From NCBI GenBank assembly GCA_001784175.1, contig MFPR01000040.1, positions 44,955 through 108,954 of the forward strand: a stretch of 64,000 bases of DNA, given 5' to 3'. Position numbers and translations under genes: made by a program. How positions within the stretch are numbered: the stretch's first letter is position 1; the number at the start of each line of letters is the position of its first letter. The notes below the pieces were generated by a model. The model was not told where the DNA came from. It searched no databases and saw only the letters and a program-made list of their open reading frames with translations. The stretch comes from Candidatus Lindowbacteria bacterium RIFCSPLOWO2_12_FULL_62_27. Lineage in GTDB: Bacteria > Lindowbacteria > 2-12-FULL-62-27. This document shows positions 1 to 64,000 of this stretch, one piece after another.

Positions 1-252
1 AAGACCGTCGCCGTCACCGAACTGCCGACGCACTTCGGCCCGGTTTCATACAAAATTGAATCCCGTGAGCAGTCGATCGAAGTCCGCGTGGACGGCCAAC
101 TGACAGGGGCCGACACCATCGTGTTCGCGTCGCCGCCGGCCGGGAAAGACATCGCCGCCGTCCTCGTGGACGATCAACCCTACGCCGGCTGGCGCTCCGG
201 CGAGATCGTTCTACCGCAACTTCCGGCCAAGATCGTCTTTCAACTCAAGTAG
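1..252 (+). CDS. 3' end of an upstream gene (partial, last 83 codons); product unknown
   Basis: Frame 1 is open from the window edge to TAG at 250-252 (..TELPTHFGPVSYKIESREQSIEVRVDGQLTGADTIVFASPPAGKDIAAVLVDD..). It converges on the GH94 gene with a 13-nt tail-to-tail overlap. It is too short to assign a family. Confidence 0.4.
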   Translation, partial: KTVAVTELPTHFGPVSYKIESREQSIEVRVDGQLTGADTIVFASPPAGKDIAAVLVDDQPYAGWRSGEIVLPQLPAKIVFQLK

Positions 253-3200
253 ACGCGGACGGCGTGGGATCGCCGGTCGTTCGTCAGCGGCACCCGCCCG
301 TCGTTCACGGGCCGGCCGTCCAGAAGAATCTTTGCGGCTGCCCGACGGCCACGGATCGTATTGCTCACCTCGATCCGGTACACCGTATCGCGGTACCGGT
401 ACGTCATCGAGTACCCCGGCCAGTCGGCGGGAACGCAGGGATCGACGGTGAAGGACTTGCCTTGAAGCTTCAGCCCCAGCAGCCACTCGATACCGATGCG
501 GTACATCCAGCCGGCCGAGCCCGTGTACCACGTCCATCCGCCGCGGCCGGTGTACGGCTCGACGCCGTACACGTCGGCGGCCATGACGTAAGGCTCGACT
601 TTGTAGCGCTCGACGGCCGCCGGCGATCCGGCGTGCCGGACGGGATTGATGAGATTGAATAGGGATACGGCGCGGGCGCGGTCCTTGAGCATGGCGTATG
701 CGAGGATCACCCAGGTGGAGGCATGCGAATACTGGCCGCCGTTCTCGCGCACGCCCGCGACGTATCCTTTGATATAGCCGGGATCCAGTTTGGATCGATC
801 GAAGGGCGGAGTCAAAAGAAGGATGAGCCCGCTCTTGCGGCGAATCAGATGCCGGTCCAGCGCCTTCATCGCGCGCCGCGCGCGCGCGCGGTCGGCCGCG
901 CCGGAAATCACGGCCCAGGATTGCGCGAGGGAGTCGATCCGGCACTCGTCATTGCGCGCCGCGCCCAGCGGCGTGCCGTCGTCCATGTAGGCGCGCCGGT
1001 ACCAGCCGCCGTCCCAGGCGTGGCGTTCGATCGAGCCGGCGATATCCCCGGCGGTCCGGCGAAACTCTTGCGCGCGACGGCCGTCGCCAAGCGATTCGCA
1101 CACGCGCGAGAACCGGTTCAGCACGTCGATCAGAAACCAGCCCAGCCACACGCTCTCTCCCTTGCCCCGGTGGCCCACCCGGTTCATGCCGTCGTTCCAG
1201 TCGCAGGAACCGATGAGCGGCAGACCGTGCCGGCCGAGGCGGACGCCTTTCCGGATCGATTTCAGACAATGCTCGTAGAGCGTGCCCCGCCGGGCGGAGA
1301 TTCTCGGAATGAAACAGCATTCCTGCTCGTGCTTCGGTACCGGTTTGCCTTCAACATAGGGAATTTTTTCGTTCAGCACGGAGTGATCGCCCGTCGCGGC
1401 GATGTAGTCGGAGACGACGTACGGCAAAAACAACAGATCGTCGGAACACCGCGTGCGTGGCCCCATCCCAAACGGCGGATGCCACCAGTGCTGCACGTCC
1501 CCCTCGACGAATTGCCGCGCGGCGGACCGCAGGATGTGTTCGCGAACGAGATGGGGCGCTGAATAAACGAGCGCGCGGGCGTCCTGAAGCTGATCGCGAA
1601 ACCCGAACGCGCCGCCGGATTGATAGAACGCCGACCGCGACCAGATCCTGCACGACAGGGTCTGGTACAGGAGCCAGCGGTTGAGCATGAGGTCGAGCGC
1701 ACGGTCCGGCGTGCGGACCTGCACGGCGCCGAGGACGCGGTCCCAGTGTTCCCGGGCCGCCGCGAGCGCCCGGTCGGCCGCGCCGTGTTTCCTGTATTTC
1801 CGGGCGACGGCCCGCGCCTCCCGCGCATCGCGTCCTTGGCCGAGGAGAAACACGATTTCGCGGCTTTGATTCGGCGCGAGGTCGAACACGACTTGGAGGG
1901 CGGCGCAGGGATCCTGAGGAATCCCCCTCTCCTCCTGAGGATTTCCCCTCTCCCCCCTTGGGGGGAGAGGGTTGGGGTGAGGGGGCTGGAAGGCCGCCGG
2001 CGAGCGCAGGACGCCCTGCGGCCCCAGAAACTCGGCGCGGCTGCAGGTGCCGGCGCGGGGAAACGCGGCGGCGCAGTCGAGAAACGCGACGCGCCCGGGA
2101 AACGGGCCGGCCTTTCGATTCCGCGCCATCAATATGCCGGTCCGGCGGTCCTGCCAGGACTCGACGTGCGGATGGGTTTCGGGGCGCGTCACGCCCAGGA
2201 CCCACTCGGCGTAGAGCGTAGCGGACACTTTTCGATATCGACCCGAACGGTTTTTCAAAACAAGCCTGTATATTTTGACCGGATCATTCATCGGGCAATA
2301 CAGGGACAGCCGCTGGTCCATGCCGTGGCTCGAATGCTCGAACACGGAGTATCCCTGGCCGTGGCGGATCACGTACGGCGCGCCGTCCCGGATCGGCGAG
2401 CAGGTCGTTGTCCAAACCTCGCCGGTTTCCTCGTCGCGCAGATACAGAACTTCACCGGGTGGATCGCTGACCGGATCGTTCGACCACGGCGTCAGCTTGT
2501 TCTCCCGGCTGTTCTCCGACCACGTGTATCCGGCGCCGGACTCGGAAACCTGGAACCCGAACCGCGGATTGGACACCACGTTCACCCACGGCGCCGGCGT
2601 CGTGCGGCCTTTCTCCAGCACGATGATGTATTCGCGGCCGTCGGCGCTGAACCCGCCGAGACCGTTGTATTCGACCAGCGTTTTTTTGTCCCACCCTCTC
2701 CCCCGTGTGTTCCCCCCTCTCCCCCGTAAGGGGGAGAGGGTTGGGGTGAGGGGGCTTTGAACCGGTCCCGGACTGAAATTCTCGAACGGCGCGCGATTCT
2801 TAGGAATGCGGCCGAACACGCGCGCGACCGCATCCGGATTGTGATATCGAGAAATCATTTCTAGCGCGCGCCGTCGGTCGGGCGCGGCGCCGGTGATGAA
2901 GCTCACGCGCGCCTCCGCGCCGGCCGGGATCCGAAGGATCGTCCGGAGACTCAGAATCGGATCGAGCACAGCGCCGGTCGATCCGCTCATCCGAAAGCCT
3001 TTCTCCATCGCCGCCGGATGATCGACCGTCCGGCCGCGGCCGATGAAGCGCGCGCGGTCGGTTTCGTACTGGACCCGGCCGGGCGGTTTCCCGTTTGGCC
3101 CGACGAGCGTATGAAACATCCAGATGGTTTTTTCATTTGCCGACCGGGGCCGGCGAAACGCCAGAATCGCGCTTGCGCGTTTGTCAAATTGCGTCTGGAC

Positions 3201-3656
3201 AAACAGATTGCTGAACGCCGGATGGGACAGATCCGCCGAGGCCGGCGCCAGAACCGCCTCCAGGTAGCTGGTCAGCTCGATGTCGCGAGATTCATCGGAA
3301 AGATTGCTGATCGTGACCCGCCTGATTTCCGCGCGTTCATTCGGTGTAACGACGATTTCCGTCCGCAACTCCATGAACGGATACGAACTCACATACTCGG
3401 ATTTGTCCGAAGAGAACCTGTATCGAAAAATCCCGGAAGCGGCCCGGACCGGCAGAAACGCCGCCGACACGACGGCGTTCGTCATCCTATCCCGCGCGTA
3501 AATAAACGGCCCCCACCCGTCCGTCGTCGGGTCATCCCGCCAGCGCGTCAGGTCCAGAGTCTGGCCGTGGATCGAGCAGAAGCTTTTCCCGCCGCCACCG
3601 TTCGTCAGAAGAACGGAATAGAAGCCGTTAGAAAGAATGCAGCTTTCCTTCCGCAT
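240..3656 (-). CDS. GH94-family glycoside phosphorylase (cellobiose/cellodextrin/chitobiose/1,2-beta-oligoglucan phosphorylase family), long form with extra N-terminal domains
   Basis: 1138-aa ORF. It carries GH94-type motifs: GLGGFSADGREYIIVL at the start of the N-terminal domain, FGFRDQLQDARAL and GDVQHWWHPP in the catalytic (alpha/alpha)6 region. It carries two in-frame insertions of the GGGAGAGG hairpin element (..SPLRGRGGNTRGRG.. and ..PPRGERGNPQEERG..). Confidence 0.8.
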   Translation of the reverse strand: MRKESCILSNGFYSVLLTNGGGGKSFCSIHGQTLDLTRWRDDPTTDGWGPFIYARDRMTNAVVSAAFLPVRAASGIFRYRFSSDKSEYVSSYPFMELRTEIVVTPNERAEIRRVTISNLSDESRDIELTSYLEAVLAPASADLSHPAFSNLFVQTQFDKRASAILAFRRPRSANEKTIWMFHTLVGPNGKPPGRVQYETDRARFIGRGRTVDHPAAMEKGFRMSGSTGAVLDPILSLRTILRIPAGAEARVSFITGAAPDRRRALEMISRYHNPDAVARVFGRIPKNRAPFENFSPGPVQSPLTPTLSPLRGRGGNTRGRGWDKKTLVEYNGLGGFSADGREYIIVLEKGRTTPAPWVNVVSNPRFGFQVSESGAGYTWSENSRENKLTPWSNDPVSDPPGEVLYLRDEETGEVWTTTCSPIRDGAPYVIRHGQGYSVFEHSSHGMDQRLSLYCPMNDPVKIYRLVLKNRSGRYRKVSATLYAEWVLGVTRPETHPHVESWQDRRTGILMARNRKAGPFPGRVAFLDCAAAFPRAGTCSRAEFLGPQGVLRSPAAFQPPHPNPLPPRGERGNPQEERGIPQDPCAALQVVFDLAPNQSREIVFLLGQGRDAREARAVARKYRKHGAADRALAAAREHWDRVLGAVQVRTPDRALDLMLNRWLLYQTLSCRIWSRSAFYQSGGAFGFRDQLQDARALVYSAPHLVREHILRSAARQFVEGDVQHWWHPPFGMGPRTRCSDDLLFLPYVVSDYIAATGDHSVLNEKIPYVEGKPVPKHEQECCFIPRISARRGTLYEHCLKSIRKGVRLGRHGLPLIGSCDWNDGMNRVGHRGKGESVWLGWFLIDVLNRFSRVCESLGDGRRAQEFRRTAGDIAGSIERHAWDGGWYRRAYMDDGTPLGAARNDECRIDSLAQSWAVISGAADRARARRAMKALDRHLIRRKSGLILLLTPPFDRSKLDPGYIKGYVAGVRENGGQYSHASTWVILAYAMLKDRARAVSLFNLINPVRHAGSPAAVERYKVEPYVMAADVYGVEPYTGRGGWTWYTGSAGWMYRIGIEWLLGLKLQGKSFTVDPCVPADWPGYSMTYRYRDTVYRIEVSNTIRGRRAAAKILLDGRPVNDGRVPLTNDRRSHAVRVYLS
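1946..1987. repeat. GGGAGAGG-family palindromic element (12-bp stem CCCTCTCCCCCC/GGGGGGAGAGGG plus GTTGGGGTGAGGGGGCT tail), in frame inside the GH94 CDS
   Basis: A stem-loop is directly readable. The same composite element recurs at 2692-2756 and 14437-14543. A second mini-palindrome TCCTCCTGAGGA lies 5' to it. Confidence 0.85.
2692..2756. repeat. GGGAGAGG-family palindromic element (half copy plus a full hairpin CCCTCTCCCCC gtaa GGGGGAGAGGG plus GTTGGGGTGAGGGGGCT), in frame inside the GH94 CDS
   Basis: Same orientation and same tail as the copy at 1946-1987. Confidence 0.85.
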
Positions 3657-3746
3657 AGACTCTGGCCAATATCAGCATCAGCGGCAATTCGCAAGTGATT
3701 ACAAAAGTCTTGTTTTCCTTCCGCTGCGGACTTAGGATCGCCTGCG

Positions 3747-6506
3747 ATGAGACCGTACTGGGGAGGATTTGCCGCTGTGGTCTGGATCGCCGCTCTTTCG
3801 GCCGGCGGCTCGGCCGCCCGGTGGGATTTGCGGAAGGTCGGCGTGGAAATCCGCGCGTCGTCCGAGGAGAACAACGGCCAGCTCGCCGCCGCCAATGCCT
3901 TCGACGGGAACACCGGCAGCCGCTGGTCGTCCCATTTTTCCGATCCCCAGTGGATCCAGATCCGGTTCGAGAAACAGGTGCCCATCGACGAGGTGGAAGT
4001 CTGGTGGGAGGCGGCCTGCGCGTCCGATTATCGCATCGAGGTTTCGGACGACGGGAAAACCTGGACGAAGGTCCACGAAGTGTCGGGCGGCCGGGGCGGG
4101 AACGAACGCTTCGAATTCAAAGACGTGCGGGCGACGTACCTCAGACTGTACGGCGTGAAACGCGCGACCGAGTGGGGCTATTCGATCTTTGAGCTGATCG
4201 CGAGCGGCGATCTGCCCGATCCCGAGCCGGAATACGCGGGCCTCATCAAGGAACCTCCGCCGCCGCCGGTCGTCACGATTTACGACCAGCTCAAGGCCGA
4301 ACTCGATCCGATGTTTCGCGCGAAACTCGAGTCGGATCCGCCGACCGCTGAGAATCTGTCGGACGACGAGTTCCTTGACCTCATCCAGCGCCGCGCCTTT
4401 GACTATTACTGGTACGAAGTCGACCCCGAATCGCTCTTTCCGGTCGACAGCCTCACCTGGAAGACCGCGACCTCGACGGCGGCCGTCGGATTCGCGCTCG
4501 CCGCCTATGTCGTCGGCCACGAACGCGAATACCGGCCCCGGCAGGAAATCTACGCGCGTGTCGAGAAACTCGTCGATCACGTCTGGGACGACCCCGCCGA
4601 CCCCGGCGACCTCTGCATCGAGCACATGTCGGGTCACCCCTACCACTGGACGAACATCCGGACGGGCCGGTGGGAGGAAATCGAGGGCATCATCACGCAC
4701 GATTCGATGAAGCTGTTTTGCGGGATGATTCTGATCAAGCATTATTTCAAAGGCACGAAGGCCGGCGACATCGCCGAGAAATATCTCGACGCGATCGACT
4801 GGCCGTGGCTCGTGCACGGCGTGAAGAACCGGCAGTATCTGTCGAATTTCTTCACCCGCCACAGCGACCCGTCCGGACCCGGCGATGTCCTCATGTACGA
4901 TGGGATGAAGCTCGATTATCTGGTCCCGATGGGCGCAGCCAAAGGGGTGGCCGCGTATTTCTGGGACAACTGGGCCATGAGTTACCCGTGGGACGACTAC
5001 CGCGGGCATTTCTGGCGGATCCAGCGGCCCGCGATCTGGATCCACCAGTGGGACAACGTCTGGTTTGATTTTCGAAACCTGCGCGACGCGTACGCGGACT
5101 ATCACCAGAATTCCGTCGAAGCGACCCTGGCCAACCGCCAGTGGTGCATCGACAGCCGCACCTACAACGAGTCGCTCTGGGGCATCAACCCGTGCGCGGG
5201 TCCGGGACCGGCCGGCGGCGAGATCTACGGAAATTTCGGCGCGCCGCCGGACGAACTGCCGTTTCAGAACGGCAAGGGCAACGACGGTACCATCGCGCCC
5301 ACCGCCGCCCTCCCTTCCATTATTTTTACGCCGAAGGAATCCATCGCCGTCGCGCGATATCTGTACGACCGCTACCGCCGCAGCATATGGGGCCGCTACG
5401 GGTTCATGGACGCGATCAACCCCTCGAAAAACTGGGTGTCCAAAAACGTCATCGGCATCGATCAGGGGCCCATCCTCACAAACATCGAAAATTACAGGAC
5501 CGGGCTCATCTGGAAATACTTTGCGATGGAAGACATGGTCTGGCGGGGTCTCGACAAGGCCGGCTTCGTGGGCGTCATCGACAACTTCGACCCGTCCGAA
5601 CACTCTCCGCCGTACGCTGTCTGGGTCGCCGACAACCGGCGCGTCTCCATTCGAAAGCAGTCGGACGAAGTCAAAGAGGCCGAACACGCGCTGAAGGTGC
5701 AATACAAACTGGAGGAGGGCGCCTCGGCCAGTTTCGTGGCGCGGCCCGCCCGCCGGGATTTTTCGCGGTGGCGGTACCTCTCGTTCTGGCAGAAGGGCGG
5801 CCCGGACCTCGCCGTGACGCTGTCGTCCGAAACAGGCGCGGAAATCGCGCTGGATCGCGCGGCGGTGGTGGAGGCCGAAGGCGGATGGCGGAAAGTTTAT
5901 TTTTCGGTGCCGCCGGAGTTTGTCCGGGAGCCGGCGCTCGAAGTCTGGTTTTCGTTCACAGCGTCCGGCAAGGGCGAGTTTTATCTCGACGCCGTCTTCC
6001 TCACGAACGATCTCGACCGGACTCCGCAGCCGTTTTTACTCGATGATTTTGAGGCCGCCGCCCCGGCGGAGTGGGTCGTTTCGGACGGAATACGGGTTGC
6101 GAAGTCGGCGGAGAAAGCGCGAGGCGGCGCGGGCGCGCTCAAAGTCGAGGTGCGCAAGACCGGCGACGATGACAAATGGGCTCATCTGAAAATCAAGCCG
6201 CGCGTCCGCGACTGGCGCCGCTTTCATTCGGTCTCCCTCTGGGTCTACGGCCAGGCGGAGATCCTCCTGAAACTGGCCGACGCCTCCGGCCGGTCCAACG
6301 ACGCGTGGATCGCGCGTGCGCCGGCCGCCGGGCGGTGGAATCATGTCTTCTTCAACATCCAGAGAAACACCGATCCGAAGAAAGCCGTTTGGGATGGTGT
6401 CCTGTACGACAAAACCAACATCGCGGAACTCATGCTCTTCATCGAACCGGGCAAACCCCGGGCCAAAGCGGACCTCTACATCGACGATCTGGCGCTGACG
6501 GACTGA
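3747..6506 (+). CDS. secreted glycoside hydrolase: F5/8 type C (discoidin) domain, then a glycoamylase-like (alpha/alpha)6 catalytic domain (GH144-like/PF10091-like), then two C-terminal CBM-like beta-sandwich domains
   Basis: Signal peptide MRPYWGGFAAVVWIAALSAGGSAA. Discoidin motifs NAFDGNTGSRWSS..DPQWIQI..GYSIFELIA. Catalytic-domain motifs shared with four paralogs in this window (LSDDEFLDLIQRRAFDYYWYE; IENYRTGLIWKYFAME). Confidence 0.8.
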   Translation: MRPYWGGFAAVVWIAALSAGGSAARWDLRKVGVEIRASSEENNGQLAAANAFDGNTGSRWSSHFSDPQWIQIRFEKQVPIDEVEVWWEAACASDYRIEVSDDGKTWTKVHEVSGGRGGNERFEFKDVRATYLRLYGVKRATEWGYSIFELIASGDLPDPEPEYAGLIKEPPPPPVVTIYDQLKAELDPMFRAKLESDPPTAENLSDDEFLDLIQRRAFDYYWYEVDPESLFPVDSLTWKTATSTAAVGFALAAYVVGHEREYRPRQEIYARVEKLVDHVWDDPADPGDLCIEHMSGHPYHWTNIRTGRWEEIEGIITHDSMKLFCGMILIKHYFKGTKAGDIAEKYLDAIDWPWLVHGVKNRQYLSNFFTRHSDPSGPGDVLMYDGMKLDYLVPMGAAKGVAAYFWDNWAMSYPWDDYRGHFWRIQRPAIWIHQWDNVWFDFRNLRDAYADYHQNSVEATLANRQWCIDSRTYNESLWGINPCAGPGPAGGEIYGNFGAPPDELPFQNGKGNDGTIAPTAALPSIIFTPKESIAVARYLYDRYRRSIWGRYGFMDAINPSKNWVSKNVIGIDQGPILTNIENYRTGLIWKYFAMEDMVWRGLDKAGFVGVIDNFDPSEHSPPYAVWVADNRRVSIRKQSDEVKEAEHALKVQYKLEEGASASFVARPARRDFSRWRYLSFWQKGGPDLAVTLSSETGAEIALDRAAVVEAEGGWRKVYFSVPPEFVREPALEVWFSFTASGKGEFYLDAVFLTNDLDRTPQPFLLDDFEAAAPAEWVVSDGIRVAKSAEKARGGAGALKVEVRKTGDDDKWAHLKIKPRVRDWRRFHSVSLWVYGQAEILLKLADASGRSNDAWIARAPAAGRWNHVFFNIQRNTDPKKAVWDGVLYDKTNIAELMLFIEPGKPRAKADLYIDDLALTD

Positions 6507-6569
6507 CCCCCCTTCATCAACCTTCGCCTTCCGATTGACAAACTCGCGATCTGAAGTAAGTTGTCGTCT

Positions 6570-6591
6570 GGGACGAAAGCGCTTTCGTCCC
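6570..6591. promoter_or_regulatory. cre-like palindromic operator (GGGAC GAAAGCGCTTTC GTCCC), 36 nt upstream of ATG 6627 and downstream of a TTGACA -35-like box at 6535-6540
   Basis: Perfect 22-nt palindrome. The core GAAAGCGCTTTC matches the G(T/A)AAGC|GCTT(A/T)C half-site pattern seen at six other positions. Confidence 0.55.
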
Positions 6592-6626
6592 GGCGGTGCG
6601 ACGGGTGACAGGGGGGTTTCTCGGAC

Positions 6627-7637
6627 ATGCGCGGTCTTGCGGGACGGTTGGCGGGTTGTCTTCTTGCATCCATCGGGGTTCTCTCGTTCCCGCCCTCTCT
6701 GGCCCGCGCCGACACGCTGACCATCGCGCTCGTCAAGCTTGGCGACGTGTCCGGCTATCGCGGGGCCTGGCGGATCGACCGGCAGATCACGCGGCTTTTG
6801 TCCGAAGCGCTTCTCAGCCTGAACGGCGTGTCCCTCGCGCCGGCCTCGGACGTGTCGGAGGCGGCGCGGCAAACGATCGGCATGCCGGACGAGTCCCTTG
6901 ATCCGAAAAAACTTCTGATGATCGGCCGCGCGGTCGGCGCGGACCTGGCGGTGGGCGGGACGGTCGATAAACTGTCTCTCGAGGGCCAGGGCGTCGTCAG
7001 CTACCGGGCCGGCGGGTATGAGCGGTTCGTGGGCGAGGTGGACCTGACCCTGACGGTGATCGAGACGCGCGGCGGTTCAGCGCTTGTCAACAAGGAAAAG
7101 ATATCGATCTCCCTCGCCGACGACGATGTCGGCATCGCGATCCTGCAGGGACCCGGCAACCGGCCGACCGAGGAAACATTGTACAAAATCTGGAACGCGC
7201 CCGTCGAATCCGACCTCGTCCAGGGATCGATCATCGGCCGCGCAATGGCGCAGGCGGCGATGGAGGCGTCCTCCCGCGTCGCTCGCGCCATCTCCGGCGT
7301 GCCCGCCGGCCGGGAGGGCCGCGTGGTCCGCGTGCGCGGGCGGGACATCTATATCAGCCTGGGGTCGGAGGACGATGTGCGCGAGGGCGACGTCGTCATG
7401 ATCTGGGAGAACGTGGAGGCGGTCCGCGACCCGAAAACCTCCGTGATGCTGGGGTTCACCCGCGCGTCGGAGGGCGCCGAAGCCGAGGTCCGGGAAATCC
7501 GCGGCCGGAAACTCTCGATTTGCCGGACGGCGGAAGACCAGGAATTCCGCGAGGGCGACACGGTCCGCTTCCTCGGCGGGCGGCGCGCCGGCAAATGGGC
7601 GGGCGCGCGGCGCCGGCCTGTCCAGGAAACGGAATGA
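6627..7637 (+). CDS. hypothetical secreted/periplasmic protein (possible CsgG/LpoB-like fold; uncertain)
   Basis: ATG at 6627, with a G-rich Shine-Dalgarno-like stretch 9 nt upstream. Signal peptide ..LSFPPSLARA|DT. 336 aa, with no recognisable catalytic motif. Confidence 0.5.
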   Translation: MRGLAGRLAGCLLASIGVLSFPPSLARADTLTIALVKLGDVSGYRGAWRIDRQITRLLSEALLSLNGVSLAPASDVSEAARQTIGMPDESLDPKKLLMIGRAVGADLAVGGTVDKLSLEGQGVVSYRAGGYERFVGEVDLTLTVIETRGGSALVNKEKISISLADDDVGIAILQGPGNRPTEETLYKIWNAPVESDLVQGSIIGRAMAQAAMEASSRVARAISGVPAGREGRVVRVRGRDIYISLGSEDDVREGDVVMIWENVEAVRDPKTSVMLGFTRASEGAEAEVREIRGRKLSICRTAEDQEFREGDTVRFLGGRRAGKWAGARRRPVQETE

Positions 7638-10600
7638 TCCTCCTTGCCGCCGGAGCCGTGCTGCTGATGATGGAAACGGCGACTTCGGCAATCCAATTCG
7701 ACCGGCGCGCGCCCGAAGGGCTGGTCGGAAACGGCCGGTCGGTGGTGAAGGTCCGGCCGGGCGGTTATGAATTTTTTTCGGGCGGGAAAGCGTCGGGCCG
7801 CATCCGGGTTATGATCGGCGGGAAACGGCGTGAGATTGGCGCGGGGGATGTGCGGCGGTCGGAATTTTTCCCGGGCGGCGTCATCTATTCATTAAATATC
7901 GACGGCGTCGATCTCGACGTCCTGCACGGCGCGCTGAAGGAGGTCGCGTATGTCGCGGCGTTCCGCACGAGGGGTACGCCGCCGCCGGATGTTCAGATCG
8001 ATCTCGAGTCGACTGAAACGCCGGCGGTGTCTCCCTCCGGGCGATTGGACCTCTCGGGCAAGGGCGGGTTTCTTGCGGTTTCCACCGGGTCAGCGCCTCC
8101 GGCGCCCCAAGTGCCGGGGTCTCCGACGCCGGCCGATCCGTCCTATTCGACGAATTCCTGGGATGACCTGCGGGCTGCCGTTGAGGCGCCGTACCTGAAA
8201 GGATTTCAGGTCCGCACGCCGTCGCCGGCCGTCGACCGGGCAGCCCGGTTCTGCCAGTTTTTGCTGGACCTCGGATTTGACGGCCGGCTTCACGTCAGCG
8301 AACTTTTCCGCTGGCGCGACATCTGGTCGCGGGATCTCGGAACGGGTCTCGCGCCGGGCTCGCTGGTCGGCGGCCGGTTCGACGCCGCGCGCATCTCCAT
8401 CCAGTATGATCTCGCGCGATACAAAGCGGCCAACCCAAGAGGCCTGCGGATCACGGAGGACGCGTCCCAGGGCGGGTCGGCCGAAGGGACCGCGTGGCTG
8501 ACACGCGCCGTATGGCGCGATTACCTTTTGAGCGGCGACCGCGCGTTTCTCGCGGAAGCCGCCGGGACGTTGCGTCCGTGGGTGCGGGCGTGGATCGACC
8601 GGGACGCCGACGAAGACGGCCTCGTGATCGACGTCACCGAATGGATGGACCACTCGCGGTTCTTTCTCTTCCCGGACGGCGCCCTCGGGCTGTATTCGAA
8701 CGCGCTGTTCGCGGACCTCCTGGGAACGTTCTCGAAAATCGAAAAGGAACTAGGAGACGAAACCGCCGCCGCCGCCCGGCTCGATGCTTTGCGGCGGAAG
8801 ACCGCCCGCGCGATCAATGACGTTCTCTGGAACGAATCGGCCGGCGCGTACGATAATCTCTCGATCTTCGGGCGAAACGATCAGCGTCTCTCGTCGGCGG
8901 AAAACGCGCTCGCGGTGCTCGCGGGCGTCGCACCGCCCGACCGCGCCCGCCGCGCGCTCCAGACGGTGCGCGACCGGAACTGGCGCAAGGCCGGGTCCGT
9001 CACGATCGCGCCGGCGATGACGCATGTGGACGACAAGAACGACCAGAACGTCCGCGTCTGGCCGTGGTGGAACGCCGTCGAAGCCCGCGCGAGGTTCCGG
9101 ACGGGCGATACGGCGGGCGCCGTGCATCTGCTCGAAAAATGCGCGGCAACGCTGGAGGACGAACACTATCCCGGTCTCATCGAGGAACTGCTGACCCCGG
9201 AGGGCGTGACGGAAGGCGGCCACGCCTTTTTGAGCGCCGCCGGCACGTTCTTGGACGCGCTGTATGAAGGATTGCTCGGGATCGAGATTCTCGAAGCGGG
9301 TTGCGCGCGCATCCGCGTGTCGCCCCACACGCCCGACTGGAAAGCGTGGGAGGCCGCCGTGCCGCTGCCGGGCGGCGATCTCTCCGTGTCTTTCGCCGAC
9401 GGCGTTCTGCGCATCCGCGTGACCGACCCGCGGGTAAAAGTGGTGGAAGCGCCGGCGTCGGCAATTGTTGAGGGAGCGACGCGCGCTGATTTCTCTGTTT
9501 CTCCTGATCCGTCCGAATCTGTTTTCTCAGAATCCAAAATCCAAAATCCAAAATCCAAAATCTCCGACCCGAAGCCCCGCCGCGCCGCGCTCTTCTCCGA
9601 GCCCGGCATCCCGCGCTCGTCCGCCGCGGGCCTGCCCAAGCAGACCATCAACGCGGAGGCGCTCTTGACACTCGACCCCGCCCGGACGCCGGCCCTCGTG
9701 ATCGCCGGCAACGCTCTGCCGCGCCGGACGAAATCCGCCGGAGATGTGCAGAACGCGCTGGCGCGGTACCTGGACGGCGGCGGCGCGATCGTGTTTTTCG
9801 GCGCGACCATGCACGACCGCGGCACGATGGGTGAACACGGCGGCGTGATCGATTGGTACGAGCATCTCCCGCAACTGAAGTACGAGCCGCTGGCCGGCTG
9901 GCGGTTCTCGATCTCGCCGGATGGCCCGGCGGCGCCGCAGGACAAGGAGCACGGTCTGGCCAAAGGCTGGCACCGGCCGGACTTTGACGATCGCGAGTGG
10001 AAACCGATCCGCGTTCCCGGCTGGTGGGAGGACCATCTCGGCCGCGCGCAGGACGGATGGGGCTGGTATCGGACGGAGTTTCTTCTGCCCGAGTCCCGAA
10101 AAGGAAAAACGGTCATTCTGGATATTGGCCGGATCGATGATGACGACTGGATATTCGTAAACGGCGTTCCGGCCGGCTCGGACAAGGGCTGGCAGACGCG
10201 GCGGCTGTACCATCTGAAACCGGGCAGTCCGGCGCACGCGGCGCTGAACTTCGGCGGCCGAAACGTCGTGGCGGTCCAAGTCCTCGATTACGGTGGCGGA
10301 GGCGGCATGCATGCGGACCCGACAAAACTGGCGGTCGAAACGGACGAGTATTCGTGGCAGCCGATCAATCCCAAGACCGGCGTCGTCAGCGAGCAACCAG
10401 TGCGGCACGGCGTCGTGTCCTGGGGGCCGGGCGGAGACTTCTTCAATTCGTGGGAAACGTCCAGAGGCGCATTCGGATTCCGGATTGAAGGACGAAATGT
10501 CTCGTTCGATCCGGAAGGCCCTCTGAAGGGCCTCGCGCCGATCGCAATGACGGTCCATGAAGCCTTCACGGATTTCGCCGTCGCCCGGCCATGGCAATTC

Positions 10601-10780
10601 CAGCCGCTCGCCTTTACGGAAACACGCCGGCGGCTTCTTTACCCGGACAATGGCGAGCGCTACCCGTGCGCGGCCCGCGTGGTGAACACGAAAACCGGAG
10701 GTGAATTCATCCTCGTGCCTGCGTCGCTGGCGGCATCTCCGGCCGGACCTGAACTTCTGCAGAAACTCAGAATCCATTGA
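7634..10780 (+). CDS. six-hairpin (alpha/alpha)6 glycosidase-like protein (GDE_C/GH78/GH63-like region with a W-x-R-D motif) with a C-terminal GH2-N-like jelly-roll sugar-binding domain
   Basis: The ATG at 7634 overlaps the upstream stop (ATGA). N-terminal hydrophobic segment MILLAAGAVLLMM. Motif TAWLTRAVWRDYLLSGDRAF. C-terminal DFDDREWKPIRVPGWWEDHLG..GWGWYRTEF..ILDIGRIDDDDWIFVNG is the jelly-roll domain repeated across this window. It carries an in-frame PKSKIQN heptamer-repeat linker and an in-frame GSAPPAPQVPGSPTP element. Confidence 0.7.
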   Translation: MILLAAGAVLLMMETATSAIQFDRRAPEGLVGNGRSVVKVRPGGYEFFSGGKASGRIRVMIGGKRREIGAGDVRRSEFFPGGVIYSLNIDGVDLDVLHGALKEVAYVAAFRTRGTPPPDVQIDLESTETPAVSPSGRLDLSGKGGFLAVSTGSAPPAPQVPGSPTPADPSYSTNSWDDLRAAVEAPYLKGFQVRTPSPAVDRAARFCQFLLDLGFDGRLHVSELFRWRDIWSRDLGTGLAPGSLVGGRFDAARISIQYDLARYKAANPRGLRITEDASQGGSAEGTAWLTRAVWRDYLLSGDRAFLAEAAGTLRPWVRAWIDRDADEDGLVIDVTEWMDHSRFFLFPDGALGLYSNALFADLLGTFSKIEKELGDETAAAARLDALRRKTARAINDVLWNESAGAYDNLSIFGRNDQRLSSAENALAVLAGVAPPDRARRALQTVRDRNWRKAGSVTIAPAMTHVDDKNDQNVRVWPWWNAVEARARFRTGDTAGAVHLLEKCAATLEDEHYPGLIEELLTPEGVTEGGHAFLSAAGTFLDALYEGLLGIEILEAGCARIRVSPHTPDWKAWEAAVPLPGGDLSVSFADGVLRIRVTDPRVKVVEAPASAIVEGATRADFSVSPDPSESVFSESKIQNPKSKISDPKPRRAALFSEPGIPRSSAAGLPKQTINAEALLTLDPARTPALVIAGNALPRRTKSAGDVQNALARYLDGGGAIVFFGATMHDRGTMGEHGGVIDWYEHLPQLKYEPLAGWRFSISPDGPAAPQDKEHGLAKGWHRPDFDDREWKPIRVPGWWEDHLGRAQDGWGWYRTEFLLPESRKGKTVILDIGRIDDDDWIFVNGVPAGSDKGWQTRRLYHLKPGSPAHAALNFGGRNVVAVQVLDYGGGGGMHADPTKLAVETDEYSWQPINPKTGVVSEQPVRHGVVSWGPGGDFFNSWETSRGAFGFRIEGRNVSFDPEGPLKGLAPIAMTVHEAFTDFAVARPWQFQPLAFTETRRRLLYPDNGERYPCAARVVNTKTGGEFILVPASLAASPAGPELLQKLRIH
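8086..8134. repeat. second intragenic element family (CCGGGTCAGCGCCTCCGGCGCCCCAAGTGCCGGGGTCTCCGACGCCGGCC), in frame as ..GSAPPAPQVPGSPTPA..
   Basis: About 90% identical to 17636-17684. Partial copies at 14743-14764 and 27477-27504, all in the same translation frame. Confidence 0.8.
9530..9561. repeat. heptamer mini-element (CCAAAAT)x4, in frame as a ..SESKIQNPKSKIS.. linker
   Basis: aatccaaaatccaaaatccaaaatccaaaatc inside CDS 7634..10780. Confidence 0.9.
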
Positions 10781-10801
10781 AACGACAGGAGACGAATCCC
10801 T

Positions 10802-13800
10802 ATGAAAAATCTATGGCTGGTGCTTTTCATGACGTCGGTCGCTGCGGCCGTTGAGCCGGCTTCGGCAAAAACGGTTTCCGGAATCCCGGAGAGCCTCTCG
10901 GGGTACTGGTTCTACTGGTCCGACCCCGACGGGACCCTTCGGGCGACGGACATCCAGCAGAGGATGGCGCAGGGCGAGAAACGCAAGATGCTCATCCCAT
11001 CAAATTGGTCGAGGCACGATCGAGATTTACTGAATTACAACGGCGTCGTCTGGTTCGCCCGCGCGTTCAACGCCAAAAAACCACGGCTGACCGAGCGGCT
11101 CTTTCTGCAGTTTGACGGCGTCGATTACGAGGCGGACGTTTTCCTCAACGGCCGGCCGGTAGGACGGCACACCGGATATTTCGAGCCGTTTCGGATCAAC
11201 ATCACCGATACGGTCCAGGCGGGTGAGAACCTCCTGATCGTCCGCGTCAACAGCCCGAGGGACGAGGGATACGCCGACAAGAAAACTCTGATCAAGGGAA
11301 TCTTTGTTCATCACGACTGCCGCCCCGGGTCCAATTCCGGCCAGCAGAATCAGAACGAGCCCACCGGCGGCATCTGGGGAGATGTCCGGCTGGTCCGGAC
11401 GGGGCCGGTGGCGGTTGAGGGCGCGCGGATCATGACGGAACTCAAAGACGGCAAAGGCAGGATCACCGCGCGGTACCGGCTCCGCAACTACTCGGCCTCC
11501 ACGCAGTATCCGCGCCTGAATCTTTCCGTGGCCGGCAAAACCTTCGAGTCGACGCCGGTCAAGGGCCGCGCCAACGTCAAGATCAATCCCGGCGCGATGG
11601 AGGAAGCGGTCGTGACGCTGGACGTTCCCGACCCCCGCCTCTGGTGGACCTGGGACCACGGCCGGCCTGATCTCTATCGGGTCGTCGCCCAGCTCGTGTT
11701 CGAGGGCGTGGTGACGGAGACGCGCGAGGATGCGGTCGGGTTTCGGACCATCGAGTTCGACGAGAAGGCCCTCATCATGAAACTCAACGGCCGCCCCGTG
11801 TTTCACCGAGGTTCCAACTACATCGCGACGCAGTGGCTGGCCGGGTACGGCAGGGAACAGTTTCAAAAGGACATCGATCTCATGAAAGGCGCCAACCTTA
11901 ACTCGATTCGTGTCCACGCGCATGTTCTGCCCCACACGTTTTACGATCTCGCCGACGAGTCGGGCGTCCTCGTCTGGGCCGATTTCGCGCTCATCTGGGG
12001 ATACGACCCCTCCGAATCCTTCGCGCGCGATGCGCTCCGGCAGTACCGCGCGTTCATCGACGGCTGGTTTCACCATCCGTCCATCTGGCTCTGGTGCGCG
12101 CACAACGAAGGCAGCGCCAACGATCCGCTGAACATCCGGCTGGTCGAAATGGCCCGCAGTCTCGACCCCACGCGCGTGCACCTTAAAAACTCCGGCAAGT
12201 GGCCGCCCGGCCCGGGCGGCTGGGACGAACACGAGTATGCGGGGTGGTATGGGGGAAACTATTTGGAATTCGCGGACAAGCAGCATCAGTTCGTCACCGA
12301 ATACGGCGCCCAGGCTGCGCCGGCGGGCTTCGAAAAAATTCTCGCCTCGGGCCACCGCTGGCCGCCGGATCTGGACGACTGGCGTTACCATGATTTCCAG
12401 CTGACTGAAAATCTCCGGAACCTCGGCCCGCTGGAACTTTTCAACAGCGTCGCGGATTTTGTCGAAACCAGCCAGAAATACCAGTACGACCTGCTGAAAT
12501 TCTCGACAGAGGCGTATCGCCGGACAAAGTATCGCCCGCTCGGTGGCATCTACCACTTCATGTTCACCGAATGCTGGCCCGCCATGACCTGGGCGGTCGT
12601 CGATCACGAGCGCGCGCCCAAGCTCGGCTATCACGCGCTGCGCGACGCCATGGCGCCTGTGATTGTTTCTCTGGAAGTTCGCCGGCGCGAGGTTGCGCCG
12701 GGCGAAACGATTGATATCCCGGTCTGGGTCGTGTCCGACCTCGACGAACCCCTGAAGAACTGGCGCGTCCGGTTCGGCGTAGAGGGCGGCGAAGCGCAGA
12801 CATCGGAAGTCAGCTTGGGCGCGGACGCGGCCATGCAGGTCGCCGTTCTCAAAGTGACGGCGCCTGAAACGCCCGGCACGTCCGTTCGAATTTTCTCCGA
12901 ACTGTTTGACTCCGAATCCAAAATCCAAAATCCAAAATCCAAAATCTCAATGTCCGAGTGGGGTTTCGTCGTAAAGAGCGATCCCTTTCGGCTCGGCCAC
13001 TGGACCTTCCGCACCGGCGACGACATGGCTTGGGCGAAGGGCGACGCGGCGCCGGAGGGATTCAAGCCCATCAAGGTTCCCGGCAACTGGGAAAACGACG
13101 GGTATCCGGATTACGACGGATACGGCTGGTACCGCGCGACATTCGTCGTGCCGCCAGCGCACAAGGGAGAACTGCAACTCATGCTGGGGCCCGTCGACGA
13201 CGTGGACGAATTGTACGTCAACGGCGAGTTCGTGGGCCGGACGGGCCGGTTCCCGCCGAATTACGAGACGGCCTGGACCGCGGAACGCGCGTACATGATT
13301 CCGGAAAAATTGTTGCGGAAGGACCGCCCAAACGTGATCGCGATCCGCGTCTATGATTCTACCGGCGGCGGCGGGCCTTACAAGGGTCCCGTCAAACTGA
13401 TCGTTCCGGTCGGAGTCGATCTTGCGTCCGACCGGTGGCGGCTGAAACACGGGGACGATCCGGCGTGGAGCGATCCGGCCTTCAACGACAAGGATTGGAA
13501 ACGCGTCCGCGTGCCGCAGACGTGGGAGGGTACGCTGGGGGAAGTCGACGGATTTGGGTGGTATCGGTTGAAATTTGATGTCCCCCCCTCCGCGCTGCCG
13601 GCGGGCCCTCTGACGCTGACCATCGGCGCGGTCGATGACGTCGATGCGACGTATCTGAACGGCAAAAAAATCGGCCAGACCGGCGAGTTCCCGCCGTCGA
13701 CGGGCGGCGGCGCCACATGGACCACGATGCGGAGATACTTTTTGCCGAGAGACCTTTTGCGCGCGAAGGACAACGTCCTCGCGGTGCGCGTCTACGACGG

Positions 13801-13894
13801 CGGCGGTGGCGGCGGCATATGGCAGGGCCCGGTCCGCATCGACGCGATGGACGCGAGCCTCCGGTACCGGCCGGTGAGGGCCACGTACCCATGA
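10802..13894 (+). CDS. GH2-family glycoside hydrolase (beta-mannosidase/beta-galactosidase-like) with two C-terminal jelly-roll sugar-binding domains
   Basis: Signal peptide. GH2 N-terminal sugar-binding domain (VVWFARAF..LQFDGVDYEADVFLNGRPVG). TIM-barrel motifs WLWCAHNEGSANDP (acid/base NE) and FVTEYGAQA (nucleophile E). A PKSKIQN heptamer linker is followed by two GWYR jelly-roll repeats. Confidence 0.85.
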   Translation: MKNLWLVLFMTSVAAAVEPASAKTVSGIPESLSGYWFYWSDPDGTLRATDIQQRMAQGEKRKMLIPSNWSRHDRDLLNYNGVVWFARAFNAKKPRLTERLFLQFDGVDYEADVFLNGRPVGRHTGYFEPFRINITDTVQAGENLLIVRVNSPRDEGYADKKTLIKGIFVHHDCRPGSNSGQQNQNEPTGGIWGDVRLVRTGPVAVEGARIMTELKDGKGRITARYRLRNYSASTQYPRLNLSVAGKTFESTPVKGRANVKINPGAMEEAVVTLDVPDPRLWWTWDHGRPDLYRVVAQLVFEGVVTETREDAVGFRTIEFDEKALIMKLNGRPVFHRGSNYIATQWLAGYGREQFQKDIDLMKGANLNSIRVHAHVLPHTFYDLADESGVLVWADFALIWGYDPSESFARDALRQYRAFIDGWFHHPSIWLWCAHNEGSANDPLNIRLVEMARSLDPTRVHLKNSGKWPPGPGGWDEHEYAGWYGGNYLEFADKQHQFVTEYGAQAAPAGFEKILASGHRWPPDLDDWRYHDFQLTENLRNLGPLELFNSVADFVETSQKYQYDLLKFSTEAYRRTKYRPLGGIYHFMFTECWPAMTWAVVDHERAPKLGYHALRDAMAPVIVSLEVRRREVAPGETIDIPVWVVSDLDEPLKNWRVRFGVEGGEAQTSEVSLGADAAMQVAVLKVTAPETPGTSVRIFSELFDSESKIQNPKSKISMSEWGFVVKSDPFRLGHWTFRTGDDMAWAKGDAAPEGFKPIKVPGNWENDGYPDYDGYGWYRATFVVPPAHKGELQLMLGPVDDVDELYVNGEFVGRTGRFPPNYETAWTAERAYMIPEKLLRKDRPNVIAIRVYDSTGGGGPYKGPVKLIVPVGVDLASDRWRLKHGDDPAWSDPAFNDKDWKRVRVPQTWEGTLGEVDGFGWYRLKFDVPPSALPAGPLTLTIGAVDDVDATYLNGKKIGQTGEFPPSTGGGATWTTMRRYFLPRDLLRAKDNVLAVRVYDGGGGGGIWQGPVRIDAMDASLRYRPVRATYP
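12915..12946. repeat. heptamer mini-element (CCAAAAT)x4, in frame as a ..DSESKIQNPKSKIS.. linker
   Basis: Identical 32-nt array inside the GH2 CDS, between the catalytic part and the C-terminal jelly-roll domains. Confidence 0.9.
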
Positions 13895-14415
13895 AAAGCC
13901 GGAGATTTTGGATTTTGGATTTTGGATTTTGGATTTCAAACATTCCAAACATGATCTGGATCGTGCCGGCGCTCACGATCGGATGCGCCGCGCCGAAGGC
14001 CGATCTGCAGCGGCCCGACGTGACGATGCCCAAGCGCCTGGAAGTCGTCGGAGCGTCGGCGTCCGGCCAGGAGTCCGACGATGTGCGAGCGATGAATGCG
14101 TTCGACGGCGATGCGAAAACCCGCTGGTCGTCCCCGCATGCCGACCACCAGTGGCTGGTGGCGGATCTCGGGTCGGACCGCACCGTGATCGGTGTCAAGC
14201 TCGTGTGGGAGGCCGCGTTCGGAGAGGAGTATCGCGTGGAGGGATCCTTGAACAACGAGGATTGGTCCAAACTCGCAACGGTCCGGGGCGGGGACGGCGA
14301 GGAGGACCAGATCGAGTTTCGCCCGGCCAAGCTGCGGTACCTGCGGATCAACTGTGTCCGCCGCGGCACGGAGTATGGATTTTCCCTGTATGAGGTCCAA
14401 GTCTGGGGATTTTAA
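13891..14415 (+). CDS. small secreted/lipoprotein-like single F5/8 type C (discoidin) domain protein
   Basis: The ATG at 13891 overlaps the upstream stop (ATGA). N-terminus MKSRRFWILDFGFWISNIPNMIWIVPALTIGC (heptamer element plus signal/lipobox-like segment). Discoidin motifs NAFDGDAKTRWSS..HQWLVADLG..GFSLYEVQVWGF. Confidence 0.7.
   Translation: MKSRRFWILDFGFWISNIPNMIWIVPALTIGCAAPKADLQRPDVTMPKRLEVVGASASGQESDDVRAMNAFDGDAKTRWSSPHADHQWLVADLGSDRTVIGVKLVWEAAFGEEYRVEGSLNNEDWSKLATVRGGDGEEDQIEFRPAKLRYLRINCVRRGTEYGFSLYEVQVWGF
13904..13936. repeat. heptamer mini-element (GATTTTG)x4.7, opposite orientation, at codons 4-15 of CDS 13891..14415 (RFWILDFGFWI)
   Basis: gattttggattttggattttggattttggattt starts 10 nt after the start codon. 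Confidence 0.9.
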
Positions 14416-14431
14416 AAAACATGTGCGCCAT

Positions 14432-14543
14432 TCACCTCCTCTCCCCCCGCAGGGGGGAGAGGATTGAGGTGAGGGGGGTGGCCGGCGTCGATAAAATCCT
14501 GCCACCCTCACCCCAACCCTCTCCCGCCAGAGGCGGGAGAGGG
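14432..14543. repeat. two tandem GGGAGAGG-family hairpin elements in opposite orientations (CCTCTCCCCCC gca GGGGGGAGAGG, and CCCTCTCCCGCC aga GGCGGGAGAGGG preceded by CACCCTCACCCCAACC)
   Basis: They fill the 146-bp gap between CDS 13891..14415 and the ATG at 14562. They are also in frame with the ATG at 14421. Confidence 0.85.
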
Positions 14544-14561
14544 GGGACACAGTTGCGAAAC

Positions 14562-17500
14562 ATGATATTTTGGAGTCTGAGCTGTCTCCTCCTGTCATCG
14601 GCCACGGTCGCGGACGCGGTCGAGTCGCTCCGGAACGTGTCGCTGTCCGCCAAGCCAACCGCGTCTTCTCAGTTCGATGCCGCGTCGGGCCCGCGCAACG
14701 CCATCGATGCGTCGCGGCGATCCACCTGGATCCCCGCGACCGCCGGGTCAGCGCCTCCGGCCGGAGAGGAGTGGCTGCTCCTTGAATTCGACCGCGAGGA
14801 AAACCTGCGGCGCGCGGTCCTGAACTGGGAGTTTTCCCTCAAGGCGAACTGGCGCATCGAAATTTTGCGCGGCGGGATGTGGACCGAAGCGGCGCGCGGC
14901 GTCAAGGACGGAACCGCAACGCGGATCGTCGAACTTGGAGGAAAGCGCGCGGACAAGGTGAAGCTCGTCTGCTCGGGCGCCACGCCCATGGCCTGCTCGC
15001 TGGCGGACTTCCAAGTCTGGGCGGTCGAATCGGATGTGTTTGGCGGGACGTTGGAACCGGCGGCACCGGCGCCGCCAAAATCTGAACCGGCGAAACCCCA
15101 GCCGTCCGCACCAGTCCCTGTCTTCGTCCCCGTTCCGGCGCCACCCAAGCCTCCGAAACCCGCTCCTCCACCACCGGCCGTTCCGAAACGCGAACCGGCG
15201 CCGATCCTGTCCCGGGTTCAGGCTCCGTCCAAACTCCTCGCGCCCCCGCCGCCGGCCGCAAAGAAAGCGAGCGCGCCCAGCCCCAGCCCGATTTTGCCGA
15301 TCCCTTCTCCGGTTTCTCCCCCCTTTACAAGGGGGGATCAAGGGGGGTCCGGTCTCGGGTCACGGCCGCCGGCCGACGTTCGGCCGCATCTCACGACGCT
15401 TGTAGAATCGTTTGACAATATATTGGAAAGCGTGCCCTTGGGCGCCGCGCCGGTGGCGGAGGCGTCCGAAGGCTGCGTGATGCAGGGCGCCGTGACGGGT
15501 GGCGGCTGGGGCCGGGGCGGAAGGGGCGAGGCGTACCGGGCGCGGTTCGTGGTCGTGCCGGACGGCGTCGCGACGCTGAGCCAGAAATTGAAATCGTCGG
15601 CCCCGAGCGGATGGTCGGAACTCTCCTTCTGGGTCAGAGGGTCATGGGCGGCCGGCGCCCCGCTCGAAGTCGTTCTCGCGGACGACGCAAACCAACAGGC
15701 GGCCTTGGCGGCGCCCGGAACGGAAGGCGGCAGTGCGCTCTGGCGCCAGATTAAAATCCCAGCCGGCGCCGTCAAGAAAATCAATCGCGACCGCATCAAG
15801 TCCTATATCCTCCGGTTCACGCCGGCGCATCAGGCGGGAGAAGTCTACATCGACGACATTTATCTCCACGGCGGCGCCGCACCGGGGAAGCCCCGCTCCT
15901 CCGCGGCGGATCCAAAGAAGGCTTCCGCCTCCATCTCTCCAGAACCTCCGGCCTCTATCCCTGTTTCCGACCTCGATCCGCCAGAATCTAAAATCCAAAA
16001 TCCAAAATCCAAAATCTCAAATGTTTTACCGGAGGTTCGCCCCTTCACCTACGACCCCAAAGACCGGCAGGCGGTCCACGAGATGCTGTTGGCGGCCGCC
16101 ATGAACGACCCGAAAACATCGGAGGGCCTCTCGGACGACGAATTTCTTGATCTGGTCGAACGCCGCGCGTTTTTGTATTTCTGGTATGGCGCCAATCCCG
16201 AAAACGGGATCACGCTGGATGGCGCGAAAAACTGGAAACCGGACGATGACCTCGACTGGAATTCGATCGCGGCGGTCGGGTTCGGCCTCACCGCCATCTG
16301 CATCGGCGCCGAACGCGGGTGGATCTCCAAAGAGATGGCTTACGAGCGGTGCCGCGTGACGCTCGACGCCTACTTGAACAAAATACAGAACAACCACGGG
16401 TTTTATTATCATTTCACCAATCGCAAGGGCATGAACGACCGCAATACCGAGCTTTCGTCGATCGACTCCCTCCTCATGTTTTGCGGGATGCTCTTCGCCG
16501 CTGAGTATTTCAAGAGCACGGAGGTCGAGAAAATGGCCCGGCAGATTTTTGAGCGGGTCGACTGGCGGTGGATGCACGACAACCGTAAGTTCGCGTCAAT
16601 GGCGGTGGACCCCGGCGGTAAATTTAATCCCGCAAGCTGGGACCGGCACTGCGAAGGGCAGATCCTGTCCATCCTCGAACTCGGGCATCCCCAAAACATG
16701 CCGACAGACCTCTGGTTCGACATGCCGGAACAATACGGCACATATCGGGGGTACCGCAGCCTCAACCAGGGGCCGCTCTTTACGTTTCAGTTTCCGTCCA
16801 ACTGGATCGATTTCAGGGACCGCAACGACGGGGCCGTCAATTTCTGGGAGAACGGGATCGAAGCGACGCTGGCCAACCGCTTTTACGCCATTGAAAAAAT
16901 GCCTGAACGCAAGGGGTACGGCCCGAACTCGTGGGGATTCACCGCCGGCGATTTCCCCGGCGGATACCATGCGTTTGCCGCTCCGCCCTCTTATCCGGGC
17001 GAGGACGGCACCGTCACGATCAACGCGGCGGGCGGATCTGTCATATTCACGCCGCATCTGTCCACCCAGGCGCTCCGATGGATGTACGACAACCTGCACG
17101 ACAAAGTCTGGGGCAAGTACGGGTTTACGGACGGATACAACCTCGACAAGAACTGGTCCTGCGACCGCGTGATCGGGATTGGCACAGGACCCGTTCTCCT
17201 CTCCATTGAAAATCACCGCACCGGATTCGTCTGGAAATATTTCATGCAGAACGACTATGTCAAACGCGGCATGGAACGCGTTGGCTTTAAGGACGAGCCG
17301 CGCCGGACCGCCAAAGCCCGGCCGCTGGACCTTGCCGGATACTGGAAATGGAAACCCGGCGACAACAAAACGTGGAGCAAGCCCGAGGTCGACGACTCCG
17401 GCTGGCGCGACATGTACGCGCCCGACAAGTGGGAAGTACAGCTCACGCAGGACGGCGACCGCAAGATGGCCGAGTACGACGGGTTCGGCTGGTACCGCCG

Positions 17501-17867
17501 CCGCTTCACCGTGCCGCTGGATACGTGGGAATCCTGGAAAGGTCAGGACCTGTTTTTCCACGCCGGCGCGATCGACGACGCCGACGAGGTCTTCCTGAAC
17601 GGCGAGAAGATCGGTTCGACCGGATCGATGTCCGCCGGGTCAGCGTCTCCGACGCCCCAAGTGTCGGCGTCTCCGACGCCGACCGGCGGGGAGAGCGCTT
17701 GGGAAAAACCGCGCAAGTACGCAGTCCCGCGCAAGCTCGTCAAGGTCGGCGAAGACAACGTGATCGCCGTGCGTGTCTTCGACGCCGCCGGCGGCGGCGG
17801 CCTCTGGATGCGCCCGGTCGAGCTGGGCCCGTTCCTGCCGCTCGATTTCAAACCCTGGAAGCTATAA
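14562..17867 (+). CDS. secreted multidomain glycoside hydrolase: discoidin-like domain, Pro-rich linkers, CBM-like domain, GH144-like (alpha/alpha)6 catalytic domain and a C-terminal jelly-roll domain
   Basis: Signal peptide MIFWSLSCLLLSSATVADA at the ATG at 14562. An in-frame ATG at 14421 would add a 47-aa extension made entirely of two hairpin repeat elements, and this start remains possible. Catalytic motifs LSDDEFLDLVERRAFLYFWYG and IENHRTGFVWKYFMQ. An 80-residue P/A/K-rich linker. In-frame PKSKIQN linker, CCCCCCTT/AAGGGGGG hairpin and GSASPTPQVSASPTP element. Confidence 0.75.
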   Translation: MIFWSLSCLLLSSATVADAVESLRNVSLSAKPTASSQFDAASGPRNAIDASRRSTWIPATAGSAPPAGEEWLLLEFDREENLRRAVLNWEFSLKANWRIEILRGGMWTEAARGVKDGTATRIVELGGKRADKVKLVCSGATPMACSLADFQVWAVESDVFGGTLEPAAPAPPKSEPAKPQPSAPVPVFVPVPAPPKPPKPAPPPPAVPKREPAPILSRVQAPSKLLAPPPPAAKKASAPSPSPILPIPSPVSPPFTRGDQGGSGLGSRPPADVRPHLTTLVESFDNILESVPLGAAPVAEASEGCVMQGAVTGGGWGRGGRGEAYRARFVVVPDGVATLSQKLKSSAPSGWSELSFWVRGSWAAGAPLEVVLADDANQQAALAAPGTEGGSALWRQIKIPAGAVKKINRDRIKSYILRFTPAHQAGEVYIDDIYLHGGAAPGKPRSSAADPKKASASISPEPPASIPVSDLDPPESKIQNPKSKISNVLPEVRPFTYDPKDRQAVHEMLLAAAMNDPKTSEGLSDDEFLDLVERRAFLYFWYGANPENGITLDGAKNWKPDDDLDWNSIAAVGFGLTAICIGAERGWISKEMAYERCRVTLDAYLNKIQNNHGFYYHFTNRKGMNDRNTELSSIDSLLMFCGMLFAAEYFKSTEVEKMARQIFERVDWRWMHDNRKFASMAVDPGGKFNPASWDRHCEGQILSILELGHPQNMPTDLWFDMPEQYGTYRGYRSLNQGPLFTFQFPSNWIDFRDRNDGAVNFWENGIEATLANRFYAIEKMPERKGYGPNSWGFTAGDFPGGYHAFAAPPSYPGEDGTVTINAAGGSVIFTPHLSTQALRWMYDNLHDKVWGKYGFTDGYNLDKNWSCDRVIGIGTGPVLLSIENHRTGFVWKYFMQNDYVKRGMERVGFKDEPRRTAKARPLDLAGYWKWKPGDNKTWSKPEVDDSGWRDMYAPDKWEVQLTQDGDRKMAEYDGFGWYRRRFTVPLDTWESWKGQDLFFHAGAIDDADEVFLNGEKIGSTGSMSAGSASPTPQVSASPTPTGGESAWEKPRKYAVPRKLVKVGEDNVIAVRVFDAAGGGGLWMRPVELGPFLPLDFKPWKL
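14743..14764. repeat. partial copy (5' 22 nt) of the second element family, in frame as ..TAGSAPPAGE..
   Basis: ccgggtcagcgcctccggccgg. Confidence 0.6.
15316..15350. repeat. variant hairpin element CCCCCCTT tac AAGGGGGG plus ATCAAGGGGGGTCC, in frame (..SPPFTRGDQGGSG..)
   Basis: An 8-bp perfect stem inside the Pro-rich linker of CDS 14562..17867. Confidence 0.7.
15985..16016. repeat. heptamer mini-element (CCAAAAT)x4 (first unit CTAAAAT), in frame as a ..PPESKIQNPKSKIS.. linker
   Basis: Inside CDS 14562..17867, between the Pro-rich region and the catalytic domain. Confidence 0.9.
17636..17684. repeat. second intragenic element family, in frame as ..GSASPTPQVSASPTPT.., interrupting a jelly-roll domain relative to its paralogs
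   Basis: Paralogous domains have ..TGRFPPNYETAW.. or ..TGEFPPSTGGGATW.. where this copy has TGSMSAGSASPTPQVSASPTPTGGESAW. Confidence 0.8.
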
Positions 17868-17870
17868 ATC

Positions 17871-18407
17871 GTGGAACCGAAAACTTGGGGCGTGAGCGTG
17901 ATTGTTGCGCTCCTCATGAACATCCTGGGTCTTGGCGCCGGGCTTGAGCCGCCCCGGTATGAGATGTCACTCGAAGGGCAGTGGAAGCTGTCGGCGGGGG
18001 ACAACTACGAATGGAAATCGCCCGAGTTCAATGATGAGAGCTGGAAAAACGCGCAGGTGCCCGCCGCTTGGGAGTCCCAGGGGCTGACCGATTACAACGG
18101 ATACGGCTGGTACCGCTACACGTTCGTCGTTCCCAAAGAGTGGGAAAAAACGGCGCGTGGGTTCATCCTCGACGCGGGACAGATCGACGACGAGGACATC
18201 ACGTTCGTGAACGGCCATGACGTCGGCTCCTCCTCGGGCTGGGACGTGTCCCGGTCCTACGGCGTCCCCAAATCTCTCATCAAGTTCGGCGAAAAAAATG
18301 TGATCGCCATCCGCGTCTACGACCGCACCGGCGGCGGCGGGATCCACAAAGGCCCGGTGAAGCTACGCAGCGGCGTCGTCGGCCGGTTCGACGTCGAAGG
18401 CTATTGA
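17871..18407 (+). CDS. small secreted stand-alone jelly-roll (GH2-N-like sugar-binding) domain protein, paralog 1
   Basis: 178 aa. Signal peptide, then ..KSPEFNDESWKNAQVPAAWESQGLTDYNGYGWYRYTFVVP..ILDAGQIDDEDITFVNG..IAIRVYDRTGGGG. About 75% identical to the product of 19468..20001. Confidence 0.7.
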   Translation: MEPKTWGVSVIVALLMNILGLGAGLEPPRYEMSLEGQWKLSAGDNYEWKSPEFNDESWKNAQVPAAWESQGLTDYNGYGWYRYTFVVPKEWEKTARGFILDAGQIDDEDITFVNGHDVGSSSGWDVSRSYGVPKSLIKFGEKNVIAIRVYDRTGGGGIHKGPVKLRSGVVGRFDVEGY

Positions 18408-18507
18408 TGTTTGGATTTCCCGTCAGTCCTTGGGTGTGGAGATAGATCAATCGTTTCGATCGTTTCTGAACACAAGTTCAGAAAAATAAAGTAGGAGGTG
18501 ATTCCAG

Positions 18508-19341
18508 ATGAGAGTAGTTATTTGTTGTCTTATGCTTGTTGCAGTTTTATCCGTGACAGCGTTTGCGGTCGATGTATTCTACGACGATGTATTAATTTCA
18601 GGTTCAACAGGATTTAACGCACCTGGAGAAACTGCCACTTTGTACCTAGGAGATTTCAATAACAGAGTGAATGCTGTTTGGGGATCTGGTTTGCGTTTTT
18701 CCGCATACAATGCGGAAGACCTACTTGTGTTAAATGAAGTAACGGGCAATGTGGGTATCGGGACAGTCTCTCCACAACATAAAATTCATGTTTTCGATGA
18801 CACCAATCCCCGAATTGAGATCGAGGCCAAGTCGGGTATCGTCCCGCTCAGTTCCGAATTGAACCTTGTCACACAACAAGGGGACAGCCCCGCAAAATTT
18901 GTCAATCTCTTTGCAGACGAGCAAGGGAAATTCGGCATTTGGACCGGAGGGCCGGGTGGTGCAGGCTCCACAAAGCTGACTTTGACCTCACAGGGGGACC
19001 TAGATGTTACAGGAAAGATCAACAGCGGGAGTAAAGGCTTGGTCTACTCCACGACAACAGGTTTGAAGAAAATGGTGACTACATCCGTCAGCGTCAACAC
19101 AAGTATTTCAGGTGGCTCCTCGGGTGGCGCTCCTGCGACTGTGTCCTTTAATTTCTCTGAATCGTTTTCAGGAACACCTGTCGCTTGGGTTGGAGATATC
19201 ACTGCTGGATTACCAAGTTTTTTCATTTTCACTCTCAAAGATGTCACCAGTACCGGTGGAACGCTCTCTATATCGAATCCAACATCTAGCTCCGCAACGT
19301 GTAATGTGACCATAAGAATCGTGGCGTTGGGTTCAGAGTGA
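18508..19341 (+). CDS. secreted tail-fibre-like protein with a C-terminal H-type-lectin-like domain (low-GC gene)
   Basis: Shine-Dalgarno-like AGGAGG 8 nt upstream. Signal peptide MRVVICCLMLVAVLSVTAFA. Motif GNVGIGTVSPQHKIHV, typical of tail-fibre-like proteins. The C-terminus ..VSFNFSESFSGTPVAWVGDIT..IFTLKDVTSTGGTL..CNVTIRIVALG fits an H-type lectin pattern. GC content is clearly below the surrounding genes. Confidence 0.55.
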   Translation: MRVVICCLMLVAVLSVTAFAVDVFYDDVLISGSTGFNAPGETATLYLGDFNNRVNAVWGSGLRFSAYNAEDLLVLNEVTGNVGIGTVSPQHKIHVFDDTNPRIEIEAKSGIVPLSSELNLVTQQGDSPAKFVNLFADEQGKFGIWTGGPGGAGSTKLTLTSQGDLDVTGKINSGSKGLVYSTTTGLKKMVTTSVSVNTSISGGSSGGAPATVSFNFSESFSGTPVAWVGDITAGLPSFFIFTLKDVTSTGGTLSISNPTSSSATCNVTIRIVALGSE

Positions 19342-19393
19342 AGCATTCCACATATTATTGATAGCTGTTAGAGCGTTTGGTTTGCCTTAAATT

Positions 19394-19424
19394 ATCCCTC
19401 TCCCGTCCTATGCGGGAGAGGGAT
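19394..19424. repeat. GGGAGAGG-family hairpin (ATCCCTCTCCCG tcctatg CGGGAGAGGGAT), intergenic, terminator-like
   Basis: A 12-bp perfect stem between the lectin-like gene and paralog 2; followed by AAAAGGGG rather than a T-run. Confidence 0.7.
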
Positions 19425-19467
19425 AAAAGGGGAATGGATATGACAAGAAGGGAGGGACTTTATAGAT

Positions 19468-20001
19468 ATGGCGCCAAAAACTTGTGGTATTGGTGTAATT
19501 GTTTCGCTTCTGATCAGTATTCTCGGATTAGGAACCACCTTTGAGCAACCGAAATTCGAGATTGGCTTGGAAGGACAGTGGTTGTTGTCGGCAGGGGACA
19601 ATTACGAATGGAAGTTGCCCGAGTTTCATGCCGAGGGCTGGAAGACCACGCAGGTGCCTGCCGCGTGGGAGTCCCAAGGACTGACCGATTACAACGGGCA
19701 TGGCTGGTACCTGTACACCTTTGTCGTCCCCAAAGAGTGGGAGAAAACAGCCCGCGAGTTTATCCTCGACATGGGCCAGATTGACAACGAAGATGTCACG
19801 TATGTAAACGGCCAAGACGTCGGTTCTACCAGCGGCTGGAACGTACTCCGTTCCTACGGGATACCGAAACCCCTTGTGAAATTCGGAGAAAAAAACGTCA
19901 TCGTGGTCCGCATCTACGACCGCACAAGCGGCGGCATTCTTCGGGGTCCGATCAAACTCCGCAGCGGCGGCGTTGGCCGATTCGACGTCGAAGGCTATTA
20001 A
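19468..20001 (+). CDS. small secreted stand-alone jelly-roll domain protein, paralog 2 (lower GC than paralog 1)
   Basis: 177 aa, co-linear with the 17871..18407 product (..EWKLPEFHAEGWKTTQVPAAWESQGLTDYNGHGWYLYTFVVP..). Shine-Dalgarno-like AAGGGAGGG upstream. Confidence 0.7.
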   Translation: MAPKTCGIGVIVSLLISILGLGTTFEQPKFEIGLEGQWLLSAGDNYEWKLPEFHAEGWKTTQVPAAWESQGLTDYNGHGWYLYTFVVPKEWEKTAREFILDMGQIDNEDVTYVNGQDVGSTSGWNVLRSYGIPKPLVKFGEKNVIVVRIYDRTSGGILRGPIKLRSGGVGRFDVEGY

Positions 20002-20026
20002 AATCAAAGCCGACAATTCCAAAACG

Positions 20027-22426
20027 TTGCCTCCCTGCAACAAATTTCTGGTTGTGTCTCTCGCGCTGGTCCTTTCGGCCATCGGCGTTCTCCCGGACCC
20101 TGCCCGGGCAGACTACCGGGAAGTGTTTGACATCAGTGGCAACCACGTTTTCGCTGGTGAAGAACTCCTACGGATGGAGGGTACGTCTACGACCGGTCCA
20201 GGGTCTGGTGCGTTTGATTTTGTCAATGACCAGCGTCTGTACCGGGACTGGGGTGCAACGGTCAACGTCACGGAATGGGTCAACAATATGCAGTACAATC
20301 TCGATTTTGGCCGTGTCGGTACATGGTTCACGCCGCTGACCCTTCACAAGGAACGGTTCCGGCCCGGATACGCGAATAAGTTATACGACCGCTGGTGGGA
20401 CCAGCGCACCGTGCGGTTCCGGCTGTCCAAGGCCGACCGGGAAACCACCATGCTGTTCGCCAAGACCGCGAACGCCAACGACGACGATGAGTGGTGGGGA
20501 AACACCGCCGCGTACGACAACATCGACATCGACCGCTACTTTTTCGCGTTCCGCCACCGCTTCAACCTCGCCGGCCAGACGCTCGGGTTTTCCTTCGCCA
20601 ATGAGCATTTCTCATCCTTTAAAGGCGGCGGGATCGACCTCGAATCGCCTCTGCAGGGCGACATCCCGGACGATACACCGGTGGTCATCGCGGTGCTCGT
20701 CCGGGATGATTCGCCGCTGGACAAGGACGGCAATACCGACCAGGCCGGCGCCGCCGTGTACAACATCAGAACCTTCGTGGATGGCGCGGAGGACGCCTCC
20801 TTGGCGATCACCAACGGCGATCCCGCGGGCGCCAATACCGTGCGGTACGGCAATTTCATCGAGTCGGCCGACCGCGTTGAGATGATCGGTCCGACGTCCA
20901 CCGGTTTCTCGCACTTTGTGGTCTTCTATTTCCTGCCCCCCACCACCGCCAAATCCGTGAAATTCTTCATCGATGTGGCCGGCGATTACAACATCATCGC
21001 CGCGCCCATCTCTCTGGCCGATTTCAACGGCCGAAGCCTCACCCCGTTCAGCCTGCCGTTTCTCAAGACCACGCGCGCGAAAGGGAACATCCGCGATAAC
21101 TCGAACCGGCAGACCGTTGAGGTGTCGGTCAACAAATTGACTGGCCAGAGCGTCTTCGGCATCGATCTCCATGGGCTTGTCCCCTGGGTCAACGTCGCCT
21201 TTAACGCCGAAATCGCGCGTTCGTTTCGGTACGGCAAATATCCCGTCCAGAAGGGCATCCAGACCTCGGAACACGCCGATGCCCTCTATCTGGAGCTTTC
21301 AAGGGATTTCGGCAAGGTCCTCATGGTCACCAAGGCCTGGGATTTCGATCTCGACTACGACGCATCCTTCGCCGTGGAGGACAACGACGACCGCGACGAT
21401 CAGCCGGATGTCGTCGATTACTACACGTCGAATCTGCCGGGCATCGACCGCAACAACGAGAGCGGCCCGGATTACGAGGAGGACTGGCTGCTCTTTACGG
21501 TCGACCCGCCCGTGTTTCTGGAGGGCGTCGATTACAACAACAACGACGTGCTCGACAACCTCGAAAACGACGCCAAGCCGGACTACCCGAACGGCTGGAT
21601 CGTCGGCACGCGCGGGTTCCACAGCACCCTCGCATGGAAGCCGGTGGCGGGGCTTCGGCTGACGGGCGGGTACCGGGACGAGAAGCGGGCCGTCGATGAA
21701 ACCTCCAACCGCCTGCATCACGCCCGGGCCCGGTATTCGTTCGGCCTCCCCGGCGGCGACGCCGTCCTGCGTTACGATTTCAAACGCGCGAAAGACACGA
21801 TCAACAACGACCTCGTGACGATCCCGTACGATTACGCCCAGCGCACGGAAAACCAGACGGACACCTTGGTGTTTCGCGACGCCATTCGCCAGCAGGCCGA
21901 CGTCACCCTGAATTTCCGGCCGGTCGAAAAACTGCCGATCACCGCGCGATACGCGCACGTGTTCCAGCGGCGGAAATACAACACGAGCATCGTCAACCAG
22001 GGCATCGCGATTCTGCGCGGGCAGTACGAGAACTGGCATCCGTTCCGGAGCGTCGGGTTTCTCGCCGACTGGCAAATCCTGCCGCTGTTCAAATTCCAGC
22101 GTGAATTTTCGTTTTCGGAGGCGGCCCAGAAACGCACCCACCTCTCCGACTTCTTCACCCAGTCCTTCGGAATCGAGGCCATCCGGAAGCTTTCGGACAA
22201 GACCAAGTTTTTCATGGGACACCAGATCCAGAGCCAGTCGAATTTCCTGTCGCAGACCGACTATGACCGGGGCGTGACGGCCTTCCAGCTTGTTCACAAG
22301 AACCGGTTCCGGGACAAGGAGGTTGTCATCACCACCGGCGTGAACATCATCTCCAAACGAAGCGAAAACGCCGCCGACAACCTCGAAACGATCTTCTCGT
22401 ATTTCAGGTCGTACTTCCAATGGTAA
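20027..22426 (+). CDS. predicted outer-membrane beta-barrel protein (porin-like), D/N-rich
   Basis: The TTG start at 20027 is chosen to avoid an overlap with the upstream gene; the in-frame ATG at 19973 is the alternative. Signal peptide ..KFLVVSLALVLSAIGVLPDPARA. Alternating hydrophobic beta-strand pattern and a C-terminal aromatic end ..FSYFRSYFQW, typical of OM barrels. Confidence 0.5.
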   Translation: MPPCNKFLVVSLALVLSAIGVLPDPARADYREVFDISGNHVFAGEELLRMEGTSTTGPGSGAFDFVNDQRLYRDWGATVNVTEWVNNMQYNLDFGRVGTWFTPLTLHKERFRPGYANKLYDRWWDQRTVRFRLSKADRETTMLFAKTANANDDDEWWGNTAAYDNIDIDRYFFAFRHRFNLAGQTLGFSFANEHFSSFKGGGIDLESPLQGDIPDDTPVVIAVLVRDDSPLDKDGNTDQAGAAVYNIRTFVDGAEDASLAITNGDPAGANTVRYGNFIESADRVEMIGPTSTGFSHFVVFYFLPPTTAKSVKFFIDVAGDYNIIAAPISLADFNGRSLTPFSLPFLKTTRAKGNIRDNSNRQTVEVSVNKLTGQSVFGIDLHGLVPWVNVAFNAEIARSFRYGKYPVQKGIQTSEHADALYLELSRDFGKVLMVTKAWDFDLDYDASFAVEDNDDRDDQPDVVDYYTSNLPGIDRNNESGPDYEEDWLLFTVDPPVFLEGVDYNNNDVLDNLENDAKPDYPNGWIVGTRGFHSTLAWKPVAGLRLTGGYRDEKRAVDETSNRLHHARARYSFGLPGGDAVLRYDFKRAKDTINNDLVTIPYDYAQRTENQTDTLVFRDAIRQQADVTLNFRPVEKLPITARYAHVFQRRKYNTSIVNQGIAILRGQYENWHPFRSVGFLADWQILPLFKFQREFSFSEAAQKRTHLSDFFTQSFGIEAIRKLSDKTKFFMGHQIQSQSNFLSQTDYDRGVTAFQLVHKNRFRDKEVVITTGVNIISKRSENAADNLETIFSYFRSYFQW

Positions 22427-25014
22427 CTATCCACCTCCTCTCCCCCCGCAGGGGGATGCGATGTTGGCCGGCCGTCCTTGTCCTCGCCTTGATGTGCATG
22501 TCTCCATCGGCGGTCCATGCGGCCGGGCTCATTGACAGTTTTGAAAATGACAATGCTCTTTCTGACGGTTCTGGCGCAGACGGTAAATGGGTTGTCGGAT
22601 CCGGGACTTATACGCTGACTTACGAATCGAACCGAACGTTTTTTTCGAAAGGCGCGATGCGTGTCGATTATAACAAGGCAGGCACGGCTTATACTTGGAT
22701 TGAAATTAAGGGTGTCGATACAAACATTGGCGCCAATTTCTCCAACGACACATTCATGACGGCTCGAGTTTTTGGCGCCGTCTCCATCCTGGCTAAATTC
22801 CGCGATGACGACTGTGAAAGTGATGTGCAGGTCGCCACGACTACGAATGCGACGGGATGGTCGCTTGTCACTTGGAAATATAATCCCAATGCACAGGTAG
22901 TTGGCTTATGTACCATCAATCCGAATAATATAAAAGATATGCTGTTCTTTGTGGCTCCGGGGGATACTGCCCCATCCGGAACCTTTTACATGGACAACCT
23001 CTGGCTCGGGTACGGCTATCCGAACGCCCCCGACACCGTGACCAACCTCATCGCCGTGCCGGGACCCAAAAACGGGCAGGCGCGCCTGAGCTGGACCGCG
23101 ATCGGGGACACGAACGGGCAGGACCGCGTCAAGCAGTATCTGATCCGGCAGAGCACGAGCACCATCACAGAGTCCGGGTTCAATTCCCTGACGGACCTGA
23201 CCGGTATTCCGGCGCCGTCGGCCGCCGGAACGCTCGATTCGATGATCGTGTCCGGCCTCACGGCCGGCCAGACCTATTATTTCGCCATCAAGGCGGTGGA
23301 TACGAACAGCCAGACCGACAGCCTGTCCAACGTGGCCCAGTCGGCCGCGCTGTCCTCCTCGGCCGGCAGCCTCGTCTTTGACGATTTCTCCGATGGATAC
23401 ACCAAGCCAAACGGATTCGGCAAGGACGTCGGCCAGTGGTCCAGCGGCGGCGCGACCATTTTCATCTCGACGGCCGCTCCCGCCAATTCGCTCGGCAACA
23501 TCGGCGGCGCGCTGGATATCACCTACAACCGAGGCACCGGCGAGTGCGGGTACTATTCCGTCTTGGGCGAAACGGACCTCTCCGCCTACAAGGGCATTTC
23601 TTTCTGGGCGCGCGGCGCCCTCGGTGGGGAGGAATTTCTGATCGGGTTGAAATCGGTTGTGAACGGCAAGGAATCGAAACTGCGCGCCCACGTCTATCTC
23701 AAGCAGGCGCGGATCACGGCGGCGTGGCAGAAAATCGTGATCCCGTTCGCCGCCTTTAACAAACTCGATCCCAGCGAGGTCGCCACGAGCGGGACGCCGA
23801 CCAATCCGCTGACGAAAATGGAAAACGTGTCGTTCACGTTCGGCACCCAGACGGCCTCCGCCTCCGGACAGGTCTTCATCGACGACATCGCGTTCGTGAA
23901 ATCCGTGCCGGTCGTCTTCCTCGAAAATTTCGACACCACGGCCGATCCGTCCGAAGGCACCCACGCGGCGGGCGGAAACGAGGGCGACCTCAATACGAAC
24001 AACGACGATCCCTTCATAGTGGAAAACGGACACGCCAAACTCACGTCGACCATCGCCAACCAGGGGGTATTTCTGACCCTGCTCCAGTTCGGCGACAGCA
24101 CCGGACTCGGGGACAAGACGACGCCCTTCATCGAGGCGACGCATATTTCCTTGTACGCGCGCGGCAACGTCGGCGGAGAATCGCTCGAGATCAACCTTCA
24201 GGACAAGTACAATCAAAGCCGGGCTGTGAACGTGCGGGACGTTCTCGGCACGGCCCTTCCCGCCGTCTGGACAAAAGTGTCGGTTCCGCTGATCCTGTTT
24301 CCCGGGGTCGACATGACGTTCATGGACGCCGTCCATATCCGTCTGGCCGAGGCCGGCAAGATCGCGTTCATCGATTCGATCGTCTTCGACGACAGCGCCA
24401 CGCCCACCGCGCCGTCCAATCTCCTCCTGAACGGCGTCCTCGCCACCGCCAACGCGCCCCTCACGACCCGCAACACCCTCAGCGTCACGGCCGACGACGG
24501 CGCCACGGACGTCAGCATGCAGGAGGTCCGCTTCGAGTACTCGACCACCGGCGGGTCGGACTGGAGCCTGATCGGTGTCGACCGAGACGTCGCCGATAAC
24601 ACGTACCAGGTAATCTGGGTCACCCGCAACATCGCGGGCGCCCCTTTCTACGCGGCTGTTCCCGTCAACCTCTCCTACCGCGCCGTCGCCGTGGACGTCG
24701 CGGGCAACACCACCGCCACGGCCGCGCTGGCGGCGTCCACGATCAACACGAGCAACGTGGTCGTCTATCCCAATCCCTACTATCCGTTGCAGGGCGGAAA
24801 AATGAAAATCACCAACCTGTCGACCGGCGCGACGGTCAATATCTACACGCTCTCGGGCGAGCTGGTTGTGCAGCTCCTGGATTCCGACAACGACGGCCAG
24901 GTCGACTGGACGGGCGTCAACAAGGGCGGCGACCGCGTCGCCAGCGGCCTGTACCTCTACGAGGCGATCCTCTCGGCGGGTAGAGAGCGCGGAAAGCTGG
25001 TTGTAATTAAATGA
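22420..25014 (+). CDS. secreted multidomain carbohydrate-binding protein (CBM-like modules and FN3) with a T9SS C-terminal sorting domain
   Basis: Signal peptide (alternative start at ATG 22456). FN3-like ..KQYLIRQS..GLTAGQTYYFAIKAVD. CBM-like module LVFDDFSDGY..QVFIDDIAFV. The C-terminus VVVYPNPYYPLQGGKMKITNLSTGATVNIYTLSGELV..WTGVNKGGDRVASGLYLYEA..KLVVIK matches the T9SS type-A CTD pattern. Confidence 0.7.
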   Translation: MVTIHLLSPRRGMRCWPAVLVLALMCMSPSAVHAAGLIDSFENDNALSDGSGADGKWVVGSGTYTLTYESNRTFFSKGAMRVDYNKAGTAYTWIEIKGVDTNIGANFSNDTFMTARVFGAVSILAKFRDDDCESDVQVATTTNATGWSLVTWKYNPNAQVVGLCTINPNNIKDMLFFVAPGDTAPSGTFYMDNLWLGYGYPNAPDTVTNLIAVPGPKNGQARLSWTAIGDTNGQDRVKQYLIRQSTSTITESGFNSLTDLTGIPAPSAAGTLDSMIVSGLTAGQTYYFAIKAVDTNSQTDSLSNVAQSAALSSSAGSLVFDDFSDGYTKPNGFGKDVGQWSSGGATIFISTAAPANSLGNIGGALDITYNRGTGECGYYSVLGETDLSAYKGISFWARGALGGEEFLIGLKSVVNGKESKLRAHVYLKQARITAAWQKIVIPFAAFNKLDPSEVATSGTPTNPLTKMENVSFTFGTQTASASGQVFIDDIAFVKSVPVVFLENFDTTADPSEGTHAAGGNEGDLNTNNDDPFIVENGHAKLTSTIANQGVFLTLLQFGDSTGLGDKTTPFIEATHISLYARGNVGGESLEINLQDKYNQSRAVNVRDVLGTALPAVWTKVSVPLILFPGVDMTFMDAVHIRLAEAGKIAFIDSIVFDDSATPTAPSNLLLNGVLATANAPLTTRNTLSVTADDGATDVSMQEVRFEYSTTGGSDWSLIGVDRDVADNTYQVIWVTRNIAGAPFYAAVPVNLSYRAVAVDVAGNTTATAALAASTINTSNVVVYPNPYYPLQGGKMKITNLSTGATVNIYTLSGELVVQLLDSDNDGQVDWTGVNKGGDRVASGLYLYEAILSAGRERGKLVVIK
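22432..22456. repeat. truncated 5' half of the hairpin element (25 nt identical to 14432-14456), ending at the ATG at 22456
   Basis: cacctcctctccccccgcaggggg is identical to the start of the copy at 14432. Confidence 0.75.
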
Positions 25015-26456
25015 GAATACTTGTTTCGTCGCTCCTCGTGGTCTGTGCCTGTTTCAACGCGTTTGCCGGCGGCGTCGGCACCACCGGCGCGAATTTCCTG
25101 AAAATCCCCGCCGGCGCGCGCGGGATGGCGGTGGGCGGCGCGTTCGGTGCGGTGGCCGACGACGCGTTCGGCGCGTACTGGAACCCGGCCGGGATCGTGG
25201 AGACGGCGCGCGCCCAGACAGGATTCAGCCACGTCGAATGGTTGGAGGGGATCAGTTACGAACACGTCAGCGCGGTGGTCCCGCTCGGCCGCGGCCGCAT
25301 CACCTCCCTGCCGCTTCTGGTCGACGATTTCGACGACGGCGCCGATCCCAACGCCCTCGGCGGGCCCATCGGCGCATGGTCCGATCAGGACGCCGGCGGA
25401 TCGTCCATCCTCACCACCGGATATCGCGCCGAAAGACGCGGGCGGTCTTATCGCGTCACCTATCTGGTCCAACCCAGGCCGGACGGCAAGCCCGGTGCGG
25501 CCGGATGGTGGATCGGGATGGAGGGCCGGAACGTGAAGAGCTACCGGTTTCTGGCGTTTCGCATCCGCGGCGCCTACGGCGGGGAGACCGTGACCATCGG
25601 CCTGAAGGACAAAAAGCAGGTTGAAACGCGGGTGGCGCTCTCCGCCTACGGCGGCGTGACGGCGTCCTGGCGAGAGGTGCTGATCCCGCTGGCCGATTTC
25701 AAGAACGTCGATCTTACCCAGCTTGACAATATATCGCTGGCCTTCGCCGGGTCCGGCGCGGTGTATCTCGACGACCTCATGTTTTCCGGCAAGCGGTCCA
25801 GCGTCCACGGCCTCGGGGTTTCCGCCGGGTATCTCACGTCCGGCAAAATCCCGAGAACGGTCGAGATCGCCGCGTTTCCGTTTTATCAGGAGGTCGGCAG
25901 TTTCGATGTCGGCGCGTCGGTCCTCGGCGTCACGTACGGCCGGGGATTCCTGCTCGGCCCCGTCTATATGCCGGCCGGATTCACCCTGAAATACATCGGC
26001 GAGAATCTCGCCGAGGAACACGCCTCCGGATACGCCCTCGATGTCGGGCTTCTCCTCTCCCCCGCCGACAGCCGCCGGTTCCGGTTCGGCGTGTCCATCC
26101 AGAACATCGGATCGATGAAAGCCTTTGTCCAGGAAGCCGACCCGCTGCCGCTCAACGTCAAAACATCGTTTCTCCTCAAGTCCGATTCCGGCCGCACCCT
26201 CTTCTCGGCCGACATGGACCTTCCCGTCGACGAAGAACCCAGGTTCCGGCTGGGCATCGAGTCGTGGCTCTTCAGATTCTTCAGCCTGCGCGCCGGGTAT
26301 GCCTTCGGCGAAAAAGGCGAAGGACTGCGCGGCGCCGCCGCCGGCCTGGGCGTTCAACTCGGCGGCGTCGTGATCGATTATGCGTTTACCCCGTGGGGCG
26401 ATCTGGGCGACGCCCACCGGTTCTCGGCCACGCTGGTGTGGGGACAGGCCCGATGA
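25011..26456 (+). CDS. PorV/PorQ-family-like outer-membrane protein with an inserted CBM-like module
   Basis: The ATG overlaps the upstream stop (ATGA). The N-terminal region ..GANFLKIPAGARGMAVGGAFGAVADDAFGAYWNPAGI resembles the conserved start of PorV/PorQ-family proteins. A CBM-like insertion (DDFDDGADPNALGG..AVYLDDLMFS) is homologous to modules in the upstream cargo protein. The C-terminal ..WGDLGDAHRFSATLVWGQAR is barrel-like. Confidence 0.55.
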   Translation: MRILVSSLLVVCACFNAFAGGVGTTGANFLKIPAGARGMAVGGAFGAVADDAFGAYWNPAGIVETARAQTGFSHVEWLEGISYEHVSAVVPLGRGRITSLPLLVDDFDDGADPNALGGPIGAWSDQDAGGSSILTTGYRAERRGRSYRVTYLVQPRPDGKPGAAGWWIGMEGRNVKSYRFLAFRIRGAYGGETVTIGLKDKKQVETRVALSAYGGVTASWREVLIPLADFKNVDLTQLDNISLAFAGSGAVYLDDLMFSGKRSSVHGLGVSAGYLTSGKIPRTVEIAAFPFYQEVGSFDVGASVLGVTYGRGFLLGPVYMPAGFTLKYIGENLAEEHASGYALDVGLLLSPADSRRFRFGVSIQNIGSMKAFVQEADPLPLNVKTSFLLKSDSGRTLFSADMDLPVDEEPRFRLGIESWLFRFFSLRAGYAFGEKGEGLRGAAAGLGVQLGGVVIDYAFTPWGDLGDAHRFSATLVWGQAR

Positions 26457-27676
26457 GAAGGAGATTTTGGATTTTGGATTTTGGATTTTGGATTGTCGGG
26501 ATACTTCTGTGCTGGAGCCTCTCGGCCGTCGCCGCGCAGCCGCCCGCTGCGACGCTCCTGTTTGCGCCGCCTGGCGCCGGGAGCGTCGGTATGTCGGCCG
26601 CCGGCGCCGAGGACATCGGGTCGGCCCTCTGGCACAACCCGGCCGGACTTGTGCATCTGCGGTACCGCGAGATCGAGGCCGGGTTTGGCAGCAACTCGAA
26701 CGGATTCGACGCGCACGCCGGATATTTCGACCCGGGTAAACCCATTCTCGGTTTGCCGATGGCGTTCCGCTTCGACGCGCTGACCTCCAACGTCCTTCTC
26801 AGCGACACCAGCCCGGATCGGAAGTTCGGCGACGGCCATCTGATCGCCGTTTCCGCCGGCGCCGGTTTTTACGCCGCTTCGCGGTTGTCGCTCGGTGCGG
26901 CCACGCGGTTCTTCCATCTGAAAGCTCCGGCCGGAAACGGCGTTGGCGCCGTCGCGGATCTCGGCGCGATCTACCGCCCCGGCGAATTGATCCGATTCTC
27001 ATACGGCATCAAAAACCTTGGCTTCGTATCCAGCATTCCCGGTAGCCAGGGCGACATGCCCGTGACCCAGCTTTTGGGCGTTCACGTCAAATCCCCCGCG
27101 CGGGGCAACATCGCGATGGACGCCGTCCTGGGCTGGCCGGCCGACCTCAAGGGCTTCTGGAGTGTGGCCGGGACCTACCGGTTCACGGAGTCGTTGGGCA
27201 TGCGATTTCATCTGGCCGAGGCCAAAGACATCCCGGTCATCGACGGGCGCGGGATTGGATTCTTTCTAAACACATATTGGGGCAAGTTCGATCTGTCGTA
27301 TCAGTTGGCGGAGCTTGGAAATTTCCTCAGGTTCACCTGGATCCGCCGATCGAGCCGGCCCCCTGAAACCTACCCACCCCTCCTCCGGAGCCGGCCGCGT
27401 CCCCCCCCCGCCGCGGGCTCTATTATATATGGAGAGGCGGAAGGTGAACCTGCGAAGGAAAAGACCGGGTCGCCGGCCGGATCAGCGCCTCCGGCGCCGC
27501 CCGGGCGGATCAAGGATGCCGAAGGCACCCCGGCGGTGGCGACGCCGGTGGACGCGGAACCGCCGTCCACGGAGGAGTTTTTCCGTCCGGCCCCCAAGCG
27601 TCCTTCTGTGCCCGAAGGTCCGGCCGCCGACGCCGACGCCCCGGCGGCCGTCGCTGTCCCGGTGGACGAACGATGA
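26453..27676 (+). CDS. second PorV/PorQ-family-like outer-membrane protein with a Pro/Ala-rich low-complexity C-terminal tail
   Basis: ATGA overlap with the upstream gene. N-terminus MRRRFWILDFGFWIVGILLCWSLSAVAA (heptamer element plus signal peptide). ..GSVGMSAAGAEDIGSALWHNPAGL motif. The C-terminal 100 aa are P/A/E-rich and include an in-frame GSAPPAPP element. Confidence 0.5.
   Translation: MRRRFWILDFGFWIVGILLCWSLSAVAAQPPAATLLFAPPGAGSVGMSAAGAEDIGSALWHNPAGLVHLRYREIEAGFGSNSNGFDAHAGYFDPGKPILGLPMAFRFDALTSNVLLSDTSPDRKFGDGHLIAVSAGAGFYAASRLSLGAATRFFHLKAPAGNGVGAVADLGAIYRPGELIRFSYGIKNLGFVSSIPGSQGDMPVTQLLGVHVKSPARGNIAMDAVLGWPADLKGFWSVAGTYRFTESLGMRFHLAEAKDIPVIDGRGIGFFLNTYWGKFDLSYQLAELGNFLRFTWIRRSSRPPETYPPLLRSRPRPPPAAGSIIYGEAEGEPAKEKTGSPAGSAPPAPPGRIKDAEGTPAVATPVDAEPPSTEEFFRPAPKRPSVPEGPAADADAPAAVAVPVDER
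26463..26487. repeat. heptamer mini-element (GATTTTG)x3.5 at codons 4-12 of CDS 26453..27676 (RFWILDFGFWI)
   Basis: gattttggattttggattttggatt follows ATGAGAAGGA. Confidence 0.9.
27477..27504. repeat. partial copy of the second element family, in frame as ..GSAPPAPPG.. within the low-complexity tail of CDS 26453..27676
   Basis: ccggatcagcgcctccggcgccgcccgg. Confidence 0.6.
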
Positions 27677-27749
27677 AAAAGGATCCGTTGCCGTACTTCA
27701 CCGCAATGACAATATTGCGAACCCATGCTATAAAGGAGGTTCTACCGAT

Positions 27750-28799
27750 ATGATCAAGAAGAAACTGCTCCAGAACGGGGCGTCCCGCAAGTCCAACATC
27801 TATGACGTGGCCGAGGAGGCCGGCGTGTCCATCGCGACCATTTCCCGCGCCATGAACAATCCCGCGATCGTCTTTCCCGAAACTCTCAAGCAGATCGAGA
27901 CGGCCATGAAAAAGCTCCGGTACCGGCCCAGCCCCGAGGCGAAATGCCTCGCGCAGCAGAAGAGCGACCAGATCGCCGTGTTCCTGTCGCCTCACGATGA
28001 GGTCCACTATGCCCTCGTCGTCATGAACTTTCTCGTCGGCATCATCTGGGGCGCCGAAAAGAACCGGCTTCGCATGACGGCGCATATGCTGTTCAAGACC
28101 GAGGAGGAAAACGCCGCCGTGGACGTGACGACTTCCCTGGAAGGCGCGATCATGATGGCGGACATGAAGCGCAGCGGGGCCTTGAGGGAACTCGAGCAAA
28201 ACAAAGTCCCGGTCGTCTATTTGAACTGCACCGACCATCCCAAAAAACACCGGATCACGGTGGACGACGCCGCCGGCGCCGGACTGGCGCTGGAGCATCT
28301 CATCCAGCTCGGCCACGAGCGTATCGCGTTTCTGACCGGCGAGATGACCACGATCAGCGGCCTCGCCCGCGCCCGTGGCTGCCAGGAGACTTTGAAAAAG
28401 CATGGCCTGCTCGAAGCGACGGAAAAGAACAGGTTTTTCCGAAACGCGCGGTTCGACCAGAAGATCGCCTACGCCGAAACCCATGACCTCCTCCGGCAAA
28501 CCCCGCGGCCCACCGCCATCTTCGCCGCCAGCGACTGGATGGCCCTCGGGGCCATCACCGCGATCCGCGAAAAAGGCCTGGCCGTGCCCCGCGACGTCTC
28601 CGTGGTTGGATACGACAACTCCATCCTCGCCTCCCAGGTCACGCCGCCGCTCACCACGGTCCACCAGCCGTTCGTGGAAATGGGCAAGGAAGCGGTGGCG
28701 GCCATCCTGAAGATCCGCGAGGAATCCGGCCGCGTCTATCACAAGACGCTGGAGCCGAGTCTCGTGATCCGGGAAACCACGGCGCCGCCGGCCAAATGA
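27750..28799 (+). CDS. LacI-family transcriptional regulator
   Basis: Shine-Dalgarno-like AAAGGAGG 9 nt upstream of ATG 27750. N-terminal helix-turn-helix NIYDVAEEAGVSIATISRAMN. Periplasmic-binding-protein-like effector domain. Confidence 0.85.
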   Translation: MIKKKLLQNGASRKSNIYDVAEEAGVSIATISRAMNNPAIVFPETLKQIETAMKKLRYRPSPEAKCLAQQKSDQIAVFLSPHDEVHYALVVMNFLVGIIWGAEKNRLRMTAHMLFKTEEENAAVDVTTSLEGAIMMADMKRSGALRELEQNKVPVVYLNCTDHPKKHRITVDDAAGAGLALEHLIQLGHERIAFLTGEMTTISGLARARGCQETLKKHGLLEATEKNRFFRNARFDQKIAYAETHDLLRQTPRPTAIFAASDWMALGAITAIREKGLAVPRDVSVVGYDNSILASQVTPPLTTVHQPFVEMGKEAVAAILKIREESGRVYHKTLEPSLVIRETTAPPAK

Positions 28800-28823
28800 A
28801 CCGCCGGCCCGACGGGTTCTGAA

Positions 28824-30356
28824 ATGCGGCTCGTCAAGAAGGATCTCCTCGGGAAAATCCTCCTCACCACCAGGATCATTTCCAAAGATCAGCTCCGCGA
28901 GGCTTTGGAGCGCCAGCAGAAGTCGCCCCTCAAACTCGTCGGCGAAATCCTCATCGAACTCGGATACGCCACCCAGGCCGACGTGCTCACCGCCTACGCC
29001 CTTCAACACGGCATCCGGTATGTCAACCTCGACGACACCGACCTCCCTCATTCCTCCATCGCCGGCCGCTTGCCCGCCAAATTCGCCTGCAAGTACTGCA
29101 TCCTGCCGCTCAAGGAGGACGACGCGACATTCACCATCGCGTCCCACATGCCCAAATACGTCGACAAGACCATCGTCGACGATCTCGAATTGATCCTGGA
29201 CAAAAAAATCGAGCTGGTGATCTGCGGCAAAGACCAGCTCATCGCCAAAATATGCGAGTTCTACCGCATCGCACGCGAGGAATATGACCGGCTGCGGTCC
29301 ATCACCGACCGCGTGGCCATGGAGCTGCCGGACCTGGCGGAAGATCTGGCGCAGGAACCGTTCGACGGCGACCGCCTGGCGGTCGTCAAAAACAGCCCCA
29401 AGATGGCCGCGCTCTATGAAACGATTCTGAGAGTTGCCAAAAGCAACGCGGCCGTCCTGCTCCTCGGCGAAACCGGCACCGGCAAGGAGGTTTGCGCCAA
29501 GGTCATCCATCAGAACAGTCTGAGGAAGGACAAGCCGTTCATCAAAGTCAGTTGCGCCGCGCTGCCGGAGACGCTCCTCGAAAGCGAGATGTTCGGTTAC
29601 GAAAAAGGCGCGTTCACCGGCGCATACAGCCGCAAGCAGGGCCGGTTCGAGCTCGCCAGTGGCGGCACCCTCTTCCTCGACGAAATCGGCGAGATTACCA
29701 TGCCCGTCCAGATCAAGCTCCTGCGCGTCCTCCAGGACGGCGAGATCGAGAGGCTCGGCGGCGTCCACTCCATCAAAACCGACGTGCGGATCATCGCGGC
29801 GACGAACCGCAACCTCGAACAGGAAGTCAAGGCGGGCCGGTTCCGGCAGGACCTCTTTTACCGGCTGAACGTGGTCGCGTTCCAGATCCCGCCGCTGCGC
29901 GACCGCAAGGAGGACATCCCGTACCTGATCGAGCATTTCATCCAGAAGTTCAACCGGAAGAACGACCGGCACGTAAAGTACGTGTCGCCTAAGGTCACCG
30001 ACCTTTTGATGGAATACGACTGGCCGGGAAACATCCGGGAACTCGAAAATTGCATCGAACGCATGATCGTCACGTGCACCTCCGACAAAATCCTCGTCGA
30101 ACACATTCCGTTCCACTTGAAATCGCTCCAGATGCAGGTCGCCTACAGCGGGATTTCGGACGACACGGCCGCATCTCCAGCCGGGCCGGCGCCCGGCCAT
30201 GCTCCGTCTGCCGGTCCGGCAACATCGGCGGCGCTCTCCCGAGAACAGATCGAGGAAGCCCTGCGGAAAACCAGGTGGAACAAAGTCCGCGCGGCCAAAC
30301 TCCTGAACATCCACCGCAACACGCTGATGAAAAAAATCAAGGACCTCGGGTTGTAA
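28824..30356 (+). CDS. sigma-54-dependent transcriptional activator (enhancer-binding protein) with an N-terminal T2SSE_N/MshEN-like domain instead of a receiver domain
   Basis: N-terminal ..LTTRIISKDQLREALE..LVGEILIELGYATQADVLTAYALQHGIRYVNLDD.. is GspE-N/MshEN-like. AAA+ sigma-54 interaction domain (VLLLGETGTGKEV, GAFTGA, GGTLFLDEIGEI). C-terminal Fis-type helix-turn-helix LLNIHRNTLMKKIKDLG. Confidence 0.85.
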   Translation: MRLVKKDLLGKILLTTRIISKDQLREALERQQKSPLKLVGEILIELGYATQADVLTAYALQHGIRYVNLDDTDLPHSSIAGRLPAKFACKYCILPLKEDDATFTIASHMPKYVDKTIVDDLELILDKKIELVICGKDQLIAKICEFYRIAREEYDRLRSITDRVAMELPDLAEDLAQEPFDGDRLAVVKNSPKMAALYETILRVAKSNAAVLLLGETGTGKEVCAKVIHQNSLRKDKPFIKVSCAALPETLLESEMFGYEKGAFTGAYSRKQGRFELASGGTLFLDEIGEITMPVQIKLLRVLQDGEIERLGGVHSIKTDVRIIAATNRNLEQEVKAGRFRQDLFYRLNVVAFQIPPLRDRKEDIPYLIEHFIQKFNRKNDRHVKYVSPKVTDLLMEYDWPGNIRELENCIERMIVTCTSDKILVEHIPFHLKSLQMQVAYSGISDDTAASPAGPAPGHAPSAGPATSAALSREQIEEALRKTRWNKVRAAKLLNIHRNTLMKKIKDLGL

Positions 30357-30357
30357 T

Positions 30358-30400
30358 CGCCGGGCGGTGGAACCCTATTTCACATCCACCGTCATTTTTC
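30358..30400. terminator. possible bidirectional terminator between convergent genes (CGGTGGA-N13-TCCACCG followed by TCATTTTT)
   Basis: 7-bp stem. Overlaps the 3' end of the minus-strand gene. Confidence 0.35.
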
Positions 30401-30869
30401 GGAGGTCGAAGGTTGCGATCCGGCCCGTGATGATTTCCATGCCGACGAGTCCGACTTCGGCGTCGGTCAGACTCAGAAGCACAACGATCCGGCGGCCGGA
30501 AACTTGAAGTGTCCCTCGATATAAAATGTCCTGCACGACGCTGCCGTCCGCCAATTGATATTGGGTCCGGTTGAAAGGCTCCAACCGCGCGCGCCGGCCG
30601 ATCTTTCGCGGCAACACGAGACTGCCGTTGAATCCGGTGTCCAGGATCGCGTTGAATTGAATGCGCTCACCCCTCATTCCAAGAATGGACACGTCTTCGA
30701 GCATCGGTTCGAGATTGGCCGTGATCTGGCCTTTCAGGAATGTCACCTGAAGCGAAAGAACGGGGTATGGATCTTGAAGGCCGTCGGATACCCGACGCGG
30801 ATGAGGCGCACGTCGCTGCCGTTTTTCATCGGCGGGCAACTCCGGACAATGTCGGACCCGCAGAAACAC
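30375..30869 (-). CDS. retropepsin-like (clan AA) aspartic protease domain protein
   Basis: DTG-type motif ..NAILDTGFNGSLVLP.. and an overall size of about 120-160 aa. The true start is probably internal (Met56, about 30704). Convergent with the sigma-54 activator gene. Confidence 0.5.
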   Translation of the reverse strand: MFLRVRHCPELPADEKRQRRAPHPRRVSDGLQDPYPVLSLQVTFLKGQITANLEPMLEDVSILGMRGERIQFNAILDTGFNGSLVLPRKIGRRARLEPFNRTQYQLADGSVVQDILYRGTLQVSGRRIVVLLSLTDAEVGLVGMEIITGRIATFDLRKMTVDVK

Positions 30870-31077
30870 CGGCCGCTTTTTATATCCACCGCCACCAATA
30901 TCCCCTTGCGAAGCCTCCGGCCTTTGAAAAATTTCCGGGCGGCCAAAAGCGCATCCCTATTCCAAGCCGCCGGCGTTTTGGAACTCCGTACGGATCGTTT
31001 CATGACCTTATGCTATCCCCGGGTTGTCCGAAAGGCAAGCTCGCAAATGAGAAAACGGAAATGCATCGTCTCGCTCA

Positions 31078-31227
31078 GAACGTGTGAATAAATCCCTTAT
31101 CCACGAAGGAGCACGAAGGGGCACGAAGAAACATTTAGATAACATATTGAATATCTGGATTCCCTTCGTGTCAGCTTCGTGTCCCTTCGTGGATAAAAAG
31201 TGGTTTATTCAATTTTTTCACACGTTC
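31078..31227. repeat. 150-bp compound inverted repeat: outer arms GAACGTGTGAATAAA / TTTATTCA..TTCACACGTTC; inner arms each carry three direct CACGAAG(G) units (TCCACGAAGGAGCACGAAGGGGCACGAAG / CTTCGTGTCAGCTTCGTGTCCCTTCGTGGA)
   Basis: The arms are directly readable and about 85% complementary. It could be a six-half-site binding array, a MITE-like element or a structured RNA; the function is unknown. Confidence 0.8.
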
Positions 31228-31257
31228 TCACCGAACGGCGGAACTAAACAGCATAAT

Positions 31258-31275
31258 GCACATATAATTGTGCAT
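31258..31275. promoter_or_regulatory. NtrC-type enhancer-like dyad TGCACA-TATAAT-TGTGCA (perfect 6-bp arms)
   Basis: Resembles TGCACC-N5-GGTGCA upstream activating sequences of enhancer-binding proteins. It sits in the AT-rich intergenic region between the divergent genes 30375..30869 and 31495..34107. Confidence 0.4.
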
Positions 31276-31359
31276 ATAGCCTATATATCTGCCGTGAATA
31301 TGCAGTATGCACACATCATCAAGCGTGCTTTCACGATGGGCGCCCACTTTGGCGCATTC

Positions 31360-31375
31360 GAAACCTTAAGGTTTC
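31360..31375. promoter_or_regulatory. perfect 16-bp palindrome GAAACCTTAAGGTTTC
   Basis: Directly readable. Located between the NtrC-like dyad and the candidate sigma-54 promoter. Confidence 0.4.
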
Positions 31376-31424
31376 AAATGATTTGTGAAAATTCCACGTT
31401 TTAACAGTAAGCGCTTTCATCACC

Positions 31425-31440
31425 GGGCATACCCTTTGCA
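31425..31440 (+). promoter_or_regulatory. candidate sigma-54 (-24/-12) promoter GGGCAT-N5-TTGCA for CDS 31495..34107
   Basis: The GG..GC spacing equals the TGGCAC-N5-TTGCA consensus, with a perfect TTGCA -12 element. The predicted start of transcription falls at the cre-like operator. An NtrC-like dyad lies about 165 bp upstream. A sigma-54 activator gene is adjacent. Confidence 0.4.
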
Positions 31441-31448
31441 AGAGATGG

Positions 31449-31462
31449 AGTAAGCGCTTACA
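31449..31462. promoter_or_regulatory. cre-like operator AGTAAGCGCTTACA (perfect 12-bp palindrome core), about 33 nt upstream of ATG 31495
   Basis: Matches the LacI/CcpA-type consensus TGTAAGCGCTTACA at 13 of 14 positions. A half-site-like GTAAGCGCTTTCA at 31407-31420. Confidence 0.6.
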
Positions 31463-31494
31463 AGCGCCAAACAAAAATGGGGTGGAGGTCAGAC

Positions 31495-34107
31495 ATGAAA
31501 ACTGAGATTTTAGATTTTAGATTTTGGATTTTGGATTCCAATAAGGGCGGTTTGAGATGGGCTACCGCGATTCTCATCCTGCTGCTCTGCGCCGGCCTTC
31601 CTGAGGCTCAGGCCGCGCTCAGCAAATCATCGCCGACCGGCGAGGAGGTCTGGCGCATCAACTGCGGCGCCACCGCCGCCGATTACGCCGATCCGGCCGG
31701 GAACACATGGGTCAAGGACGAGGATTTCTACTCCATTTACCGCTGGGGCTACATCAACGGCAACACCGCCTCCACCACCTCCAACATCACCAACACCTCC
31801 ACGCCCGAAATTTACAAGTCCAGCCGCTGGGGCGGAACGAACCTGTCCTACAAGGTCGAAGTCCCCAACGGCACCTACCGCGTCCGGCTCATGTTTGCGG
31901 AGACGTACTGGAACCAGGCCGGCAAGCGCGTGTTCAACGTGGCCCTCGAAGGCAACACGCTGTGGTCCTTCGTCGACATCTGGGCCTGGGCCGGCAATGC
32001 GATGAACAAGGCGATGGACCTGACGGCCGACGTGACGGTGACGGACGGCGTCCTCGACGTGACGTTTCCCGTCGTTCAGATGGACAACGCCTGCATCAGC
32101 GGGATCGAGGTCAAGGTCCTCACGCTGGCCGACGACGCGTTCCTCGATTTCGTGCAGAAAAAGATGTTCTGGTTTTACTGGAACGAGGCCGACGTTCAGA
32201 CCGGCCTCGTCAAATGGGGCGAGAACAATTTCGCCCAGGGGTACGGCAACACCTCCAGCATCGCCACCGATGGGTTCGCCCTCTCCATCTATACGATCGC
32301 CGCCAGCCGCGGATGGATCACGCGCCAGCAGGCGTACGATCGCGTCATGAAAATGCTGAATACGTTTGAGACTGTCATCCAGAACGTGCATGGTTTCTGG
32401 TGGCATTTCGTCTACACCGCCACCGGCGCGCGCGAGGGCACAACCGAAATCTCGACCGTCGACTCCGCGCTCTTTATCATGGGCGCGCTCCAGGCCGGCG
32501 AGTTTTTCCGAAGCGACCATCCGGACGTCGCGTCCAAGGCGGACCTTCTGTACCGCCGCATGGAGTGGAGCTGGTTTCTGAACGTCAATGCCGGCGATCC
32601 GTATCTGAACCGGTTCGTCAACATGGGCTGGAAGCCCGAGTATCAGCCGGGATCGCCGCACGGCTACGTCATCGCGAGCGGCCGGCCCGAAGGCGGTTAT
32701 TTCGTGAACGACTGGTGGAACCGGTACAGCGAATCGGTCTTCGTGAACTTCCTCGCGCTCGGCTCGCCCACCTACTCGGCCGGTCCGGCGGCTTGGACGG
32801 ACATGGGCAAGCCGTGGGTCGACGATTTTGGCTATCACTACGTGAACGAGCCGCCGCTTTTCACGCACCAGTTTCATCATCTCTATTACGACATGCGAAA
32901 CCGGCACGACGGCAAGGTCGACTACGTCGACAACACCCGCAAGGCCACGCAGGTCAACCGCCTCACGTGCGAGAACGACAGCCGCTATGAGCCCAAACGC
33001 TGGGGGCTGTCGGGTTCCAACGGGCCGACGGGCTATCAGGCCTACGGCGCCGGCACGGGCGGGTTCCACGACGGCACGGTCGATCCGGCCGCGCCCGCCG
33101 CCACGATGAACATCACGCCCACGGAGTCGATCCAGGCCACGCGGTTCATGTTCTTCCAGTACAAGCATCACATCTGGGGCCAGTACGGGTTTTCGGACGC
33201 GTTCAACGTGAGCGCCGACTGGAAGGACTGGCTCTTCGACGGCCTCAGCGCCGGCGCGCTCGTCATTGGCATCGAAAATTACCGCACCGGCATGGTGAGA
33301 AACGAGTTCATGAAAAATCCATACCTTGCGACCGCCTACGCTCAGGCCGGCATCAAGACCTTCGGCCAGTCCGCGCTCTACAACGCATCGACCGGCAGTG
33401 ACGCGCCGAACGCGTTCGACAACAACATGACCACGCGCTGGGGCTCGGCCTTCGCCGACCCGCAGTGGCTCGAAGTCGACTACGGCGCCGGACGGACGTT
33501 CAACAAGGTCACGATCAACTGGGAGGCGGCCTACGGCAAGGACTACAAGATCCAGGCGTCGTGGGACGCGAACACGTGGTGGGACGTCGCGACCGTCGTG
33601 AACGGCAACGGCGCCACGGACATCCTGACCTTCCCGATGAACACCGCCCGATACTGGAGAATGTACGGCACGAAACGCGGCACGGCGTGGGGCTATTCGA
33701 TCTGGGAGATGAAATTCGAGAACACGGTGAATCTCGCTCTGAACAAGCCGGCCACGTCCTCATCCAACGAAAACTCGGGCGTCACGGCGCCGAAGGCCTT
33801 CGACGGCAGCTTCACGACGCGCTGGGCGTCACTGTGGAGCGACCCGCAGTGGGTCCGGGTCGACCTCGGCTCGAACCAGAACGTGAGCCGCGTGATCCTG
33901 CACTGGGAGTACGCGTACGGCAAGGACTACAAAATCCAGACCTCGACGGACAACATCAACTGGACGGACCGCTTCACGGCGGTCAACGGCGACGGCGGCG
34001 TCGATGAGTGCCCGTTCACGGCCGTGAGCGCCCGGTACATCCGCATGTACGGCACCGCGCGCGGCACCGGGTTCGGGTATTCGCTGTGGGAGATGCAGGT
34101 GCAGTGA
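31495..34107 (+). CDS. secreted glycoside hydrolase: malectin-like CBM, then a GH144-like (alpha/alpha)6 catalytic domain, then two C-terminal F5/8 type C domains
   Basis: GGAGG 7 nt upstream of ATG 31495. N-terminus MKTEILDFRFWILDSNKGG followed by a signal peptide. Malectin-like ..WRINCGATAADYADPAGNTW..YRVRLMFAETYWNQAGKRVFNVALEGN..ISGIEV. Catalytic motifs DDAFLDFVQKKMFWFYWNEADVQTGLVK and IENYRTGMV. Two discoidin repeats ending GYSLWEMQVQ. Confidence 0.8.
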   Translation: MKTEILDFRFWILDSNKGGLRWATAILILLLCAGLPEAQAALSKSSPTGEEVWRINCGATAADYADPAGNTWVKDEDFYSIYRWGYINGNTASTTSNITNTSTPEIYKSSRWGGTNLSYKVEVPNGTYRVRLMFAETYWNQAGKRVFNVALEGNTLWSFVDIWAWAGNAMNKAMDLTADVTVTDGVLDVTFPVVQMDNACISGIEVKVLTLADDAFLDFVQKKMFWFYWNEADVQTGLVKWGENNFAQGYGNTSSIATDGFALSIYTIAASRGWITRQQAYDRVMKMLNTFETVIQNVHGFWWHFVYTATGAREGTTEISTVDSALFIMGALQAGEFFRSDHPDVASKADLLYRRMEWSWFLNVNAGDPYLNRFVNMGWKPEYQPGSPHGYVIASGRPEGGYFVNDWWNRYSESVFVNFLALGSPTYSAGPAAWTDMGKPWVDDFGYHYVNEPPLFTHQFHHLYYDMRNRHDGKVDYVDNTRKATQVNRLTCENDSRYEPKRWGLSGSNGPTGYQAYGAGTGGFHDGTVDPAAPAATMNITPTESIQATRFMFFQYKHHIWGQYGFSDAFNVSADWKDWLFDGLSAGALVIGIENYRTGMVRNEFMKNPYLATAYAQAGIKTFGQSALYNASTGSDAPNAFDNNMTTRWGSAFADPQWLEVDYGAGRTFNKVTINWEAAYGKDYKIQASWDANTWWDVATVVNGNGATDILTFPMNTARYWRMYGTKRGTAWGYSIWEMKFENTVNLALNKPATSSSNENSGVTAPKAFDGSFTTRWASLWSDPQWVRVDLGSNQNVSRVILHWEYAYGKDYKIQTSTDNINWTDRFTAVNGDGGVDECPFTAVSARYIRMYGTARGTGFGYSLWEMQVQ
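31506..31537. repeat. heptamer mini-element (GATTTTR)x4.5 at codons 4-14 of CDS 31495..34107 (EILDFRFWILD)
   Basis: gattttagattttagattttggattttggatt follows ATGAAAACTGA. Confidence 0.9.
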
Positions 34108-35750
34108 AAAAACCTGAGATTTTAGATTTTAGATTTTCGATTTTTCTTCCATTCTGTCCAAAGTCGTCGAAGGAGTCGTTGGCCATAGTCTTACTGGCGT
34201 GCGCCGTTGTGATGTGCCCGGAGGCAACTTGGGCAACGCATCTGGGCACCTGCCATGACAGCAATCACGTGACATGTTTCTCGACGGCCCCCAGTCACAC
34301 TCAGGAATTCATCAGCATGGGCTGGCTTAGCTACCATGACATCGCGTTCGGATTGCTGATCAAACCGGGATGGAAACAGGGAATCCTGAGCGCATATAAT
34401 TGGAGTCCGCACGTTCCCAACCATATCACGGAGGTAACCAGTGTGGATCTGGTGCGATGGGATGTTTTCGGCGATTTTCCAGGCTATTATCGAGACGCGC
34501 TGGCTTCAGGAATCCCAGTTCCGATCGCATCGGGTGGGGGCACCGTAGGTTCCTTCTTGCCAACGCGCGGGGGAACATTTTATACGGGAACGAAGATAAA
34601 CATCTCCGCACGCTATGAGGGTTATTATCCATGGCTGGAGCCGCTGGGCGGATATAATTCAGACGGATCGGCCAACAAAGGTCCCATCGAGTTCACCAAT
34701 CCAGAGTGGGGCGTGGGACCCCAATTCGACGAATGGGGGTTTGAGGTGAGACCATGGTGCATCGCATTGCAGATGCGGCTTGAGAATTTGACCCCCGGGG
34801 ACCTGAATCCGCCGGAAGAGGTTCAGCCAAAGAACGCCGATCCGGGCGATCCCACGAATGAGAAATCGAAGGTCCGATCCAGGTTGTCCGGAACATCTGT
34901 GCCGTCCTTGCTGGCGGGGGGTGCATACGTGGGGTGGTATATCGAAGGAGAAGGCGGGGGACATGAGGAAGCGCATCACGCCACACCAAGACCGGTCGGC
35001 ACGTTTGAGAATGGCCAGTGGCTGCATTTCGAACACGTGCCGACGGGGCAGACCGTCGATCTCACTCGGACATATACCGCTGGCGAATTCGGGGGCGACG
35101 AGCGAATCAAGGTTGTGGTCAGCGACAAGCCGTTGACTGCTTCGAGCCTTCCGAGATCGACGCTTGCGGAACAGGCGTCGGCCCGGGAGGTATTGAAGCA
35201 GGAGGGTATCGCGGCGGCGGGAAACGACGAAGGCGTCCGCGGCGACGGCACCGGCTGCGCGTTTGGGACCGACGTCTACGTTTTCTGGCCGGGCCTTCAA
35301 GAAATCTCGGATGGGGCGGATTACGAAAAAACGGGACAAACCCCTTCACACCCTCGGAACCACCATGGAACCTCAGATTTGATTATGGCTATTGAGAAAG
35401 TAGCCTTTAAATATAGAGAAACCACGAAGAACAGCCCCGGTCTTGATGAAGCCATTATCCGTGTCAATGACATGAGTCTTGAGAATGGCGGAGCGTTTGA
35501 TATTTGCGCCACGTGGGATATACACGATAATAGTTGTTTGTCTGATCCCAAACCGCCGACGGCTCACAATCGTCACAGAACGGGAAAGAGTGTGGATATC
35601 AGTAAATTCCATAAAGTGATATCTACTGGGTCCGTGGTCCTCCTCGGGAATAATACCTTTCTGGTACAACAATTATTTACAAATGAAAATCTAAATATTT
35701 CTTCACAATTATTTGCGCAATTCGGAAGACTGCATTTTGAACTGCAATGA
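34104..35750 (+). CDS. secreted protein with a C-terminal LAS/M15-like zinc-peptidase-like domain (possible peptidoglycan hydrolase); the C-terminal domain is low-GC
   Basis: The GTG at 34104 overlaps the upstream stop (GTGA); a TTG at about 34179 is an alternative start. N-terminus KKPEILDFRFSIF.. (heptamer element) followed by a signal peptide. C-terminal motif ..AHNRHRTGKSVDIS.. (H-x-T-G-x-x-V-D as in VanY/M15). GC content drops sharply from about 35330. Confidence 0.55.
   Translation: MKKPEILDFRFSIFLPFCPKSSKESLAIVLLACAVVMCPEATWATHLGTCHDSNHVTCFSTAPSHTQEFISMGWLSYHDIAFGLLIKPGWKQGILSAYNWSPHVPNHITEVTSVDLVRWDVFGDFPGYYRDALASGIPVPIASGGGTVGSFLPTRGGTFYTGTKINISARYEGYYPWLEPLGGYNSDGSANKGPIEFTNPEWGVGPQFDEWGFEVRPWCIALQMRLENLTPGDLNPPEEVQPKNADPGDPTNEKSKVRSRLSGTSVPSLLAGGAYVGWYIEGEGGGHEEAHHATPRPVGTFENGQWLHFEHVPTGQTVDLTRTYTAGEFGGDERIKVVVSDKPLTASSLPRSTLAEQASAREVLKQEGIAAAGNDEGVRGDGTGCAFGTDVYVFWPGLQEISDGADYEKTGQTPSHPRNHHGTSDLIMAIEKVAFKYRETTKNSPGLDEAIIRVNDMSLENGGAFDICATWDIHDNSCLSDPKPPTAHNRHRTGKSVDISKFHKVISTGSVVLLGNNTFLVQQLFTNENLNISSQLFAQFGRLHFELQ
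34117..34144. repeat. degenerate heptamer mini-element at codons 5-14 of CDS 34104..35750 (EILDFRFSIF)
   Basis: gattttagattttagattttcgattttt follows GTGAAAAAACCTGA. Confidence 0.85.
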
Positions 35751-36835
35751 AAAAAACAAACGTGGTGTTATCTCTGATTCCATTTTCGGTGGTCATCGTT
35801 ACCAACTGTTGGGCATTTGAACCAAGAGAAAATTTGCCGGTTCTCAGACAGATACGATTATCGTCCACGATTGCTAAGATTGCCGGGTCGATAGATTATT
35901 ATGAATATGACTACTCATTATACAATTCCAACACGAACAGTGGAAGTGTCATGTCAATTGTTATCGATCTGACGGAGCGGGCGAAGAGAATACAACAATT
36001 CAATAGTTCTGTCGGATTTGTGGACAATCGTATGGCGGGGTTTGGAAAGGAGCATGGATATCCCCCAATTGTGGCGGTGAGCGATCTAAAAATTCCAGAC
36101 CGCTGGTTTGGCTTTTTAGGATCGGTTGCCGTCAACTGGGTTGTGCATGGAAGTCAGGATGATCATCCATGGTTGGTAGTCCCCGGAAAATCATTGCAAG
36201 GTCTTGGATTTAAGTCACCGGCGGTGCCGGGTATTACAACATTCGTGGTAACACCTGTCTTGGATCTTTCCAAGTTCTATCCGGACATTCATGATGTTAC
36301 CGGTGGATTGGAAGAAGAAAACGCTTTAATGCGACAGATAAATCAAGATCGTGATGCCATTAAATTTACCGGCAGGACATTGGGACCTGTGGCTCCACCG
36401 GTTGATTTATCAGAACTATGCGATACATTTATCCTCGACCTGATCGGCCAAGTGCGAGAGGCGGAGGTATTGGGCTGGATCAAGCACGACCTGCGGAAAG
36501 ACCGGGACGACGATGACGACCACGGCAAGCGGACGGTCGACGAGAAAGGCAAGAAGAAAGGCCGCGACAAAGACGATGACGAAGACGACGACAACGGCGA
36601 TGACGACGATTCCGACCTCGACGAGAAGAACAGGGGCCTGCCGGGTGTGGCGAAGTCGATCATCAAGAAGCTGACGAAGGTGCGTCAGGAGTGTCTGCGT
36701 GAGAAGTTCGGGATCGCCCGTGAGAAACTGCGGGCGCTGATCAAGCAGGTGAGCGCGCAGCGAGGGAAGCACTTGACCGATGAGGCCTATTATCTGATCC
36801 GATTCAACGCGGAATTTCTGCTTGAAAAAATATAA
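35747..36835 (+). CDS. hypothetical periplasmic protein with an extreme K/R/D/E-rich low-complexity C-terminal region; low-GC; coupled to the upstream gene (ATGA)
   Basis: Signal peptide MKKTNVVLSLIPFSVVIVTNCWA. ..RDDDDDHGKRTVDEKGKKKGRDKDDDEDDDNGDDDDSDLDEKNRG.. tract. No catalytic motifs. Confidence 0.55.
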   Translation: MKKTNVVLSLIPFSVVIVTNCWAFEPRENLPVLRQIRLSSTIAKIAGSIDYYEYDYSLYNSNTNSGSVMSIVIDLTERAKRIQQFNSSVGFVDNRMAGFGKEHGYPPIVAVSDLKIPDRWFGFLGSVAVNWVVHGSQDDHPWLVVPGKSLQGLGFKSPAVPGITTFVVTPVLDLSKFYPDIHDVTGGLEEENALMRQINQDRDAIKFTGRTLGPVAPPVDLSELCDTFILDLIGQVREAEVLGWIKHDLRKDRDDDDDHGKRTVDEKGKKKGRDKDDDEDDDNGDDDDSDLDEKNRGLPGVAKSIIKKLTKVRQECLREKFGIAREKLRALIKQVSAQRGKHLTDEAYYLIRFNAEFLLEKI

Positions 36836-36940
36836 GACGGTCGCCCCAATATGCTTGGTGGCCGTCCCTTTTCCATTTGGATGACAAACTTGGCCCACTT
36901 GCGGCTCTGGAGTTGCCAAAACAATAATGGAGGATGAGTC

Positions 36941-39316
36941 ATGAGAAACGACCTGCCAACATTTTTTTTTGGCATCACGAAGAAAGCGCTTACAATACTC
37001 ATACTGTCTGTGGTCGTCCTGTCACGCGCATGGGCGGCCTCCGACTATCTCCACACCATCGGCAACCGCGTGTACGACGAGAACAACACGGAGGTGTTCA
37101 TCACCGGCGTCAACTGGTTTGGATTCGAGACCACCGATTACGTGTTTCATGGTCTGTGGGCCAGAAACATGAACGACATGCTCAATCAGATGGCGGGACT
37201 GAAATTCAACGTCCTGCGCGTGCCGCTGTCGAGTGAGTTCATCAAGAAGGTCCGCACCGGGCAGACGGTGAAGCCCGGCAAGAGCAAGATCAACCGGAAC
37301 GTGAATCCTGATCTGGTGGGGAAAACGTCGATCGAAATCCTCGACATGGCCATCGCCTACTGCCGGACGATCGGCCTCAAGGTCATCCTCGACATGCACC
37401 GAACGCCCGCGTCCGGCATGATCGACCTCTGGTACAACTCGTCGATCACCGAAGAGGACTGGATGCTCAACTGGGAGTGGCTGGCTGGCCGCTACGGAGG
37501 CAACGACGCCGTCATCGGCGCCGACATTTTCAACGAGCCGCACGGCGTCGCGCGCTGGGACGGATCGAACTCGGCCGTGGACTGGCGGCGCGCGGCGCAA
37601 TTGTGCGGCAACCGGGTCATAGCCATCGAACCGAACTGGCTGATTTTCGTCGAAGGCGTCGAGACGCCGGACGGCGCCACCTACGGCTGGTGGGGCGGGA
37701 ACCTCCGCGGCGCCGCCTCGTATCCCGTCACGCTGAGCCGGCCCGACAAGCTCGTCTATTCTCCGCACGAATACGGGCCGGCGGTCTACAATCAGTGGTG
37801 GTTCCATAACGGCAGTTTTTCCTATGACTCACTGATGAGCGAGCACTGGAAACCGAGCTGGCTCTTCATCAACGATCAGGCCGACGTGCATCCCCTCCTG
37901 ATCGGCGAATGGGGCGGCCGCGAATACGACCTCGCGAGCGACAGCGGCCGATGGTTCAACTATCTTGTTCAGCTCATCGCCAACAAGAAACTCAATCACA
38001 CCTTCTGGTGCTGGAACCCCAACAGCGGTGACACCGGCGGCGTCCTGAACGACGACTGGACGACGGTGAACTGGGGAAAATACAACGTCATTCTGGCGAC
38101 CCTGTTCGGCAATGGACTCGGCCATACCGTCGGACTGGGCGGCGGCGCGCCCTGGCCAGGGTTCACTCAAAGCTGGCCCCGGGCCGTCGCATCGACCTAC
38201 GACGGAAACGGGGTGGAGCCGGCGAACGCCATCGACGGCAATTACAGCTCGCGCTGGAGTTCGACCTTCAACGACAATCAGTGGATCTCCATCGACTTTC
38301 AATCGAACCGTTCCTTCGACGGCGTGACGCTGACCTGGGAGGCGGCCTATGGCCGCGCGTATGAAATCCAGGTGTCGGCGGACGGCGCCAACTGGATGAC
38401 CGTGGCGGCCGTGACCGACGGCGACGGCGGACAGGATGTGGTCTCATTTTCGCCGCAGACGGCGCGGTACGTGAAAAAGAAGGGCGTGACGCGGGCGACA
38501 TCGTGGGGATACTCGCTCTATGAGTTTCAGATCAACGAGGTAATCCCCTCCATTTTCCCGATCGTCACCGAATCCTCCTACGAGTCCGCCGACCGGGACG
38601 GCCGCAAGGCCTTCGACGGCAGCATGGGCACGCGGTGGGCCTCAGAGTGGAGCGACCCGCAGTGGATCAAGGCCGATTACGGGACGGAGACGACCTTCAA
38701 CAAAATCACGATCGACTGGGAGTCCGCCTACGGGAAATCCTACGCGGTGGAGATGTCGCACAACAATTTCAACTGGACGCCCGTCTATTCGACCGCGACG
38801 GGTGACGGCGGGCAGGACCTCCTCACGTTCGAGCCGGTCTCTGCGCGGTACGTGCGGCTGTACGGCACCGAACGGGGAACAACGTATGGATATTCGATCT
38901 GGGAAATAAAAATCGAAAACACGATGGCCGCCATCTCCAATCTGGCGCTCGGTCGCACGGCCTACGCCTCCTCCATCGAGGATTCGGGCATGGAACCCAT
39001 CAGCGCCTTCGACGGCAACATCTCCACGCGCTGGGCCTCGCAGTGGTCCGACCCGCAGTGGCTGGCGGTCGACCTCGGGTCGGCGAAGACCGTCAGCCAG
39101 GTGACGCTCGACTGGGAATACGCGTCGGCACGGTCGTACAAAATCCAGGTGTCGCAGGACATGTCGAGCTGGACGGACGTCTACTCGACGACCACAGGCG
39201 ATGGCGGATACGACGATATCACTTTCCCGGCAGTCAGCGTGCGGTACGTGCGGATGTACGGCGCCCAGCGCGCCACGACGTTCGGGTACTCGCTGTGGGA
39301 GATGCAAGTACGGTGA
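36941..39316 (+). CDS. GH5-family endoglucanase (cellulase family A) with three C-terminal F5/8 type C domains
   Basis: GGAGG upstream. Signal peptide. GH5 motifs: VFITGVNWFGFET, IFNEPHG (acid/base E) and LIGEWGG (nucleophile E). Three discoidin repeats (..RWSSTFNDNQWISIDF.., ..RWASEWSDPQWIKADY.., ..RWASQWSDPQWLAVDLG..). Confidence 0.85.
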   Translation: MRNDLPTFFFGITKKALTILILSVVVLSRAWAASDYLHTIGNRVYDENNTEVFITGVNWFGFETTDYVFHGLWARNMNDMLNQMAGLKFNVLRVPLSSEFIKKVRTGQTVKPGKSKINRNVNPDLVGKTSIEILDMAIAYCRTIGLKVILDMHRTPASGMIDLWYNSSITEEDWMLNWEWLAGRYGGNDAVIGADIFNEPHGVARWDGSNSAVDWRRAAQLCGNRVIAIEPNWLIFVEGVETPDGATYGWWGGNLRGAASYPVTLSRPDKLVYSPHEYGPAVYNQWWFHNGSFSYDSLMSEHWKPSWLFINDQADVHPLLIGEWGGREYDLASDSGRWFNYLVQLIANKKLNHTFWCWNPNSGDTGGVLNDDWTTVNWGKYNVILATLFGNGLGHTVGLGGGAPWPGFTQSWPRAVASTYDGNGVEPANAIDGNYSSRWSSTFNDNQWISIDFQSNRSFDGVTLTWEAAYGRAYEIQVSADGANWMTVAAVTDGDGGQDVVSFSPQTARYVKKKGVTRATSWGYSLYEFQINEVIPSIFPIVTESSYESADRDGRKAFDGSMGTRWASEWSDPQWIKADYGTETTFNKITIDWESAYGKSYAVEMSHNNFNWTPVYSTATGDGGQDLLTFEPVSARYVRLYGTERGTTYGYSIWEIKIENTMAAISNLALGRTAYASSIEDSGMEPISAFDGNISTRWASQWSDPQWLAVDLGSAKTVSQVTLDWEYASARSYKIQVSQDMSSWTDVYSTTTGDGGYDDITFPAVSVRYVRMYGAQRATTFGYSLWEMQVR
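36981..36996. promoter_or_regulatory. cre-like motif AGAAAGCGCTTACAAT inside the first 20 codons of the GH5 gene
   Basis: 10-11 of 12 matches to the palindrome. Its position at +40 to +55 from the ATG makes a regulatory role less certain. Confidence 0.35.
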
Positions 39317-41937
39317 AAAAAGACGCGGGCGGCAGGGTTCGCGATTCCGGAGAGTGGATAATCGGTGTCGGGCTGATCCTGGTTGCGGCCGGATTTCTCG
39401 CTCTGTTCCTCTTATTTGTCGGCGCCCGGCAGGCCCACGCGGCCCTCAGCAAATCCTCGCCGGCCGGCGAGGAGGTCTGGCGGCTGAATTGCGGCGGAGC
39501 GAATTACGATTATACGGATCCCGCCGGCAACTGGTGGACGAGGGATGAGGCCTTTGCGTCCCTCTACCGCTGGGGCTATGCCAACGGATCAAATCGCTCG
39601 ACGGGGAACGCGATCTCCGGGACGACTCAGGGGCCCGTCTATCAGGACTGCCGCGAGGGCGGGACGACGTTGTCGTACAAAATCGAAGTACCGAACGGCA
39701 CGTACCGGGTGAGGCTCATGCTGGCGGAACTGCGCTGGACGGCCGCCGGAAAGAGGAAATTCAACATCGCGCTCGAGGGAACGACCCTGTGGACCAACGT
39801 CGATCCGTACGCACTGGCGGGCGGCCGGCACAAGGCGGTGGACTTGACGGCCGACGTGACGGTTAGCGACGGAGTGCTGGACGTGACGTTTCCGGCCGTG
39901 TACGCAGACAAGGCGTGCCTGAACGGGATCGAGATCAGGCCGCTCGGCGTGCCCGACGGCGCGTTTCTGGATTTCATTCAGAAAAAGATGTTCTGGTATT
40001 TCTGGAACGAAGCCGACGTCCAGACCGGGCTGGTCAAATCGACGGAGAACAACTGGAAAACCGGATACGGCACCGTGTCGAGCATCGCCGTCGACGGGTT
40101 TGCCCTCTCGGTCTACACGGTCGCCGCCGAACGCGGCTGGATCACGCGGCAGACGGCGTACGACCGTGTCATGAAAATGCTGACCTCGTTCGAAACGCGC
40201 CTCCAGAACGTCCACGGATTCTGGTATCACTTCGTCAACATCGGCACCGGCGCGCGCGAGATGAACAGCGAAGTCTCCACCGTCGATTCGGCGCTCTTCA
40301 TTCTCGGCGCGATTCAGGCCGGCCGGTATTTCTTGAGCGACCATCCGGATGTCTGGGCGAAAGCGGACCTCCTGTACCGCCGGATGGACTGGACGTGGTT
40401 TATGAACATCGGCAGTGACTGGCAGAAGCGGTTCGTGAACATGGGATGGAAACCGGAAAACGACGGGTATTCCTATATCATCTCCAGCGGTCGGCCCGAA
40501 GGCGGGTTTTTCTGCAACGACTGGTGGAACCGGTACAGCGAATCGATTTTCGTCACGCTTCTTGCGCTCGGATCTCCGACGCACTCGATCGGCCCGGCGG
40601 CTTGGACCGACATGGGTCGATGGTGGGCCGAGGCGTTCGGATACCGGTTCATCCAAGAACCGCCGCTCTTCACGCACCAGTACCACCATCTCTACATCGA
40701 TCTGCGAAACATCCACGACGGCGGCGCCGACTATTTCGAAAACAGCGTCCGGGCGGCGCAGACCAACCGCTTGACGTGCGTGACGGACGCGCAGGCGCGA
40801 TACGAGCCGGACCGCTGGGGCCTGACGGCCTGCGTCGGGCCGGACGGCGCCTATCACGCGTATGGCGGGTCGCCGGGCGGATCCCATGACGGCACGGTGG
40901 CGCCGACGGCTGCCGTGACCTCGGTGATGCTGACCCCGGCCGAATCGATCCGCGCGGCGCGGTACATGTTTTTCCAGTACAAGCATCACATCTGGGGCCG
41001 GTACGGGTTCACGGACGCGTTCAACGTCGGTCAAACCTGGAGAAGCCAGTTCGTGGACGGCCTCAATCAAGCGCCGATGATTCTGGCGATCGAAAACTAC
41101 AACGCCGGCCTCGTGCGAAACACGTTCATGAGCAATCCCTACATTCAGTCCGCCCTGGCGTTGGCGGGCTTCAAACCGTTTTCGGAAGAGCCGTTGGTGT
41201 CGTCGTCGACCTTCGAAGCGCCCGAACGAAACGGCGCGAAGGCGTTCGACGGGGATCCGAACACGCGGTGGGCCTCGCAGTGGTCCGACCCGCAGTGGCT
41301 CGAGATCGATTACGGGGGCGGGCGCACCTTCAATCAGGCAACGATCGACTGGGAATACGCGCATGGCCGGTCCTACAAGATCCAGTCCTCCTCGGACGGC
41401 GCGACCTGGGTCGATGCGTTCTCGACGTCGTCCGGAGACGGCGGTCAGGATGCGGCGGCGTTCGGCGAGATGACCGGCAGATTCTGGCGTCTCTATGGAA
41501 CGGAGCGCGGGACGCCGTACGGCTACTCGATCTGGGAAATGAAATACGAACACTCAGTCAATCTGGCGCTCAACAAAGTGGTGGCGGCATCCTCGATCGA
41601 AGACTCCGGCATGGAGCCGGCCCGCGCGGTGGATGGAGACTTGGGCACGCGGTGGGCTTCGCAGTGGAGCGACGCGCAATGGATATGGGTGGATCTCGGC
41701 TCGCCGCAGGCCATCCGCCGGGTGACCCTGCACTGGGAATACGCCTATGGGAAGGACTACACCCTCCAGACGTCGGACGACAGCTTCAACTGGACGACCC
41801 GCGCGACGATCGTGGGGGGTGACGGCGGCGTGGATGAGGTGCCGCTGGCGGGTGTGACCGCGCGATACGTGCGGATGGATGGCACGCGCCGCGGCACGCC
41901 GTACGGTTACTCACTGTGGGAATTTCAGGTTCAATAA
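39313..41937 (+). CDS. paralog of 31495..34107: malectin-like CBM, GH144-like catalytic domain and two F5/8 type C domains
   Basis: The GTG at 39313 overlaps the upstream stop (GTGA, same junction as at 34104). TM/signal segment. Malectin-like ..WRLNCGGANYDYTDPAGNWW... Catalytic motifs DGAFLDFIQKKMFWYFWNEADVQTGLVK and IENYNAGLV. Two discoidin repeats. Confidence 0.8.
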   Translation: MKKDAGGRVRDSGEWIIGVGLILVAAGFLALFLLFVGARQAHAALSKSSPAGEEVWRLNCGGANYDYTDPAGNWWTRDEAFASLYRWGYANGSNRSTGNAISGTTQGPVYQDCREGGTTLSYKIEVPNGTYRVRLMLAELRWTAAGKRKFNIALEGTTLWTNVDPYALAGGRHKAVDLTADVTVSDGVLDVTFPAVYADKACLNGIEIRPLGVPDGAFLDFIQKKMFWYFWNEADVQTGLVKSTENNWKTGYGTVSSIAVDGFALSVYTVAAERGWITRQTAYDRVMKMLTSFETRLQNVHGFWYHFVNIGTGAREMNSEVSTVDSALFILGAIQAGRYFLSDHPDVWAKADLLYRRMDWTWFMNIGSDWQKRFVNMGWKPENDGYSYIISSGRPEGGFFCNDWWNRYSESIFVTLLALGSPTHSIGPAAWTDMGRWWAEAFGYRFIQEPPLFTHQYHHLYIDLRNIHDGGADYFENSVRAAQTNRLTCVTDAQARYEPDRWGLTACVGPDGAYHAYGGSPGGSHDGTVAPTAAVTSVMLTPAESIRAARYMFFQYKHHIWGRYGFTDAFNVGQTWRSQFVDGLNQAPMILAIENYNAGLVRNTFMSNPYIQSALALAGFKPFSEEPLVSSSTFEAPERNGAKAFDGDPNTRWASQWSDPQWLEIDYGGGRTFNQATIDWEYAHGRSYKIQSSSDGATWVDAFSTSSGDGGQDAAAFGEMTGRFWRLYGTERGTPYGYSIWEMKYEHSVNLALNKVVAASSIEDSGMEPARAVDGDLGTRWASQWSDAQWIWVDLGSPQAIRRVTLHWEYAYGKDYTLQTSDDSFNWTTRATIVGGDGGVDEVPLAGVTARYVRMDGTRRGTPYGYSLWEFQVQ

Positions 41938-41973
41938 GACGATCGGCAACCCCTTGATTTCTCTCCTCGGAGT

Positions 41974-44433
41974 GTGTTTGATGCACGGGTGACCAAATAT
42001 CCGATGACCCTACGAACCATTCTCCGTCTGACGATCTGGATGGCCGCATTCGGTCTCTGCCTCTTTTATCCGACCGGCGCATCGGCAGATCGAGGCAAGA
42101 GAATCGTTGTGACAATGGAGGCGGTTTCTCAAGGGGCGGTCGAATTCTTCAGCACCCTGTCGACGGTGGATTTTCGGATGTCACCCGTACGGCCGCCGAA
42201 ACTCCGTGAAGAGCCGCCGACCGGGGGACGCATGAAACAGTTTGGCGCGCTCCGGCTTGGAACGGAACAGGCGGAATTTGCGGTCATGGAAGACGTGATC
42301 GCCGAACCCTTGCTGATCGATCTTGTCCCGTCGCCCGAGTCGCAGGCGATGCGCGTGACGGGGCTTGGAAGGCGGTTTCTGCCTAGTTTGAAGGATTTTC
42401 GGTCTTATCGGGCGTTTCCAACCCGCCTCCTCAATTCGGACTGGGAAGTCGAAGCGACCTTTGCGGGGAACGCTTCGGGGGCCGCCGATCCCGTCGTGGT
42501 CCGCAACAAAAATGACGGTGGACGGGTGGCCGTCCTTTACCAAACCGACAACGACAGTCTTCCGCGCGCCGCGGTTCTTCGCGAGTTTTTTACCCGCTGG
42601 GCGCCGACCGTTGCGCCGCTCGCCAAAATGGACATCGCGCTGTACATCGATCAAACGTGGTGGATTTCAAAGCCTGCGGCCGTGCGCGTCGCAAAGAACC
42701 TGATCCGGTCTCTGCAAAAAATAGTGAGGAGCATCGCAATCGTTTCGGAAGAAGATATGCCGGCGTGGGCGCAGCGAAACACGGGCGACGGCGACTTCGA
42801 TGTCCTCGCGCTCTTTGGAGATTTCCCTCAATCGATCTATCCGTCCAACAACACCCAGCCGGACGGTTCGCCGGCGGAGCGCTTTCTCGAGGATGGCAAC
42901 ATGATTCTCAACACGGCGGACTACATTTTTTGGGGTCAGGGACGAAACGCCGCCGAGGGACTCATCCACATGATGGACAACCCGGGCAAGACCGACCTGT
43001 ATGTGGACCGGGACGCGGACGGCGTCCTGACGGCGGCCGACCGGGTGGAATGGTCGCCGTGGACAAAAAGTGACAGAGTCCTGGCGGGGTCTGCGGTATT
43101 GAGTGTGCCATACAGGATCGGCAAGAACGCGTCGAATTTGCCGTGCGGAATCCAGTTCATCCGGCGTCCAGGCGACGGGACTCTGCGGCCGCTTATCATT
43201 CCAGACTATTACCGCCGGGGCGCCGTCAAATTGGGAACTCAAACGTATACGGTCGCGCTCAGAAACGCTGCGGGCGATGGGCTTTTCAACCGGATGGAGG
43301 GGAATGCCAATCGCGTGTCGATCGATCTCAACAGGAACGGGAAAATTGAAGCGGACGTGGAGGAACGGGATCTCTCCCAGTATTTTGTGATCGGGGACCG
43401 GACATATCAGGTGGCGGACATCACGCCGGATGGACTGAAACTGACGTTTGTCGAACGGCGGTTCGGGGATTCCGAACGCAAAACTTCCCGACGCCCGTCC
43501 AAACCGGCCTATCCGGTTACGTTTCGGTTTACATTTGCCGGCGCCAAACAGGTCTACCTGCTTGGATCCTTTAACGACTGGGACCCCTCCAGAGCTTCGG
43601 CCATGCGATTTCGCAAAGGGGAGTGGACCGCGACGCTGAATCTTGACACAGGCATTTATGCCTACAAATTCAAAGTCACTTCCGACTCGCCGCTTCCGGA
43701 CGACGGATGGATGCGCGATCCGGGAAATCCCCTGGTCGCCGAAAACCAGTTTGGGACATTGAATTCACTGGTGGCGGTTCCGCCCGGTTTCAAACCGGAC
43801 ACCGGGGCGCTCCTCGCCGCTTTCCGCGAGGCCCTCAAGGACGAGGTTGAGGCGCTCGGAAATATCGTAGGCTATCATCTGGCGCAAAACGACGTTCCTG
43901 CGGCAGAGCGGACATACAACCGGATCCGGCAGTCGATGGATGAGGACTTGAGCGAACACGCCGGCCGCATGGTCTGGACGGCCAAACAGCGGGAGAAAAA
44001 GCGGAAATACACAGCCCGGGAGGCGCCGGACATTCGCGGCACGACGCTGGCCGGCCGCCCTCTGGCGCTCTCCGATTTTCGAGGGAAAATCGTGCTGATT
44101 GATTTCTGGGCAACCTGGTGCGGGCCGTGCATGTACGAACTTCCGAACGTGAAAAGAATCTACGAGACCTACAAAGACAGCGGACTGGCGGTCATCGGCA
44201 TCGGCCTCGACCATGACACGGATCAACTCAATAAAACGATCAAGGACAAATCGATTCCCTGGCCGCAGATGTTTGACGGCAAGGCCTGGGAAGGCCCGCT
44301 GGTCAAAGCCTACGGAGTCGACGGCATTCCCGCGACCTATCTGCTCAATTCGAGCGGCCAAATCGTCGCGATGGATTTAAGAGGCGGGGAGCTGGAAAAG
44401 AAAATTGGAGAGATGCTCGAGGGTATTAAATAG
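41974..44433 (+). CDS. secreted multidomain protein: unknown N-terminal region, CBM48/E-set-like domain and a C-terminal TlpA-like thioredoxin (thiol-disulfide oxidoreductase) domain
   Basis: The probable start is Met11 (42004, MTLRTILRLTIWMAAFGLCLF..). E-set/CBM48-like ..FRFTFAGAKQVYLLGSFNDWDPS..GIYAYKFKV. C-terminal ..GKIVLIDFWATWCGPCMYELP.. is a TlpA/AhpC-like fold. Confidence 0.7.
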   Translation: MFDARVTKYPMTLRTILRLTIWMAAFGLCLFYPTGASADRGKRIVVTMEAVSQGAVEFFSTLSTVDFRMSPVRPPKLREEPPTGGRMKQFGALRLGTEQAEFAVMEDVIAEPLLIDLVPSPESQAMRVTGLGRRFLPSLKDFRSYRAFPTRLLNSDWEVEATFAGNASGAADPVVVRNKNDGGRVAVLYQTDNDSLPRAAVLREFFTRWAPTVAPLAKMDIALYIDQTWWISKPAAVRVAKNLIRSLQKIVRSIAIVSEEDMPAWAQRNTGDGDFDVLALFGDFPQSIYPSNNTQPDGSPAERFLEDGNMILNTADYIFWGQGRNAAEGLIHMMDNPGKTDLYVDRDADGVLTAADRVEWSPWTKSDRVLAGSAVLSVPYRIGKNASNLPCGIQFIRRPGDGTLRPLIIPDYYRRGAVKLGTQTYTVALRNAAGDGLFNRMEGNANRVSIDLNRNGKIEADVEERDLSQYFVIGDRTYQVADITPDGLKLTFVERRFGDSERKTSRRPSKPAYPVTFRFTFAGAKQVYLLGSFNDWDPSRASAMRFRKGEWTATLNLDTGIYAYKFKVTSDSPLPDDGWMRDPGNPLVAENQFGTLNSLVAVPPGFKPDTGALLAAFREALKDEVEALGNIVGYHLAQNDVPAAERTYNRIRQSMDEDLSEHAGRMVWTAKQREKKRKYTAREAPDIRGTTLAGRPLALSDFRGKIVLIDFWATWCGPCMYELPNVKRIYETYKDSGLAVIGIGLDHDTDQLNKTIKDKSIPWPQMFDGKAWEGPLVKAYGVDGIPATYLLNSSGQIVAMDLRGGELEKKIGEMLEGIK

Positions 44434-44534
44434 GGAGATCATCACCCGCGAAAATTCTGCATGTGGTAACAATCGCAATAACAGGTAGTTAAAGGCTTTT
44501 CGTTTTGGCGGCCTTGACTTTGTGTGCTACATGG

Positions 44535-44548
44535 TGTAAACGCTTACA
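44535..44548. promoter_or_regulatory. cre-like operator TGTAAACGCTTACA overlapping a putative -10 region, 119 nt upstream of ATG 44667; TTGACT -35-like box at 44511-44516
   Basis: 13 of 14 matches to TGTAAGCGCTTACA. Confidence 0.55.
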
Positions 44549-44666
44549 TGAGGGTCGGGAACGTGTCGGTCAAAATCGAGAGGTCGGGTCTGACAACTTT
44601 TGAAATTGAATAGATCGGGTTGGGACGCTGTCTTTTAGAAACGACAAAAAGAGATTAAAGGAGATT

Positions 44667-47600
44667 ATGATGAAAGCGCTTTCAACAACGAGGTATCCGG
44701 AAATCCGATGGGCGACGATTGGGCTGGTCAGTGCACTCATACTTTCCTGCTGGTTTTGTATCGCCTATGCTTCTCCGAATCTGGCGTTGAACAAGTCCGT
44801 CACCGTGTCGAGCGCGGAAGGCGGGAACGTCGGATCGAACGCGGTCGATGGGAATTCCGGAACCCGCTGGAGCAGCGATTTCAGGGATCCGCAATGGATA
44901 CGGGTGGACCTCGGGTCGACGGCGGCGGTCAACCGCGTTGTTCTGAACTGGGAGGCGGCCTACGGGCGGGAGTATCGGATTCAGGCTTCTTCCAACGGCG
45001 TCGATTTTACGGACATCCTCTATATTAATAATGGCGATGGCGGATTTGACGACCTCGGGTTTGCTCCGGTTCAAACGCGATATGTCCGGTTGTACGGGAT
45101 CGCGCGCGGCACGCCCTGGGGATACTCGCTGTGGGAGCTCGAAGTCTACGTCGATGACGAGTCGCCGGCCGCGCCCGTCGTGAACGCGACGTCGGCGTGG
45201 TCGAACATCGAGATGGAGGCGCGGACGATCAGCGGGACGGTGGAGCCGAACGCGACGGTGATCCCGTACGTAGAGGTGTTCGGGTCGTCGTACGAGCAGA
45301 CGAACGTGCAGGCGGGCGGCGACGGCAACTGGAGCGCGCCGGTGAACATCTGGGGACCGGACGGGACGGAGTTCAAAGTCTACGCGGCCGCGCGGGACGC
45401 GGCCGGCAACTGGAGTGGGCGGTCGAACGAGCAGATCATCCGAAAAGATTTGTCGGCGCCGGCGGCGCCCGTCGTGAACGTGACCTCGGCGTGGTCGAAC
45501 GTGGAGCAGGAGGCGCGGACGATCAGCGGGACGGCGGAGGCGAACGCGACCGTGATCCCGTACGTCGAGGTGTTCGGATCGTCGTATGAGCAGACGAACG
45601 CGCAGGCGGGACCCGACGGGACCTGGAGCGCGACGGTGAACATCTGGGGTCCGCACGGGACGGAGTTCAAAGTATATGCGGCGGCGAGGGACGCGGCCGG
45701 CCACTGGAGCGGGCGGTCGAGCGATCAGACGATTCGAAAAGACCTCCTCGCGCCGGCGACGCCTCTTCTTTATCCGATGTCGCCCTGGTCCACCACTGAA
45801 AACGAGGTCCGGATTATCTCGGGCCGCGCTGAGCCTTACACGACGATCGTTCCGTATGTTTCGGTTCTCGGCAACGGCACCTTCGAGCAGACGAGCGTGC
45901 GGGCCGACACGAGCGGTTCGTGGCTGGCCACGGTCAATCTGTTCGGGCCTGACGCATCTGAATTTGATATTTATGTTCAGGCCTTGGACGACGCGGGCAA
46001 CGCCAGCCCCCGCTCGAACTTGGATCACGTCCGCAAGGATGTCTCGGCCCCGGCCGCGCCGGAGGTGTTCGCGACATCGGAGTGGTCGAACATCGAGAAC
46101 GAGGCGCGGACCATCAGCGGCGTCACGGAACCTTACGCGACGGTCGCGCCGTTTGTAGAAGTGGTCGGCATCGGCACGTGGGAACAGGCGAACGTTGCGG
46201 CCGACGCGTTCGGCGCCTGGAGCGCCTCCGTCAATATCTGGGGGCCCGACGCCACCGAGTTTCATATCTACGGCGTCGCCAAAGACGCGGCCGGCAATGT
46301 CGGGCCGCGGTCGAACGCGCTGACCGTCCGCAAGGACCTCGTCGCGCCGGTCATCACGATCGATGCGGTCGAAAGCCCGACCGATCAGGACGTGACGCTG
46401 CGGTATACGGTGGTGGACGCCAACCCGACGGCCGTCACGGGAGACAACAGTCCCTACACGGCCGAGGGCGAGCACACCGCGACGCTGACCGCGACCGACG
46501 CGGCCGGAAACAGTTCGAGCGCGTCCATCACGTTCGTCATCCATCGCGCGCCTCCGCCGCCGGTCGACGGCGCCGCGCCGGTGACGACGCTTTCCATCGA
46601 TCTCATCAACGAATCCACCAAGACCGCGATCTCGCAGAGCCTGGTGACGCTGAGCGCAGAGGACGCCGCGGGCGAGGGCGCCTCGGGCGTGGCGGCGATC
46701 GAGTTCCGGTTTGACGACGGCGCATTTCTGAACTACGCCGGCGCATTCACTCTGGAGGGGTTGGCCTTGGGCGCGCACACGCTGGAGTACCGGAGCCGCG
46801 ACGTGGCCGGCAATGTCGAGACGGCGCACCGGCTGGAGTTCAGCGTGGCCGACGCGCTGGCGATTTCGCGACAGACCAACGAGGGCATCGCGCCGAACCT
46901 CCTCGTGTGGCTGAACTACCGGGAGGGCAAGGGATCGAACAGCGGCAAGCTCTTTGCGGATGGTGAGGATGAGGTCGACGTGGCGCTCCTCGATCAGGTT
47001 CTGGCGGACGCCGGCGCGCTGTCGGTCACGAAGGTCGTGTCGCGCCAGGATTACGTCAAGGCGCTGCGCAGCGGCGATTACAACGCGTATCTCATTTTGG
47101 GCAACCGGTCGAACTCAAAGAACGCCGGCACGTACGACGAGGAGCTTCGCGAGCGCGTGCGCCGCGGAGAAGCGGTGGTGGCATCATTCTGGCGGAGCGG
47201 CCGGCTGGCCGACGCGCGGGTGGAGGGCCGCAGTGTGTGGGGCGCGCTGGTGCGCGACGGCAAGACCGGGAAGCGCGATCTGACCGCGACGTTTTTCGGC
47301 GGCAACCTCGTGGCGGACACGCTGTCGATCCAAGCCGACGGCAAGACGCGGCGGGTGAGTCTGAGCGCCAAGGATCAGAGTCCGGACGTGTCCGTGATCG
47401 GCGTCGTCGACTGCGGCGCCGGCGCTCCGGACGACGAGTGCGAGGACCCGGACGGCGGCGATGACGACGAGTGCGGCGACGACGACGGCTGCGGGGACGA
47501 CGGCCCTGAAATCCAAAATCCAAAATCCAAAATCCAAAATCTCAATCAGAGCGTGGCCGTGAGCAACTCGTATCATCAGGGGCGCGCCGTTTACGTGCCG

Positions 47601-48329
47601 TTTGACTTGGGCGCGGCGCTGACGGCGGGCAACGCGGGTCAGATCAAGGACGTGCTCCGGTCGGCTCTGACGTTCTCGCGACCGGAAGTGACGACCGTGG
47701 TGGAAGGCCAGAGCGTGATGGTGTCGATTCAAGTGTCCTCGCCCGTCGTGGATCTTCTGACGAAGACTGAAGTGTCCCTGCCGGCGCAGGTCGCCGTGGT
47801 GAACACTTCGGCCGGCGCGGACTTGGGCGAGGCCGGCAAGATCAAGTGGCTGGTGACGGTGGCGGCGGGCGGGGGCGCGAATCTTATGTTCACCGTGAAA
47901 TTCCCGGACGGCGACCGCTCGGCAGCGGCCTTCACGACCACCGTTTCCTACTTCGTGCGCGGCCGGTTCTATCCGGTCTCGAATTCGTTTATCGTTGTCG
48001 TCGACGGCGGCGACGTGGACGCGCTCGTTCAGGCCGCCTCGGCGGACATTTCGGCGTTGGCGGTGAGCGGCAAGAAGGACCGCCATTACCAGGAAAAGGC
48101 CGTTCGGGAGCTGGCCCGGATCAAGGACCGCCATCTGGACGGGGCCGGAAAAGTCCGCGACGCGCTCAGGAACTGGAAGGACGCCGTGTACGGCAACCTC
48201 CTGCGGATCGAGACGGCGGACCCCGCCGCTTTGAGCGCGATCCGCGACCGGCTGACGACCCTGATGCTGGTGCTGGAGCGGAAGTTCGTGACAGCCGCCG
48301 CCACCCATGGAGACCTGGCGAGCAACTGA
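44667..48329 (+). CDS. giant surface protein: N-terminal F5/8 type C domain, six tandem bacterial Ig-like repeats, HYR-like region, an acidic Cys-rich cluster and a large C-terminal region of unknown function
   Basis: GGAG upstream. TM/signal segment. Discoidin ..GTRWSSDFRDPQWIRVDLG..GYSLWELEVYVD. Repeats of about 96 aa (..APVVNATSAWSNIEMEARTISGT..). DCGAGAPDDECEDPDGGDDDECGDDDGCGDD followed by an in-frame PEIQNPKSKIQN linker. Confidence 0.75.
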   Translation: MMKALSTTRYPEIRWATIGLVSALILSCWFCIAYASPNLALNKSVTVSSAEGGNVGSNAVDGNSGTRWSSDFRDPQWIRVDLGSTAAVNRVVLNWEAAYGREYRIQASSNGVDFTDILYINNGDGGFDDLGFAPVQTRYVRLYGIARGTPWGYSLWELEVYVDDESPAAPVVNATSAWSNIEMEARTISGTVEPNATVIPYVEVFGSSYEQTNVQAGGDGNWSAPVNIWGPDGTEFKVYAAARDAAGNWSGRSNEQIIRKDLSAPAAPVVNVTSAWSNVEQEARTISGTAEANATVIPYVEVFGSSYEQTNAQAGPDGTWSATVNIWGPHGTEFKVYAAARDAAGHWSGRSSDQTIRKDLLAPATPLLYPMSPWSTTENEVRIISGRAEPYTTIVPYVSVLGNGTFEQTSVRADTSGSWLATVNLFGPDASEFDIYVQALDDAGNASPRSNLDHVRKDVSAPAAPEVFATSEWSNIENEARTISGVTEPYATVAPFVEVVGIGTWEQANVAADAFGAWSASVNIWGPDATEFHIYGVAKDAAGNVGPRSNALTVRKDLVAPVITIDAVESPTDQDVTLRYTVVDANPTAVTGDNSPYTAEGEHTATLTATDAAGNSSSASITFVIHRAPPPPVDGAAPVTTLSIDLINESTKTAISQSLVTLSAEDAAGEGASGVAAIEFRFDDGAFLNYAGAFTLEGLALGAHTLEYRSRDVAGNVETAHRLEFSVADALAISRQTNEGIAPNLLVWLNYREGKGSNSGKLFADGEDEVDVALLDQVLADAGALSVTKVVSRQDYVKALRSGDYNAYLILGNRSNSKNAGTYDEELRERVRRGEAVVASFWRSGRLADARVEGRSVWGALVRDGKTGKRDLTATFFGGNLVADTLSIQADGKTRRVSLSAKDQSPDVSVIGVVDCGAGAPDDECEDPDGGDDDECGDDDGCGDDGPEIQNPKSKIQNLNQSVAVSNSYHQGRAVYVPFDLGAALTAGNAGQIKDVLRSALTFSRPEVTTVVEGQSVMVSIQVSSPVVDLLTKTEVSLPAQVAVVNTSAGADLGEAGKIKWLVTVAAGGGANLMFTVKFPDGDRSAAAFTTTVSYFVRGRFYPVSNSFIVVVDGGDVDALVQAASADISALAVSGKKDRHYQEKAVRELARIKDRHLDGAGKVRDALRNWKDAVYGNLLRIETADPAALSAIRDRLTTLMLVLERKFVTAAATHGDLASN
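45161..45742. repeat. tandem duplication, 2 x 291 bp near-identical units (bacterial Ig-like repeat), followed by about four more diverged units
   Basis: gtcgccggccgcgcccgtcgtgaacgcgac..aaagatttg recurs at 45452 with about 90% identity. Protein repeat APVVN(A/V)TSAWSN(I/V)E.EARTISGT.E.NATVIPYVEVFGSSYEQTN.QAG.DG.WSA.VNIWGP.GTEFKVYAAARDAAG.WSGRS. Confidence 0.8.
47509..47541. repeat. heptamer mini-element (CCAAAAT)x4.5, in frame as ..PEIQNPKSKIQNL.., directly after an acidic Cys cluster
   Basis: aaatccaaaatccaaaatccaaaatccaaaatc inside CDS 44667..48329. Confidence 0.9.
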
Positions 48330-48368
48330 CATGGCATGATTCGGAACACTTATTTGTCCACGACCCAA

Positions 48369-48410
48369 CCTCTGTCCCTAGCCCTCCAAGGGACAGGGGT
48401 TGAATTTTTT
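48369..48410 (+). terminator. intrinsic terminator after CDS 44667..48329
   Basis: Hairpin CTGTCCCT..AGGGACAGGGG followed by TTGAATTTTTT. Confidence 0.6.
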
Positions 48411-48462
48411 ATCCGCGGATGCGTCACTGCCGGCGTGGAGAGACGAAAAAGACGAAAAGGGG

Positions 48463-48523
48463 CCGGGTATTGACTAAAGTGACTTATTTCAGGCTGGAAC
48501 AAGTCAATAAAGTCAATACCCGG
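48463..48523. promoter_or_regulatory. 13-bp perfect inverted repeat CCGGGTATTGACT-N35-AGTCAATACCCGG upstream of CDS 48569..49981; direct repeats GACGAAAA x2 (48441-48458) and CCGTATGCGGCC-like x3 (48520-48566) flank it
   Basis: Directly readable. Function unknown (operator, attenuator or terminator). Confidence 0.5.
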
Positions 48524-48568
48524 CCCCATATGCGGCCCCCGTATGCGGCCCCGTATGCCCCGGCCCGT

Positions 48569-49981
48569 ATGCGTGTGAAACGCCTATTATATTTCTGGTT
48601 TCTGTTCACCGTCATTGTCTGGTCTGCGTCCCAGGAAGCACTGGGACTTTCGGTCGGATTCACCGCACCGGAATTTTCCGCCGATGATCTTTATGGCCGG
48701 CCCCTGAAACTCTCGGATCACCGGGGCAAGTGGATATTTCTGGATTTCTGGGCAACCTGGTGCGGTCCCTGCCGATCGGAGACGCCGCATCTGATGGATG
48801 CGTATCGCCAGTATCATGGGCATCCGATTGAATTTGTTTCGGTGAGCCTTGACAACGACAAGGAGGAGTTGATCCGGTACACACAGGAACTTGGTTTGCC
48901 CTTCCGGCAGATTTTTTCCGGCAAGGGTTGGAATGATCCCATCTCCAGACTCTACGGCGTGCGGGCCATCCCCGAAAATTTTCTGATCGATCCAACCGGC
49001 CGAATTCTGGCGATGAGTCTGAGGGGTGGAGCTCTTCAGGAAAAGCTCAGAGACATTTTTTCATCCGCCAAGCCCGTCAAACGATCCCAGCCGGAACTTG
49101 AGATTCCGCCGAGCGGCGCGCTTGAGGTTCTCGACCGGGAAAGGGCCCTTTTAAAGGGAGACCTCCAAGTCAGCGCGTCCCGCGAAGTGGACGAGCGCGG
49201 GATGCTGACGGTGGAAGACCGGCAGATACAGTTGCCCGGCGGAGCATTCATTTCGAATCCCGGGCCGGAACTGCCCGAATCCGAGCAGGAATTTCTGGCA
49301 AGATCGCAATTGACAGAAATGCCGCCGAGTCCATTTGGAGGGATATGGGTGTACATTAAAACACCCCATCAACCGACGTTTACCCTGCATGCCTTCGATG
49401 CCGAAGGCGCGCTGAGATTCAGTTATCATGTCTCGCCGATTTCGAAGCCGGTCTGGTATGACCGGGTCGAAGGCGATTTGGTTCTGGGCTCGGCCCGTGA
49501 CAATCTCCTTTGGACGCCGCCGTGGGAGCAACCGGGTCTGGGCGTTGTGATCGCCCGCGCGCTGCGAAAACAAACCAACTCGGATGTGGGCCTCTATCCG
49601 GCACTGGCCATCCGGGGAAACATTCCCAAAGGAGATGTCCGGCGCTCTCATCTCGAGGATGCAATCGTCGGATCAGATTCCGTGGTTGTATTATTCATGA
49701 AGGGTACCATTCTAACGAACCTTTTGAGCCAAGCGCACTCGAATGAGAACTGGGTTCATGTATCGGGCGCATCGGTTGAATCTCGAGAGATGGGACCGGG
49801 GATGCCTTTGATGACCACCCGTCTCGAAGATGGAACGATGGCAGGTCTTTCGAAATCCTATACCGTCGCGGCCCCGGCTTGCATGGCGGCAACAATAAAG
49901 GCGGCCACCGTAAAATGGGTCGGATCAAACGTAGTGGAAACCGTGTCCAATTACGTCTCTTCGGTCAGGCAAATCCCGTGA
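48569..49981 (+). CDS. secreted TlpA-like thioredoxin domain protein with a C-terminal 5'-nucleotidase-C-like/unknown domain
   Basis: Signal peptide MRVKRLLYFWFLFTVIVWSA. ..GKWIFLDFWATWCGPCRSETPHL... The C-terminal ..ALAIRGNIPKGDVRRSHLEDAIVGSDSVVVLFMKGTIL.. resembles 5'-nucleotidase C-terminal domains, but only weakly. Confidence 0.65.
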   Translation: MRVKRLLYFWFLFTVIVWSASQEALGLSVGFTAPEFSADDLYGRPLKLSDHRGKWIFLDFWATWCGPCRSETPHLMDAYRQYHGHPIEFVSVSLDNDKEELIRYTQELGLPFRQIFSGKGWNDPISRLYGVRAIPENFLIDPTGRILAMSLRGGALQEKLRDIFSSAKPVKRSQPELEIPPSGALEVLDRERALLKGDLQVSASREVDERGMLTVEDRQIQLPGGAFISNPGPELPESEQEFLARSQLTEMPPSPFGGIWVYIKTPHQPTFTLHAFDAEGALRFSYHVSPISKPVWYDRVEGDLVLGSARDNLLWTPPWEQPGLGVVIARALRKQTNSDVGLYPALAIRGNIPKGDVRRSHLEDAIVGSDSVVVLFMKGTILTNLLSQAHSNENWVHVSGASVESREMGPGMPLMTTRLEDGTMAGLSKSYTVAAPACMAATIKAATVKWVGSNVVETVSNYVSSVRQIP

Positions 49982-52900
49982 TCGCCTTTTTGAGAAGCGC
50001 GTGTATTGGCATCCTGATCTGGTGGTCCTGCGTTTCGGAGTGTGTGCACGCGCAGGTGACCGCGACGGCGTCGAGCGAGGACAACGCCGAACTCGCGGCG
50101 GACCGTGCTGTCGACGGGAACGTGCAGACCCGGTGGTCGAGCAAGTTCGAGGACAAGCAGTGGCTGGAGATCGATCTCGGAGAGGCCCGGGACATTTCCG
50201 GACTGTACATTTTCTGGGAAGCCGCGTACGCGAAGGAATATGATGTTCAGGTTTCGACTGACCGGGCGGACTGGAGTACCGTCCATTCGACGCGGGACGG
50301 CCGGGGCGGGACCGACAAGCTTTTTTTCTCAGGCCGGCCGGTCCGTTACGTCAAGATCGACTGCCTGAAGCGTGGCACGGACTGGGGGAACTCGATCTAT
50401 GAAGTCCAGTTCAGGTCCGCCGAGCCTGCCGCCGCGGGTGGCGCGGGGGGGATGCGTCTTCTCGAGGATTTCGAATCGACCGACGGCTGGGCCGAGATCA
50501 AATCCCAGGGCGCGGAGTTTCGCCTGTCGACCGAGCGCGGGCCCGAGGATAAAGCGCTTGGACTGAACTTCGAGTTTCCTTCACCGCTCGGCTACGTCGT
50601 GGCGGGCAAGGACGTGGACCTGTCCCTTCCGGAGGATTACAAGCTGTCGTTTCTCGTCAAGGGCGAAGGCCCGCCGAACACGATCGAGTTCAAGCTGATG
50701 GACGAGGCCGGCAACACCTACTGGAAGAAATTCGAGGAATTTGAATTTCCGCCGGACTGGAAAGAAATATCGGTCCGGAAAAAACAGGTTGTCTTTGCGT
50801 GGGGTCCGTCCGGCGGCGGGTCCATCCGGGACGTCCGGCGGATTGAATTCGGCGTTTCGTGCGGCCAAGGCGGTAAGGGCCGGCTCCTGATCGACAAGCT
50901 GTCGATCACGGATGTCTCCGCGTCGAAAACGCGCTTTTCCCCGAGCGTGACCGCATCGACGTCCGAGAAAGACGAATTTAGCGCGGCGCGCGCGGTCGAC
51001 GGCGACCGAGGCACGCGGTGGTCGAGTTTGTTCGAGGACGGCCAGTGGCTGGAGCTGGACTTGGGCGAGGTGCGGGAATTCGTCGGGCTGACCATTCACT
51101 GGGAAGCGGCGCACGCGAAGGAGTACGATGTATCGATATCGACCGACCGCGAGAGCTGGACGCGCGTGTATACGACGGACGCAAGCGAGGGTGGCGTGGC
51201 GGACCTGTATTTCAAAAAGCGGACGGCGCGGTACATCCGGATCGACTGTCGCAAGCGCGCGACAGGGTGGGGGAACTCGATCTGGGAGGTAGAGCTGAAG
51301 GGGCCGGAGGAGGAAGTGCGGCTGAGCGCGTCGTCGTCGGATGATCTGGCCGAAAACGCGCTGGACGGCGACCTGACCACGGCGTGGAGCAGCGGGCCGT
51401 CCGACAGCGCCTGGATTATGTGCGATCTGGGCCGGCCGCGCGACATCGGGGCCGTCTTTATCTCGTGGTCCGAGGATTTTGCGCGTTCCTATGACGTGTA
51501 TTTTTCCCGGGACCTTGCGCAATGGGACCGCCGGTTTTCGAGCCGGCGTGGCAACGGCGGCCGCGACCGGCTGGTGTTCAAAGATCTGGAGGCGAGGTAC
51601 GTCATGATCCACGGGCAGGAAGGCGCGGGCGGGCGGGGAATCGGGGTCCGCGAGATCGAGGTGAAGGGATCGGAGTATTCCGGCGACCGCAACACCTTTT
51701 ACGAGATCGCGGCCGAAGAGGCGCCGCGCGGATTTTATCCGAAGTATTTTTCCAAACAGCAATCCTACTGGACGGTCGTCGGCGTGAGCGAGGACAAGGA
51801 GGAGGCGCTGATCAACGAAGAGGGCGCGTTCGAAGTCGGGCGGGAGCAGTTTTCGGTGGAGCCGTTTGTGTACGTGAACGATCGGCTGATCACTTGGGCG
51901 GACGTCACGGCGTCGCAGTCGCTTGAAAAAGACTATCTGCCGATCCCGTCTGTTCAGTGGACGCATCCGGAGGTCGGGTTGACCGTCCAACTGTTCGCGC
52001 ATGGCCCGCCCGGCGGGTCTTCGATGTATGCCGGCTATCGGGTGAGCAATCCGACCGAAGAGAGGCTTCAGGGGAAACTCTTTCTGGCCATTCGGCCGTT
52101 TCAGGTCAACCCTCCGTGGCAGACGCTGAACCAGAAGGGAGGCGTGGCGATAATATCCAGTATCGAGTATGGCGGCGGCGCCGTGTCCGTCAACGGCGGA
52201 AAAAAAGTGATTCCGCTGGTTCGACCGGCAGGGTTCGGCGCGGTCTCGTCCGCGTCCGGTGATGTTACGGATTATCTGCAGAACGGCCGGGTGCCACCGG
52301 AAGGGTCGGTCACCGATGGGGATGCTCTGGCATCGGGCGCGTTGGAATTTCCGTTCGATCTCGGCGCCGGCGAATCGGCGTGGGTTTATCTGGCCGTTCC
52401 GTTTCATGACCGCATGCCGGCCGGCATCGGAGACGCTGGCCCGGCCGCAAGTCCAAACATGGAGGTGGACCGCGCGAGAGAATTGTATGAGAAGCGCCTG
52501 GCGGAAACGGCGGGCTGGTGGGACGACCGGCTGAGCCGGGTGACGTTCAAGGTTCCGGAGAAAGCGCAAAAATTCGTGAACGCGCTGAAATCCAATCTCG
52601 CCTACATTTTCATCAACCGGGACGGCTACCGGATCCAGCCGGGGTCGAGGTCCTACCTGCGGTCGTGGATCCGGGACGGGGCGATGACGTCGTCGGCGAT
52701 TTTGCGGATGGGAAACATCCAGGAGGTGCGGGAGTATCTCTCGTGGTATGCGCCCAACCTGTTCGAAGACGGCCGTGTCCCCTGCGTGGTGGACGACCGG
52801 GGCGCGGACGGCACGCCGGAGAACGACTCGAACGGCGAGTTCATCTACGGATTTTTGCAGTACTATTATTTCACGCAGGACAAGGCGTTCCTGAGGGAGC

Positions 52901-54009
52901 ATTTCCCGAGCCTCCGGAAAGCCGCGGATTTCATCATTCAGATGCGGAATCAGCGAAAGACCGACGAATACAAAAACGGCGGGCCCGAAAAGCGGATGCT
53001 GTACGGGCTGGTGCCGGAATCGATCAGCCACGAAGGTTATTCGGCCAAGCCGGCCCATTCGCACTGGGACAATTTCTTTTCGCTGAAGGGCCTGAAGGAC
53101 GCCGCGACGATCTGCGAGATTCTCGGGGAATCCGACATGGCCGCGAGCTACCGGCGGGAGGTCGACGATTACCGGGCGTGCCTGTACGACTCGATCCGCC
53201 GATCGATGGAATTTTTCAAGACCGATTTCATTCCGGGCGCGGCCGATCTCGGAGACTTTGACGCGACGTCGACGTCGATCGGTGTTTTCCCCTGCGGCGA
53301 GCTTGGCCACATTCCGCAGGAGGCGTTGATACGCACATTCGACAAATACTACGCCGATCTCGAAAAGCGCCTGATCCCGGGAAACAACTGGGGCGAGGCC
53401 TACACGCCGTATGAAATCCGAAGCTGCCGGACGTTCATGATCATGGGGCAGAAGGATCGCGCGGCCGTCATGTTCGACTTTTTCTTCAACGACTGCCGCC
53501 CGCGCGCGTGGAACCACTGGGCCGAGGTCGTCTGGCGCCTTCCGGAGACGCCGCGGTTCATCGGCGACATGCCGCACACGTGGATCGGGTCGGACTACAT
53601 GAACACGGTCCGGAGCATGTTCGTGTATGAGCAGGAGGAGGACCGCTCATTGATTTTGGGCGCCGGGATTTTCGAGGATTGGCTGGACGGCGGGGAGGAA
53701 GTCGGCATCGAACGGGCGCCGACGTACTGGGGATCGGTGAACTTCTCCATGAAGCGCGCCGGCGATCAGACGCTCCTCGTGCGGGTCTGGGGGGACGCTG
53801 CGCCGCCAGGGAAGATCTACGTCCGCCCGCCGCTCAAGGCGCCGATCCGGTCGGTGAAGATCGACCAAACGCCGGCTGGTGAGGTGGCGTATGAGCCGCC
53901 GCGTACGGATTCAAAGGATTGTGCGTCGTGTCCGAAGGGAAGCGGGACGTGGGCGTCAGCCGGGATCCGGGTGGATCAACTGCCGGCGGATATCCAGATC
54001 AATTATTAA
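49978..54009 (+). CDS. secreted protein with three N-terminal F5/8 type C domains and a C-terminal six-hairpin (alpha/alpha)6 glycosidase-like domain (GH15-like W-x-R-D motif)
   Basis: The GTG at 49978 overlaps the upstream stop (GTGA). Three discoidin repeats (..RWSSKFEDKQWLEIDLG.., ..RWSSLFEDGQWLELDLG.., ..AWSSGPSDSAWIMCDLG..). ..SYLRSWIRDGAMTSSAIL.. motif in the C-terminal barrel. Confidence 0.7.
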   Translation: MIAFLRSACIGILIWWSCVSECVHAQVTATASSEDNAELAADRAVDGNVQTRWSSKFEDKQWLEIDLGEARDISGLYIFWEAAYAKEYDVQVSTDRADWSTVHSTRDGRGGTDKLFFSGRPVRYVKIDCLKRGTDWGNSIYEVQFRSAEPAAAGGAGGMRLLEDFESTDGWAEIKSQGAEFRLSTERGPEDKALGLNFEFPSPLGYVVAGKDVDLSLPEDYKLSFLVKGEGPPNTIEFKLMDEAGNTYWKKFEEFEFPPDWKEISVRKKQVVFAWGPSGGGSIRDVRRIEFGVSCGQGGKGRLLIDKLSITDVSASKTRFSPSVTASTSEKDEFSAARAVDGDRGTRWSSLFEDGQWLELDLGEVREFVGLTIHWEAAHAKEYDVSISTDRESWTRVYTTDASEGGVADLYFKKRTARYIRIDCRKRATGWGNSIWEVELKGPEEEVRLSASSSDDLAENALDGDLTTAWSSGPSDSAWIMCDLGRPRDIGAVFISWSEDFARSYDVYFSRDLAQWDRRFSSRRGNGGRDRLVFKDLEARYVMIHGQEGAGGRGIGVREIEVKGSEYSGDRNTFYEIAAEEAPRGFYPKYFSKQQSYWTVVGVSEDKEEALINEEGAFEVGREQFSVEPFVYVNDRLITWADVTASQSLEKDYLPIPSVQWTHPEVGLTVQLFAHGPPGGSSMYAGYRVSNPTEERLQGKLFLAIRPFQVNPPWQTLNQKGGVAIISSIEYGGGAVSVNGGKKVIPLVRPAGFGAVSSASGDVTDYLQNGRVPPEGSVTDGDALASGALEFPFDLGAGESAWVYLAVPFHDRMPAGIGDAGPAASPNMEVDRARELYEKRLAETAGWWDDRLSRVTFKVPEKAQKFVNALKSNLAYIFINRDGYRIQPGSRSYLRSWIRDGAMTSSAILRMGNIQEVREYLSWYAPNLFEDGRVPCVVDDRGADGTPENDSNGEFIYGFLQYYYFTQDKAFLREHFPSLRKAADFIIQMRNQRKTDEYKNGGPEKRMLYGLVPESISHEGYSAKPAHSHWDNFFSLKGLKDAATICEILGESDMAASYRREVDDYRACLYDSIRRSMEFFKTDFIPGAADLGDFDATSTSIGVFPCGELGHIPQEALIRTFDKYYADLEKRLIPGNNWGEAYTPYEIRSCRTFMIMGQKDRAAVMFDFFFNDCRPRAWNHWAEVVWRLPETPRFIGDMPHTWIGSDYMNTVRSMFVYEQEEDRSLILGAGIFEDWLDGGEEVGIERAPTYWGSVNFSMKRAGDQTLLVRVWGDAAPPGKIYVRPPLKAPIRSVKIDQTPAGEVAYEPPRTDSKDCASCPKGSGTWASAGIRVDQLPADIQINY

Positions 54010-56552
54010 TGTTCCGGCGATTCTTCCCGATCGGTATGGTCCTGTTTTCGATCGTTTTTCCGCGCACCGACCTCCCGGCGGCACCGGCCGGTGTTACCCC
54101 CAGCGTGGCGGCCTCCAGTTACCGCAATCCGAAAGTCGACGTCGAATCCCGCGTCTCCGATCTTCTGGCGCGCATGACACTCGAGGAAAAAGTCAGCCTG
54201 CTTGCCGGAAGCGGGCGCGAGAACGGATTCAACACGCGAGCCATCGAACGGCTCGGCATCCCGGAACTCAAGATGACGGACGGACCGCAGGGAGTTCGAT
54301 GGGAGAGCGCGGTGGCCTTCCCGTCCGGAATCGCCATGGCTTCCACGTGGGACCCAGGTCTCGTCCGGCGTCTCGGAGTTGCGCTCGCGGAGGAGACGAA
54401 AGGCCGCGGTCGGCATGTCCTTCTCGGGCCGTGCGTCAACATTCACAGGCTTCCCCTCGGCGGGCGGAACTTCGAGAGTTTCGGAGAGGACCCGTATCTT
54501 GCGGCGCGGATTGCCGTGGGATACATCGGTGGCGTGCAGAGCAAGGGCGTCGTTGCCACCGTCAAGCACTTTGCGTGCAACAATCAGGAACATTCCCGCG
54601 GGGAGGTCGACGTCACCCTCTCCGAACGCGCGCTTCACGAAATTTATTTTCCCGCGTTCCGGGCGTCGATTGAGGAAGCCGGATGCTGGGCCGTCATGTC
54701 CGCATACAACAAGGTCAACACATTCTGGTGCGCGGAGAATGAATATCTCCTGCATCAGACGCTCAAGATGCGCTGGAAGTTCCGCGGCCTCGTCATGTCC
54801 GACTGGGGCGGCGTGCACAGCACCGCCCCGACGCTGAACGCCGGACTCGACATCGAAATGCCGGCCGGCCGAAACCTCGACCACAAGGTCATCGACGAAA
54901 TACGTAATGGCGTCATCGCCGCGTCGGCTGTCGACGACGCCGTTCGGCGGACGCTCCGCGTGATCTTTTCAATCGGCCTCTTCGATCAGCCCATCGAATC
55001 GGACAATTCGCAGGTCAACAGCAAGGCGCACCGTGAAATTGCCCGGCGCGTGGCGGAGGACGGGCTCGTGCTTCTCAAGAACGACGGCGCGGCGCTGCCG
55101 CTGGAGGCCGGCGCGGTGGAACGTATCGCAGTCATCGGCCCGAACGCCGCGCAACTTCGGTTTCACGGCGGCGGAAGCGGCCATGCCGAGCCTGTGCAGA
55201 CGGTTTCACCCCTGGACGGCATCCGGGCGCTGGCCGGGCGCAAGACGGAGGTCATCTATGCTCCAGGGACGATGATGGAAAACGAAATCGATCCGATCGA
55301 ACCGGAACATCTGTCACCGCCGGCCGGCGGCGGCGCGCGCGGGATTCGAGCGGAGTACTTCGCCAACCAGACTATGGAGGGGAAACCCGCGCTCGTCCGC
55401 ATCGATCCGCAAATCAACTTCAACTGGGGCGGCGGATCGCCTGCGCCGGAGATTCCCGTCGATCATTTTTCCGCGCGCTGGGCCGGAAATCTGACGCCGA
55501 CCGAGAGCGGCGAGTATGAGATTGTCGCGAGCAGTGACGACGGGATTCGCGTGTTTCTCGACGGGAAAAAAATTCTCGACATCTGGCGCGACCACGCGGA
55601 AGAGGCCGCGCGCGCCCGTGTTTCCCTCACGGCCGGCCGGCGATATGCGGTACGGGTGGAATACTACGAGAACGGGGGCGGCGCGATTGCGCGTCTGGGA
55701 TGGAACCGGATCGAGGATGTCACGAACCGTCTTGAAGCGGCGGTGCAGGCCGCAAAGGATGCGGACGTTGCGATTGTCTTCGCGGGTCTCACCGAACGCC
55801 ACGAGACGGAGGGCAGGGACCGCGACACGCTCGCTCTACCCGCGGGCCAGGACGAACTCATTGTTGCGGTTTCACGGGCGAATCCAAAGACGATCGTTGT
55901 CCTGAACAACGGCGGGCCGCTTCTGATGGACCGCTGGCTCGACAAGGCCGCCGCCGTGGTTGAGGCGTGGTATCCGGGGCAGGAGGGCGGCGCGGCCGTC
56001 GCCCATGTTCTTTTCGGCCGTGTCAATCCGTCAGGGAAACTCCCGATGACGATGCCGAGAAGCTGGGAATCGTCGCCGGCCTATGGAAATTATCCCGGAG
56101 AAAACCTGCGCGTGGAATACGCCGAAGGCATCTACGTCGGCTACCGATACTTCGACGCAAAACATCTCGAACCTCTTTTCCCCTTCGGCCATGGCCTCTC
56201 CTACACGTCCTTCGAGTACAGCAATCTGACAGTCGCGCCCGGCAAGACGGTGAAGGTTTCCTTCGATATTAAGAACACGGGGAAGCGTGAAGGCGCGGAG
56301 GTGGCGCAGGTCTATGTTGCCGAGGATTCGCCGCGCATCGACCGGCCGCCGAAGGAACTCAAGGCATTTCGAAAAATCGCTCTCGCGCCCGGGAAGAAGA
56401 CGCGCGTAGAAATCGATCTGGGGCGTGACGCGTTTTCCTATTTCGATCCCGTCCAGAGGGACTGGGACGCCGCAGCGGGAATGTTCACGATTCTCGTAGG
56501 CAGTTCGTCCAAAGACATCCGGCTTCAACAGAAAGTCGAGTACATGCCCTGA
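54009..56552 (+). CDS. GH3-family beta-glucosidase with an inserted PA14 domain
   Basis: TAATG junction with the upstream gene. Signal peptide. GH3 motifs KHFACNNQEHSR and VMSDWGG (nucleophile D). PA14 segment ..GIRAEYFANQTMEGKPALVRIDPQINFNWGG..YEIVASSDDGIRVFLDGKKILD.. C-terminal FN3-like domain. Confidence 0.9.
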   Translation: MFRRFFPIGMVLFSIVFPRTDLPAAPAGVTPSVAASSYRNPKVDVESRVSDLLARMTLEEKVSLLAGSGRENGFNTRAIERLGIPELKMTDGPQGVRWESAVAFPSGIAMASTWDPGLVRRLGVALAEETKGRGRHVLLGPCVNIHRLPLGGRNFESFGEDPYLAARIAVGYIGGVQSKGVVATVKHFACNNQEHSRGEVDVTLSERALHEIYFPAFRASIEEAGCWAVMSAYNKVNTFWCAENEYLLHQTLKMRWKFRGLVMSDWGGVHSTAPTLNAGLDIEMPAGRNLDHKVIDEIRNGVIAASAVDDAVRRTLRVIFSIGLFDQPIESDNSQVNSKAHREIARRVAEDGLVLLKNDGAALPLEAGAVERIAVIGPNAAQLRFHGGGSGHAEPVQTVSPLDGIRALAGRKTEVIYAPGTMMENEIDPIEPEHLSPPAGGGARGIRAEYFANQTMEGKPALVRIDPQINFNWGGGSPAPEIPVDHFSARWAGNLTPTESGEYEIVASSDDGIRVFLDGKKILDIWRDHAEEAARARVSLTAGRRYAVRVEYYENGGGAIARLGWNRIEDVTNRLEAAVQAAKDADVAIVFAGLTERHETEGRDRDTLALPAGQDELIVAVSRANPKTIVVLNNGGPLLMDRWLDKAAAVVEAWYPGQEGGAAVAHVLFGRVNPSGKLPMTMPRSWESSPAYGNYPGENLRVEYAEGIYVGYRYFDAKHLEPLFPFGHGLSYTSFEYSNLTVAPGKTVKVSFDIKNTGKREGAEVAQVYVAEDSPRIDRPPKELKAFRKIALAPGKKTRVEIDLGRDAFSYFDPVQRDWDAAAGMFTILVGSSSKDIRLQQKVEYMP

Positions 56553-56560
56553 TCCGGGGA

Positions 56561-58396
56561 ATGGAAGGGTGGAAAGGAGCCGGGATATGGCTTCCCGCAG
56601 CCTTTGGCGTGCTCCTCGGAAGTCTGCCGGCGCTCGCGCTGGACATTCATGACGGCTGGGGATTTCAGACCGGAGACAGGAATGAATGGGCGTCGCCGGC
56701 GTTTGACGATTCGGCATGGCGGAAAATCCGGGGCGGCCGGTCGTGGGAGGATCAGGGACATGCCGGATATGACGGCGTGGCCTGGTATCGGAAATGGATC
56801 AGCATTCCGAAGGAATGGTCCGGCCAGGACTTGATTCTGGAACTGGGTCCGATCGATGACGCCGACGTCACGTACGTCAACGGGCGAATCGTCGGCTCCT
56901 TCGGAGGATTCCCTCCTGCCTTCCGAAGCGCCTGGACAGCGGCGCGTGTCTATCGGATTCGGGCCGACCATGTACGGCCCGGCCGGCGGAACCTCATCGC
57001 CATCCGAGTGTACGACGGCGGGGGCGGCGGCGGTCTGCATGGATGGCCATATCTCATCAGTCCCGATTCCGAATATCAGCAGAAACGAAAGTTGGCGGAC
57101 CGGCCTCACCCGTCGCTGATAATTCCTTCGAATGTTCAATCCATACTGGAACAATCCGAACCTGAACTGAAAGGCGCCGATCTGGACGATGATCGTTCGT
57201 TTGTCATCCGCCGCGCGGTCGCCGCCATTCGCGCGGCGACGGTCCGGGAAGGCGCCGCGGCCGGACAGATTCGCGCCAGCCTGCCGCCCGGCGAATACCG
57301 GGACACGGCATGGGCGCGCGACATGGGCTACGCCCTGTTGGGCCTTTTGGATGCGGCGAGTTTGGGCGCGCAGGGCGTGCTTGACGACGTCCGGCGAGGA
57401 CTGGATTTCTTCATGCGGGCCGAAGCCGGCACGTACAAACAGTACGTCTGGAACGGTCTGGACCGGGGGGTCGGCAAGCCGTATCGCATTTCGGTCTGTC
57501 GCTATTCCGCCGGTGGTCGCGAGTATTCGGACATGGATGCGTCTCGTGGCCCGAACATCGAGCTGGACGGATTCGGTCTGGCGCTCAGCGTGTTTGAACG
57601 ATACGTCGAACAATCGGGGGATCGGACGTTTTTGCGCAAGCACTGGCCTGTGATTTCCAAGGAAATCGCTGACGTGTTGATCCATACGACGGATCAGGCA
57701 ACGGGATTGATCCGGCCCGAATCCGGAATCTGGGAGGTTCATCTGCCCGGCATGCGTTTTCTGCACACAAATGTGCTGGCTGCCGCCGGGCTTTTTTCCG
57801 CCGCGCGGATGGCGGCCGCGCTGAATGACGGGGCCTCCCGGGAGAAATACCAGCGCGCGGCCGAGTTGTTGGCGGAATCCATTCGCTCGCGGCTGGTTGA
57901 ACCCAACACGGGCGTCCTCGCGGGAAATCTGGAACATTTGAATGAAGGCCGGGCGCTGGAGGAATACGCGGGCTCGGCCGGCCCGGGCGTGGCGGACGCA
58001 ATCCAGTTTGAAGTTTTCGATACCGGCGACGCTGTGGTTCAGGCGTCGCTGGATCGCATCGCCGCCGAACTTCGGTGGGCCGGCGCCTACGCGCGTCTGG
58101 ACGGCGGCGGGACGGTAGAGGAATTTTCGTTTACGTCGTTGCGCCTGGCTGCGGCGTTCCTTCGGGCCGGCAGAAAAAAGGAGGGCGAGGCTCTCTTGAA
58201 CTGGGCGGAGCAGAACGCCCGCCAAAACCAGGGCTTGTTCGCTGAAGTCTACACGCGCGATGCGGGCGATTACGCCGGATCGTCGCCCTTGGTCGGGATG
58301 GGCGCCGGCGCCTATTTGACGGCCGTCGCGCAGCTTGTTCCGGGCGTGTCCTTCGGGCCAACCTCTGACCACGAAATTGAATTGATTGTGAAGTAA
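56561..58396 (+). CDS. secreted protein: N-terminal jelly-roll sugar-binding domain and a six-hairpin (alpha/alpha)6 glycosidase-like domain (GH15-like)
   Basis: Signal peptide. ..WRKIRGGRSWEDQGHAGYDGVAWYRKWISIP..ILELGPIDDADVTYVNG..IAIRVYDGGGGGG. ..YRDTAWARDMGYALLGL.. motif. Confidence 0.7.
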   Translation: MEGWKGAGIWLPAAFGVLLGSLPALALDIHDGWGFQTGDRNEWASPAFDDSAWRKIRGGRSWEDQGHAGYDGVAWYRKWISIPKEWSGQDLILELGPIDDADVTYVNGRIVGSFGGFPPAFRSAWTAARVYRIRADHVRPGRRNLIAIRVYDGGGGGGLHGWPYLISPDSEYQQKRKLADRPHPSLIIPSNVQSILEQSEPELKGADLDDDRSFVIRRAVAAIRAATVREGAAAGQIRASLPPGEYRDTAWARDMGYALLGLLDAASLGAQGVLDDVRRGLDFFMRAEAGTYKQYVWNGLDRGVGKPYRISVCRYSAGGREYSDMDASRGPNIELDGFGLALSVFERYVEQSGDRTFLRKHWPVISKEIADVLIHTTDQATGLIRPESGIWEVHLPGMRFLHTNVLAAAGLFSAARMAAALNDGASREKYQRAAELLAESIRSRLVEPNTGVLAGNLEHLNEGRALEEYAGSAGPGVADAIQFEVFDTGDAVVQASLDRIAAELRWAGAYARLDGGGTVEEFSFTSLRLAAAFLRAGRKKEGEALLNWAEQNARQNQGLFAEVYTRDAGDYAGSSPLVGMGAGAYLTAVAQLVPGVSFGPTSDHEIELIVK

Positions 58397-58438
58397 ATGT
58401 CAAAAAGTGTGGGCCTGTCTTGTCTATCAACCAACTTT

Positions 58439-58849
58439 TTATGCCGGATCGAAGGGGTTTACGACAGGACGCAGGAGAAAATGGAAATGGCCGATGTTGC
58501 GAGTTGAAAGGATGAGATCATGAGCGACGGCCGTGGCCGCGATCAGACCGTCCGCAGTAGAAAGCTGAGACTGGCGCGAAGAGAGGCGTCCCCATTCTTT
58601 GGCGACGGCTTTGTCAATCGAGAGAAATCGATTGCTGAACCGCTCCTGAATTTGTCCGAACCAGAGCATCAGATCATTTCGGCGGCGGCCGGTTTCCATG
58701 CCCTCCATGCCCTTCTCTATTTCGCCCAGGGTGATGACGCTTATAAAAATGTCATCATCGGCGATCGATTCAAACCACCGCTTGACCCGGGATTCCGGCC
58801 GGAGCTTTGACATTTCTGAAATAATATTCGTGTCGACCAGATATTTCAT
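58439..58849 (-). CDS. vapC: type II toxin, PIN-domain VapC-like ribonuclease
   Basis: 136 aa. MKYLVDTNIISE.., ..DIFISVITLGEIEKG.., ..LIAATAVAHDLILSTRN.. It overlaps the upstream antitoxin gene by 4 nt (ATGA on the minus strand). Confidence 0.8.
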   Translation of the reverse strand: MKYLVDTNIISEMSKLRPESRVKRWFESIADDDIFISVITLGEIEKGMEGMETGRRRNDLMLWFGQIQERFSNRFLSIDKAVAKEWGRLSSRQSQLSTADGLIAATAVAHDLILSTRNIGHFHFLLRPVVNPFDPA

Positions 58850-59097
58850 TTGAGCTTGATGCCGCGATGCGGCCGATTGTCGCGTTCCAACTTGATCCCG
58901 CTGCCGACCATGGGTGACTGACGAATCAAGTCCCAAAATTTTCTGCCGGTCAGGCGGTTTTCGCCGTAATCCTCGACGGCCGTGACGACGGCAACGGGTT
59001 TGCCATGGACGGTGATCTCCTGGGGGCCGTCTTTTCGCGCGGCCGCGACAAGCGCGCTCAACTTCGCCTTGGCGGTCTGCATCTGCCATTGTTCCAT
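58846..59097 (-). CDS. type II antitoxin (Phd/YefM- or VapB-like)
   Basis: 83-aa ORF immediately upstream of, and overlapping, the PIN toxin gene. ..AKAKLSALVAAARKDGPQEITVHGKPVAVVTAVEDY.. is Phd/YefM-like. Confidence 0.65.
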   Translation of the reverse strand: MEQWQMQTAKAKLSALVAAARKDGPQEITVHGKPVAVVTAVEDYGENRLTGRKFWDLIRQSPMVGSGIKLERDNRPHRGIKLK

Positions 59098-59541
59098 GGG
59101 TATCCTCCTTATAGTCAGATTGGTCAGATTGTCCTCGAGGACCAGGCATTTGTCAAGCGCAACCCCGGGTCCCTTTCGGGGCCCAGGCAGGGGGTTGGGG
59201 GGGCCTTTCCATTACCCACAATTTATCACCACGGAGGCACAGAGACACTGAGAATATAATTTTCGCATCTGCTCAGGCTGATTATGTGGGAATTTACCAC
59301 GAATAAGAGATGTTCGAAGTTTGAACCATAAAAAAATTCGTGTCCATTCGTGCTCAGCATTCGTGGAAATTGTTAATGTCCCCTCTATCGACCCGGTTAC
59401 ATAATGTAAGCGATTTCACTTGACAACCGGGTACCGACGTGGGACACTGTCGTGGTGGGTGGTCAGCGGGAATGCCTGCCAAAGAGACTTCTGCACAATT
59501 GAATCGCCGGATGGAAGGAAGGCTATTTTTTTACAGTGCGC

Positions 59542-59555
59542 AGGAAGCGCTTACA
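59542..59555. promoter_or_regulatory. cre-like operator AGGAAGCGCTTACA in the first (orphan) copy of a duplicated promoter/leader module
   Basis: Part of the module 59385-59600, which is paralogous to 59646-59815. Confidence 0.5.
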
Positions 59556-59785
59556 TCATTTTGGGGAGCAGGCTGTAGGTGTCATCTGGATCGGCAAAAC
59601 TCTTCACATGAAGGGTGCAATAACATGGATATATATCTGTATATAATTACAAAAGTATTTCCTTGACAAACCATATACCGACTAGGACAATCATGGGGTT
59701 AGGATAGTGGGACCGTGAGGGTCCGGCGTAATTTGGGGCGCTTGGAGAGAGGCAGGGGGTTGGTTGTTATTTTTACAGGCGTTGT

Positions 59786-59799
59786 TGGAAGCGCTTACA
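59786..59799. promoter_or_regulatory. cre-like operator TGGAAGCGCTTACA, 20 nt upstream of ATG 59819
   Basis: 13 of 14 matches to TGTAAGCGCTTACA. TTGACA -35-like box at 59663-59668. Confidence 0.55.
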
Positions 59800-59818
59800 A
59801 CACAACCGGGGGGCCGTA

Positions 59819-62800
59819 ATGCCGAACGCGGGGTTGAACGGGAGGACCCGAACTGATTTGAGGATACTGGCAACGATGACGGTGGGGGTCTGCCCGTTTG
59901 TTCTGATGCTGCTGTGGGCGGTGGATGGCTGGGCGACGCCATTTCAGTATATGGGGTTCAACAATGGGACCGTGTATCGGGTGAATGTGGGGTCGACGTC
60001 GAATTACACCGACACCGGCGGGAACATCTGGTACGCGGACCGGGCGTACGACACGAACAGCACGGACGGGTTCGGGTATTCGGCGGGGAAGGGCGGGACG
60101 GCGGACACCGTGAGCGCGGACATCACGAGCACGACGCTGGATCCGCTGTATGCGTCGCACCGGTGGGGGGCCGAGATCGAGTACCGGTTTGACGTGCCGT
60201 CGGCGGGCTGGGACACGGGCGGGATTTACGAGGTGATGATCCGGATCATCGAGCCGTTTTATCAGGCCGGGGGCCAGCGGGTGTTCAACATCTATTTCAA
60301 CGACCTCAGCATCTCGGCGCGCGGGTATCTGATGTTTCAGAGCGTGGATCCGTATTCGTGGTCCGGCGCGCGGTACAAGGCGATGGACATCACGGTGCCG
60401 TATTTTCCGTGCAACGAAGGGACGCTTCGGATCACGTTCGTGCCGAACGGCGGGGACAACACGGCGCTGGTGTCGGCGATCCAGGTGCGGAAAGTGCCGT
60501 ACATCGTGGACAACCTGAATATGACGAACGAGCAGTTTCTGGACAGTTACGAGCGGAAGATATTCAACTGGTTTTACACGGAGGTGATCGACAATCAGTA
60601 TTATCTACCCCCGTCGGAAGGGGGCTATGACGTGCCATGGAACGAAGCCTTTACGAGCATTGCCTCGATCTCTCCTGCGATTGCCGCGTACGTGATCGGC
60701 CATTACCGGCAGTATCCGAAGCCGGGTACGACCCAGGCGTTCAGCTACAATGACGCGTACACGCGGGTGCTGGGCATTCTCAAAGGCGTGGGACAATTCG
60801 TCAAAGGCCCGAACGATCAGGACACGCCGGAGTGCACGGGCGGTCCACGGGCGTGTGATACGGTCTATTCGACGACCAGCATCTATTCGGATCCAAGTCT
60901 CTATAAGAATCATTACACACAGACCTATCATCACCACTATCACCGCGAGCCATGGTGGAAATTCGGCCATCCGTTTCCGGGCTTTGACAAGTGGCGGTCG
61001 ATCGACGACAACGGTGATCTGATGATCGGCATGATGCTTGCCGCCGAATATTTCAAAAACACTGAAATCGAGCTTAGAGCCCGCCAGCTTCTGGAGAGCA
61101 TCAACTGGGGGAATTACTGGTTTGATCCGTGCTACTGCGAGCGGATGATGGCGTTTCTCGAATCGGCCGGTCAGCCCAGAGACGACCGCCGAACTGCGAA
61201 TGACATCAACGCTTGGAACAATGCGTACTGGCAAGGCAATTACGGCGCCGCGATCTACTGGCACCAGTGGCAAAATCTCTGGTACGACGGCCGCAACACG
61301 CAGACCACGCAGGGCACTCAGGTAGGCCGAAATGATTTCAACGCGGATCAACAGCTCACTTTGGAGTTGCGCAAGCGTCAACAGGATATGTGGAAATACT
61401 TGCCCGATTGGTATAACACTTACGACTGGGATGCATGGGGCATAACGGCCGCTTCGCAGACGAACAGTTGTTACGGCGTAAACGGCTGGATACTTCCCAC
61501 AAACAACTCAACTGACGCGGCGGCGATGAATGGCCAGGCCGGGTTTTGCGGAACGAACGAGTCAAGGAGCTACGGAGGCAACCTCAATCCCTTCGCCACC
61601 GTCGCGTCTCTGCCGTTTGCTCCGACAGAGGTTCTCAACGCAATGCGTCACATGTTCTGGCGTTTTGGTCCAACGTCTGAAGGAGGCTTGGGATATCCGC
61701 AATACATGGGAGGCCCCATCACCAGCACATACGGTTTCGCTCAGACGTACAACATTGGCGATCAGCCAGATGGTTCCCTTTGGTACAGGGCCACCGGCAA
61801 CGCCGGATTCGACAATGGCCCGCAGATCATGGCAATCGAAAATTACCGCACCGGCCTGATTTGGAATTACATGATGCAAAGCGACTACATGAAGCGCGCG
61901 ATGTGGCGGTTCAAGATGCAGGGCTTCAGCGATTCGCCGGCGCTGCCGATGAACACTGTCACCGGCATCCCCGGCGCCGTCCACGCGTCGAATTCGACCG
62001 CGTCGCCCACCGACTGGGACGGGTACGGGCCGCCGCAGTCGTCGGGCAAGGCGATGTACGCGTTCGATCTTGACAAGATGAAGCGGTGGCACGCGATGAA
62101 GGCGGACGCGGACACCGGAAACGTGACGCTGTCGGTGACGTTTCCGAACGGGAGCGAGCAGACGGTGGGGAGCGTGATTTTATGGTGGCATGACGAGTAC
62201 GCGACGGCCTACGACATTCGCGTCAAATCGACATCCGACACGTGGCACACCTATTATACGACGACGAGCGGCGACGGCACGGTCGACCGTCTCACCTTTT
62301 CGCCACCGATCGCCAACGCGCGCGCGGTCGAAATCGTGATGAAGACGCGCGTGAACGCAACGCTCGGTTATTCGATCTGGGAGGTCGAAATCTACCCGGA
62401 CGTGCTGGTGGCGACGGGCGCGCTGGTGGACGATTTTGAGGTGACGAGCGGCAAGAACCGTCTGGGCGGATCGATGGATCACTGGCCGTCCGGCACGACC
62501 TACGCGAACCACGCGTACGCGAGCGACAATTACTACGCCGGCAGCAAGGGCATGTGGATCTGGTATGACGTTCGCGCAGGGAATCCCTCCGGGGAGGCAG
62601 GATACTGGACGCAGGTCGCCAATTACGACGCGCGCAACTACAAATATCTGTCGCTTTGGGCGAAGGGATCGACCGGGACGGAAAATTTCCGTGTGCGCCT
62701 CAAGACGGAGCTGACGCCCGGCAATTTTGTCGAGGACGCCGGCGACACCACGTTCACCGCGTCGACGACGTGGACGCAGGTCATCATTCCGCTGGTCGTG

Positions 62801-64000
62801 TACGACGCGTCGAATTTGGCGGACTTGGACAACATCAACGTGTATTTTCACAACAGTTATGGCGGAAATCAAAACAGCCAGATCTGGATCGACGACGTGC
62901 GGTTCGTGCAGGAGGAGGACCTTCCGCCGCCGGCGCCGACGGGCGCGGCGTCGGCCGCGTCGGGCGGGGACAATCTGATCACGTGGACGGCGATCCCCTC
63001 GCAGTATCAGGCGAATCTGGCCGGCTACAACGTGTACCGGAAGAAATGGACCACGACCGACACGGCGACGAAACTCACGGCCGTGCCGTTTGCCGGCACG
63101 ACGTACAGCGACGCGTCGCTGCCTGCGGCCGACAGCACCGTGTGGGAGTATTACGTGACGGCGGTCAGTTCGAAGGGCCCGGAATCGGCGAAGAGCGGCA
63201 CCGTGACGGCCATCCAGGGCAACGTGGATTTGAATTACAGCGACAGCCGGACGACGAACGCCTTCGGGCAGAACGACCTTGGCGCCTGGGGCGGCGCGAT
63301 CAACACGTGGATCGACACGACGCAGAAAGACGGGTCGACCGGCAAATCGCGATACGTCAGCGCCGCGAACGGCGCCGGCGTATTTTCGTCCCTGCTGGAC
63401 GTGGGCGTGACGGCGGACGGCGTGGTGGCACTGACGTTCGACGCGAAGGGAGCATCGGGCGGCGAGACGTTTCTAGTGGGGTTCAAGGACGGCGACGGCG
63501 TGTCCCCGCTGGAGGTGCAGGTGTCCATCGCCACATACGGCGGCGCGCTGACGACGTCGTGGAAGAGATACTCGATCCCGCTGGACGATTTCACCGGGAT
63601 CAATTTTACGAAGCTCGACAACATTTCGTTCAGCCTCGCCGTCCCGTCGGCGAATTTTATGATCGACAACGCCGCGTTCAGCCCGTCGGACACGTCGACG
63701 GTGGTGATGGACCATTTCGACGACGGCATCACCGATTTCAATCCGGCGATCTCCGGCGGCGGCGAGTTCAGCTGGGGCGGCGCGGGCCGGAGCAAATCGC
63801 AGGGCGGCGCCCAGTTCTGGCGCTCGCCGCCGTACGGGCTGAATGTGAGCATCGTGTCCGGCGCGGGGCAGGGATTCGGCCAGTCGGTTCCGAGCTACAA
63901 CGTATCGACGACCAAGTACCTCAGCCTCTGGGTCCGGGGGAGCGACCACTTTCAGAACGAGGACGTGCTGATCGGACTCAAGAGCTACACGGGCCCGACG
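59819..64000 (+). CDS. large secreted glycoside hydrolase (5' part; runs off the window): malectin-like CBM, GH144-like (alpha/alpha)6 catalytic domain, discoidin-like domain, FN3 and several CBM-like modules
   Basis: Hand translation from ATG 59819 is open to the window end (1394 codons). Signal segment MTVGVCPFVLMLLWAVDGWA. Malectin-like ..VYRVNVGSTSNYTDTGGNIWYADRAYD... Catalytic motifs MTNEQFLDSYERKIFNWFYTE and IENYRTGLIWNYMMQ. ..GYSIWEVEIY.. FN3 (NLAGYNVYRKK..EYYVTAV). CBM-like modules (VVMDHFDDGITDF..). Confidence 0.75.
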   Translation, partial: MPNAGLNGRTRTDLRILATMTVGVCPFVLMLLWAVDGWATPFQYMGFNNGTVYRVNVGSTSNYTDTGGNIWYADRAYDTNSTDGFGYSAGKGGTADTVSADITSTTLDPLYASHRWGAEIEYRFDVPSAGWDTGGIYEVMIRIIEPFYQAGGQRVFNIYFNDLSISARGYLMFQSVDPYSWSGARYKAMDITVPYFPCNEGTLRITFVPNGGDNTALVSAIQVRKVPYIVDNLNMTNEQFLDSYERKIFNWFYTEVIDNQYYLPPSEGGYDVPWNEAFTSIASISPAIAAYVIGHYRQYPKPGTTQAFSYNDAYTRVLGILKGVGQFVKGPNDQDTPECTGGPRACDTVYSTTSIYSDPSLYKNHYTQTYHHHYHREPWWKFGHPFPGFDKWRSIDDNGDLMIGMMLAAEYFKNTEIELRARQLLESINWGNYWFDPCYCERMMAFLESAGQPRDDRRTANDINAWNNAYWQGNYGAAIYWHQWQNLWYDGRNTQTTQGTQVGRNDFNADQQLTLELRKRQQDMWKYLPDWYNTYDWDAWGITAASQTNSCYGVNGWILPTNNSTDAAAMNGQAGFCGTNESRSYGGNLNPFATVASLPFAPTEVLNAMRHMFWRFGPTSEGGLGYPQYMGGPITSTYGFAQTYNIGDQPDGSLWYRATGNAGFDNGPQIMAIENYRTGLIWNYMMQSDYMKRAMWRFKMQGFSDSPALPMNTVTGIPGAVHASNSTASPTDWDGYGPPQSSGKAMYAFDLDKMKRWHAMKADADTGNVTLSVTFPNGSEQTVGSVILWWHDEYATAYDIRVKSTSDTWHTYYTTTSGDGTVDRLTFSPPIANARAVEIVMKTRVNATLGYSIWEVEIYPDVLVATGALVDDFEVTSGKNRLGGSMDHWPSGTTYANHAYASDNYYAGSKGMWIWYDVRAGNPSGEAGYWTQVANYDARNYKYLSLWAKGSTGTENFRVRLKTELTPGNFVEDAGDTTFTASTTWTQVIIPLVVYDASNLADLDNINVYFHNSYGGNQNSQIWIDDVRFVQEEDLPPPAPTGAASAASGGDNLITWTAIPSQYQANLAGYNVYRKKWTTTDTATKLTAVPFAGTTYSDASLPAADSTVWEYYVTAVSSKGPESAKSGTVTAIQGNVDLNYSDSRTTNAFGQNDLGAWGGAINTWIDTTQKDGSTGKSRYVSAANGAGVFSSLLDVGVTADGVVALTFDAKGASGGETFLVGFKDGDGVSPLEVQVSIATYGGALTTSWKRYSIPLDDFTGINFTKLDNISFSLAVPSANFMIDNAAFSPSDTSTVVMDHFDDGITDFNPAISGGGEFSWGGAGRSKSQGGAQFWRSPPYGLNVSIVSGAGQGFGQSVPSYNVSTTKYLSLWVRGSDHFQNEDVLIGLKSYTGPT

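What the first reader, a model, noticed from the sequence alone, without database searches (positions are those of the whole stretch)
240..64000. PUL-like megalocus built around a GH94 phosphorylase, five GH144-like paralogs, GH3, GH2, GH5 and three six-hairpin enzymes: candidate beta-1,2-glucan/beta-glucan catabolic system without SusC/SusD
The long GH94 (1138 aa, like the large 1,2-beta-oligoglucan phosphorylases) sits with five genes sharing the glycoamylase-like catalytic domain found in endo-beta-1,2-glucanases, and with a PA14-type GH3 beta-glucosidase. This mirrors known beta-1,2-glucan utilisation gene sets. The added GH5, GH2 and GH15-like enzymes suggest broader beta-glucan or mixed-linkage substrates. 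About fifteen discoidin, three malectin-like and several CBM-like modules are appended. Regulation looks layered (LacI-type operators plus a sigma-54 enhancer-binding protein), and outer-membrane traffic seems to use T9SS/PorV-like components instead of SusCD.
Basis: partly seen in the sequence, partly recalled or inferred. Interest (0 to 1): 0.6.

Follow-up and report, generated by a model that had tools for sequence, protein, structure and literature searches.

The report
Beta-1,2-glucan-type sugar-harvesting gene cluster
This is a real, very large operon-like cluster of secreted sugar-cutting enzymes from an uncultured groundwater bacterium (Candidatus Lindowbacteria); it most likely harvests bacterial beta-1,2-glucans, and it may use a previously undescribed outer-membrane gene cassette in place of the well-known SusC/SusD import system.

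Summary
The window holds a 1138-aa GH94, five PF10091/GH144-like genes, a PA14-type GH3, GH2, GH5, three six-hairpin proteins, about 15 discoidin and 3 malectin modules, a LacI regulator, a sigma-54 activator, and no SusC/SusD.

- **GH94.** It is not close to the characterised 1,2-beta-oligoglucan phosphorylases (38 bits). [quoted passage not shown] It lacks the Rossmann-like insert and keeps the catalytic Asp, so it still points to beta-1,2 linkages.
- **GH144-like genes.** G2, G3 and G4 keep all residues that define the family. G1 belongs to a small subfamily with Asp-Gly at the acid site. G5 is divergent and is part of a protein of at least 6209 aa.
- **GH5.** It is a classic GH5_1 endo-beta-1,4-glucanase type, so the substrate range is probably wider than beta-1,2-glucan.
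- **T9SS.** None of the hydrolases carries a T9SS sorting domain.
- **New finding.** A five-gene outer-membrane cassette recurs next to GH144-like genes in three other metagenomic loci, one of them Elusimicrobiota. It comprises a small jelly-roll protein, a novel ~800-aa beta-barrel, a CBM-rich protein with a T9SS-type C-terminal domain, a PorV/PorQ-like barrel with a CBM insert, and one more protein.

All functions are inferred from sequence.

The parts
1..252 (+). 3' end of a 1194-aa secreted protein with two discoidin domains, apparently a paralog of the 49978-54009 family. The cluster continues about 6 kb upstream of the window.
240..3656 (-). Stand-alone GH94 glycoside phosphorylase, 1138 aa, with no signal peptide (cytoplasmic). 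[quoted passage not shown]
   Evidence: PMC10901819
3747..6506 (+). G1: discoidin domain plus GH144-like domain. It belongs to a variant subfamily with Asp-Gly at the general-acid site and Trp in place of the clan Phe. It is secreted.
6627..7637 (+). Secreted 336-aa protein with no family assignment. Homologs occupy the last position of the outer-membrane cassette in L088 and L089.
7634..10780 (+). Six-hairpin protein 1: weak MGH1/GH116/trehalase/GH78-like barrel plus a GH2_N-like jelly-roll. No close PDB relative for the barrel.
10802..13894 (+). GH2 enzyme with two extra C-terminal jelly-roll modules. Specificity unknown.
13891..14415 (+). Small 174-aa protein consisting of one discoidin domain, with a lipoprotein-like signal peptide. 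Its start overlaps the GH2 stop (ATGA).
14421..17867 (+). G2: a weakly discoidin-like N-terminal module, a GH144-like domain with all defining residues kept, and a jelly-roll. The likely start is 14562.
17871..18407 (+). Small GH2_N-like jelly-roll protein, copy A. This family is the first gene of the conserved outer-membrane cassette.
19468..20001 (+). Small jelly-roll protein, copy B, 74% identical to copy A.
19973..22426 (+). Novel ~800-aa outer-membrane beta-barrel with a C-terminal ...YFQW and no Pfam or NCBIfam family. Candidate oligosaccharide channel.
22420..25014 (+). 864-aa protein with CBM30-like modules, an fn3 domain and a T9SS type-A (PorZ/PorU-like) C-terminal domain. Candidate surface glycan-binding protein.
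25011..26456 (+). PorV/PorQ-family outer-membrane barrel, split by an inserted CBM30-like module.
26453..27676 (+). Secreted protein with weak PorV/DUF5723 similarity, conserved after the PorV-like gene in L087.
27750..28799 (+). LacI-family repressor.
28824..30356 (+). Sigma-54 enhancer-binding protein with an N-terminal MshEN domain.
   Evidence: the same LacI-EBP pair lies beside another stand-alone GH94
31071..31462 (+). G3 control region. It contains a 165-nt palindrome with 3+3 CACGAAG repeats (enhancer-like), then a -24/-12-like GGCAT-N5-TTGCA at 31426-31440 flanked by LacI-type operators at 31406 and 31449.
31477..34107 (+). G3: malectin domain, GH144-like domain (defining residues kept) and 2 discoidin domains.
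36941..39316 (+). GH5 subfamily-1-type endo-beta-1,4-glucanase domain plus 3 discoidin modules.
39313..41937 (+). G4: malectin domain, GH144-like domain (defining residues kept) and 2 discoidin domains. It is 62% identical to G3, and its start overlaps the GH5 stop (GTGA).
44667..48329 (+). 1220-aa surface protein with a discoidin domain, Ig-like repeats and an OmpL47-type domain. LacI-type operators lie at 44535 and 44671.
49978..54009 (+). 1343-aa protein with 3 discoidin domains followed by beta-sandwich + (alpha/alpha)6 + beta-sandwich. It belongs to a large uncharacterised family (more than 7500 homologs). The nearest folds are GH94, GH15, GH116 and GH65, at TM about 0.55.
54009..56552 (+). 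GH3 beta-glucosidase with a PA14 insert and a signal peptide (periplasmic or secreted).
56561..58396 (+). Six-hairpin protein 2: jelly-roll plus a GH15-like domain (35 bits against a Pfam cut-off of 22).
59336..59799 (+). G5 control region, with LacI-type operators at 59405, 59542 and 59786 and a CACGAAT repeat at 59336.
59819..64000 (+). G5: N-terminus of a protein of at least 6209 aa, with a malectin domain, a divergent GH144-like domain (Glu and Asp kept, Phe replaced by Tyr) and CBM30-like repeats.

Best explanation
This is a polysaccharide-utilisation cluster of Candidatus Lindowbacteria, centred on bacterial beta-1,2-glucans (cyclic or linear) with side activities on other beta-glucans.

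Proposed flow; every step is inferred from homology, and none has been shown biochemically:
1. Secreted, CBM-decorated GH144-type endo-beta-1,2-glucanases (G2, G3, G4 and the giant G5; G1 is a variant) open and fragment the glucan outside the cell. GH5_1, GH2, GH15-like and two unknown six-hairpin enzymes deal with other linkages or decorations.
2. A conserved outer-membrane cassette captures and admits the oligosaccharides. In this cassette a CBM-rich protein is held at the surface through its T9SS-type C-terminal domain by a PorV/PorQ-like barrel. This is analogous to PorZ-PorQ and PorU-PorV in the T9SS attachment complex (from memory, not tested). A novel ~800-aa barrel serves as the channel. 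Together they play the role that SusD and SusC play in Bacteroidota.
3. The signal-peptide-bearing PA14-type GH3 trims oligomers in the periplasm.
4. An inner-membrane transporter, not encoded in the window, imports sophoro-oligosaccharides. The Elusimicrobiota counterpart locus has a sugar ABC importer.
5. The cytoplasmic stand-alone GH94 phosphorolyses them from the non-reducing end to glucose-1-phosphate.

Expression is repressed by the LacI protein at WGNAAGCGCTTWCA operators. At least at G3, it is activated by the MshEN-sigma-54 activator.
For: **GH144-like genes.**
- G1-G4 hit only GH144 structures. The catalytic domains are 33-38% identical to XcSGL, as close as the two characterised beta-1,2-glucanases are to each other (32%).
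- G2-G4 keep the general-acid Glu, the base-candidate acid, the clan Phe and the Tyr (residues from PMC12102758).

**GH94.**
- It scores 910 bits to the Cgs phosphorylase region, which trims beta-1,2-glucan chains from the non-reducing end (PMC10901819, PMC11842490).
- The catalytic Asp is kept, and there is no signal peptide.
- Another stand-alone GH94 (P0003) sits beside the same LacI + MshEN-EBP pair.

**Conserved cassette.** The outer-membrane cassette recurs next to GH144-like genes in three other loci, L087, L088 and L089. LacI accompanies it in two of them, a PA14-type GH3 in one, and discoidin/six-hairpin proteins in all three.

**Barrel.** The AF2 model of the 817-aa protein matches only outer-membrane barrels.

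**Regulation and operon structure.** The operators are enriched 8 against 0.56 expected. ATGA/GTGA start-stop overlaps at six junctions indicate operons.

**Substrate availability.** Cgs genes are widespread: at least 599 related stretches across many phyla. The substrate is therefore plausible in sediment.
Against: - No enzyme was assayed.
- Identity to characterised GH144 enzymes is only 27-38%.
- G1 and G5 depart from the defining residues.
- The GH94 is closer to cellobiose and chitobiose phosphorylases than to the proven SOGPs, and no stand-alone Cgs-type GH94 has been characterised.
- The GH5 is a textbook GH5_1 beta-1,4-endoglucanase type (306 bits to Acidothermus E1).
- The GH3 groups with general beta-glucosidases rather than the sophorose-preferring Lin1840 or BT_3567.
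- No inner-membrane transporter lies in the window.
- None of the hydrolases has a T9SS domain, so their export route is unknown.
- The channel role of the barrel and the anchoring role of the PorV-like protein rest on fold class, gene order and analogy alone.
- The sigma-54 promoter is a single unenriched match.
Confidence: 0.55

Rival explanations
1. This is a generalist beta-glucan or necromass-degrading CAZyme island with no single target. The GH144-like, GH5_1, GH3, GH2, GH15-like and unknown six-hairpin enzymes each attack different polymers (cellulose, mixed-linkage glucan, other exopolysaccharides). Beta-1,2-glucan is only one of several substrates.
For: - GH5_1 endo-beta-1,4-glucanase type.
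- General PA14-type GH3 beta-glucosidase.
- GH2 of unknown specificity.
- Three unrelated six-hairpin families.
- CBM32, malectin and CBM30-like modules have broad ligand ranges.
- The LacI operators lie upstream of G3, GH5, the 44667 gene and G5, but not upstream of GH94/G1 or G2. This suggests more than one regulon.
Against: - Five paralogs of one family whose characterised members are beta-1,2-specific, plus a Cgs-type GH94, is far more than a generalist would need.
- The compact counterpart locus L089 keeps only GH144-like, GH3-PA14 and discoidin proteins with the cassette.
Confidence: 0.25
2. The GH144-like paralogs and the GH94 act on a different, still unknown glycan, for example a heteropolysaccharide containing glucose. 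The family names mislead because only a handful of GH144 and Cgs-type enzymes have ever been assayed.
For: - Identity to assayed GH144 enzymes is only 27-38%.
- The G1 subfamily has lost the invariant Glu.
- The nearest PDB relatives of the GH94 after Cgs are chitobiose and cellobiose phosphorylases.
- Discoidin/CBM32 modules often bind galactose-type sugars (from memory).
Against: - G2-G4 keep every residue that contacts or cleaves sophoro-oligosaccharides in XcSGL.
- Every GH144 and SGL-clan family assayed so far is beta-1,2-specific (PMC12102758).
- About 55% identity to the Cgs phosphorylase region is high for a change of linkage specificity.
Confidence: 0.15
3. The cluster makes or remodels the cell's own beta-1,2-glucan rather than consuming foreign glycan. 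The GH94 would work in the synthetic direction and the GH144-like proteins would act as glucanotransferases.
For: - Phosphorylases are reversible.
- PF10091 also matches the Cgs cyclase (GH189) domain, as shown by the architectures.
Against: - There is no GT84 or other glycosyltransferase, and no membrane synthase, in the window or in the 10-kb flanks.
- The paralogs score to GH144 and not to Cgs cyclase domains.
- Nearly all proteins are secreted and loaded with CBMs, and a LacI repressor is typical of catabolic loci.
Confidence: 0.03

Closest known systems
Beta-1,2-glucan degradation gene sets of Listeria innocua (SOGP Lin1839 + GH3 Lin1840 + ABC importer) and of Chitinophaga, Parabacteroides and Ignavibacterium (GH144 SGL clusters)
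   Same: The logic is the same: an endo-GH144 glucanase, a GH3 beta-glucosidase and a cytoplasmic GH94 phosphorylase, under a sugar-responsive repressor (PMC12102758, PMC11842490, PMC8861115). A close relative locus (L087) even carries a GH35, as the Ignavibacterium cluster does.
   Different: - The phosphorylase is of the Cgs type, not the SOGP type (38 bits to 5H3Z).
- There are five heavily CBM-decorated GH144-like paralogs, including one protein of at least 6209 aa.
- There is no SusC/SusD and no ABC importer in the window.
- A novel outer-membrane cassette is present.
- The host is a candidate phylum.
[quoted passage not shown]
   Same: About 55% identity over GP1 and GP2-3, with the catalytic Asp (D2528 equivalent) kept.
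   Different: - The protein is stand-alone at 1138 aa.
- It has no transmembrane, GT84 or cyclase domains, and the ~160-aa Rossmann-like insert is absent.
- It sits in a catabolic context.
Bacteroidota polysaccharide utilisation loci (SusC/SusD type)
   Same: Co-regulated, co-localised secreted glycoside hydrolases, surface glycan-binding proteins and outer-membrane barrel proteins.
   Different: There is no TonB-dependent SusC and no SusD (no hits). The barrel is of an unassigned family, and the anchoring appears to be PorV/PorQ-based.
T9SS attachment-complex pairs PorZ-PorQ and PorU-PorV, and T9SS-linked multimodular cellulase systems (e.g. 'Ca. Paraporphyromonas polyenzymogenes', PMC5831590)
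   Same: A protein with a PorZ/PorU-like type-A C-terminal domain is encoded directly before a PorV/PorQ-family barrel. This pairing is conserved in L087 and L089; in L088 the barrel is conserved but no C-terminal domain was detected.
   Different: - The hydrolases themselves lack T9SS domains.
- No core T9SS genes lie in the window.
- The PorV-like barrel carries an inserted CBM30-like module.
- The lineages (Lindowbacteria, Elusimicrobiota) are, to my knowledge, not T9SS phyla.

Membership tests
GH144 (endo-beta-1,2-glucanase family, clan GH-S) | Full-length similarity of the catalytic domain to characterised members (CpSGL 5GZH, XcSGL 8XUL, BDI_3064 5Z06). | tested here: met
   G1-G4 reach E 1e-32 to 1e-57 over about 400 aa, at 26-38% identity. 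G5 is only weak, at 27 bits.
GH144 (endo-beta-1,2-glucanase family, clan GH-S) | General-acid Glu (CpSGL E211 / XcSGL E239). | tested here: met
   Glu is present in G2, G3, G4 and G5. It is NOT met in G1, which has Asp-Gly there. That motif is conserved in its orthologs (L089, P0275-P0278). The alignment register is ambiguous by one residue.
GH144 (endo-beta-1,2-glucanase family, clan GH-S) | Acidic base candidate (CpSGL E142), clan Phe (XcSGL F286) and subsite -3 Tyr (Y367). | tested here: met
   Asp is present in all five. Phe is kept in G2-G4, replaced by Trp in G1 and by Tyr in G5. Tyr is kept in all five in the larger alignment, although G5's placement is uncertain and it did not align to Tyr.
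GH144 (endo-beta-1,2-glucanase family, clan GH-S) | Hydrolysis specific to beta-1,2-glucan. | not testable with these tools
   Needs enzyme assays.
[quoted passage not shown] | Groups by sequence with the characterised SOGPs. | tested here: not met
   38 bits to LpSOGP 5H3Z, against 910 bits to Cgs and 322 bits to chitobiose phosphorylase.
GH94 (family level) | GH94 supersandwich and catalytic domains, and the catalytic Asp in DWND. | tested here: met
   PF06165 at 477 bits and PF17167 at 411 bits. CDWNDGMN aligns with the Cgs D2528 motif (PMC10901819).
[quoted passage not shown] | Transmembrane helices, a GT84 glycosyltransferase and a GH189 cyclase domain N-terminal to the GH94 region, plus the RFL insert. 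| tested here: not met
   The protein starts at the GP1 equivalent. It has 48 residues where Cgs proteins have 202-223. Full-length Cgs homologs are about 2900 aa.
SusC/SusD-type PUL | An adjacent SusC-like TonB-dependent transporter and a SusD-like lipoprotein. | tested here: not met
   No Plug, TonB_dep_Rec or SusD hit on any ORF. The barrel's best fold matches are SlpA, MtrB, FimD and LptD rather than TBDTs.
T9SS cargo / components | A type-A C-terminal sorting domain on the secreted enzymes. | tested here: not met
   No hydrolase has it. Only the 864-aa CBM protein does: TIGR04183 at 25.6 bits (cut-off 23) and the PorZ C-terminal domain at 53.7 bits.
T9SS cargo / components | PorV/PorQ-family outer-membrane barrel. 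| tested here: met
   NF033709 at 126 bits (cut-off 90). Orthologs score 114-148 bits.
LacI-family regulon | A LacI HTH with a sugar-binding domain, and palindromic operators at target promoters. | tested here: met
   Pfam LacI and Peripla_BP_3. There are 8 palindromes against 0.56 expected, all at gene starts. Binding was not tested.
Sigma-54-dependent promoter | A -24 GG / -12 GC element with an upstream enhancer. | tested here: inconclusive
   One good match, GGCATACCCTTTGCA at 31426, with a repeat-rich palindrome 200-350 nt upstream. The motif is not enriched in the window.

The most novel reading that the evidence does not exclude
The five-gene cassette is a previously undescribed outer-membrane glycan capture-and-import machine. 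Its genes encode a small jelly-roll protein, a novel ~800-aa beta-barrel, a CBM-rich protein with a PorZ/PorU-like C-terminal domain, a PorV/PorQ-like barrel with an inserted CBM, and one further secreted protein. It would be a TonB-independent functional analogue of SusC/SusD used by non-Bacteroidota phyla (Lindowbacteria, Elusimicrobiota and others). The T9SS-style C-terminal domain / PorV interaction would have been co-opted as a permanent surface anchor. It would be coupled to a new class of stand-alone, Cgs-derived beta-1,2-glucan phosphorylase.
Probability: 0.3. Interest if true: 0.8.

Novelty: new variant of a known kind. Interest (0 to 1): 0.6.

Why it matters
- **Carbon cycling.** Beta-1,2-glucans are made by very many bacteria: Cgs homologs appear in at least 599 stretches across many phyla in one scan. 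Yet only a few degradation systems are known, all from cultured Firmicutes, Bacteroidota, Ignavibacteria, Xanthomonas and fungi. A complete, regulated system in a candidate phylum from aquifer sediment would show how this necromass carbon is recycled.
- **Enzyme targets.** The cluster offers several untested targets. These are a Cgs-derived stand-alone phosphorylase (potentially useful for beta-1,2-glucan synthesis), a GH144 subfamily without the canonical Glu, and a six-hairpin family with more than 7500 members and no known function.
- **Outer-membrane import.** The recurring outer-membrane cassette gives a concrete, testable candidate for how diderm bacteria outside Bacteroidota import oligosaccharides without SusC/SusD.

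Tried and rejected
- **GH94 as SOGP.** Rejected by score: 38 bits to 5H3Z.
- **GH94 as a fragment of a full Cgs gene or an assembly artefact.** Rejected. The identical 1138-aa protein is on 8 contigs. It starts at the GP1 equivalent, with a divergent G1 gene 90 bp away.
- **GH144-like domains as GH189 cyclase-type.** No score to the cyclase domains of two full-length Cgs proteins.
- **The 817-aa protein as a TonB-dependent transporter.** No Plug or TBDT family hit, and TBDTs are not the top fold matches.
- **T9SS domains on the hydrolases.** None found.
- **Sigma-54 promoters across the window.** Not enriched, with only one convincing site.
- **LacI operators in related loci.** One plausible site in L089 and nothing significant in L087 or in the upstream flank.
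- **Rfam and tRNA scans.** Nothing found.
- **Literature.** It holds nothing on Lindowbacteria carbohydrate metabolism.


Full report
**Source and layout**

The window is part of a metagenomic contig of 123-190 kb. The GH94 protein is identical to NCBI 'hypothetical protein A3G34_06550' of Candidatus Lindowbacteria bacterium RIFCSPLOWO2_12_FULL (Rifle aquifer).

The DNA is about 62% G+C. GC3 frame analysis singles out one long series of + strand genes from 3747 to the window end. On the - strand lie only the GH94 and a PIN/PhdYeFM toxin-antitoxin pair.

At six junctions the start codon overlaps the preceding stop (ATGA, GTGA or TAATG). This indicates operons with translational coupling. Gene calls from the same contig show three further points:
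- the cluster begins about 6 kb upstream of the window;
- several starts lie later than the longest ORF;
- the last gene (G5) encodes at least 6209 residues.

**Checking the observation**

| Item | Coordinates / count | Evidence |
|---|---|---|
| GH94 | 240-3656 (-) | |
| PF10091 (GH144-like) genes | five: G1-G5 | |
| PA14-type GH3 | 54009-56552 | |
| GH2 | 10802-13894 | |
| GH5 | 36941-39316 | |
| Malectin modules | 3 | |
| Discoidin modules | 12 by Pfam + 1 small stand-alone protein + 2 weak | |
| LacI repressor | 27750-28799 | |
| MshEN-sigma-54 activator | 28824-30356 | |

The three six-hairpin proteins are:
- 7634-10780, with weak hits to several (alpha/alpha)6 families;
- 56561-58396, GH15 above Pfam's threshold;
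- the C-terminal 777 residues of 49978-54009.

For the third I built a 35-sequence alignment. The AlphaFold2 model is confident (pLDDT 88.6, pTM 0.90) and shows beta-sandwich + (alpha/alpha)6 + beta-sandwich. Its nearest solved folds are GH94 phosphorylases, GH15, GH116 and GH65, all at TM about 0.55, so there is no close relative. This family has more than 7500 homologs, annotated only as 'discoidin domain-containing protein'.

No ORF hits SusC, SusD, Plug or TonB-dependent receptor models.

**The GH94**

| PDB match | Score |
|---|---|
| Cgs phosphorylase region | 910 bits, E 1.7e-272 |
| Chitobiose phosphorylase | 322 bits |
| Cellobiose phosphorylase | about 280 bits |
| LpSOGP (5H3Z), the structurally solved 1,2-beta-oligoglucan phosphorylase | 38 bits |

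Residues 3-279 align to the Cgs GP1 subdomain (1539-1810), and residues 328-1088 align to GP2-3 (2026-2775). The ~165-residue Rossmann-fold-like insert of Cgs is missing, and the catalytic Asp of DWND (D2528 in Cgs) is kept (PMC10901819).

Most genomic relatives are full-length Cgs proteins of about 2900 aa. Only two other complete stand-alone forms were found among the 120 hits listed, P0003 and P0069. All three lack the insert.

The Cgs phosphorylase region trims beta-1,2-glucan chains from the non-reducing end (PMC10901819, PMC11842490). The stand-alone enzyme has no signal peptide. It is therefore best read as a cytoplasmic beta-1,2-oligoglucan phosphorylase of a lineage distinct from the known SOGPs. 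That reading is an inference.

P0003 lies next to a LacI gene and a MshEN-sigma-54 activator gene, the same regulator pair as in the window. This ties the GH94 to the cluster even though it is transcribed divergently.

**The GH144-like paralogs**

The only PDB relatives are GH144 entries. The defining residues come from the 2025 family paper (PMC12102758): general acid CpSGL E211 / XcSGL E239, base candidate E142, clan Phe F286 and Tyr Y367. I located them in an alignment with sequences recovered from the PDB alignments.

| Paralog | General-acid site | Base candidate | Clan Phe (F286) | Tyr (Y367) |
|---|---|---|---|---|
| G2, G3, G4 | Glu | Asp | Phe | Tyr |
| G5 | Glu | Asp | Tyr | Tyr; did not align |
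| G1 | Asp-Gly | Asp | Trp | Tyr |

- G2, G3 and G4 are 34-38% identical to XcSGL. The two proven beta-1,2-glucanases are 32% identical to each other.
- G5 is otherwise very divergent: 27 bits to XcSGL.
- The G1 motif (Asp-Gly and Trp) is conserved in its ortholog in L089 (47% identity) and in the four nearest cluster representatives, after which identity drops to 39%. The register is uncertain by one residue. The Glu may therefore be replaced by Asp, or lost with a neighbouring Asp present.
- None of the paralogs scores to the GH189 cyclase domain of Cgs, although PF10091 also covers that domain.

**Other enzymes**

- **GH5.** The catalytic domain scores 306 bits to Acidothermus endocellulase E1 and about 257 bits to the Xanthomonas major endoglucanase. 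It is a GH5_1 endo-beta-1,4-glucanase type.
- **GH3.** It groups with BglB and KmBglI-type PA14 beta-glucosidases (568-476 bits). The sophoro-oligosaccharide-preferring Lin1840 and BT_3567 score only about 240 bits.

These results, together with the GH2, the GH15-like enzyme and two orphan six-hairpin enzymes, argue that the cluster is not restricted to pure beta-1,2-glucan.

**Outer-membrane components**

The gene order from 17871 to 27676 is:

| Coordinates | Product | Evidence |
|---|---|---|
| 17871-18407 and 19468-20001 | Two 74%-identical small GH2_N-like jelly-roll proteins, flanking a low-GC ORF | |
| 19973-22426 | 817-aa protein with no family, ending ...YFQW | |
| 22420-25014 | 864-aa protein with CBM30-like and fn3 modules and a T9SS type-A C-terminal domain (TIGR04183 25.6 bits, cut-off 23; PorZ C-terminal domain 53.7 bits) | |
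| 25011-26456 | PorV/PorQ-family barrel (126 bits, cut-off 90), split by a CBM30-like insert | |
| 26453-27676 | Further secreted protein | |

The 817-aa protein has only 34 detectable homologs. Its AlphaFold2 model (pLDDT 74, pTM 0.71) is a very large antiparallel barrel. Foldseek matches only outer-membrane barrels (SlpA, MtrB, FimD, LptD, then TBDTs and porins), all at low TM.

The same gene order recurs in the three other loci I could read:
- **L087**, a close relative at 46-72% identity. The cassette lies next to a G2 ortholog, a GH35-discoidin gene and a six-hairpin-discoidin gene.
- **L088**, an Elusimicrobiota MAG. The cassette lies next to a G2-type GH144-like gene, LacI, a sugar ABC importer and a six-hairpin-discoidin ortholog.
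- **L089**, in the order LacI, cassette, G1-type GH144-like gene, PA14-type GH3, discoidin protein.

A more distant barrel homolog from Latescibacteria has no such neighbours.

The cassette is therefore a conserved partner of GH144-like genes. I propose that the CBM-rich protein is held at the surface by the PorV/PorQ-like barrel through its C-terminal domain, as PorZ and PorU are held by PorQ and PorV (from memory, not tested). I further propose that the large barrel is the oligosaccharide channel.

None of the glycoside hydrolases carries a T9SS domain.

**Regulation**

The palindrome WGNAAGCGCTTWCA occurs eight times against 0.56 expected, and 0 of 100 shuffles reached eight. The sites are:
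- 31406 and 31449, upstream of G3;
- 36981, just inside the GH5 start;
- 44535 and 44671, at the 44667 gene;
- 59405, 59542 and 59786, upstream of G5.

Two of these sites lie in signal-peptide codons (K-A-L) and might be coincidental.

Between the two G3 operators lies GGCATACCCTTTGCA, a good -24/-12 element. A 165-nt palindrome with three CACGAAG repeats per arm lies 200-350 nt upstream of it, and a related repeat precedes G5. The sigma-54 motif itself is not enriched in the window, so this remains a single-site inference. No operator was found at the GH94/G1 divergent region or before G2.

**Comparison with known systems, and verdict**

The enzyme logic matches the beta-1,2-glucan pathways of Listeria, Chitinophaga, Parabacteroides and Ignavibacterium: endo-GH144, then GH3, then GH94 phosphorylase.

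The cluster differs from those systems in several ways:
- the lineage of the phosphorylase;
- the number and decoration of the GH144-like genes;
- the absence of SusC/SusD;
- the new outer-membrane cassette;
- the host phylum.

It is not a Cgs, not a SusC/SusD PUL and not a member of the SOGP clade. I rate it a new variant of a known kind. My confidence in the beta-1,2-glucan-centred reading is about 0.55. The main rival, at 0.25, is a generalist beta-glucan island.

All functional statements are inferences from homology, fold, conserved residues and conserved gene order. Nothing was or could be assayed here.

Noticed in passing
window 9531-9562(-), 12915-12946(-), 13904-13936(+), 15981-16021(-), 26463-26494(+), 31505-31537(+), 34117-34144(+), 47509-47541(-): A heptamer array, (GATTTTG) x about 4.6 (five of the eight copies are perfect), occurs at 8 sites where 0 are expected. 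The '+' copies always sit at codons ~4-14 of a gene, between the start codon and the signal-peptide core (e.g. MRRRFWILDFGFWI...). The '-' copies sit in inter-domain linkers of four large genes and are translated as ESKIQNPKSKIS. The arrays are absent from the related loci and from the flanks of the same contig. Possible explanations are slipped-strand phase variation, complementary RNA pairing within the polycistronic mRNA, or recombination sites. None of these was resolved.
   Followed up: partly
window 59819-64000 and L086 13259-21836: The fifth GH144-like gene encodes a giant protein of at least 6209 residues. The gene runs to the end of the 123-kb contig. It has malectin and GH144-like domains at the N-terminus and CBM30-like repeats further on.
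   Followed up: partly
window 25011-26456; L087 7832-9157; L088 15148-16641; L089 15045-16547: The PorV/PorQ-family barrel is interrupted by a CBM30-like module (the NCBIfam match is split into two stretches). This arrangement is conserved in all four loci.
   Followed up: partly
window 1947-1970, 2716-2739, about 14435, 22437-22460: GC-rich hairpin elements of the form CCTCTCCCCC-N4-GGGGGAGAGG occur 3 times against 0.01 expected. Two lie in frame inside the GH94 gene. One is in the linker that replaces the Cgs RFL insert. The other is in a loop insertion relative to Cgs, encoding ...PLPPRGERG.... Similar sequence gives the spurious 'IHLLSPRRG' N-termini of two long ORFs.
   Followed up: partly
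window 41974-44433 and 48530-49981; L083 9139-9672: Two secreted TlpA/ResA-type thiol-disulfide oxidoreductase fusions sit inside the glycan cluster. One is fused to a CBM48-like module and a ~500-aa unknown region, the other to a 5'-nucleotidase C-terminal domain. An AhpC/TSA gene also neighbours another stand-alone GH94 (P0069).
   Followed up: no
window 28824-30356; contig of P0003: The sigma-54 activator has an N-terminal MshEN domain, which from memory is a known c-di-GMP-binding module. The LacI + MshEN-EBP gene pair is conserved next to a stand-alone GH94 in an unrelated contig.
   Followed up: partly
window 58439-59097 (-): A PIN-domain toxin (136 aa) and a PhdYeFM antitoxin (83 aa) are inserted on the opposite strand between the GH15-like gene and the G5 control region.
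   Followed up: no
window 17871-20001: The small jelly-roll gene is duplicated (81% DNA identity) around a low-GC (0.51) ORF of 277 aa with no homolog family. Related loci have a single copy directly before the barrel gene.
   Followed up: partly
window 34104-36835: Two low-GC (about 0.52) genes of about 548 and 362 aa have signal peptides and no family hits. They lie between G3 and the GH5 gene, and the first overlaps the G3 stop (GTGA).
   Followed up: no
window 49978-54009; P0155-P0274: The discoidin + (alpha/alpha)6 family is very large (more than 7500 hits at E<=1e-10, about 50% identity across KSB1, Bacteroidota, Gemmatimonadota, Competibacter and others). It has no characterised member or close solved structure.
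   Followed up: partly
window 59420-59450 and 59664-59695: Two similar promoter-like elements (TTGACAA-N..-TACCGAC-N..-GGACA) lie upstream of G5, interleaved with the LacI-type operators.
   Followed up: no

What the first reader, a model, noticed from the sequence alone, without database searches (positions are those of the whole stretch)
1946..22456. GGGAGAGG-family palindromic mini-elements inserted in frame within enzyme genes and at gene starts (RPE-like behaviour)
A composite element, an 11-12 bp GC stem (CCCTCTCCCCCC/GGGGGGAGAGGG) plus a GTTGGGGTGAGGGGG tail, occurs twice inside the GH94 phosphorylase gene without breaking the frame, adding ..SPLRGRGG.. and ..PPRGERG.. peptides. It also occurs twice in tandem in the 14416-14561 gap, where the copies are also in frame with an upstream ATG. 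It occurs as a variant inside a Pro-rich linker (15316), as an intergenic terminator-like hairpin (19394), and as a 25-nt 5' half-copy that ends exactly at a start codon (22432-22456). In-frame spread of palindromic elements into ORFs is best known from Rickettsia RPEs. Seeing it in a high-GC glycan-degrader is unusual, and it creates lineage-specific loops in a phosphorylase.
Basis: partly seen in the sequence, partly recalled or inferred. Interest (0 to 1): 0.7.

Follow-up and report, generated by a model that had tools for sequence, protein, structure and literature searches.

The report
BoxC triplex repeats inside enzyme genes
The GC-rich mini-palindromes are copies of the known bacterial BoxC / "intrastrand triplex" repeat, here translated as floppy loops inside working enzyme genes, and related loci show that this repeat forms the inverted ends of a small endonuclease (DUF559) gene cassette, which suggests where it comes from.

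Summary
The window has four full copies of a hairpin-plus-G-tail element (1946-1985, 2715-2754, 14437-14477, 14503-14543), one sequence variant (15317-15346) and two decayed copies (19396-19422, 22432-22456). Shuffled sequence gives none.

The element is not new. It is the BoxC / PIT / TM_ECO "intrastrand triplex" repeat described in E. coli (Holder 2015). Its exact 21-nt core occurs in at least 120 species genomes from a dozen phyla.

The coding behaviour is real. Copy A adds 14 residues absent from all 39 GH94 homologues. Copy B sits in a length-variable linker. AlphaFold2 gives both peptides pLDDT below 50 and no secondary structure. Five of six frames of this variant lack stops. Pfam confirmed in-frame copies in other phyla (HsdR, an aaRS, UDP-galactopyranose mutase). 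Published E. coli copies are all intergenic.

One lead goes beyond the finding. In 80 DUF559 (Vsr-like endonuclease) loci chosen by protein alone, the gene is bracketed by inverted copies of this architecture. C-arm, G-arm and tail covary three ways. Gene-less inverted pairs, such as 14437-14543, look like MITE-type derivatives.

Mobilisation by DUF559 is inferred, not shown. The window has no DUF559 gene.

The parts
1946..1985 (+). Copy A. It consists of a C-arm CCCTCTCCCCCC, a loop TT, a G-arm GGGGGGAGAGGG, a linker TT(G) and a mirror tail GGGTGAGGGGG. The minus-strand GH94 gene reads it as PPHPNPLPPRGERG (aa 558-571).
1912..1953 (.). 21-nt tandem duplication (2.0 copies, 90% match) of the outer arm plus flank next to copy A. 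It gives ERGNPQE/ERGIPQD and, together with the element, replaces the ancestral loop LSGxxGxxL.
2715..2754 (+). Copy B, with the same architecture and loop GTAA. It is read as SPLTPTLSPLRGRGG in the GH94 inter-domain linker (aa about 300-315).
2694..2705 (+). Extra arm copy CCCTCTCCCCCG lying 21 nt from the C-arm of copy B. The duplication is in frame and gives RGRGGNT/RGRGWDK.
14437..14477 (+). Copy C, the left member of the inverted pair. It carries a three-way compensated variant: C-arm T, G-arm A (GGGAGAGGA) and tail A (AGGTGAGGG).
14503..14543 (-). Copy D, the right member of the inverted pair, with a 25-nt spacer and tails pointing inward. It carries a compensated stem change (GGCGGGAGAGGG / CCCTCTCCCGCC) with a T in the tail opposite it.
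15317..15346 (+). A motif with the same arm/arm/mirror-tail architecture but a different sequence (TCCCCCC-TTTACA-AGGGGGG-ATCAA-GGGGGG). It is read as SPPFTRGDQGG in the Pro-rich linker of ORF 14421-17867.
   Evidence: a poly-C/G variant flanks a DUF559 gene in L151
19392..19426 (.). Intergenic perfect 15-bp hairpin with CCCTCTCCCG/CGGGAGAGGG arms. The tail is degenerate and there is no T-run.
   Evidence: (-16.4 kcal/mol, z -7.6)
22432..22456 (+). Truncated copy. 24 nt (CACCTCCTCTCCCCCCGCAGGGGG) are identical to the left end of copy C, then the sequence breaks off. It lies in the 30-nt gap between stop 22426 and ATG 22457, or alternatively encodes IHLLSPRRG if ATG 22420 is the start.
240..3656 (-). 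Host gene: GH94 glycoside phosphorylase, 1138 aa. Its best solved relative is the GH94 domain of cyclic beta-1,2-glucan synthase (8rf9, E 1.7e-272). Catalytic-site motifs are retained (DWNDG 819-823, RENGGQYxH 970-978).
14421..17867 (+). Host ORF: glycoamylase-family (PF10091) protein. Public gene callers start it at ATG 14421, which would translate copies C and D. ATG 14563 (MIFWSLSCLLLSSATVADA, signal-peptide-like) is an alternative start. This is not resolved.

Best explanation
**What the elements are.** They are members of the BoxC / PIT / TM_ECO repeat family. Each is a 35-45-nt unit with four parts: a pyrimidine arm (CCCTCTCCC...), its complementary purine arm (GGGAGAGGG), a 2-3-nt linker, and a second purine block (GGGTGAGGG). 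The second block is the mirror image of the purine arm. As a single strand the unit can fold into a hairpin, onto which the tail can lie as the third strand of a purine-motif triplex.

**Where they come from (inferred).** The family behaves like a non-autonomous, MITE- or REPIN-like repeat. In other genomes, two inverted copies form the 45-80-bp terminal inverted repeats of a roughly 0.5-kb cassette. Its only gene encodes a 115-125-aa DUF559 (Vsr-like PD-(D/E)xK) endonuclease. Gene-less inverted pairs (here 14437-14543) and solo copies are the far more numerous derivatives.

**What happened in this Lindowbacteria genome.** Copies have landed in coding DNA. They persist there for three reasons:
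- The TTG variant has stop codons in only one of six frames.
- Net length was brought to a multiple of three. A 21-nt secondary duplication lies beside both GH94 copies.
- The Pro/Gly/Arg-rich peptides sit in a disordered loop and an inter-domain linker of a GH94 phosphorylase that keeps its catalytic motifs.

**Shown:** family identity; lineage-specific insertion of copy A; disorder of both peptides; in-frame copies in other phyla; bracketing of DUF559 genes; three-way covariation.

**Inferred:** that DUF559 mobilises the repeats in trans; that the triplex forms in vivo; and the chemistry of insertion.
For: **Family identity**
- Holder et al. 2015 (PMC4666352) define TM_ECO as CCCTCNCCC N3-6 GGGNGAGGG N3 GGGNGAGGG. 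They list 23 K-12 copies, including 5 closely spaced inverted pairs, 4 of them tails-inward with 16-27-nt spacers.
- Window copies A, B and D match this pattern with a stem extended to 11-12 bp.
- The core 21-mer is exact in 126 sites of 120 loci. These come from Proteobacteria, Planctomycetota, Verrucomicrobiota, Chloroflexota, Acidobacteriota, Cyanobacteriota, Myxococcota, Bacteroidota, CPR and others. All have the same architecture and variable loops.

**Insertion and tolerance**
- Copy A's 14 columns are empty in 39 of 39 homologues.
- A codon alignment with a 70%-identical relative shows about 30 nt (33 counting the flanking CGG/CAG codon) replaced by 72 nt.
- The AF2 model (pTM 0.83) has pLDDT below 50 and coil at 284-321 and 560-580, between confident strands.

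**Generality of in-frame copies**
- About 20 of 126 copies have at least 100 open codons on both sides.
- Pfam places copies inside the SWI2_SNF2 domain of an HsdR (L011), inside tRNA-synt_1 (L096) and inside GLF of a Muribaculaceae mutase (L041).
- Pfam also places copies between the domains of an IcmF-like mutase (L112), in GlnE (L020) and in PriA (L035).

**DUF559 link**
- Of 80 metagenome loci selected only by a tail-free DUF559 profile, 42 carry the TM motif in a fixed geometry. The (+) copy lies a median 104 nt upstream of the domain match and the (-) copy a median 20 nt downstream. Background is 7 hits in 111 kb.
- Most of the other 38 loci are bracketed by other sequence families of the same architecture (by inspection).
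- The inverted-repeat score of the flanks has a median of 20, against 7 for shuffled flanks (maximum 10). One locus has a perfect 50-bp repeat and another an 83-bp one.
- G-arm families pair with their own mirror tails: GGGAGAGGG with GGGTGAGGG, GGGGGAGGG with GGGTGGGGG, GGGGGAAGG with GGATGGGGG, GGGAGAGGA with AGGTGAGGG. 79 of 114 score at least 8/9, against 37% when tails are swapped.
- The stop codon of E. coli ycjD (DUF559) lies inside a degenerate copy. The classic BoxC next to fabI lies 168 nt downstream.
- DUF559 genes on viral contigs show the same ends.
- Milman 2023 found DUF559 enriched 14-fold among genes flanked by invertible repeats.

**Presence/absence**
- The E. coli hrpB-mrcB site has full-pair, collapsed-hairpin and empty alleles.
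Against: - No DUF559 gene is present in the 64-kb window or in about 10 kb of extra flank. The rest of the Lindowbacteria genome could not be searched.
- No target-site duplication or clean insertion boundary was seen at GH94 copy A or at the E. coli filled/empty site. Transposition chemistry is therefore undemonstrated.
- More than 95% of the 126 sampled copies have no DUF559 gene within 8 kb.
- In L035 the flanking copies have the opposite polarity (tails outward).
- Published work found no triplex in double-stranded DNA or in vivo, and no link to known mobile elements in E. coli.
- The bracketing could instead reflect a host enzyme whose gene attracts, or is regulated by, the repeats.
- Protein identity differs only weakly between inverted-repeat families (55.5% against 53.6%).
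- Copy B cannot be shown to be an insertion rather than a remodelled linker.
Confidence: 0.7

Rival explanations
1. The repeats are not mobile parasites. They are host structural DNA motifs (triplex or hairpin) with a cellular role, for example pausing replication or promoting recombination and local variability. On this view DUF559 is a housekeeping nuclease that processes them, and its gene sits among them for autoregulation. The coding copies would be by-products of locally induced repair and duplication.
For: - Holder 2015 links the motif to local genome instability and finds no association with known mobile elements.
- No target-site duplication was seen.
- 21-nt slippage-type duplications lie next to both GH94 copies.
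- A genomic-island breakpoint lies about 40 nt from a BoxC in E. coli.
Against: - A host motif would not be expected to keep an identical 21-mer across a dozen phyla while being absent from close relatives. Holder reports that Salmonella lacks it and that counts range from 1 to 29 among E. coli strains.
- Each cassette has its own matched inverted-repeat pair, including the loop sequence.
- A whole cassette sits in frame inside priA.
- The motif is also carried on viral contigs.
Confidence: 0.17
2. The elements act at the RNA level, as REP-like mRNA-stabilising hairpins or terminators between genes. The copies in ORFs would be incidental.
For: - The hairpins are stable: -13 to -18 kcal/mol as DNA for full copies A-D and the 19392 hairpin (weaker, -6 to -10, for the C6 variant and the half copy), and z -6 to -7.6 for the pair and the 19394 hairpin.
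- Three sites lie at gene boundaries (14437-14543, 19392-19426, 22432-22456).
Against: - No copy is followed by a T-run. The terminator scan flags none of them.
- Published assays found no promoter or terminator activity for PIT elements.
- Rfam has no match.
- The mirror tail covaries with the purine arm. A purine-motif triplex of this kind is reported not to form in RNA.
- Both orientations occur relative to genes.
Confidence: 0.06
3. The sequences are native low-complexity Pro/Gly-rich coding sequence, or chance GC-rich palindromes, in a 62% GC genome. On this view they are not a repeat family.
For: They lie in loop and linker regions where low-complexity sequence is common. ORF 14421-17867 has a long Pro-rich linker.
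Against: - Shuffles give 0.
- Copies A and B share 27 identical nucleotides but are read in different frames.
- The same 21-mer occurs in hundreds of unrelated loci.
- The insertion is absent from 39 homologues.
Confidence: 0.02

Closest known systems
BoxC / PIT elements / TM_ECO intrastrand triplex motif of E. coli (Bergler 1992; Hoyne & Maher 2000; Holder et al. 2015, PMC4666352)
   Same: - It has the same three-block architecture and almost the same sequence (CCCTCNCCC - loop - GGGAGAGGG - 3 nt - GGGTGAGGG).
- It forms the same inverted pairs with spacers of about 16-27 nt.
- It shows the same presence/absence and 'collapse to one hairpin' polymorphism.
   Different: - The window copies have an 11-12-bp stem (the arms extend into the 'loop') and a TTG second loop, which leaves 5 of 6 frames open. 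The common E. coli TTA type leaves 3 of 6.
- Three copies are translated inside genes, whereas all 23 K-12 copies are intergenic.
- The host is a candidate phylum (Lindowbacteria), not a proteobacterium.
Rickettsia palindromic elements (RPEs; Ogata et al. 2000; reviewed in PMC10969869)
   Same: Both are palindromic repeats inserted in frame into unrelated enzyme genes. Both add peptides at positions compatible with the fold.
   Different: - RPEs are about 100-150 bp, restricted to Rickettsia, and unrelated in sequence. Each family contributes one conserved peptide.
- The elements here are 35-45 bp, cross-phylum, and used in five reading frames. They also have a triplex-type tail.
REP / REPIN - RAYT systems (Nunvar 2010; Bertels & Rainey 2011; cited from my own knowledge)
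   Same: - Both are short GC-rich palindromes that occur singly and as inverted doublets.
- In both, a nuclease-type gene is itself flanked by inverted copies of the repeat it is thought to disperse.
- In both, gene-less copies greatly outnumber copies next to a gene. RAYT is usually single-copy; DUF559 copy number was not tested here.
   Different: - The flanked gene here is a Vsr-like PD-(D/E)xK DUF559 protein, not an HUH/Y1 (IS200/IS605-type) transposase.
- There is no GTAG/CTAC end motif.
- The repeats carry a mirror-repeat third block.
- The same repeat sequence is shared across phyla rather than being species-specific.
- REPs are extragenic by definition.
Vsr / DUF559 / I-Bth0305I clade of PD-(D/E)xK nucleases (PMC3424549; PMC3239194; PDB 3hrl)
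   Same: The cassette protein matches PF04480 and the DUF559 structure 3hrl (E 1.4e-35). The clade contains a bona fide homing endonuclease.
   Different: The DUF559 cassettes are free-standing, not carried in an intron or intein, and are bounded by structured inverted repeats. No activity or target is known for them.

Membership tests
BoxC / PIT / TM_ECO | Three blocks in the order pyrimidine arm CCCTCNCCC, purine arm GGGNGAGGG, purine mirror block GGGNGAGGG, with a second loop of about 3 nt | tested here: met
   Regex hits for copies A, B and D. Copy C meets it with a three-way compensated change: TCCTCTCCC / GGGAGAGGA / AGGTGAGGG.
BoxC / PIT / TM_ECO | First loop of 3-6 nt between 9-nt arms | tested here: not met
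   Counted from the 9-nt cores, the interval is 8-9 nt, because the stem is extended by 2-3 further pairs. The real loops are 2-4 nt. This is a stem-extended variant.
BoxC / PIT / TM_ECO | Exclusively intergenic location, as in E. coli K-12 | tested here: not met
   Copies A and B lie inside GH94 and the variant at 15317 lies inside ORF 14421-17867. In-frame copies in other phyla were confirmed by Pfam.
BoxC / PIT / TM_ECO | Occurrence as closely spaced inverted pairs | tested here: met
   C(+)/D(-) have a 25-nt spacer and the pair folds at -43.5 kcal/mol, z -6.1. K-12 pairs are listed.
BoxC / PIT / TM_ECO | The isolated strand forms an intrastrand purine-motif triplex in vitro | not testable with these tools
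   Only indirect evidence is available: the mirror tail covaries with the purine arm across families.
Rickettsia palindromic elements | In-frame insertion into unrelated protein-coding genes | tested here: met
Rickettsia palindromic elements | Element length of about 100-150 bp, with one conserved peptide per family | tested here: not met
   The elements are 35-45 nt. Copies A and B are read in different frames, and five frames are used across loci.
Rickettsia palindromic elements | Sequence homology to RPE consensus sequences | not tested
   No RPE library was available. The sequence is instead near-identical to E. coli BoxC.
REP / REPIN-RAYT | Associated Y1 (IS200/IS605-like) RAYT gene flanked by the repeats | not tested
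   The window was not scanned for Y1 transposases. In related loci the flanked gene is DUF559.
REP / REPIN-RAYT | Conserved GTAG/CTAC tetranucleotide at the foot of the palindrome | tested here: not met
   It is not present in any of the copies read.
MITE | Short non-coding unit bounded by terminal inverted repeats shared with a gene-carrying element | tested here: met
   The C/D pair has the geometry of DUF559 cassettes minus the gene. This was shown in other genomes, not in this one.
MITE | Target-site duplication flanking insertions | tested here: inconclusive
   No duplication was visible at the E. coli filled/empty site or at GH94 copy A. The alleles compared are old.

The most novel reading that the evidence does not exclude
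BoxC/PIT repeats, unexplained since 1992, are the terminal inverted repeats and MITE/REPIN-like offspring of a cross-phylum selfish (or domesticated) cassette. The cassette encodes a DUF559 Vsr-like endonuclease that recognises a folded intrastrand triplex. On this reading the three-way covariation of pyrimidine arm, purine arm and mirror tail is the first evolutionary evidence that such a triplex, or a protein reading all three blocks, matters in vivo. In-frame landings of these repeats would then be a general source of new loops in bacterial proteins well beyond Rickettsia.
Probability: 0.45. Interest if true: 0.85.

Novelty: new variant of a known kind. Interest (0 to 1): 0.6.

Why it matters
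For this window alone the result is modest. A known repeat family has remodelled a loop and a linker of a GH94 phosphorylase and the 5' ends of two glycan-degrading genes.

The wider point concerns a 30-year-old orphan repeat whose function and origin are unknown. In the papers I could search, it had been analysed gene by gene only in E. coli K-12, where it is intergenic.
- It turns out to be translated inside genes in many phyla.
- It is physically coupled to one small nuclease gene.

That coupling gives a concrete hypothesis that cheap experiments can test: a REPIN-RAYT-like system built on a Vsr-like nuclease and a triplex-forming end.

There is also a practical point. The peptides these repeats encode (PHPNPLP, PLTPTLSP, PSPQPSP, GEGWGEG, GERVGVRG) are markers of repeat-derived insertions, or of over-extended gene calls, in metagenomic proteins.

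Tried and rejected
- **Rfam, gathering thresholds, whole window:** no match.
- **Terminator/promoter scan of 14200-22600:** none of the copies is flagged.
- **G-quadruplex reading:** the TM core has four G3 tracts, but other cassette families (GGGGGAAGG / GGATGGGGG) keep mirror symmetry without four G3 tracts. G4 is therefore less well supported than triplex.
- **Target-site duplication:** none was found at copy A against the 70% relative or at the E. coli hrpB-mrcB alleles.
- **E. coli ycjD locus polymorphism:** this was uninformative. The differences are due to an inserted efflux island.
- **The repeat finder for short inverted repeats:** the output was dominated by imperfect GC palindromes and was not useful.
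- **DNA of the 55% full-length homologue P0003:** not retrievable.
- **Profile search for DUF559 proteins:** the top 120 were almost all Acinetobacter or E. coli, with no Lindowbacteria hit and no taxonomic insight.
- **Literature searches:** searches for the element peptides, DUF559, ycjD and PF04480 found no paper linking DUF559 to BoxC or describing coding copies. The library excludes most subscription journals.
- **blastn of the 47-nt element against E. coli genomes:** only 24 weak hits, because of the low-complexity filter. The family link came from the literature table instead.
Full report
**1. The observation**

The motif counts are far above chance. GGGGGGAGAGGG with up to 1 mismatch occurs 10 times against 0.57 expected. 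The tail GTTGGGGTGAGGGGG with up to 2 mismatches occurs 4 times against 0.16 expected.

Reading the sequence gives the following inventory:

| Copy | Coordinates | Strand | State |
|---|---|---|---|
| A | 1946-1985 | + | full |
| B | 2715-2754 | + | full |
| C | 14437-14477 | + | full |
| D | 14503-14543 | - | full |
| variant | 15317-15346 | + | same layout, different sequence |
| hairpin | 19392-19426 | . | tail-less |
| half copy | 22432-22456 | + | truncated |

- The half copy is identical over 24 nt to the left end of copy C.
- A sequence-agnostic scan for 'pyrimidine arm / complementary purine arm / mirror purine tail' finds five distinct motifs, and none in 20 Markov shuffles.
- As single-stranded DNA the full copies and the 19392 hairpin fold at -13 to -18 kcal/mol, the C/D pair at -43.5 (z -6.1) and the C6 variant and half copy more weakly, at -6 to -10.
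- C and D are inverted, not tandem.
- All copies lie in the first 22.5 kb of the window.

**2. The host genes**

ORF 240-3656 (minus strand) is an intact 1138-aa GH94 protein (PF06165 + PF17167).
- Its closest solved relative is the GH94 domain of cyclic beta-1,2-glucan synthase.
- The identical protein occurs on eight contigs from independent assemblies and in an NCBI MAG named Candidatus Lindowbacteria. The sequence is therefore not an assembly artefact.
- Catalytic-site motifs are invariant in a 40-sequence alignment.

Copy A encodes PPHPNPLPPRGERG.
- None of 39 homologues has residues in those 14 columns.
- A codon alignment with a 70%-identical relative shows about 30 nt (33 counting the flanking CGG/CAG codon) of ancestral loop replaced by 72 nt. 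The 72 nt comprise the element plus a 21-nt tandem duplication of its outer arm and flank.

Copy B encodes SPLTPTLSPLRGRGG, in a different frame of the element.
- It lies in the linker between the N-terminal domain and the supersandwich domain.
- That linker ranges from nothing (the relative L124, where the gene is even split into two ORFs at this point) to about 230 residues.
- It too is followed by a 21-nt arm duplication.

An AlphaFold2 model (pTM 0.83) gives pLDDT below 50 and no secondary structure at 284-321 and 560-580, between confident strands. This covers the element-derived peptides (aa ~300-322 and 558-581) and, for the first segment, about 15 further linker residues upstream of copy B; other conserved loops are also below 50.

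The status of C and D as coding is open. Public gene calls start the glycoamylase-family ORF at ATG 14421. A signal-peptide-like start exists at 14563.

**3. What the element is**

A full-text search for the core sequence led to Holder et al. 2015 (PMC4666352). The element is the E. coli BoxC repeat. It was rediscovered in 2000 as the PIT (potential intrastrand triplex) element and later named TM_ECO.

Its pattern is CCCTCNCCC N3-6 GGGNGAGGG N3 GGGNGAGGG.

Published facts about it:
- K-12 has 23 copies, all intergenic, and five inverted pairs.
- The isolated strand forms a triplex in vitro, but not detectably in duplex DNA or in vivo.
- It has no promoter or terminator activity.
- There are 3610 copies in 262 proteobacterial genomes.
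- It is associated with local variability.

The window copies are a variant with a stem lengthened to 11-12 bp and TTG as the second loop.

They span Alpha-, Beta- and Gammaproteobacteria, Desulfobacterota, Myxococcota, Planctomycetota, Verrucomicrobiota, Chloroflexota, Acidobacteriota, Cyanobacteriota, Bacteroidota, Calditrichota, Methylomirabilota, Actinomycetota and CPR.
- All have the same architecture and variable, covarying loop-proximal stems.
- The 21-mer is also in at least 120 IMG/VR contigs.

The family is therefore neither new nor unusual for a high-GC organism.

**4. Is coding use special to this window?**

No.
- The TTG variant has a stop (TGA) in only one of six frames. The commonest E. 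coli type (TTA) has stops in three.
- Of 126 copies, about 20 have at least 100 open codons on both sides.
- Pfam scans of ten such ORFs showed real in-frame copies:
  - inside the SWI2/SNF2 domain of a type I restriction R subunit (L011);
  - inside the catalytic domain of a class I aminoacyl-tRNA synthetase (L096);
  - inside the GLF domain of a Muribaculaceae UDP-galactopyranose mutase (L041), where the domain is about 12 residues longer than its profile;
  - between domains of an IcmF-like mutase (L112), in GlnE (L020) and in PriA (L035).
- All five open frames are used.
- I found no paper describing this. The 2024 MITE review does not mention BoxC.

**5. A lead to origin and mechanism**

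Clustering ORFs from the 120 loci singled out a DUF559 (PF04480) family whose members abut the element.
- In E. coli K-12, the stop codon of ycjD (DUF559) lies inside a degenerate copy.
- It is followed by a duplicated ycjD 3' fragment and then, 168 nt downstream, by the classic BoxC beside fabI.

To test the link without ascertainment through the repeat, I fetched 80 metagenome loci with a profile of four DUF559 domains trimmed of any repeat-encoded tail.
- 42 of the 80 carry the TM motif in one geometry. A (+) copy lies a median 104 nt upstream of the domain match and a (-) copy a median 20 nt downstream, with tails pointing at the gene. Background is 7 hits in 111 kb.
- By inspection, most of the other 38 are bracketed by inverted repeats of the same architecture but different sequence. 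Examples are CCTTCCCCC / GGGGGAAGG / GGATGGGGG, CCCTCCCCC / GGGGGAGGG / GGGTGGGGG, and a poly-C/G type like window 15317. Some have an extra hairpin before the tail.
- The flanks form inverted repeats with a median score of 20, against 7 for shuffled flanks. Some reach a perfect 50 bp or 83 bp and include the loop.
- Across 114 hairpins, each purine-arm family has its own mirror tail. 79 of 114 score at least 8/9, against 37% with swapped tails.
- Window copies C and D carry the same three-way compensations.
- The proteins keep an invariant R..F.RQ..DF.C..E.DGGQH..D..R..RFWN signature. They match the DUF559 structure 3hrl, in the Vsr / I-Bth0305I homing-endonuclease clade.
- DUF559 genes on viral contigs have the same ends.
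- Milman 2023 independently found DUF559 enriched 14-fold among genes flanked by invertible repeats.

Gene-less inverted pairs have the geometry of a cassette without its gene. Examples are the window's C/D pair with its 25-nt spacer and four of the five K-12 pairs with 16-27-nt spacers (the fifth is tails-outward with a 59-nt spacer).

In E. coli one site shows full-pair, collapsed-hairpin and empty alleles.

**6. Interpretation**

The best-supported reading is that these are BoxC/PIT repeats behaving as MITE- or REPIN-like derivatives of DUF559 cassettes. On this reading they have landed in coding DNA and survive as translated, disordered loops.

The closest mechanistic analogue is the REPIN-RAYT system, but with a Vsr-like nuclease and triplex-type ends.

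What is not shown:
- that DUF559 moves the repeats;
- that the triplex forms in cells;
- how insertion occurs, since no target-site duplication was seen;
- that this genome has a DUF559 gene. None is present in the window or its flanks.

More than 95% of sampled copies have no DUF559 within 8 kb. That fits a non-autonomous repeat, but it also fits the rival view that these are host structural motifs serviced by a housekeeping nuclease.

**7. Verdict**

The RPE-like behaviour is real, but the family is known, is not RPE, and is not unusual in its distribution.
- As a window-level finding it is a new variant of a known kind.
- Its value lies in two general points that I could not find in the searchable literature: in-frame coding copies of BoxC across phyla, and the DUF559 cassette with three-way covarying ends.

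Noticed in passing
L035:1774-4404 (MAG Gastranaerophilales, CANQMP010000011.1): A PriA helicase ORF carries a complete DUF559 endonuclease domain (aa 235-342) in frame between its 3'BD and DEAD domains. Repeat-encoded peptides flank it on both sides, here with tails pointing outward, unlike the usual cassette. It looks like an intein-less in-frame insertion of a nuclease gene into an essential replication gene.
   Followed up: partly
L124:2151-5302 (Logan SRR22387819): The 70%-identical GH94 relative is split into two ORFs overlapping by GTGA, exactly at the linker where window copy B sits. This could be a real split gene, a frameshift or a sequencing error.
   Followed up: partly
window 1912-1953 and 2694-2735: Both intragenic copies are accompanied by a 21-nt (7-codon) tandem duplication of the outer arm plus flanking bases (ERGNPQE/ERGIPQD; RGRGGNT/RGRGWDK). 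This may be slippage at the hairpin or a frame-restoring secondary event.
   Followed up: partly
window 14421-14456 and 22420-22455: Two ORFs for secreted glycan-active proteins both begin M-x-x-I-H-L-L-S-P-R-R-G. In each, an ATG lies 12 nt before the identical 24-nt left end of the repeat. The repeat end may therefore donate, or mimic, an N-terminus or start region.
   Followed up: no
window 18001-20000: GC drops to 0.51, against 0.60-0.66 around it. The dip spans two ORFs, one without a Pfam match (18508-19341) and one with only a weak GH2 sugar-binding match (19468-20001). The tail-less hairpin lies between them. This may be foreign DNA.
   Followed up: no
L125:2030-2780 (E. coli K-12, ycjD-fabI spacer): A roughly 45-nt fragment of the ycjD 3' end is duplicated downstream of the gene next to a GGGTTAGGGG remnant, before the intact BoxC. 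This suggests repeated rearrangement at the cassette end.
   Followed up: partly
L206 (E. coli O157:H7) against L125: In about 38% of complete E. coli genomes the fabI-ycjD spacer is interrupted by an island carrying a TetR regulator and an RND efflux pump. The breakpoint lies about 40 nt from the BoxC position.
   Followed up: partly
L211-L290 and L331-L340 (IMG/VR contigs): The exact 21-mer occurs in at least 120 predicted viral contigs, and DUF559 genes there have the same inverted ends. Phages or prophages may be vehicles for cross-phylum spread. Host DNA in the contigs was not excluded.
   Followed up: partly
window 1-25000: The repeats sit in a dense glycan-utilisation cluster: GH94, two PF10091 glycoamylase-family proteins, a GH2-like protein, and F5/8 type C and CBM30 modules.
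   Followed up: no
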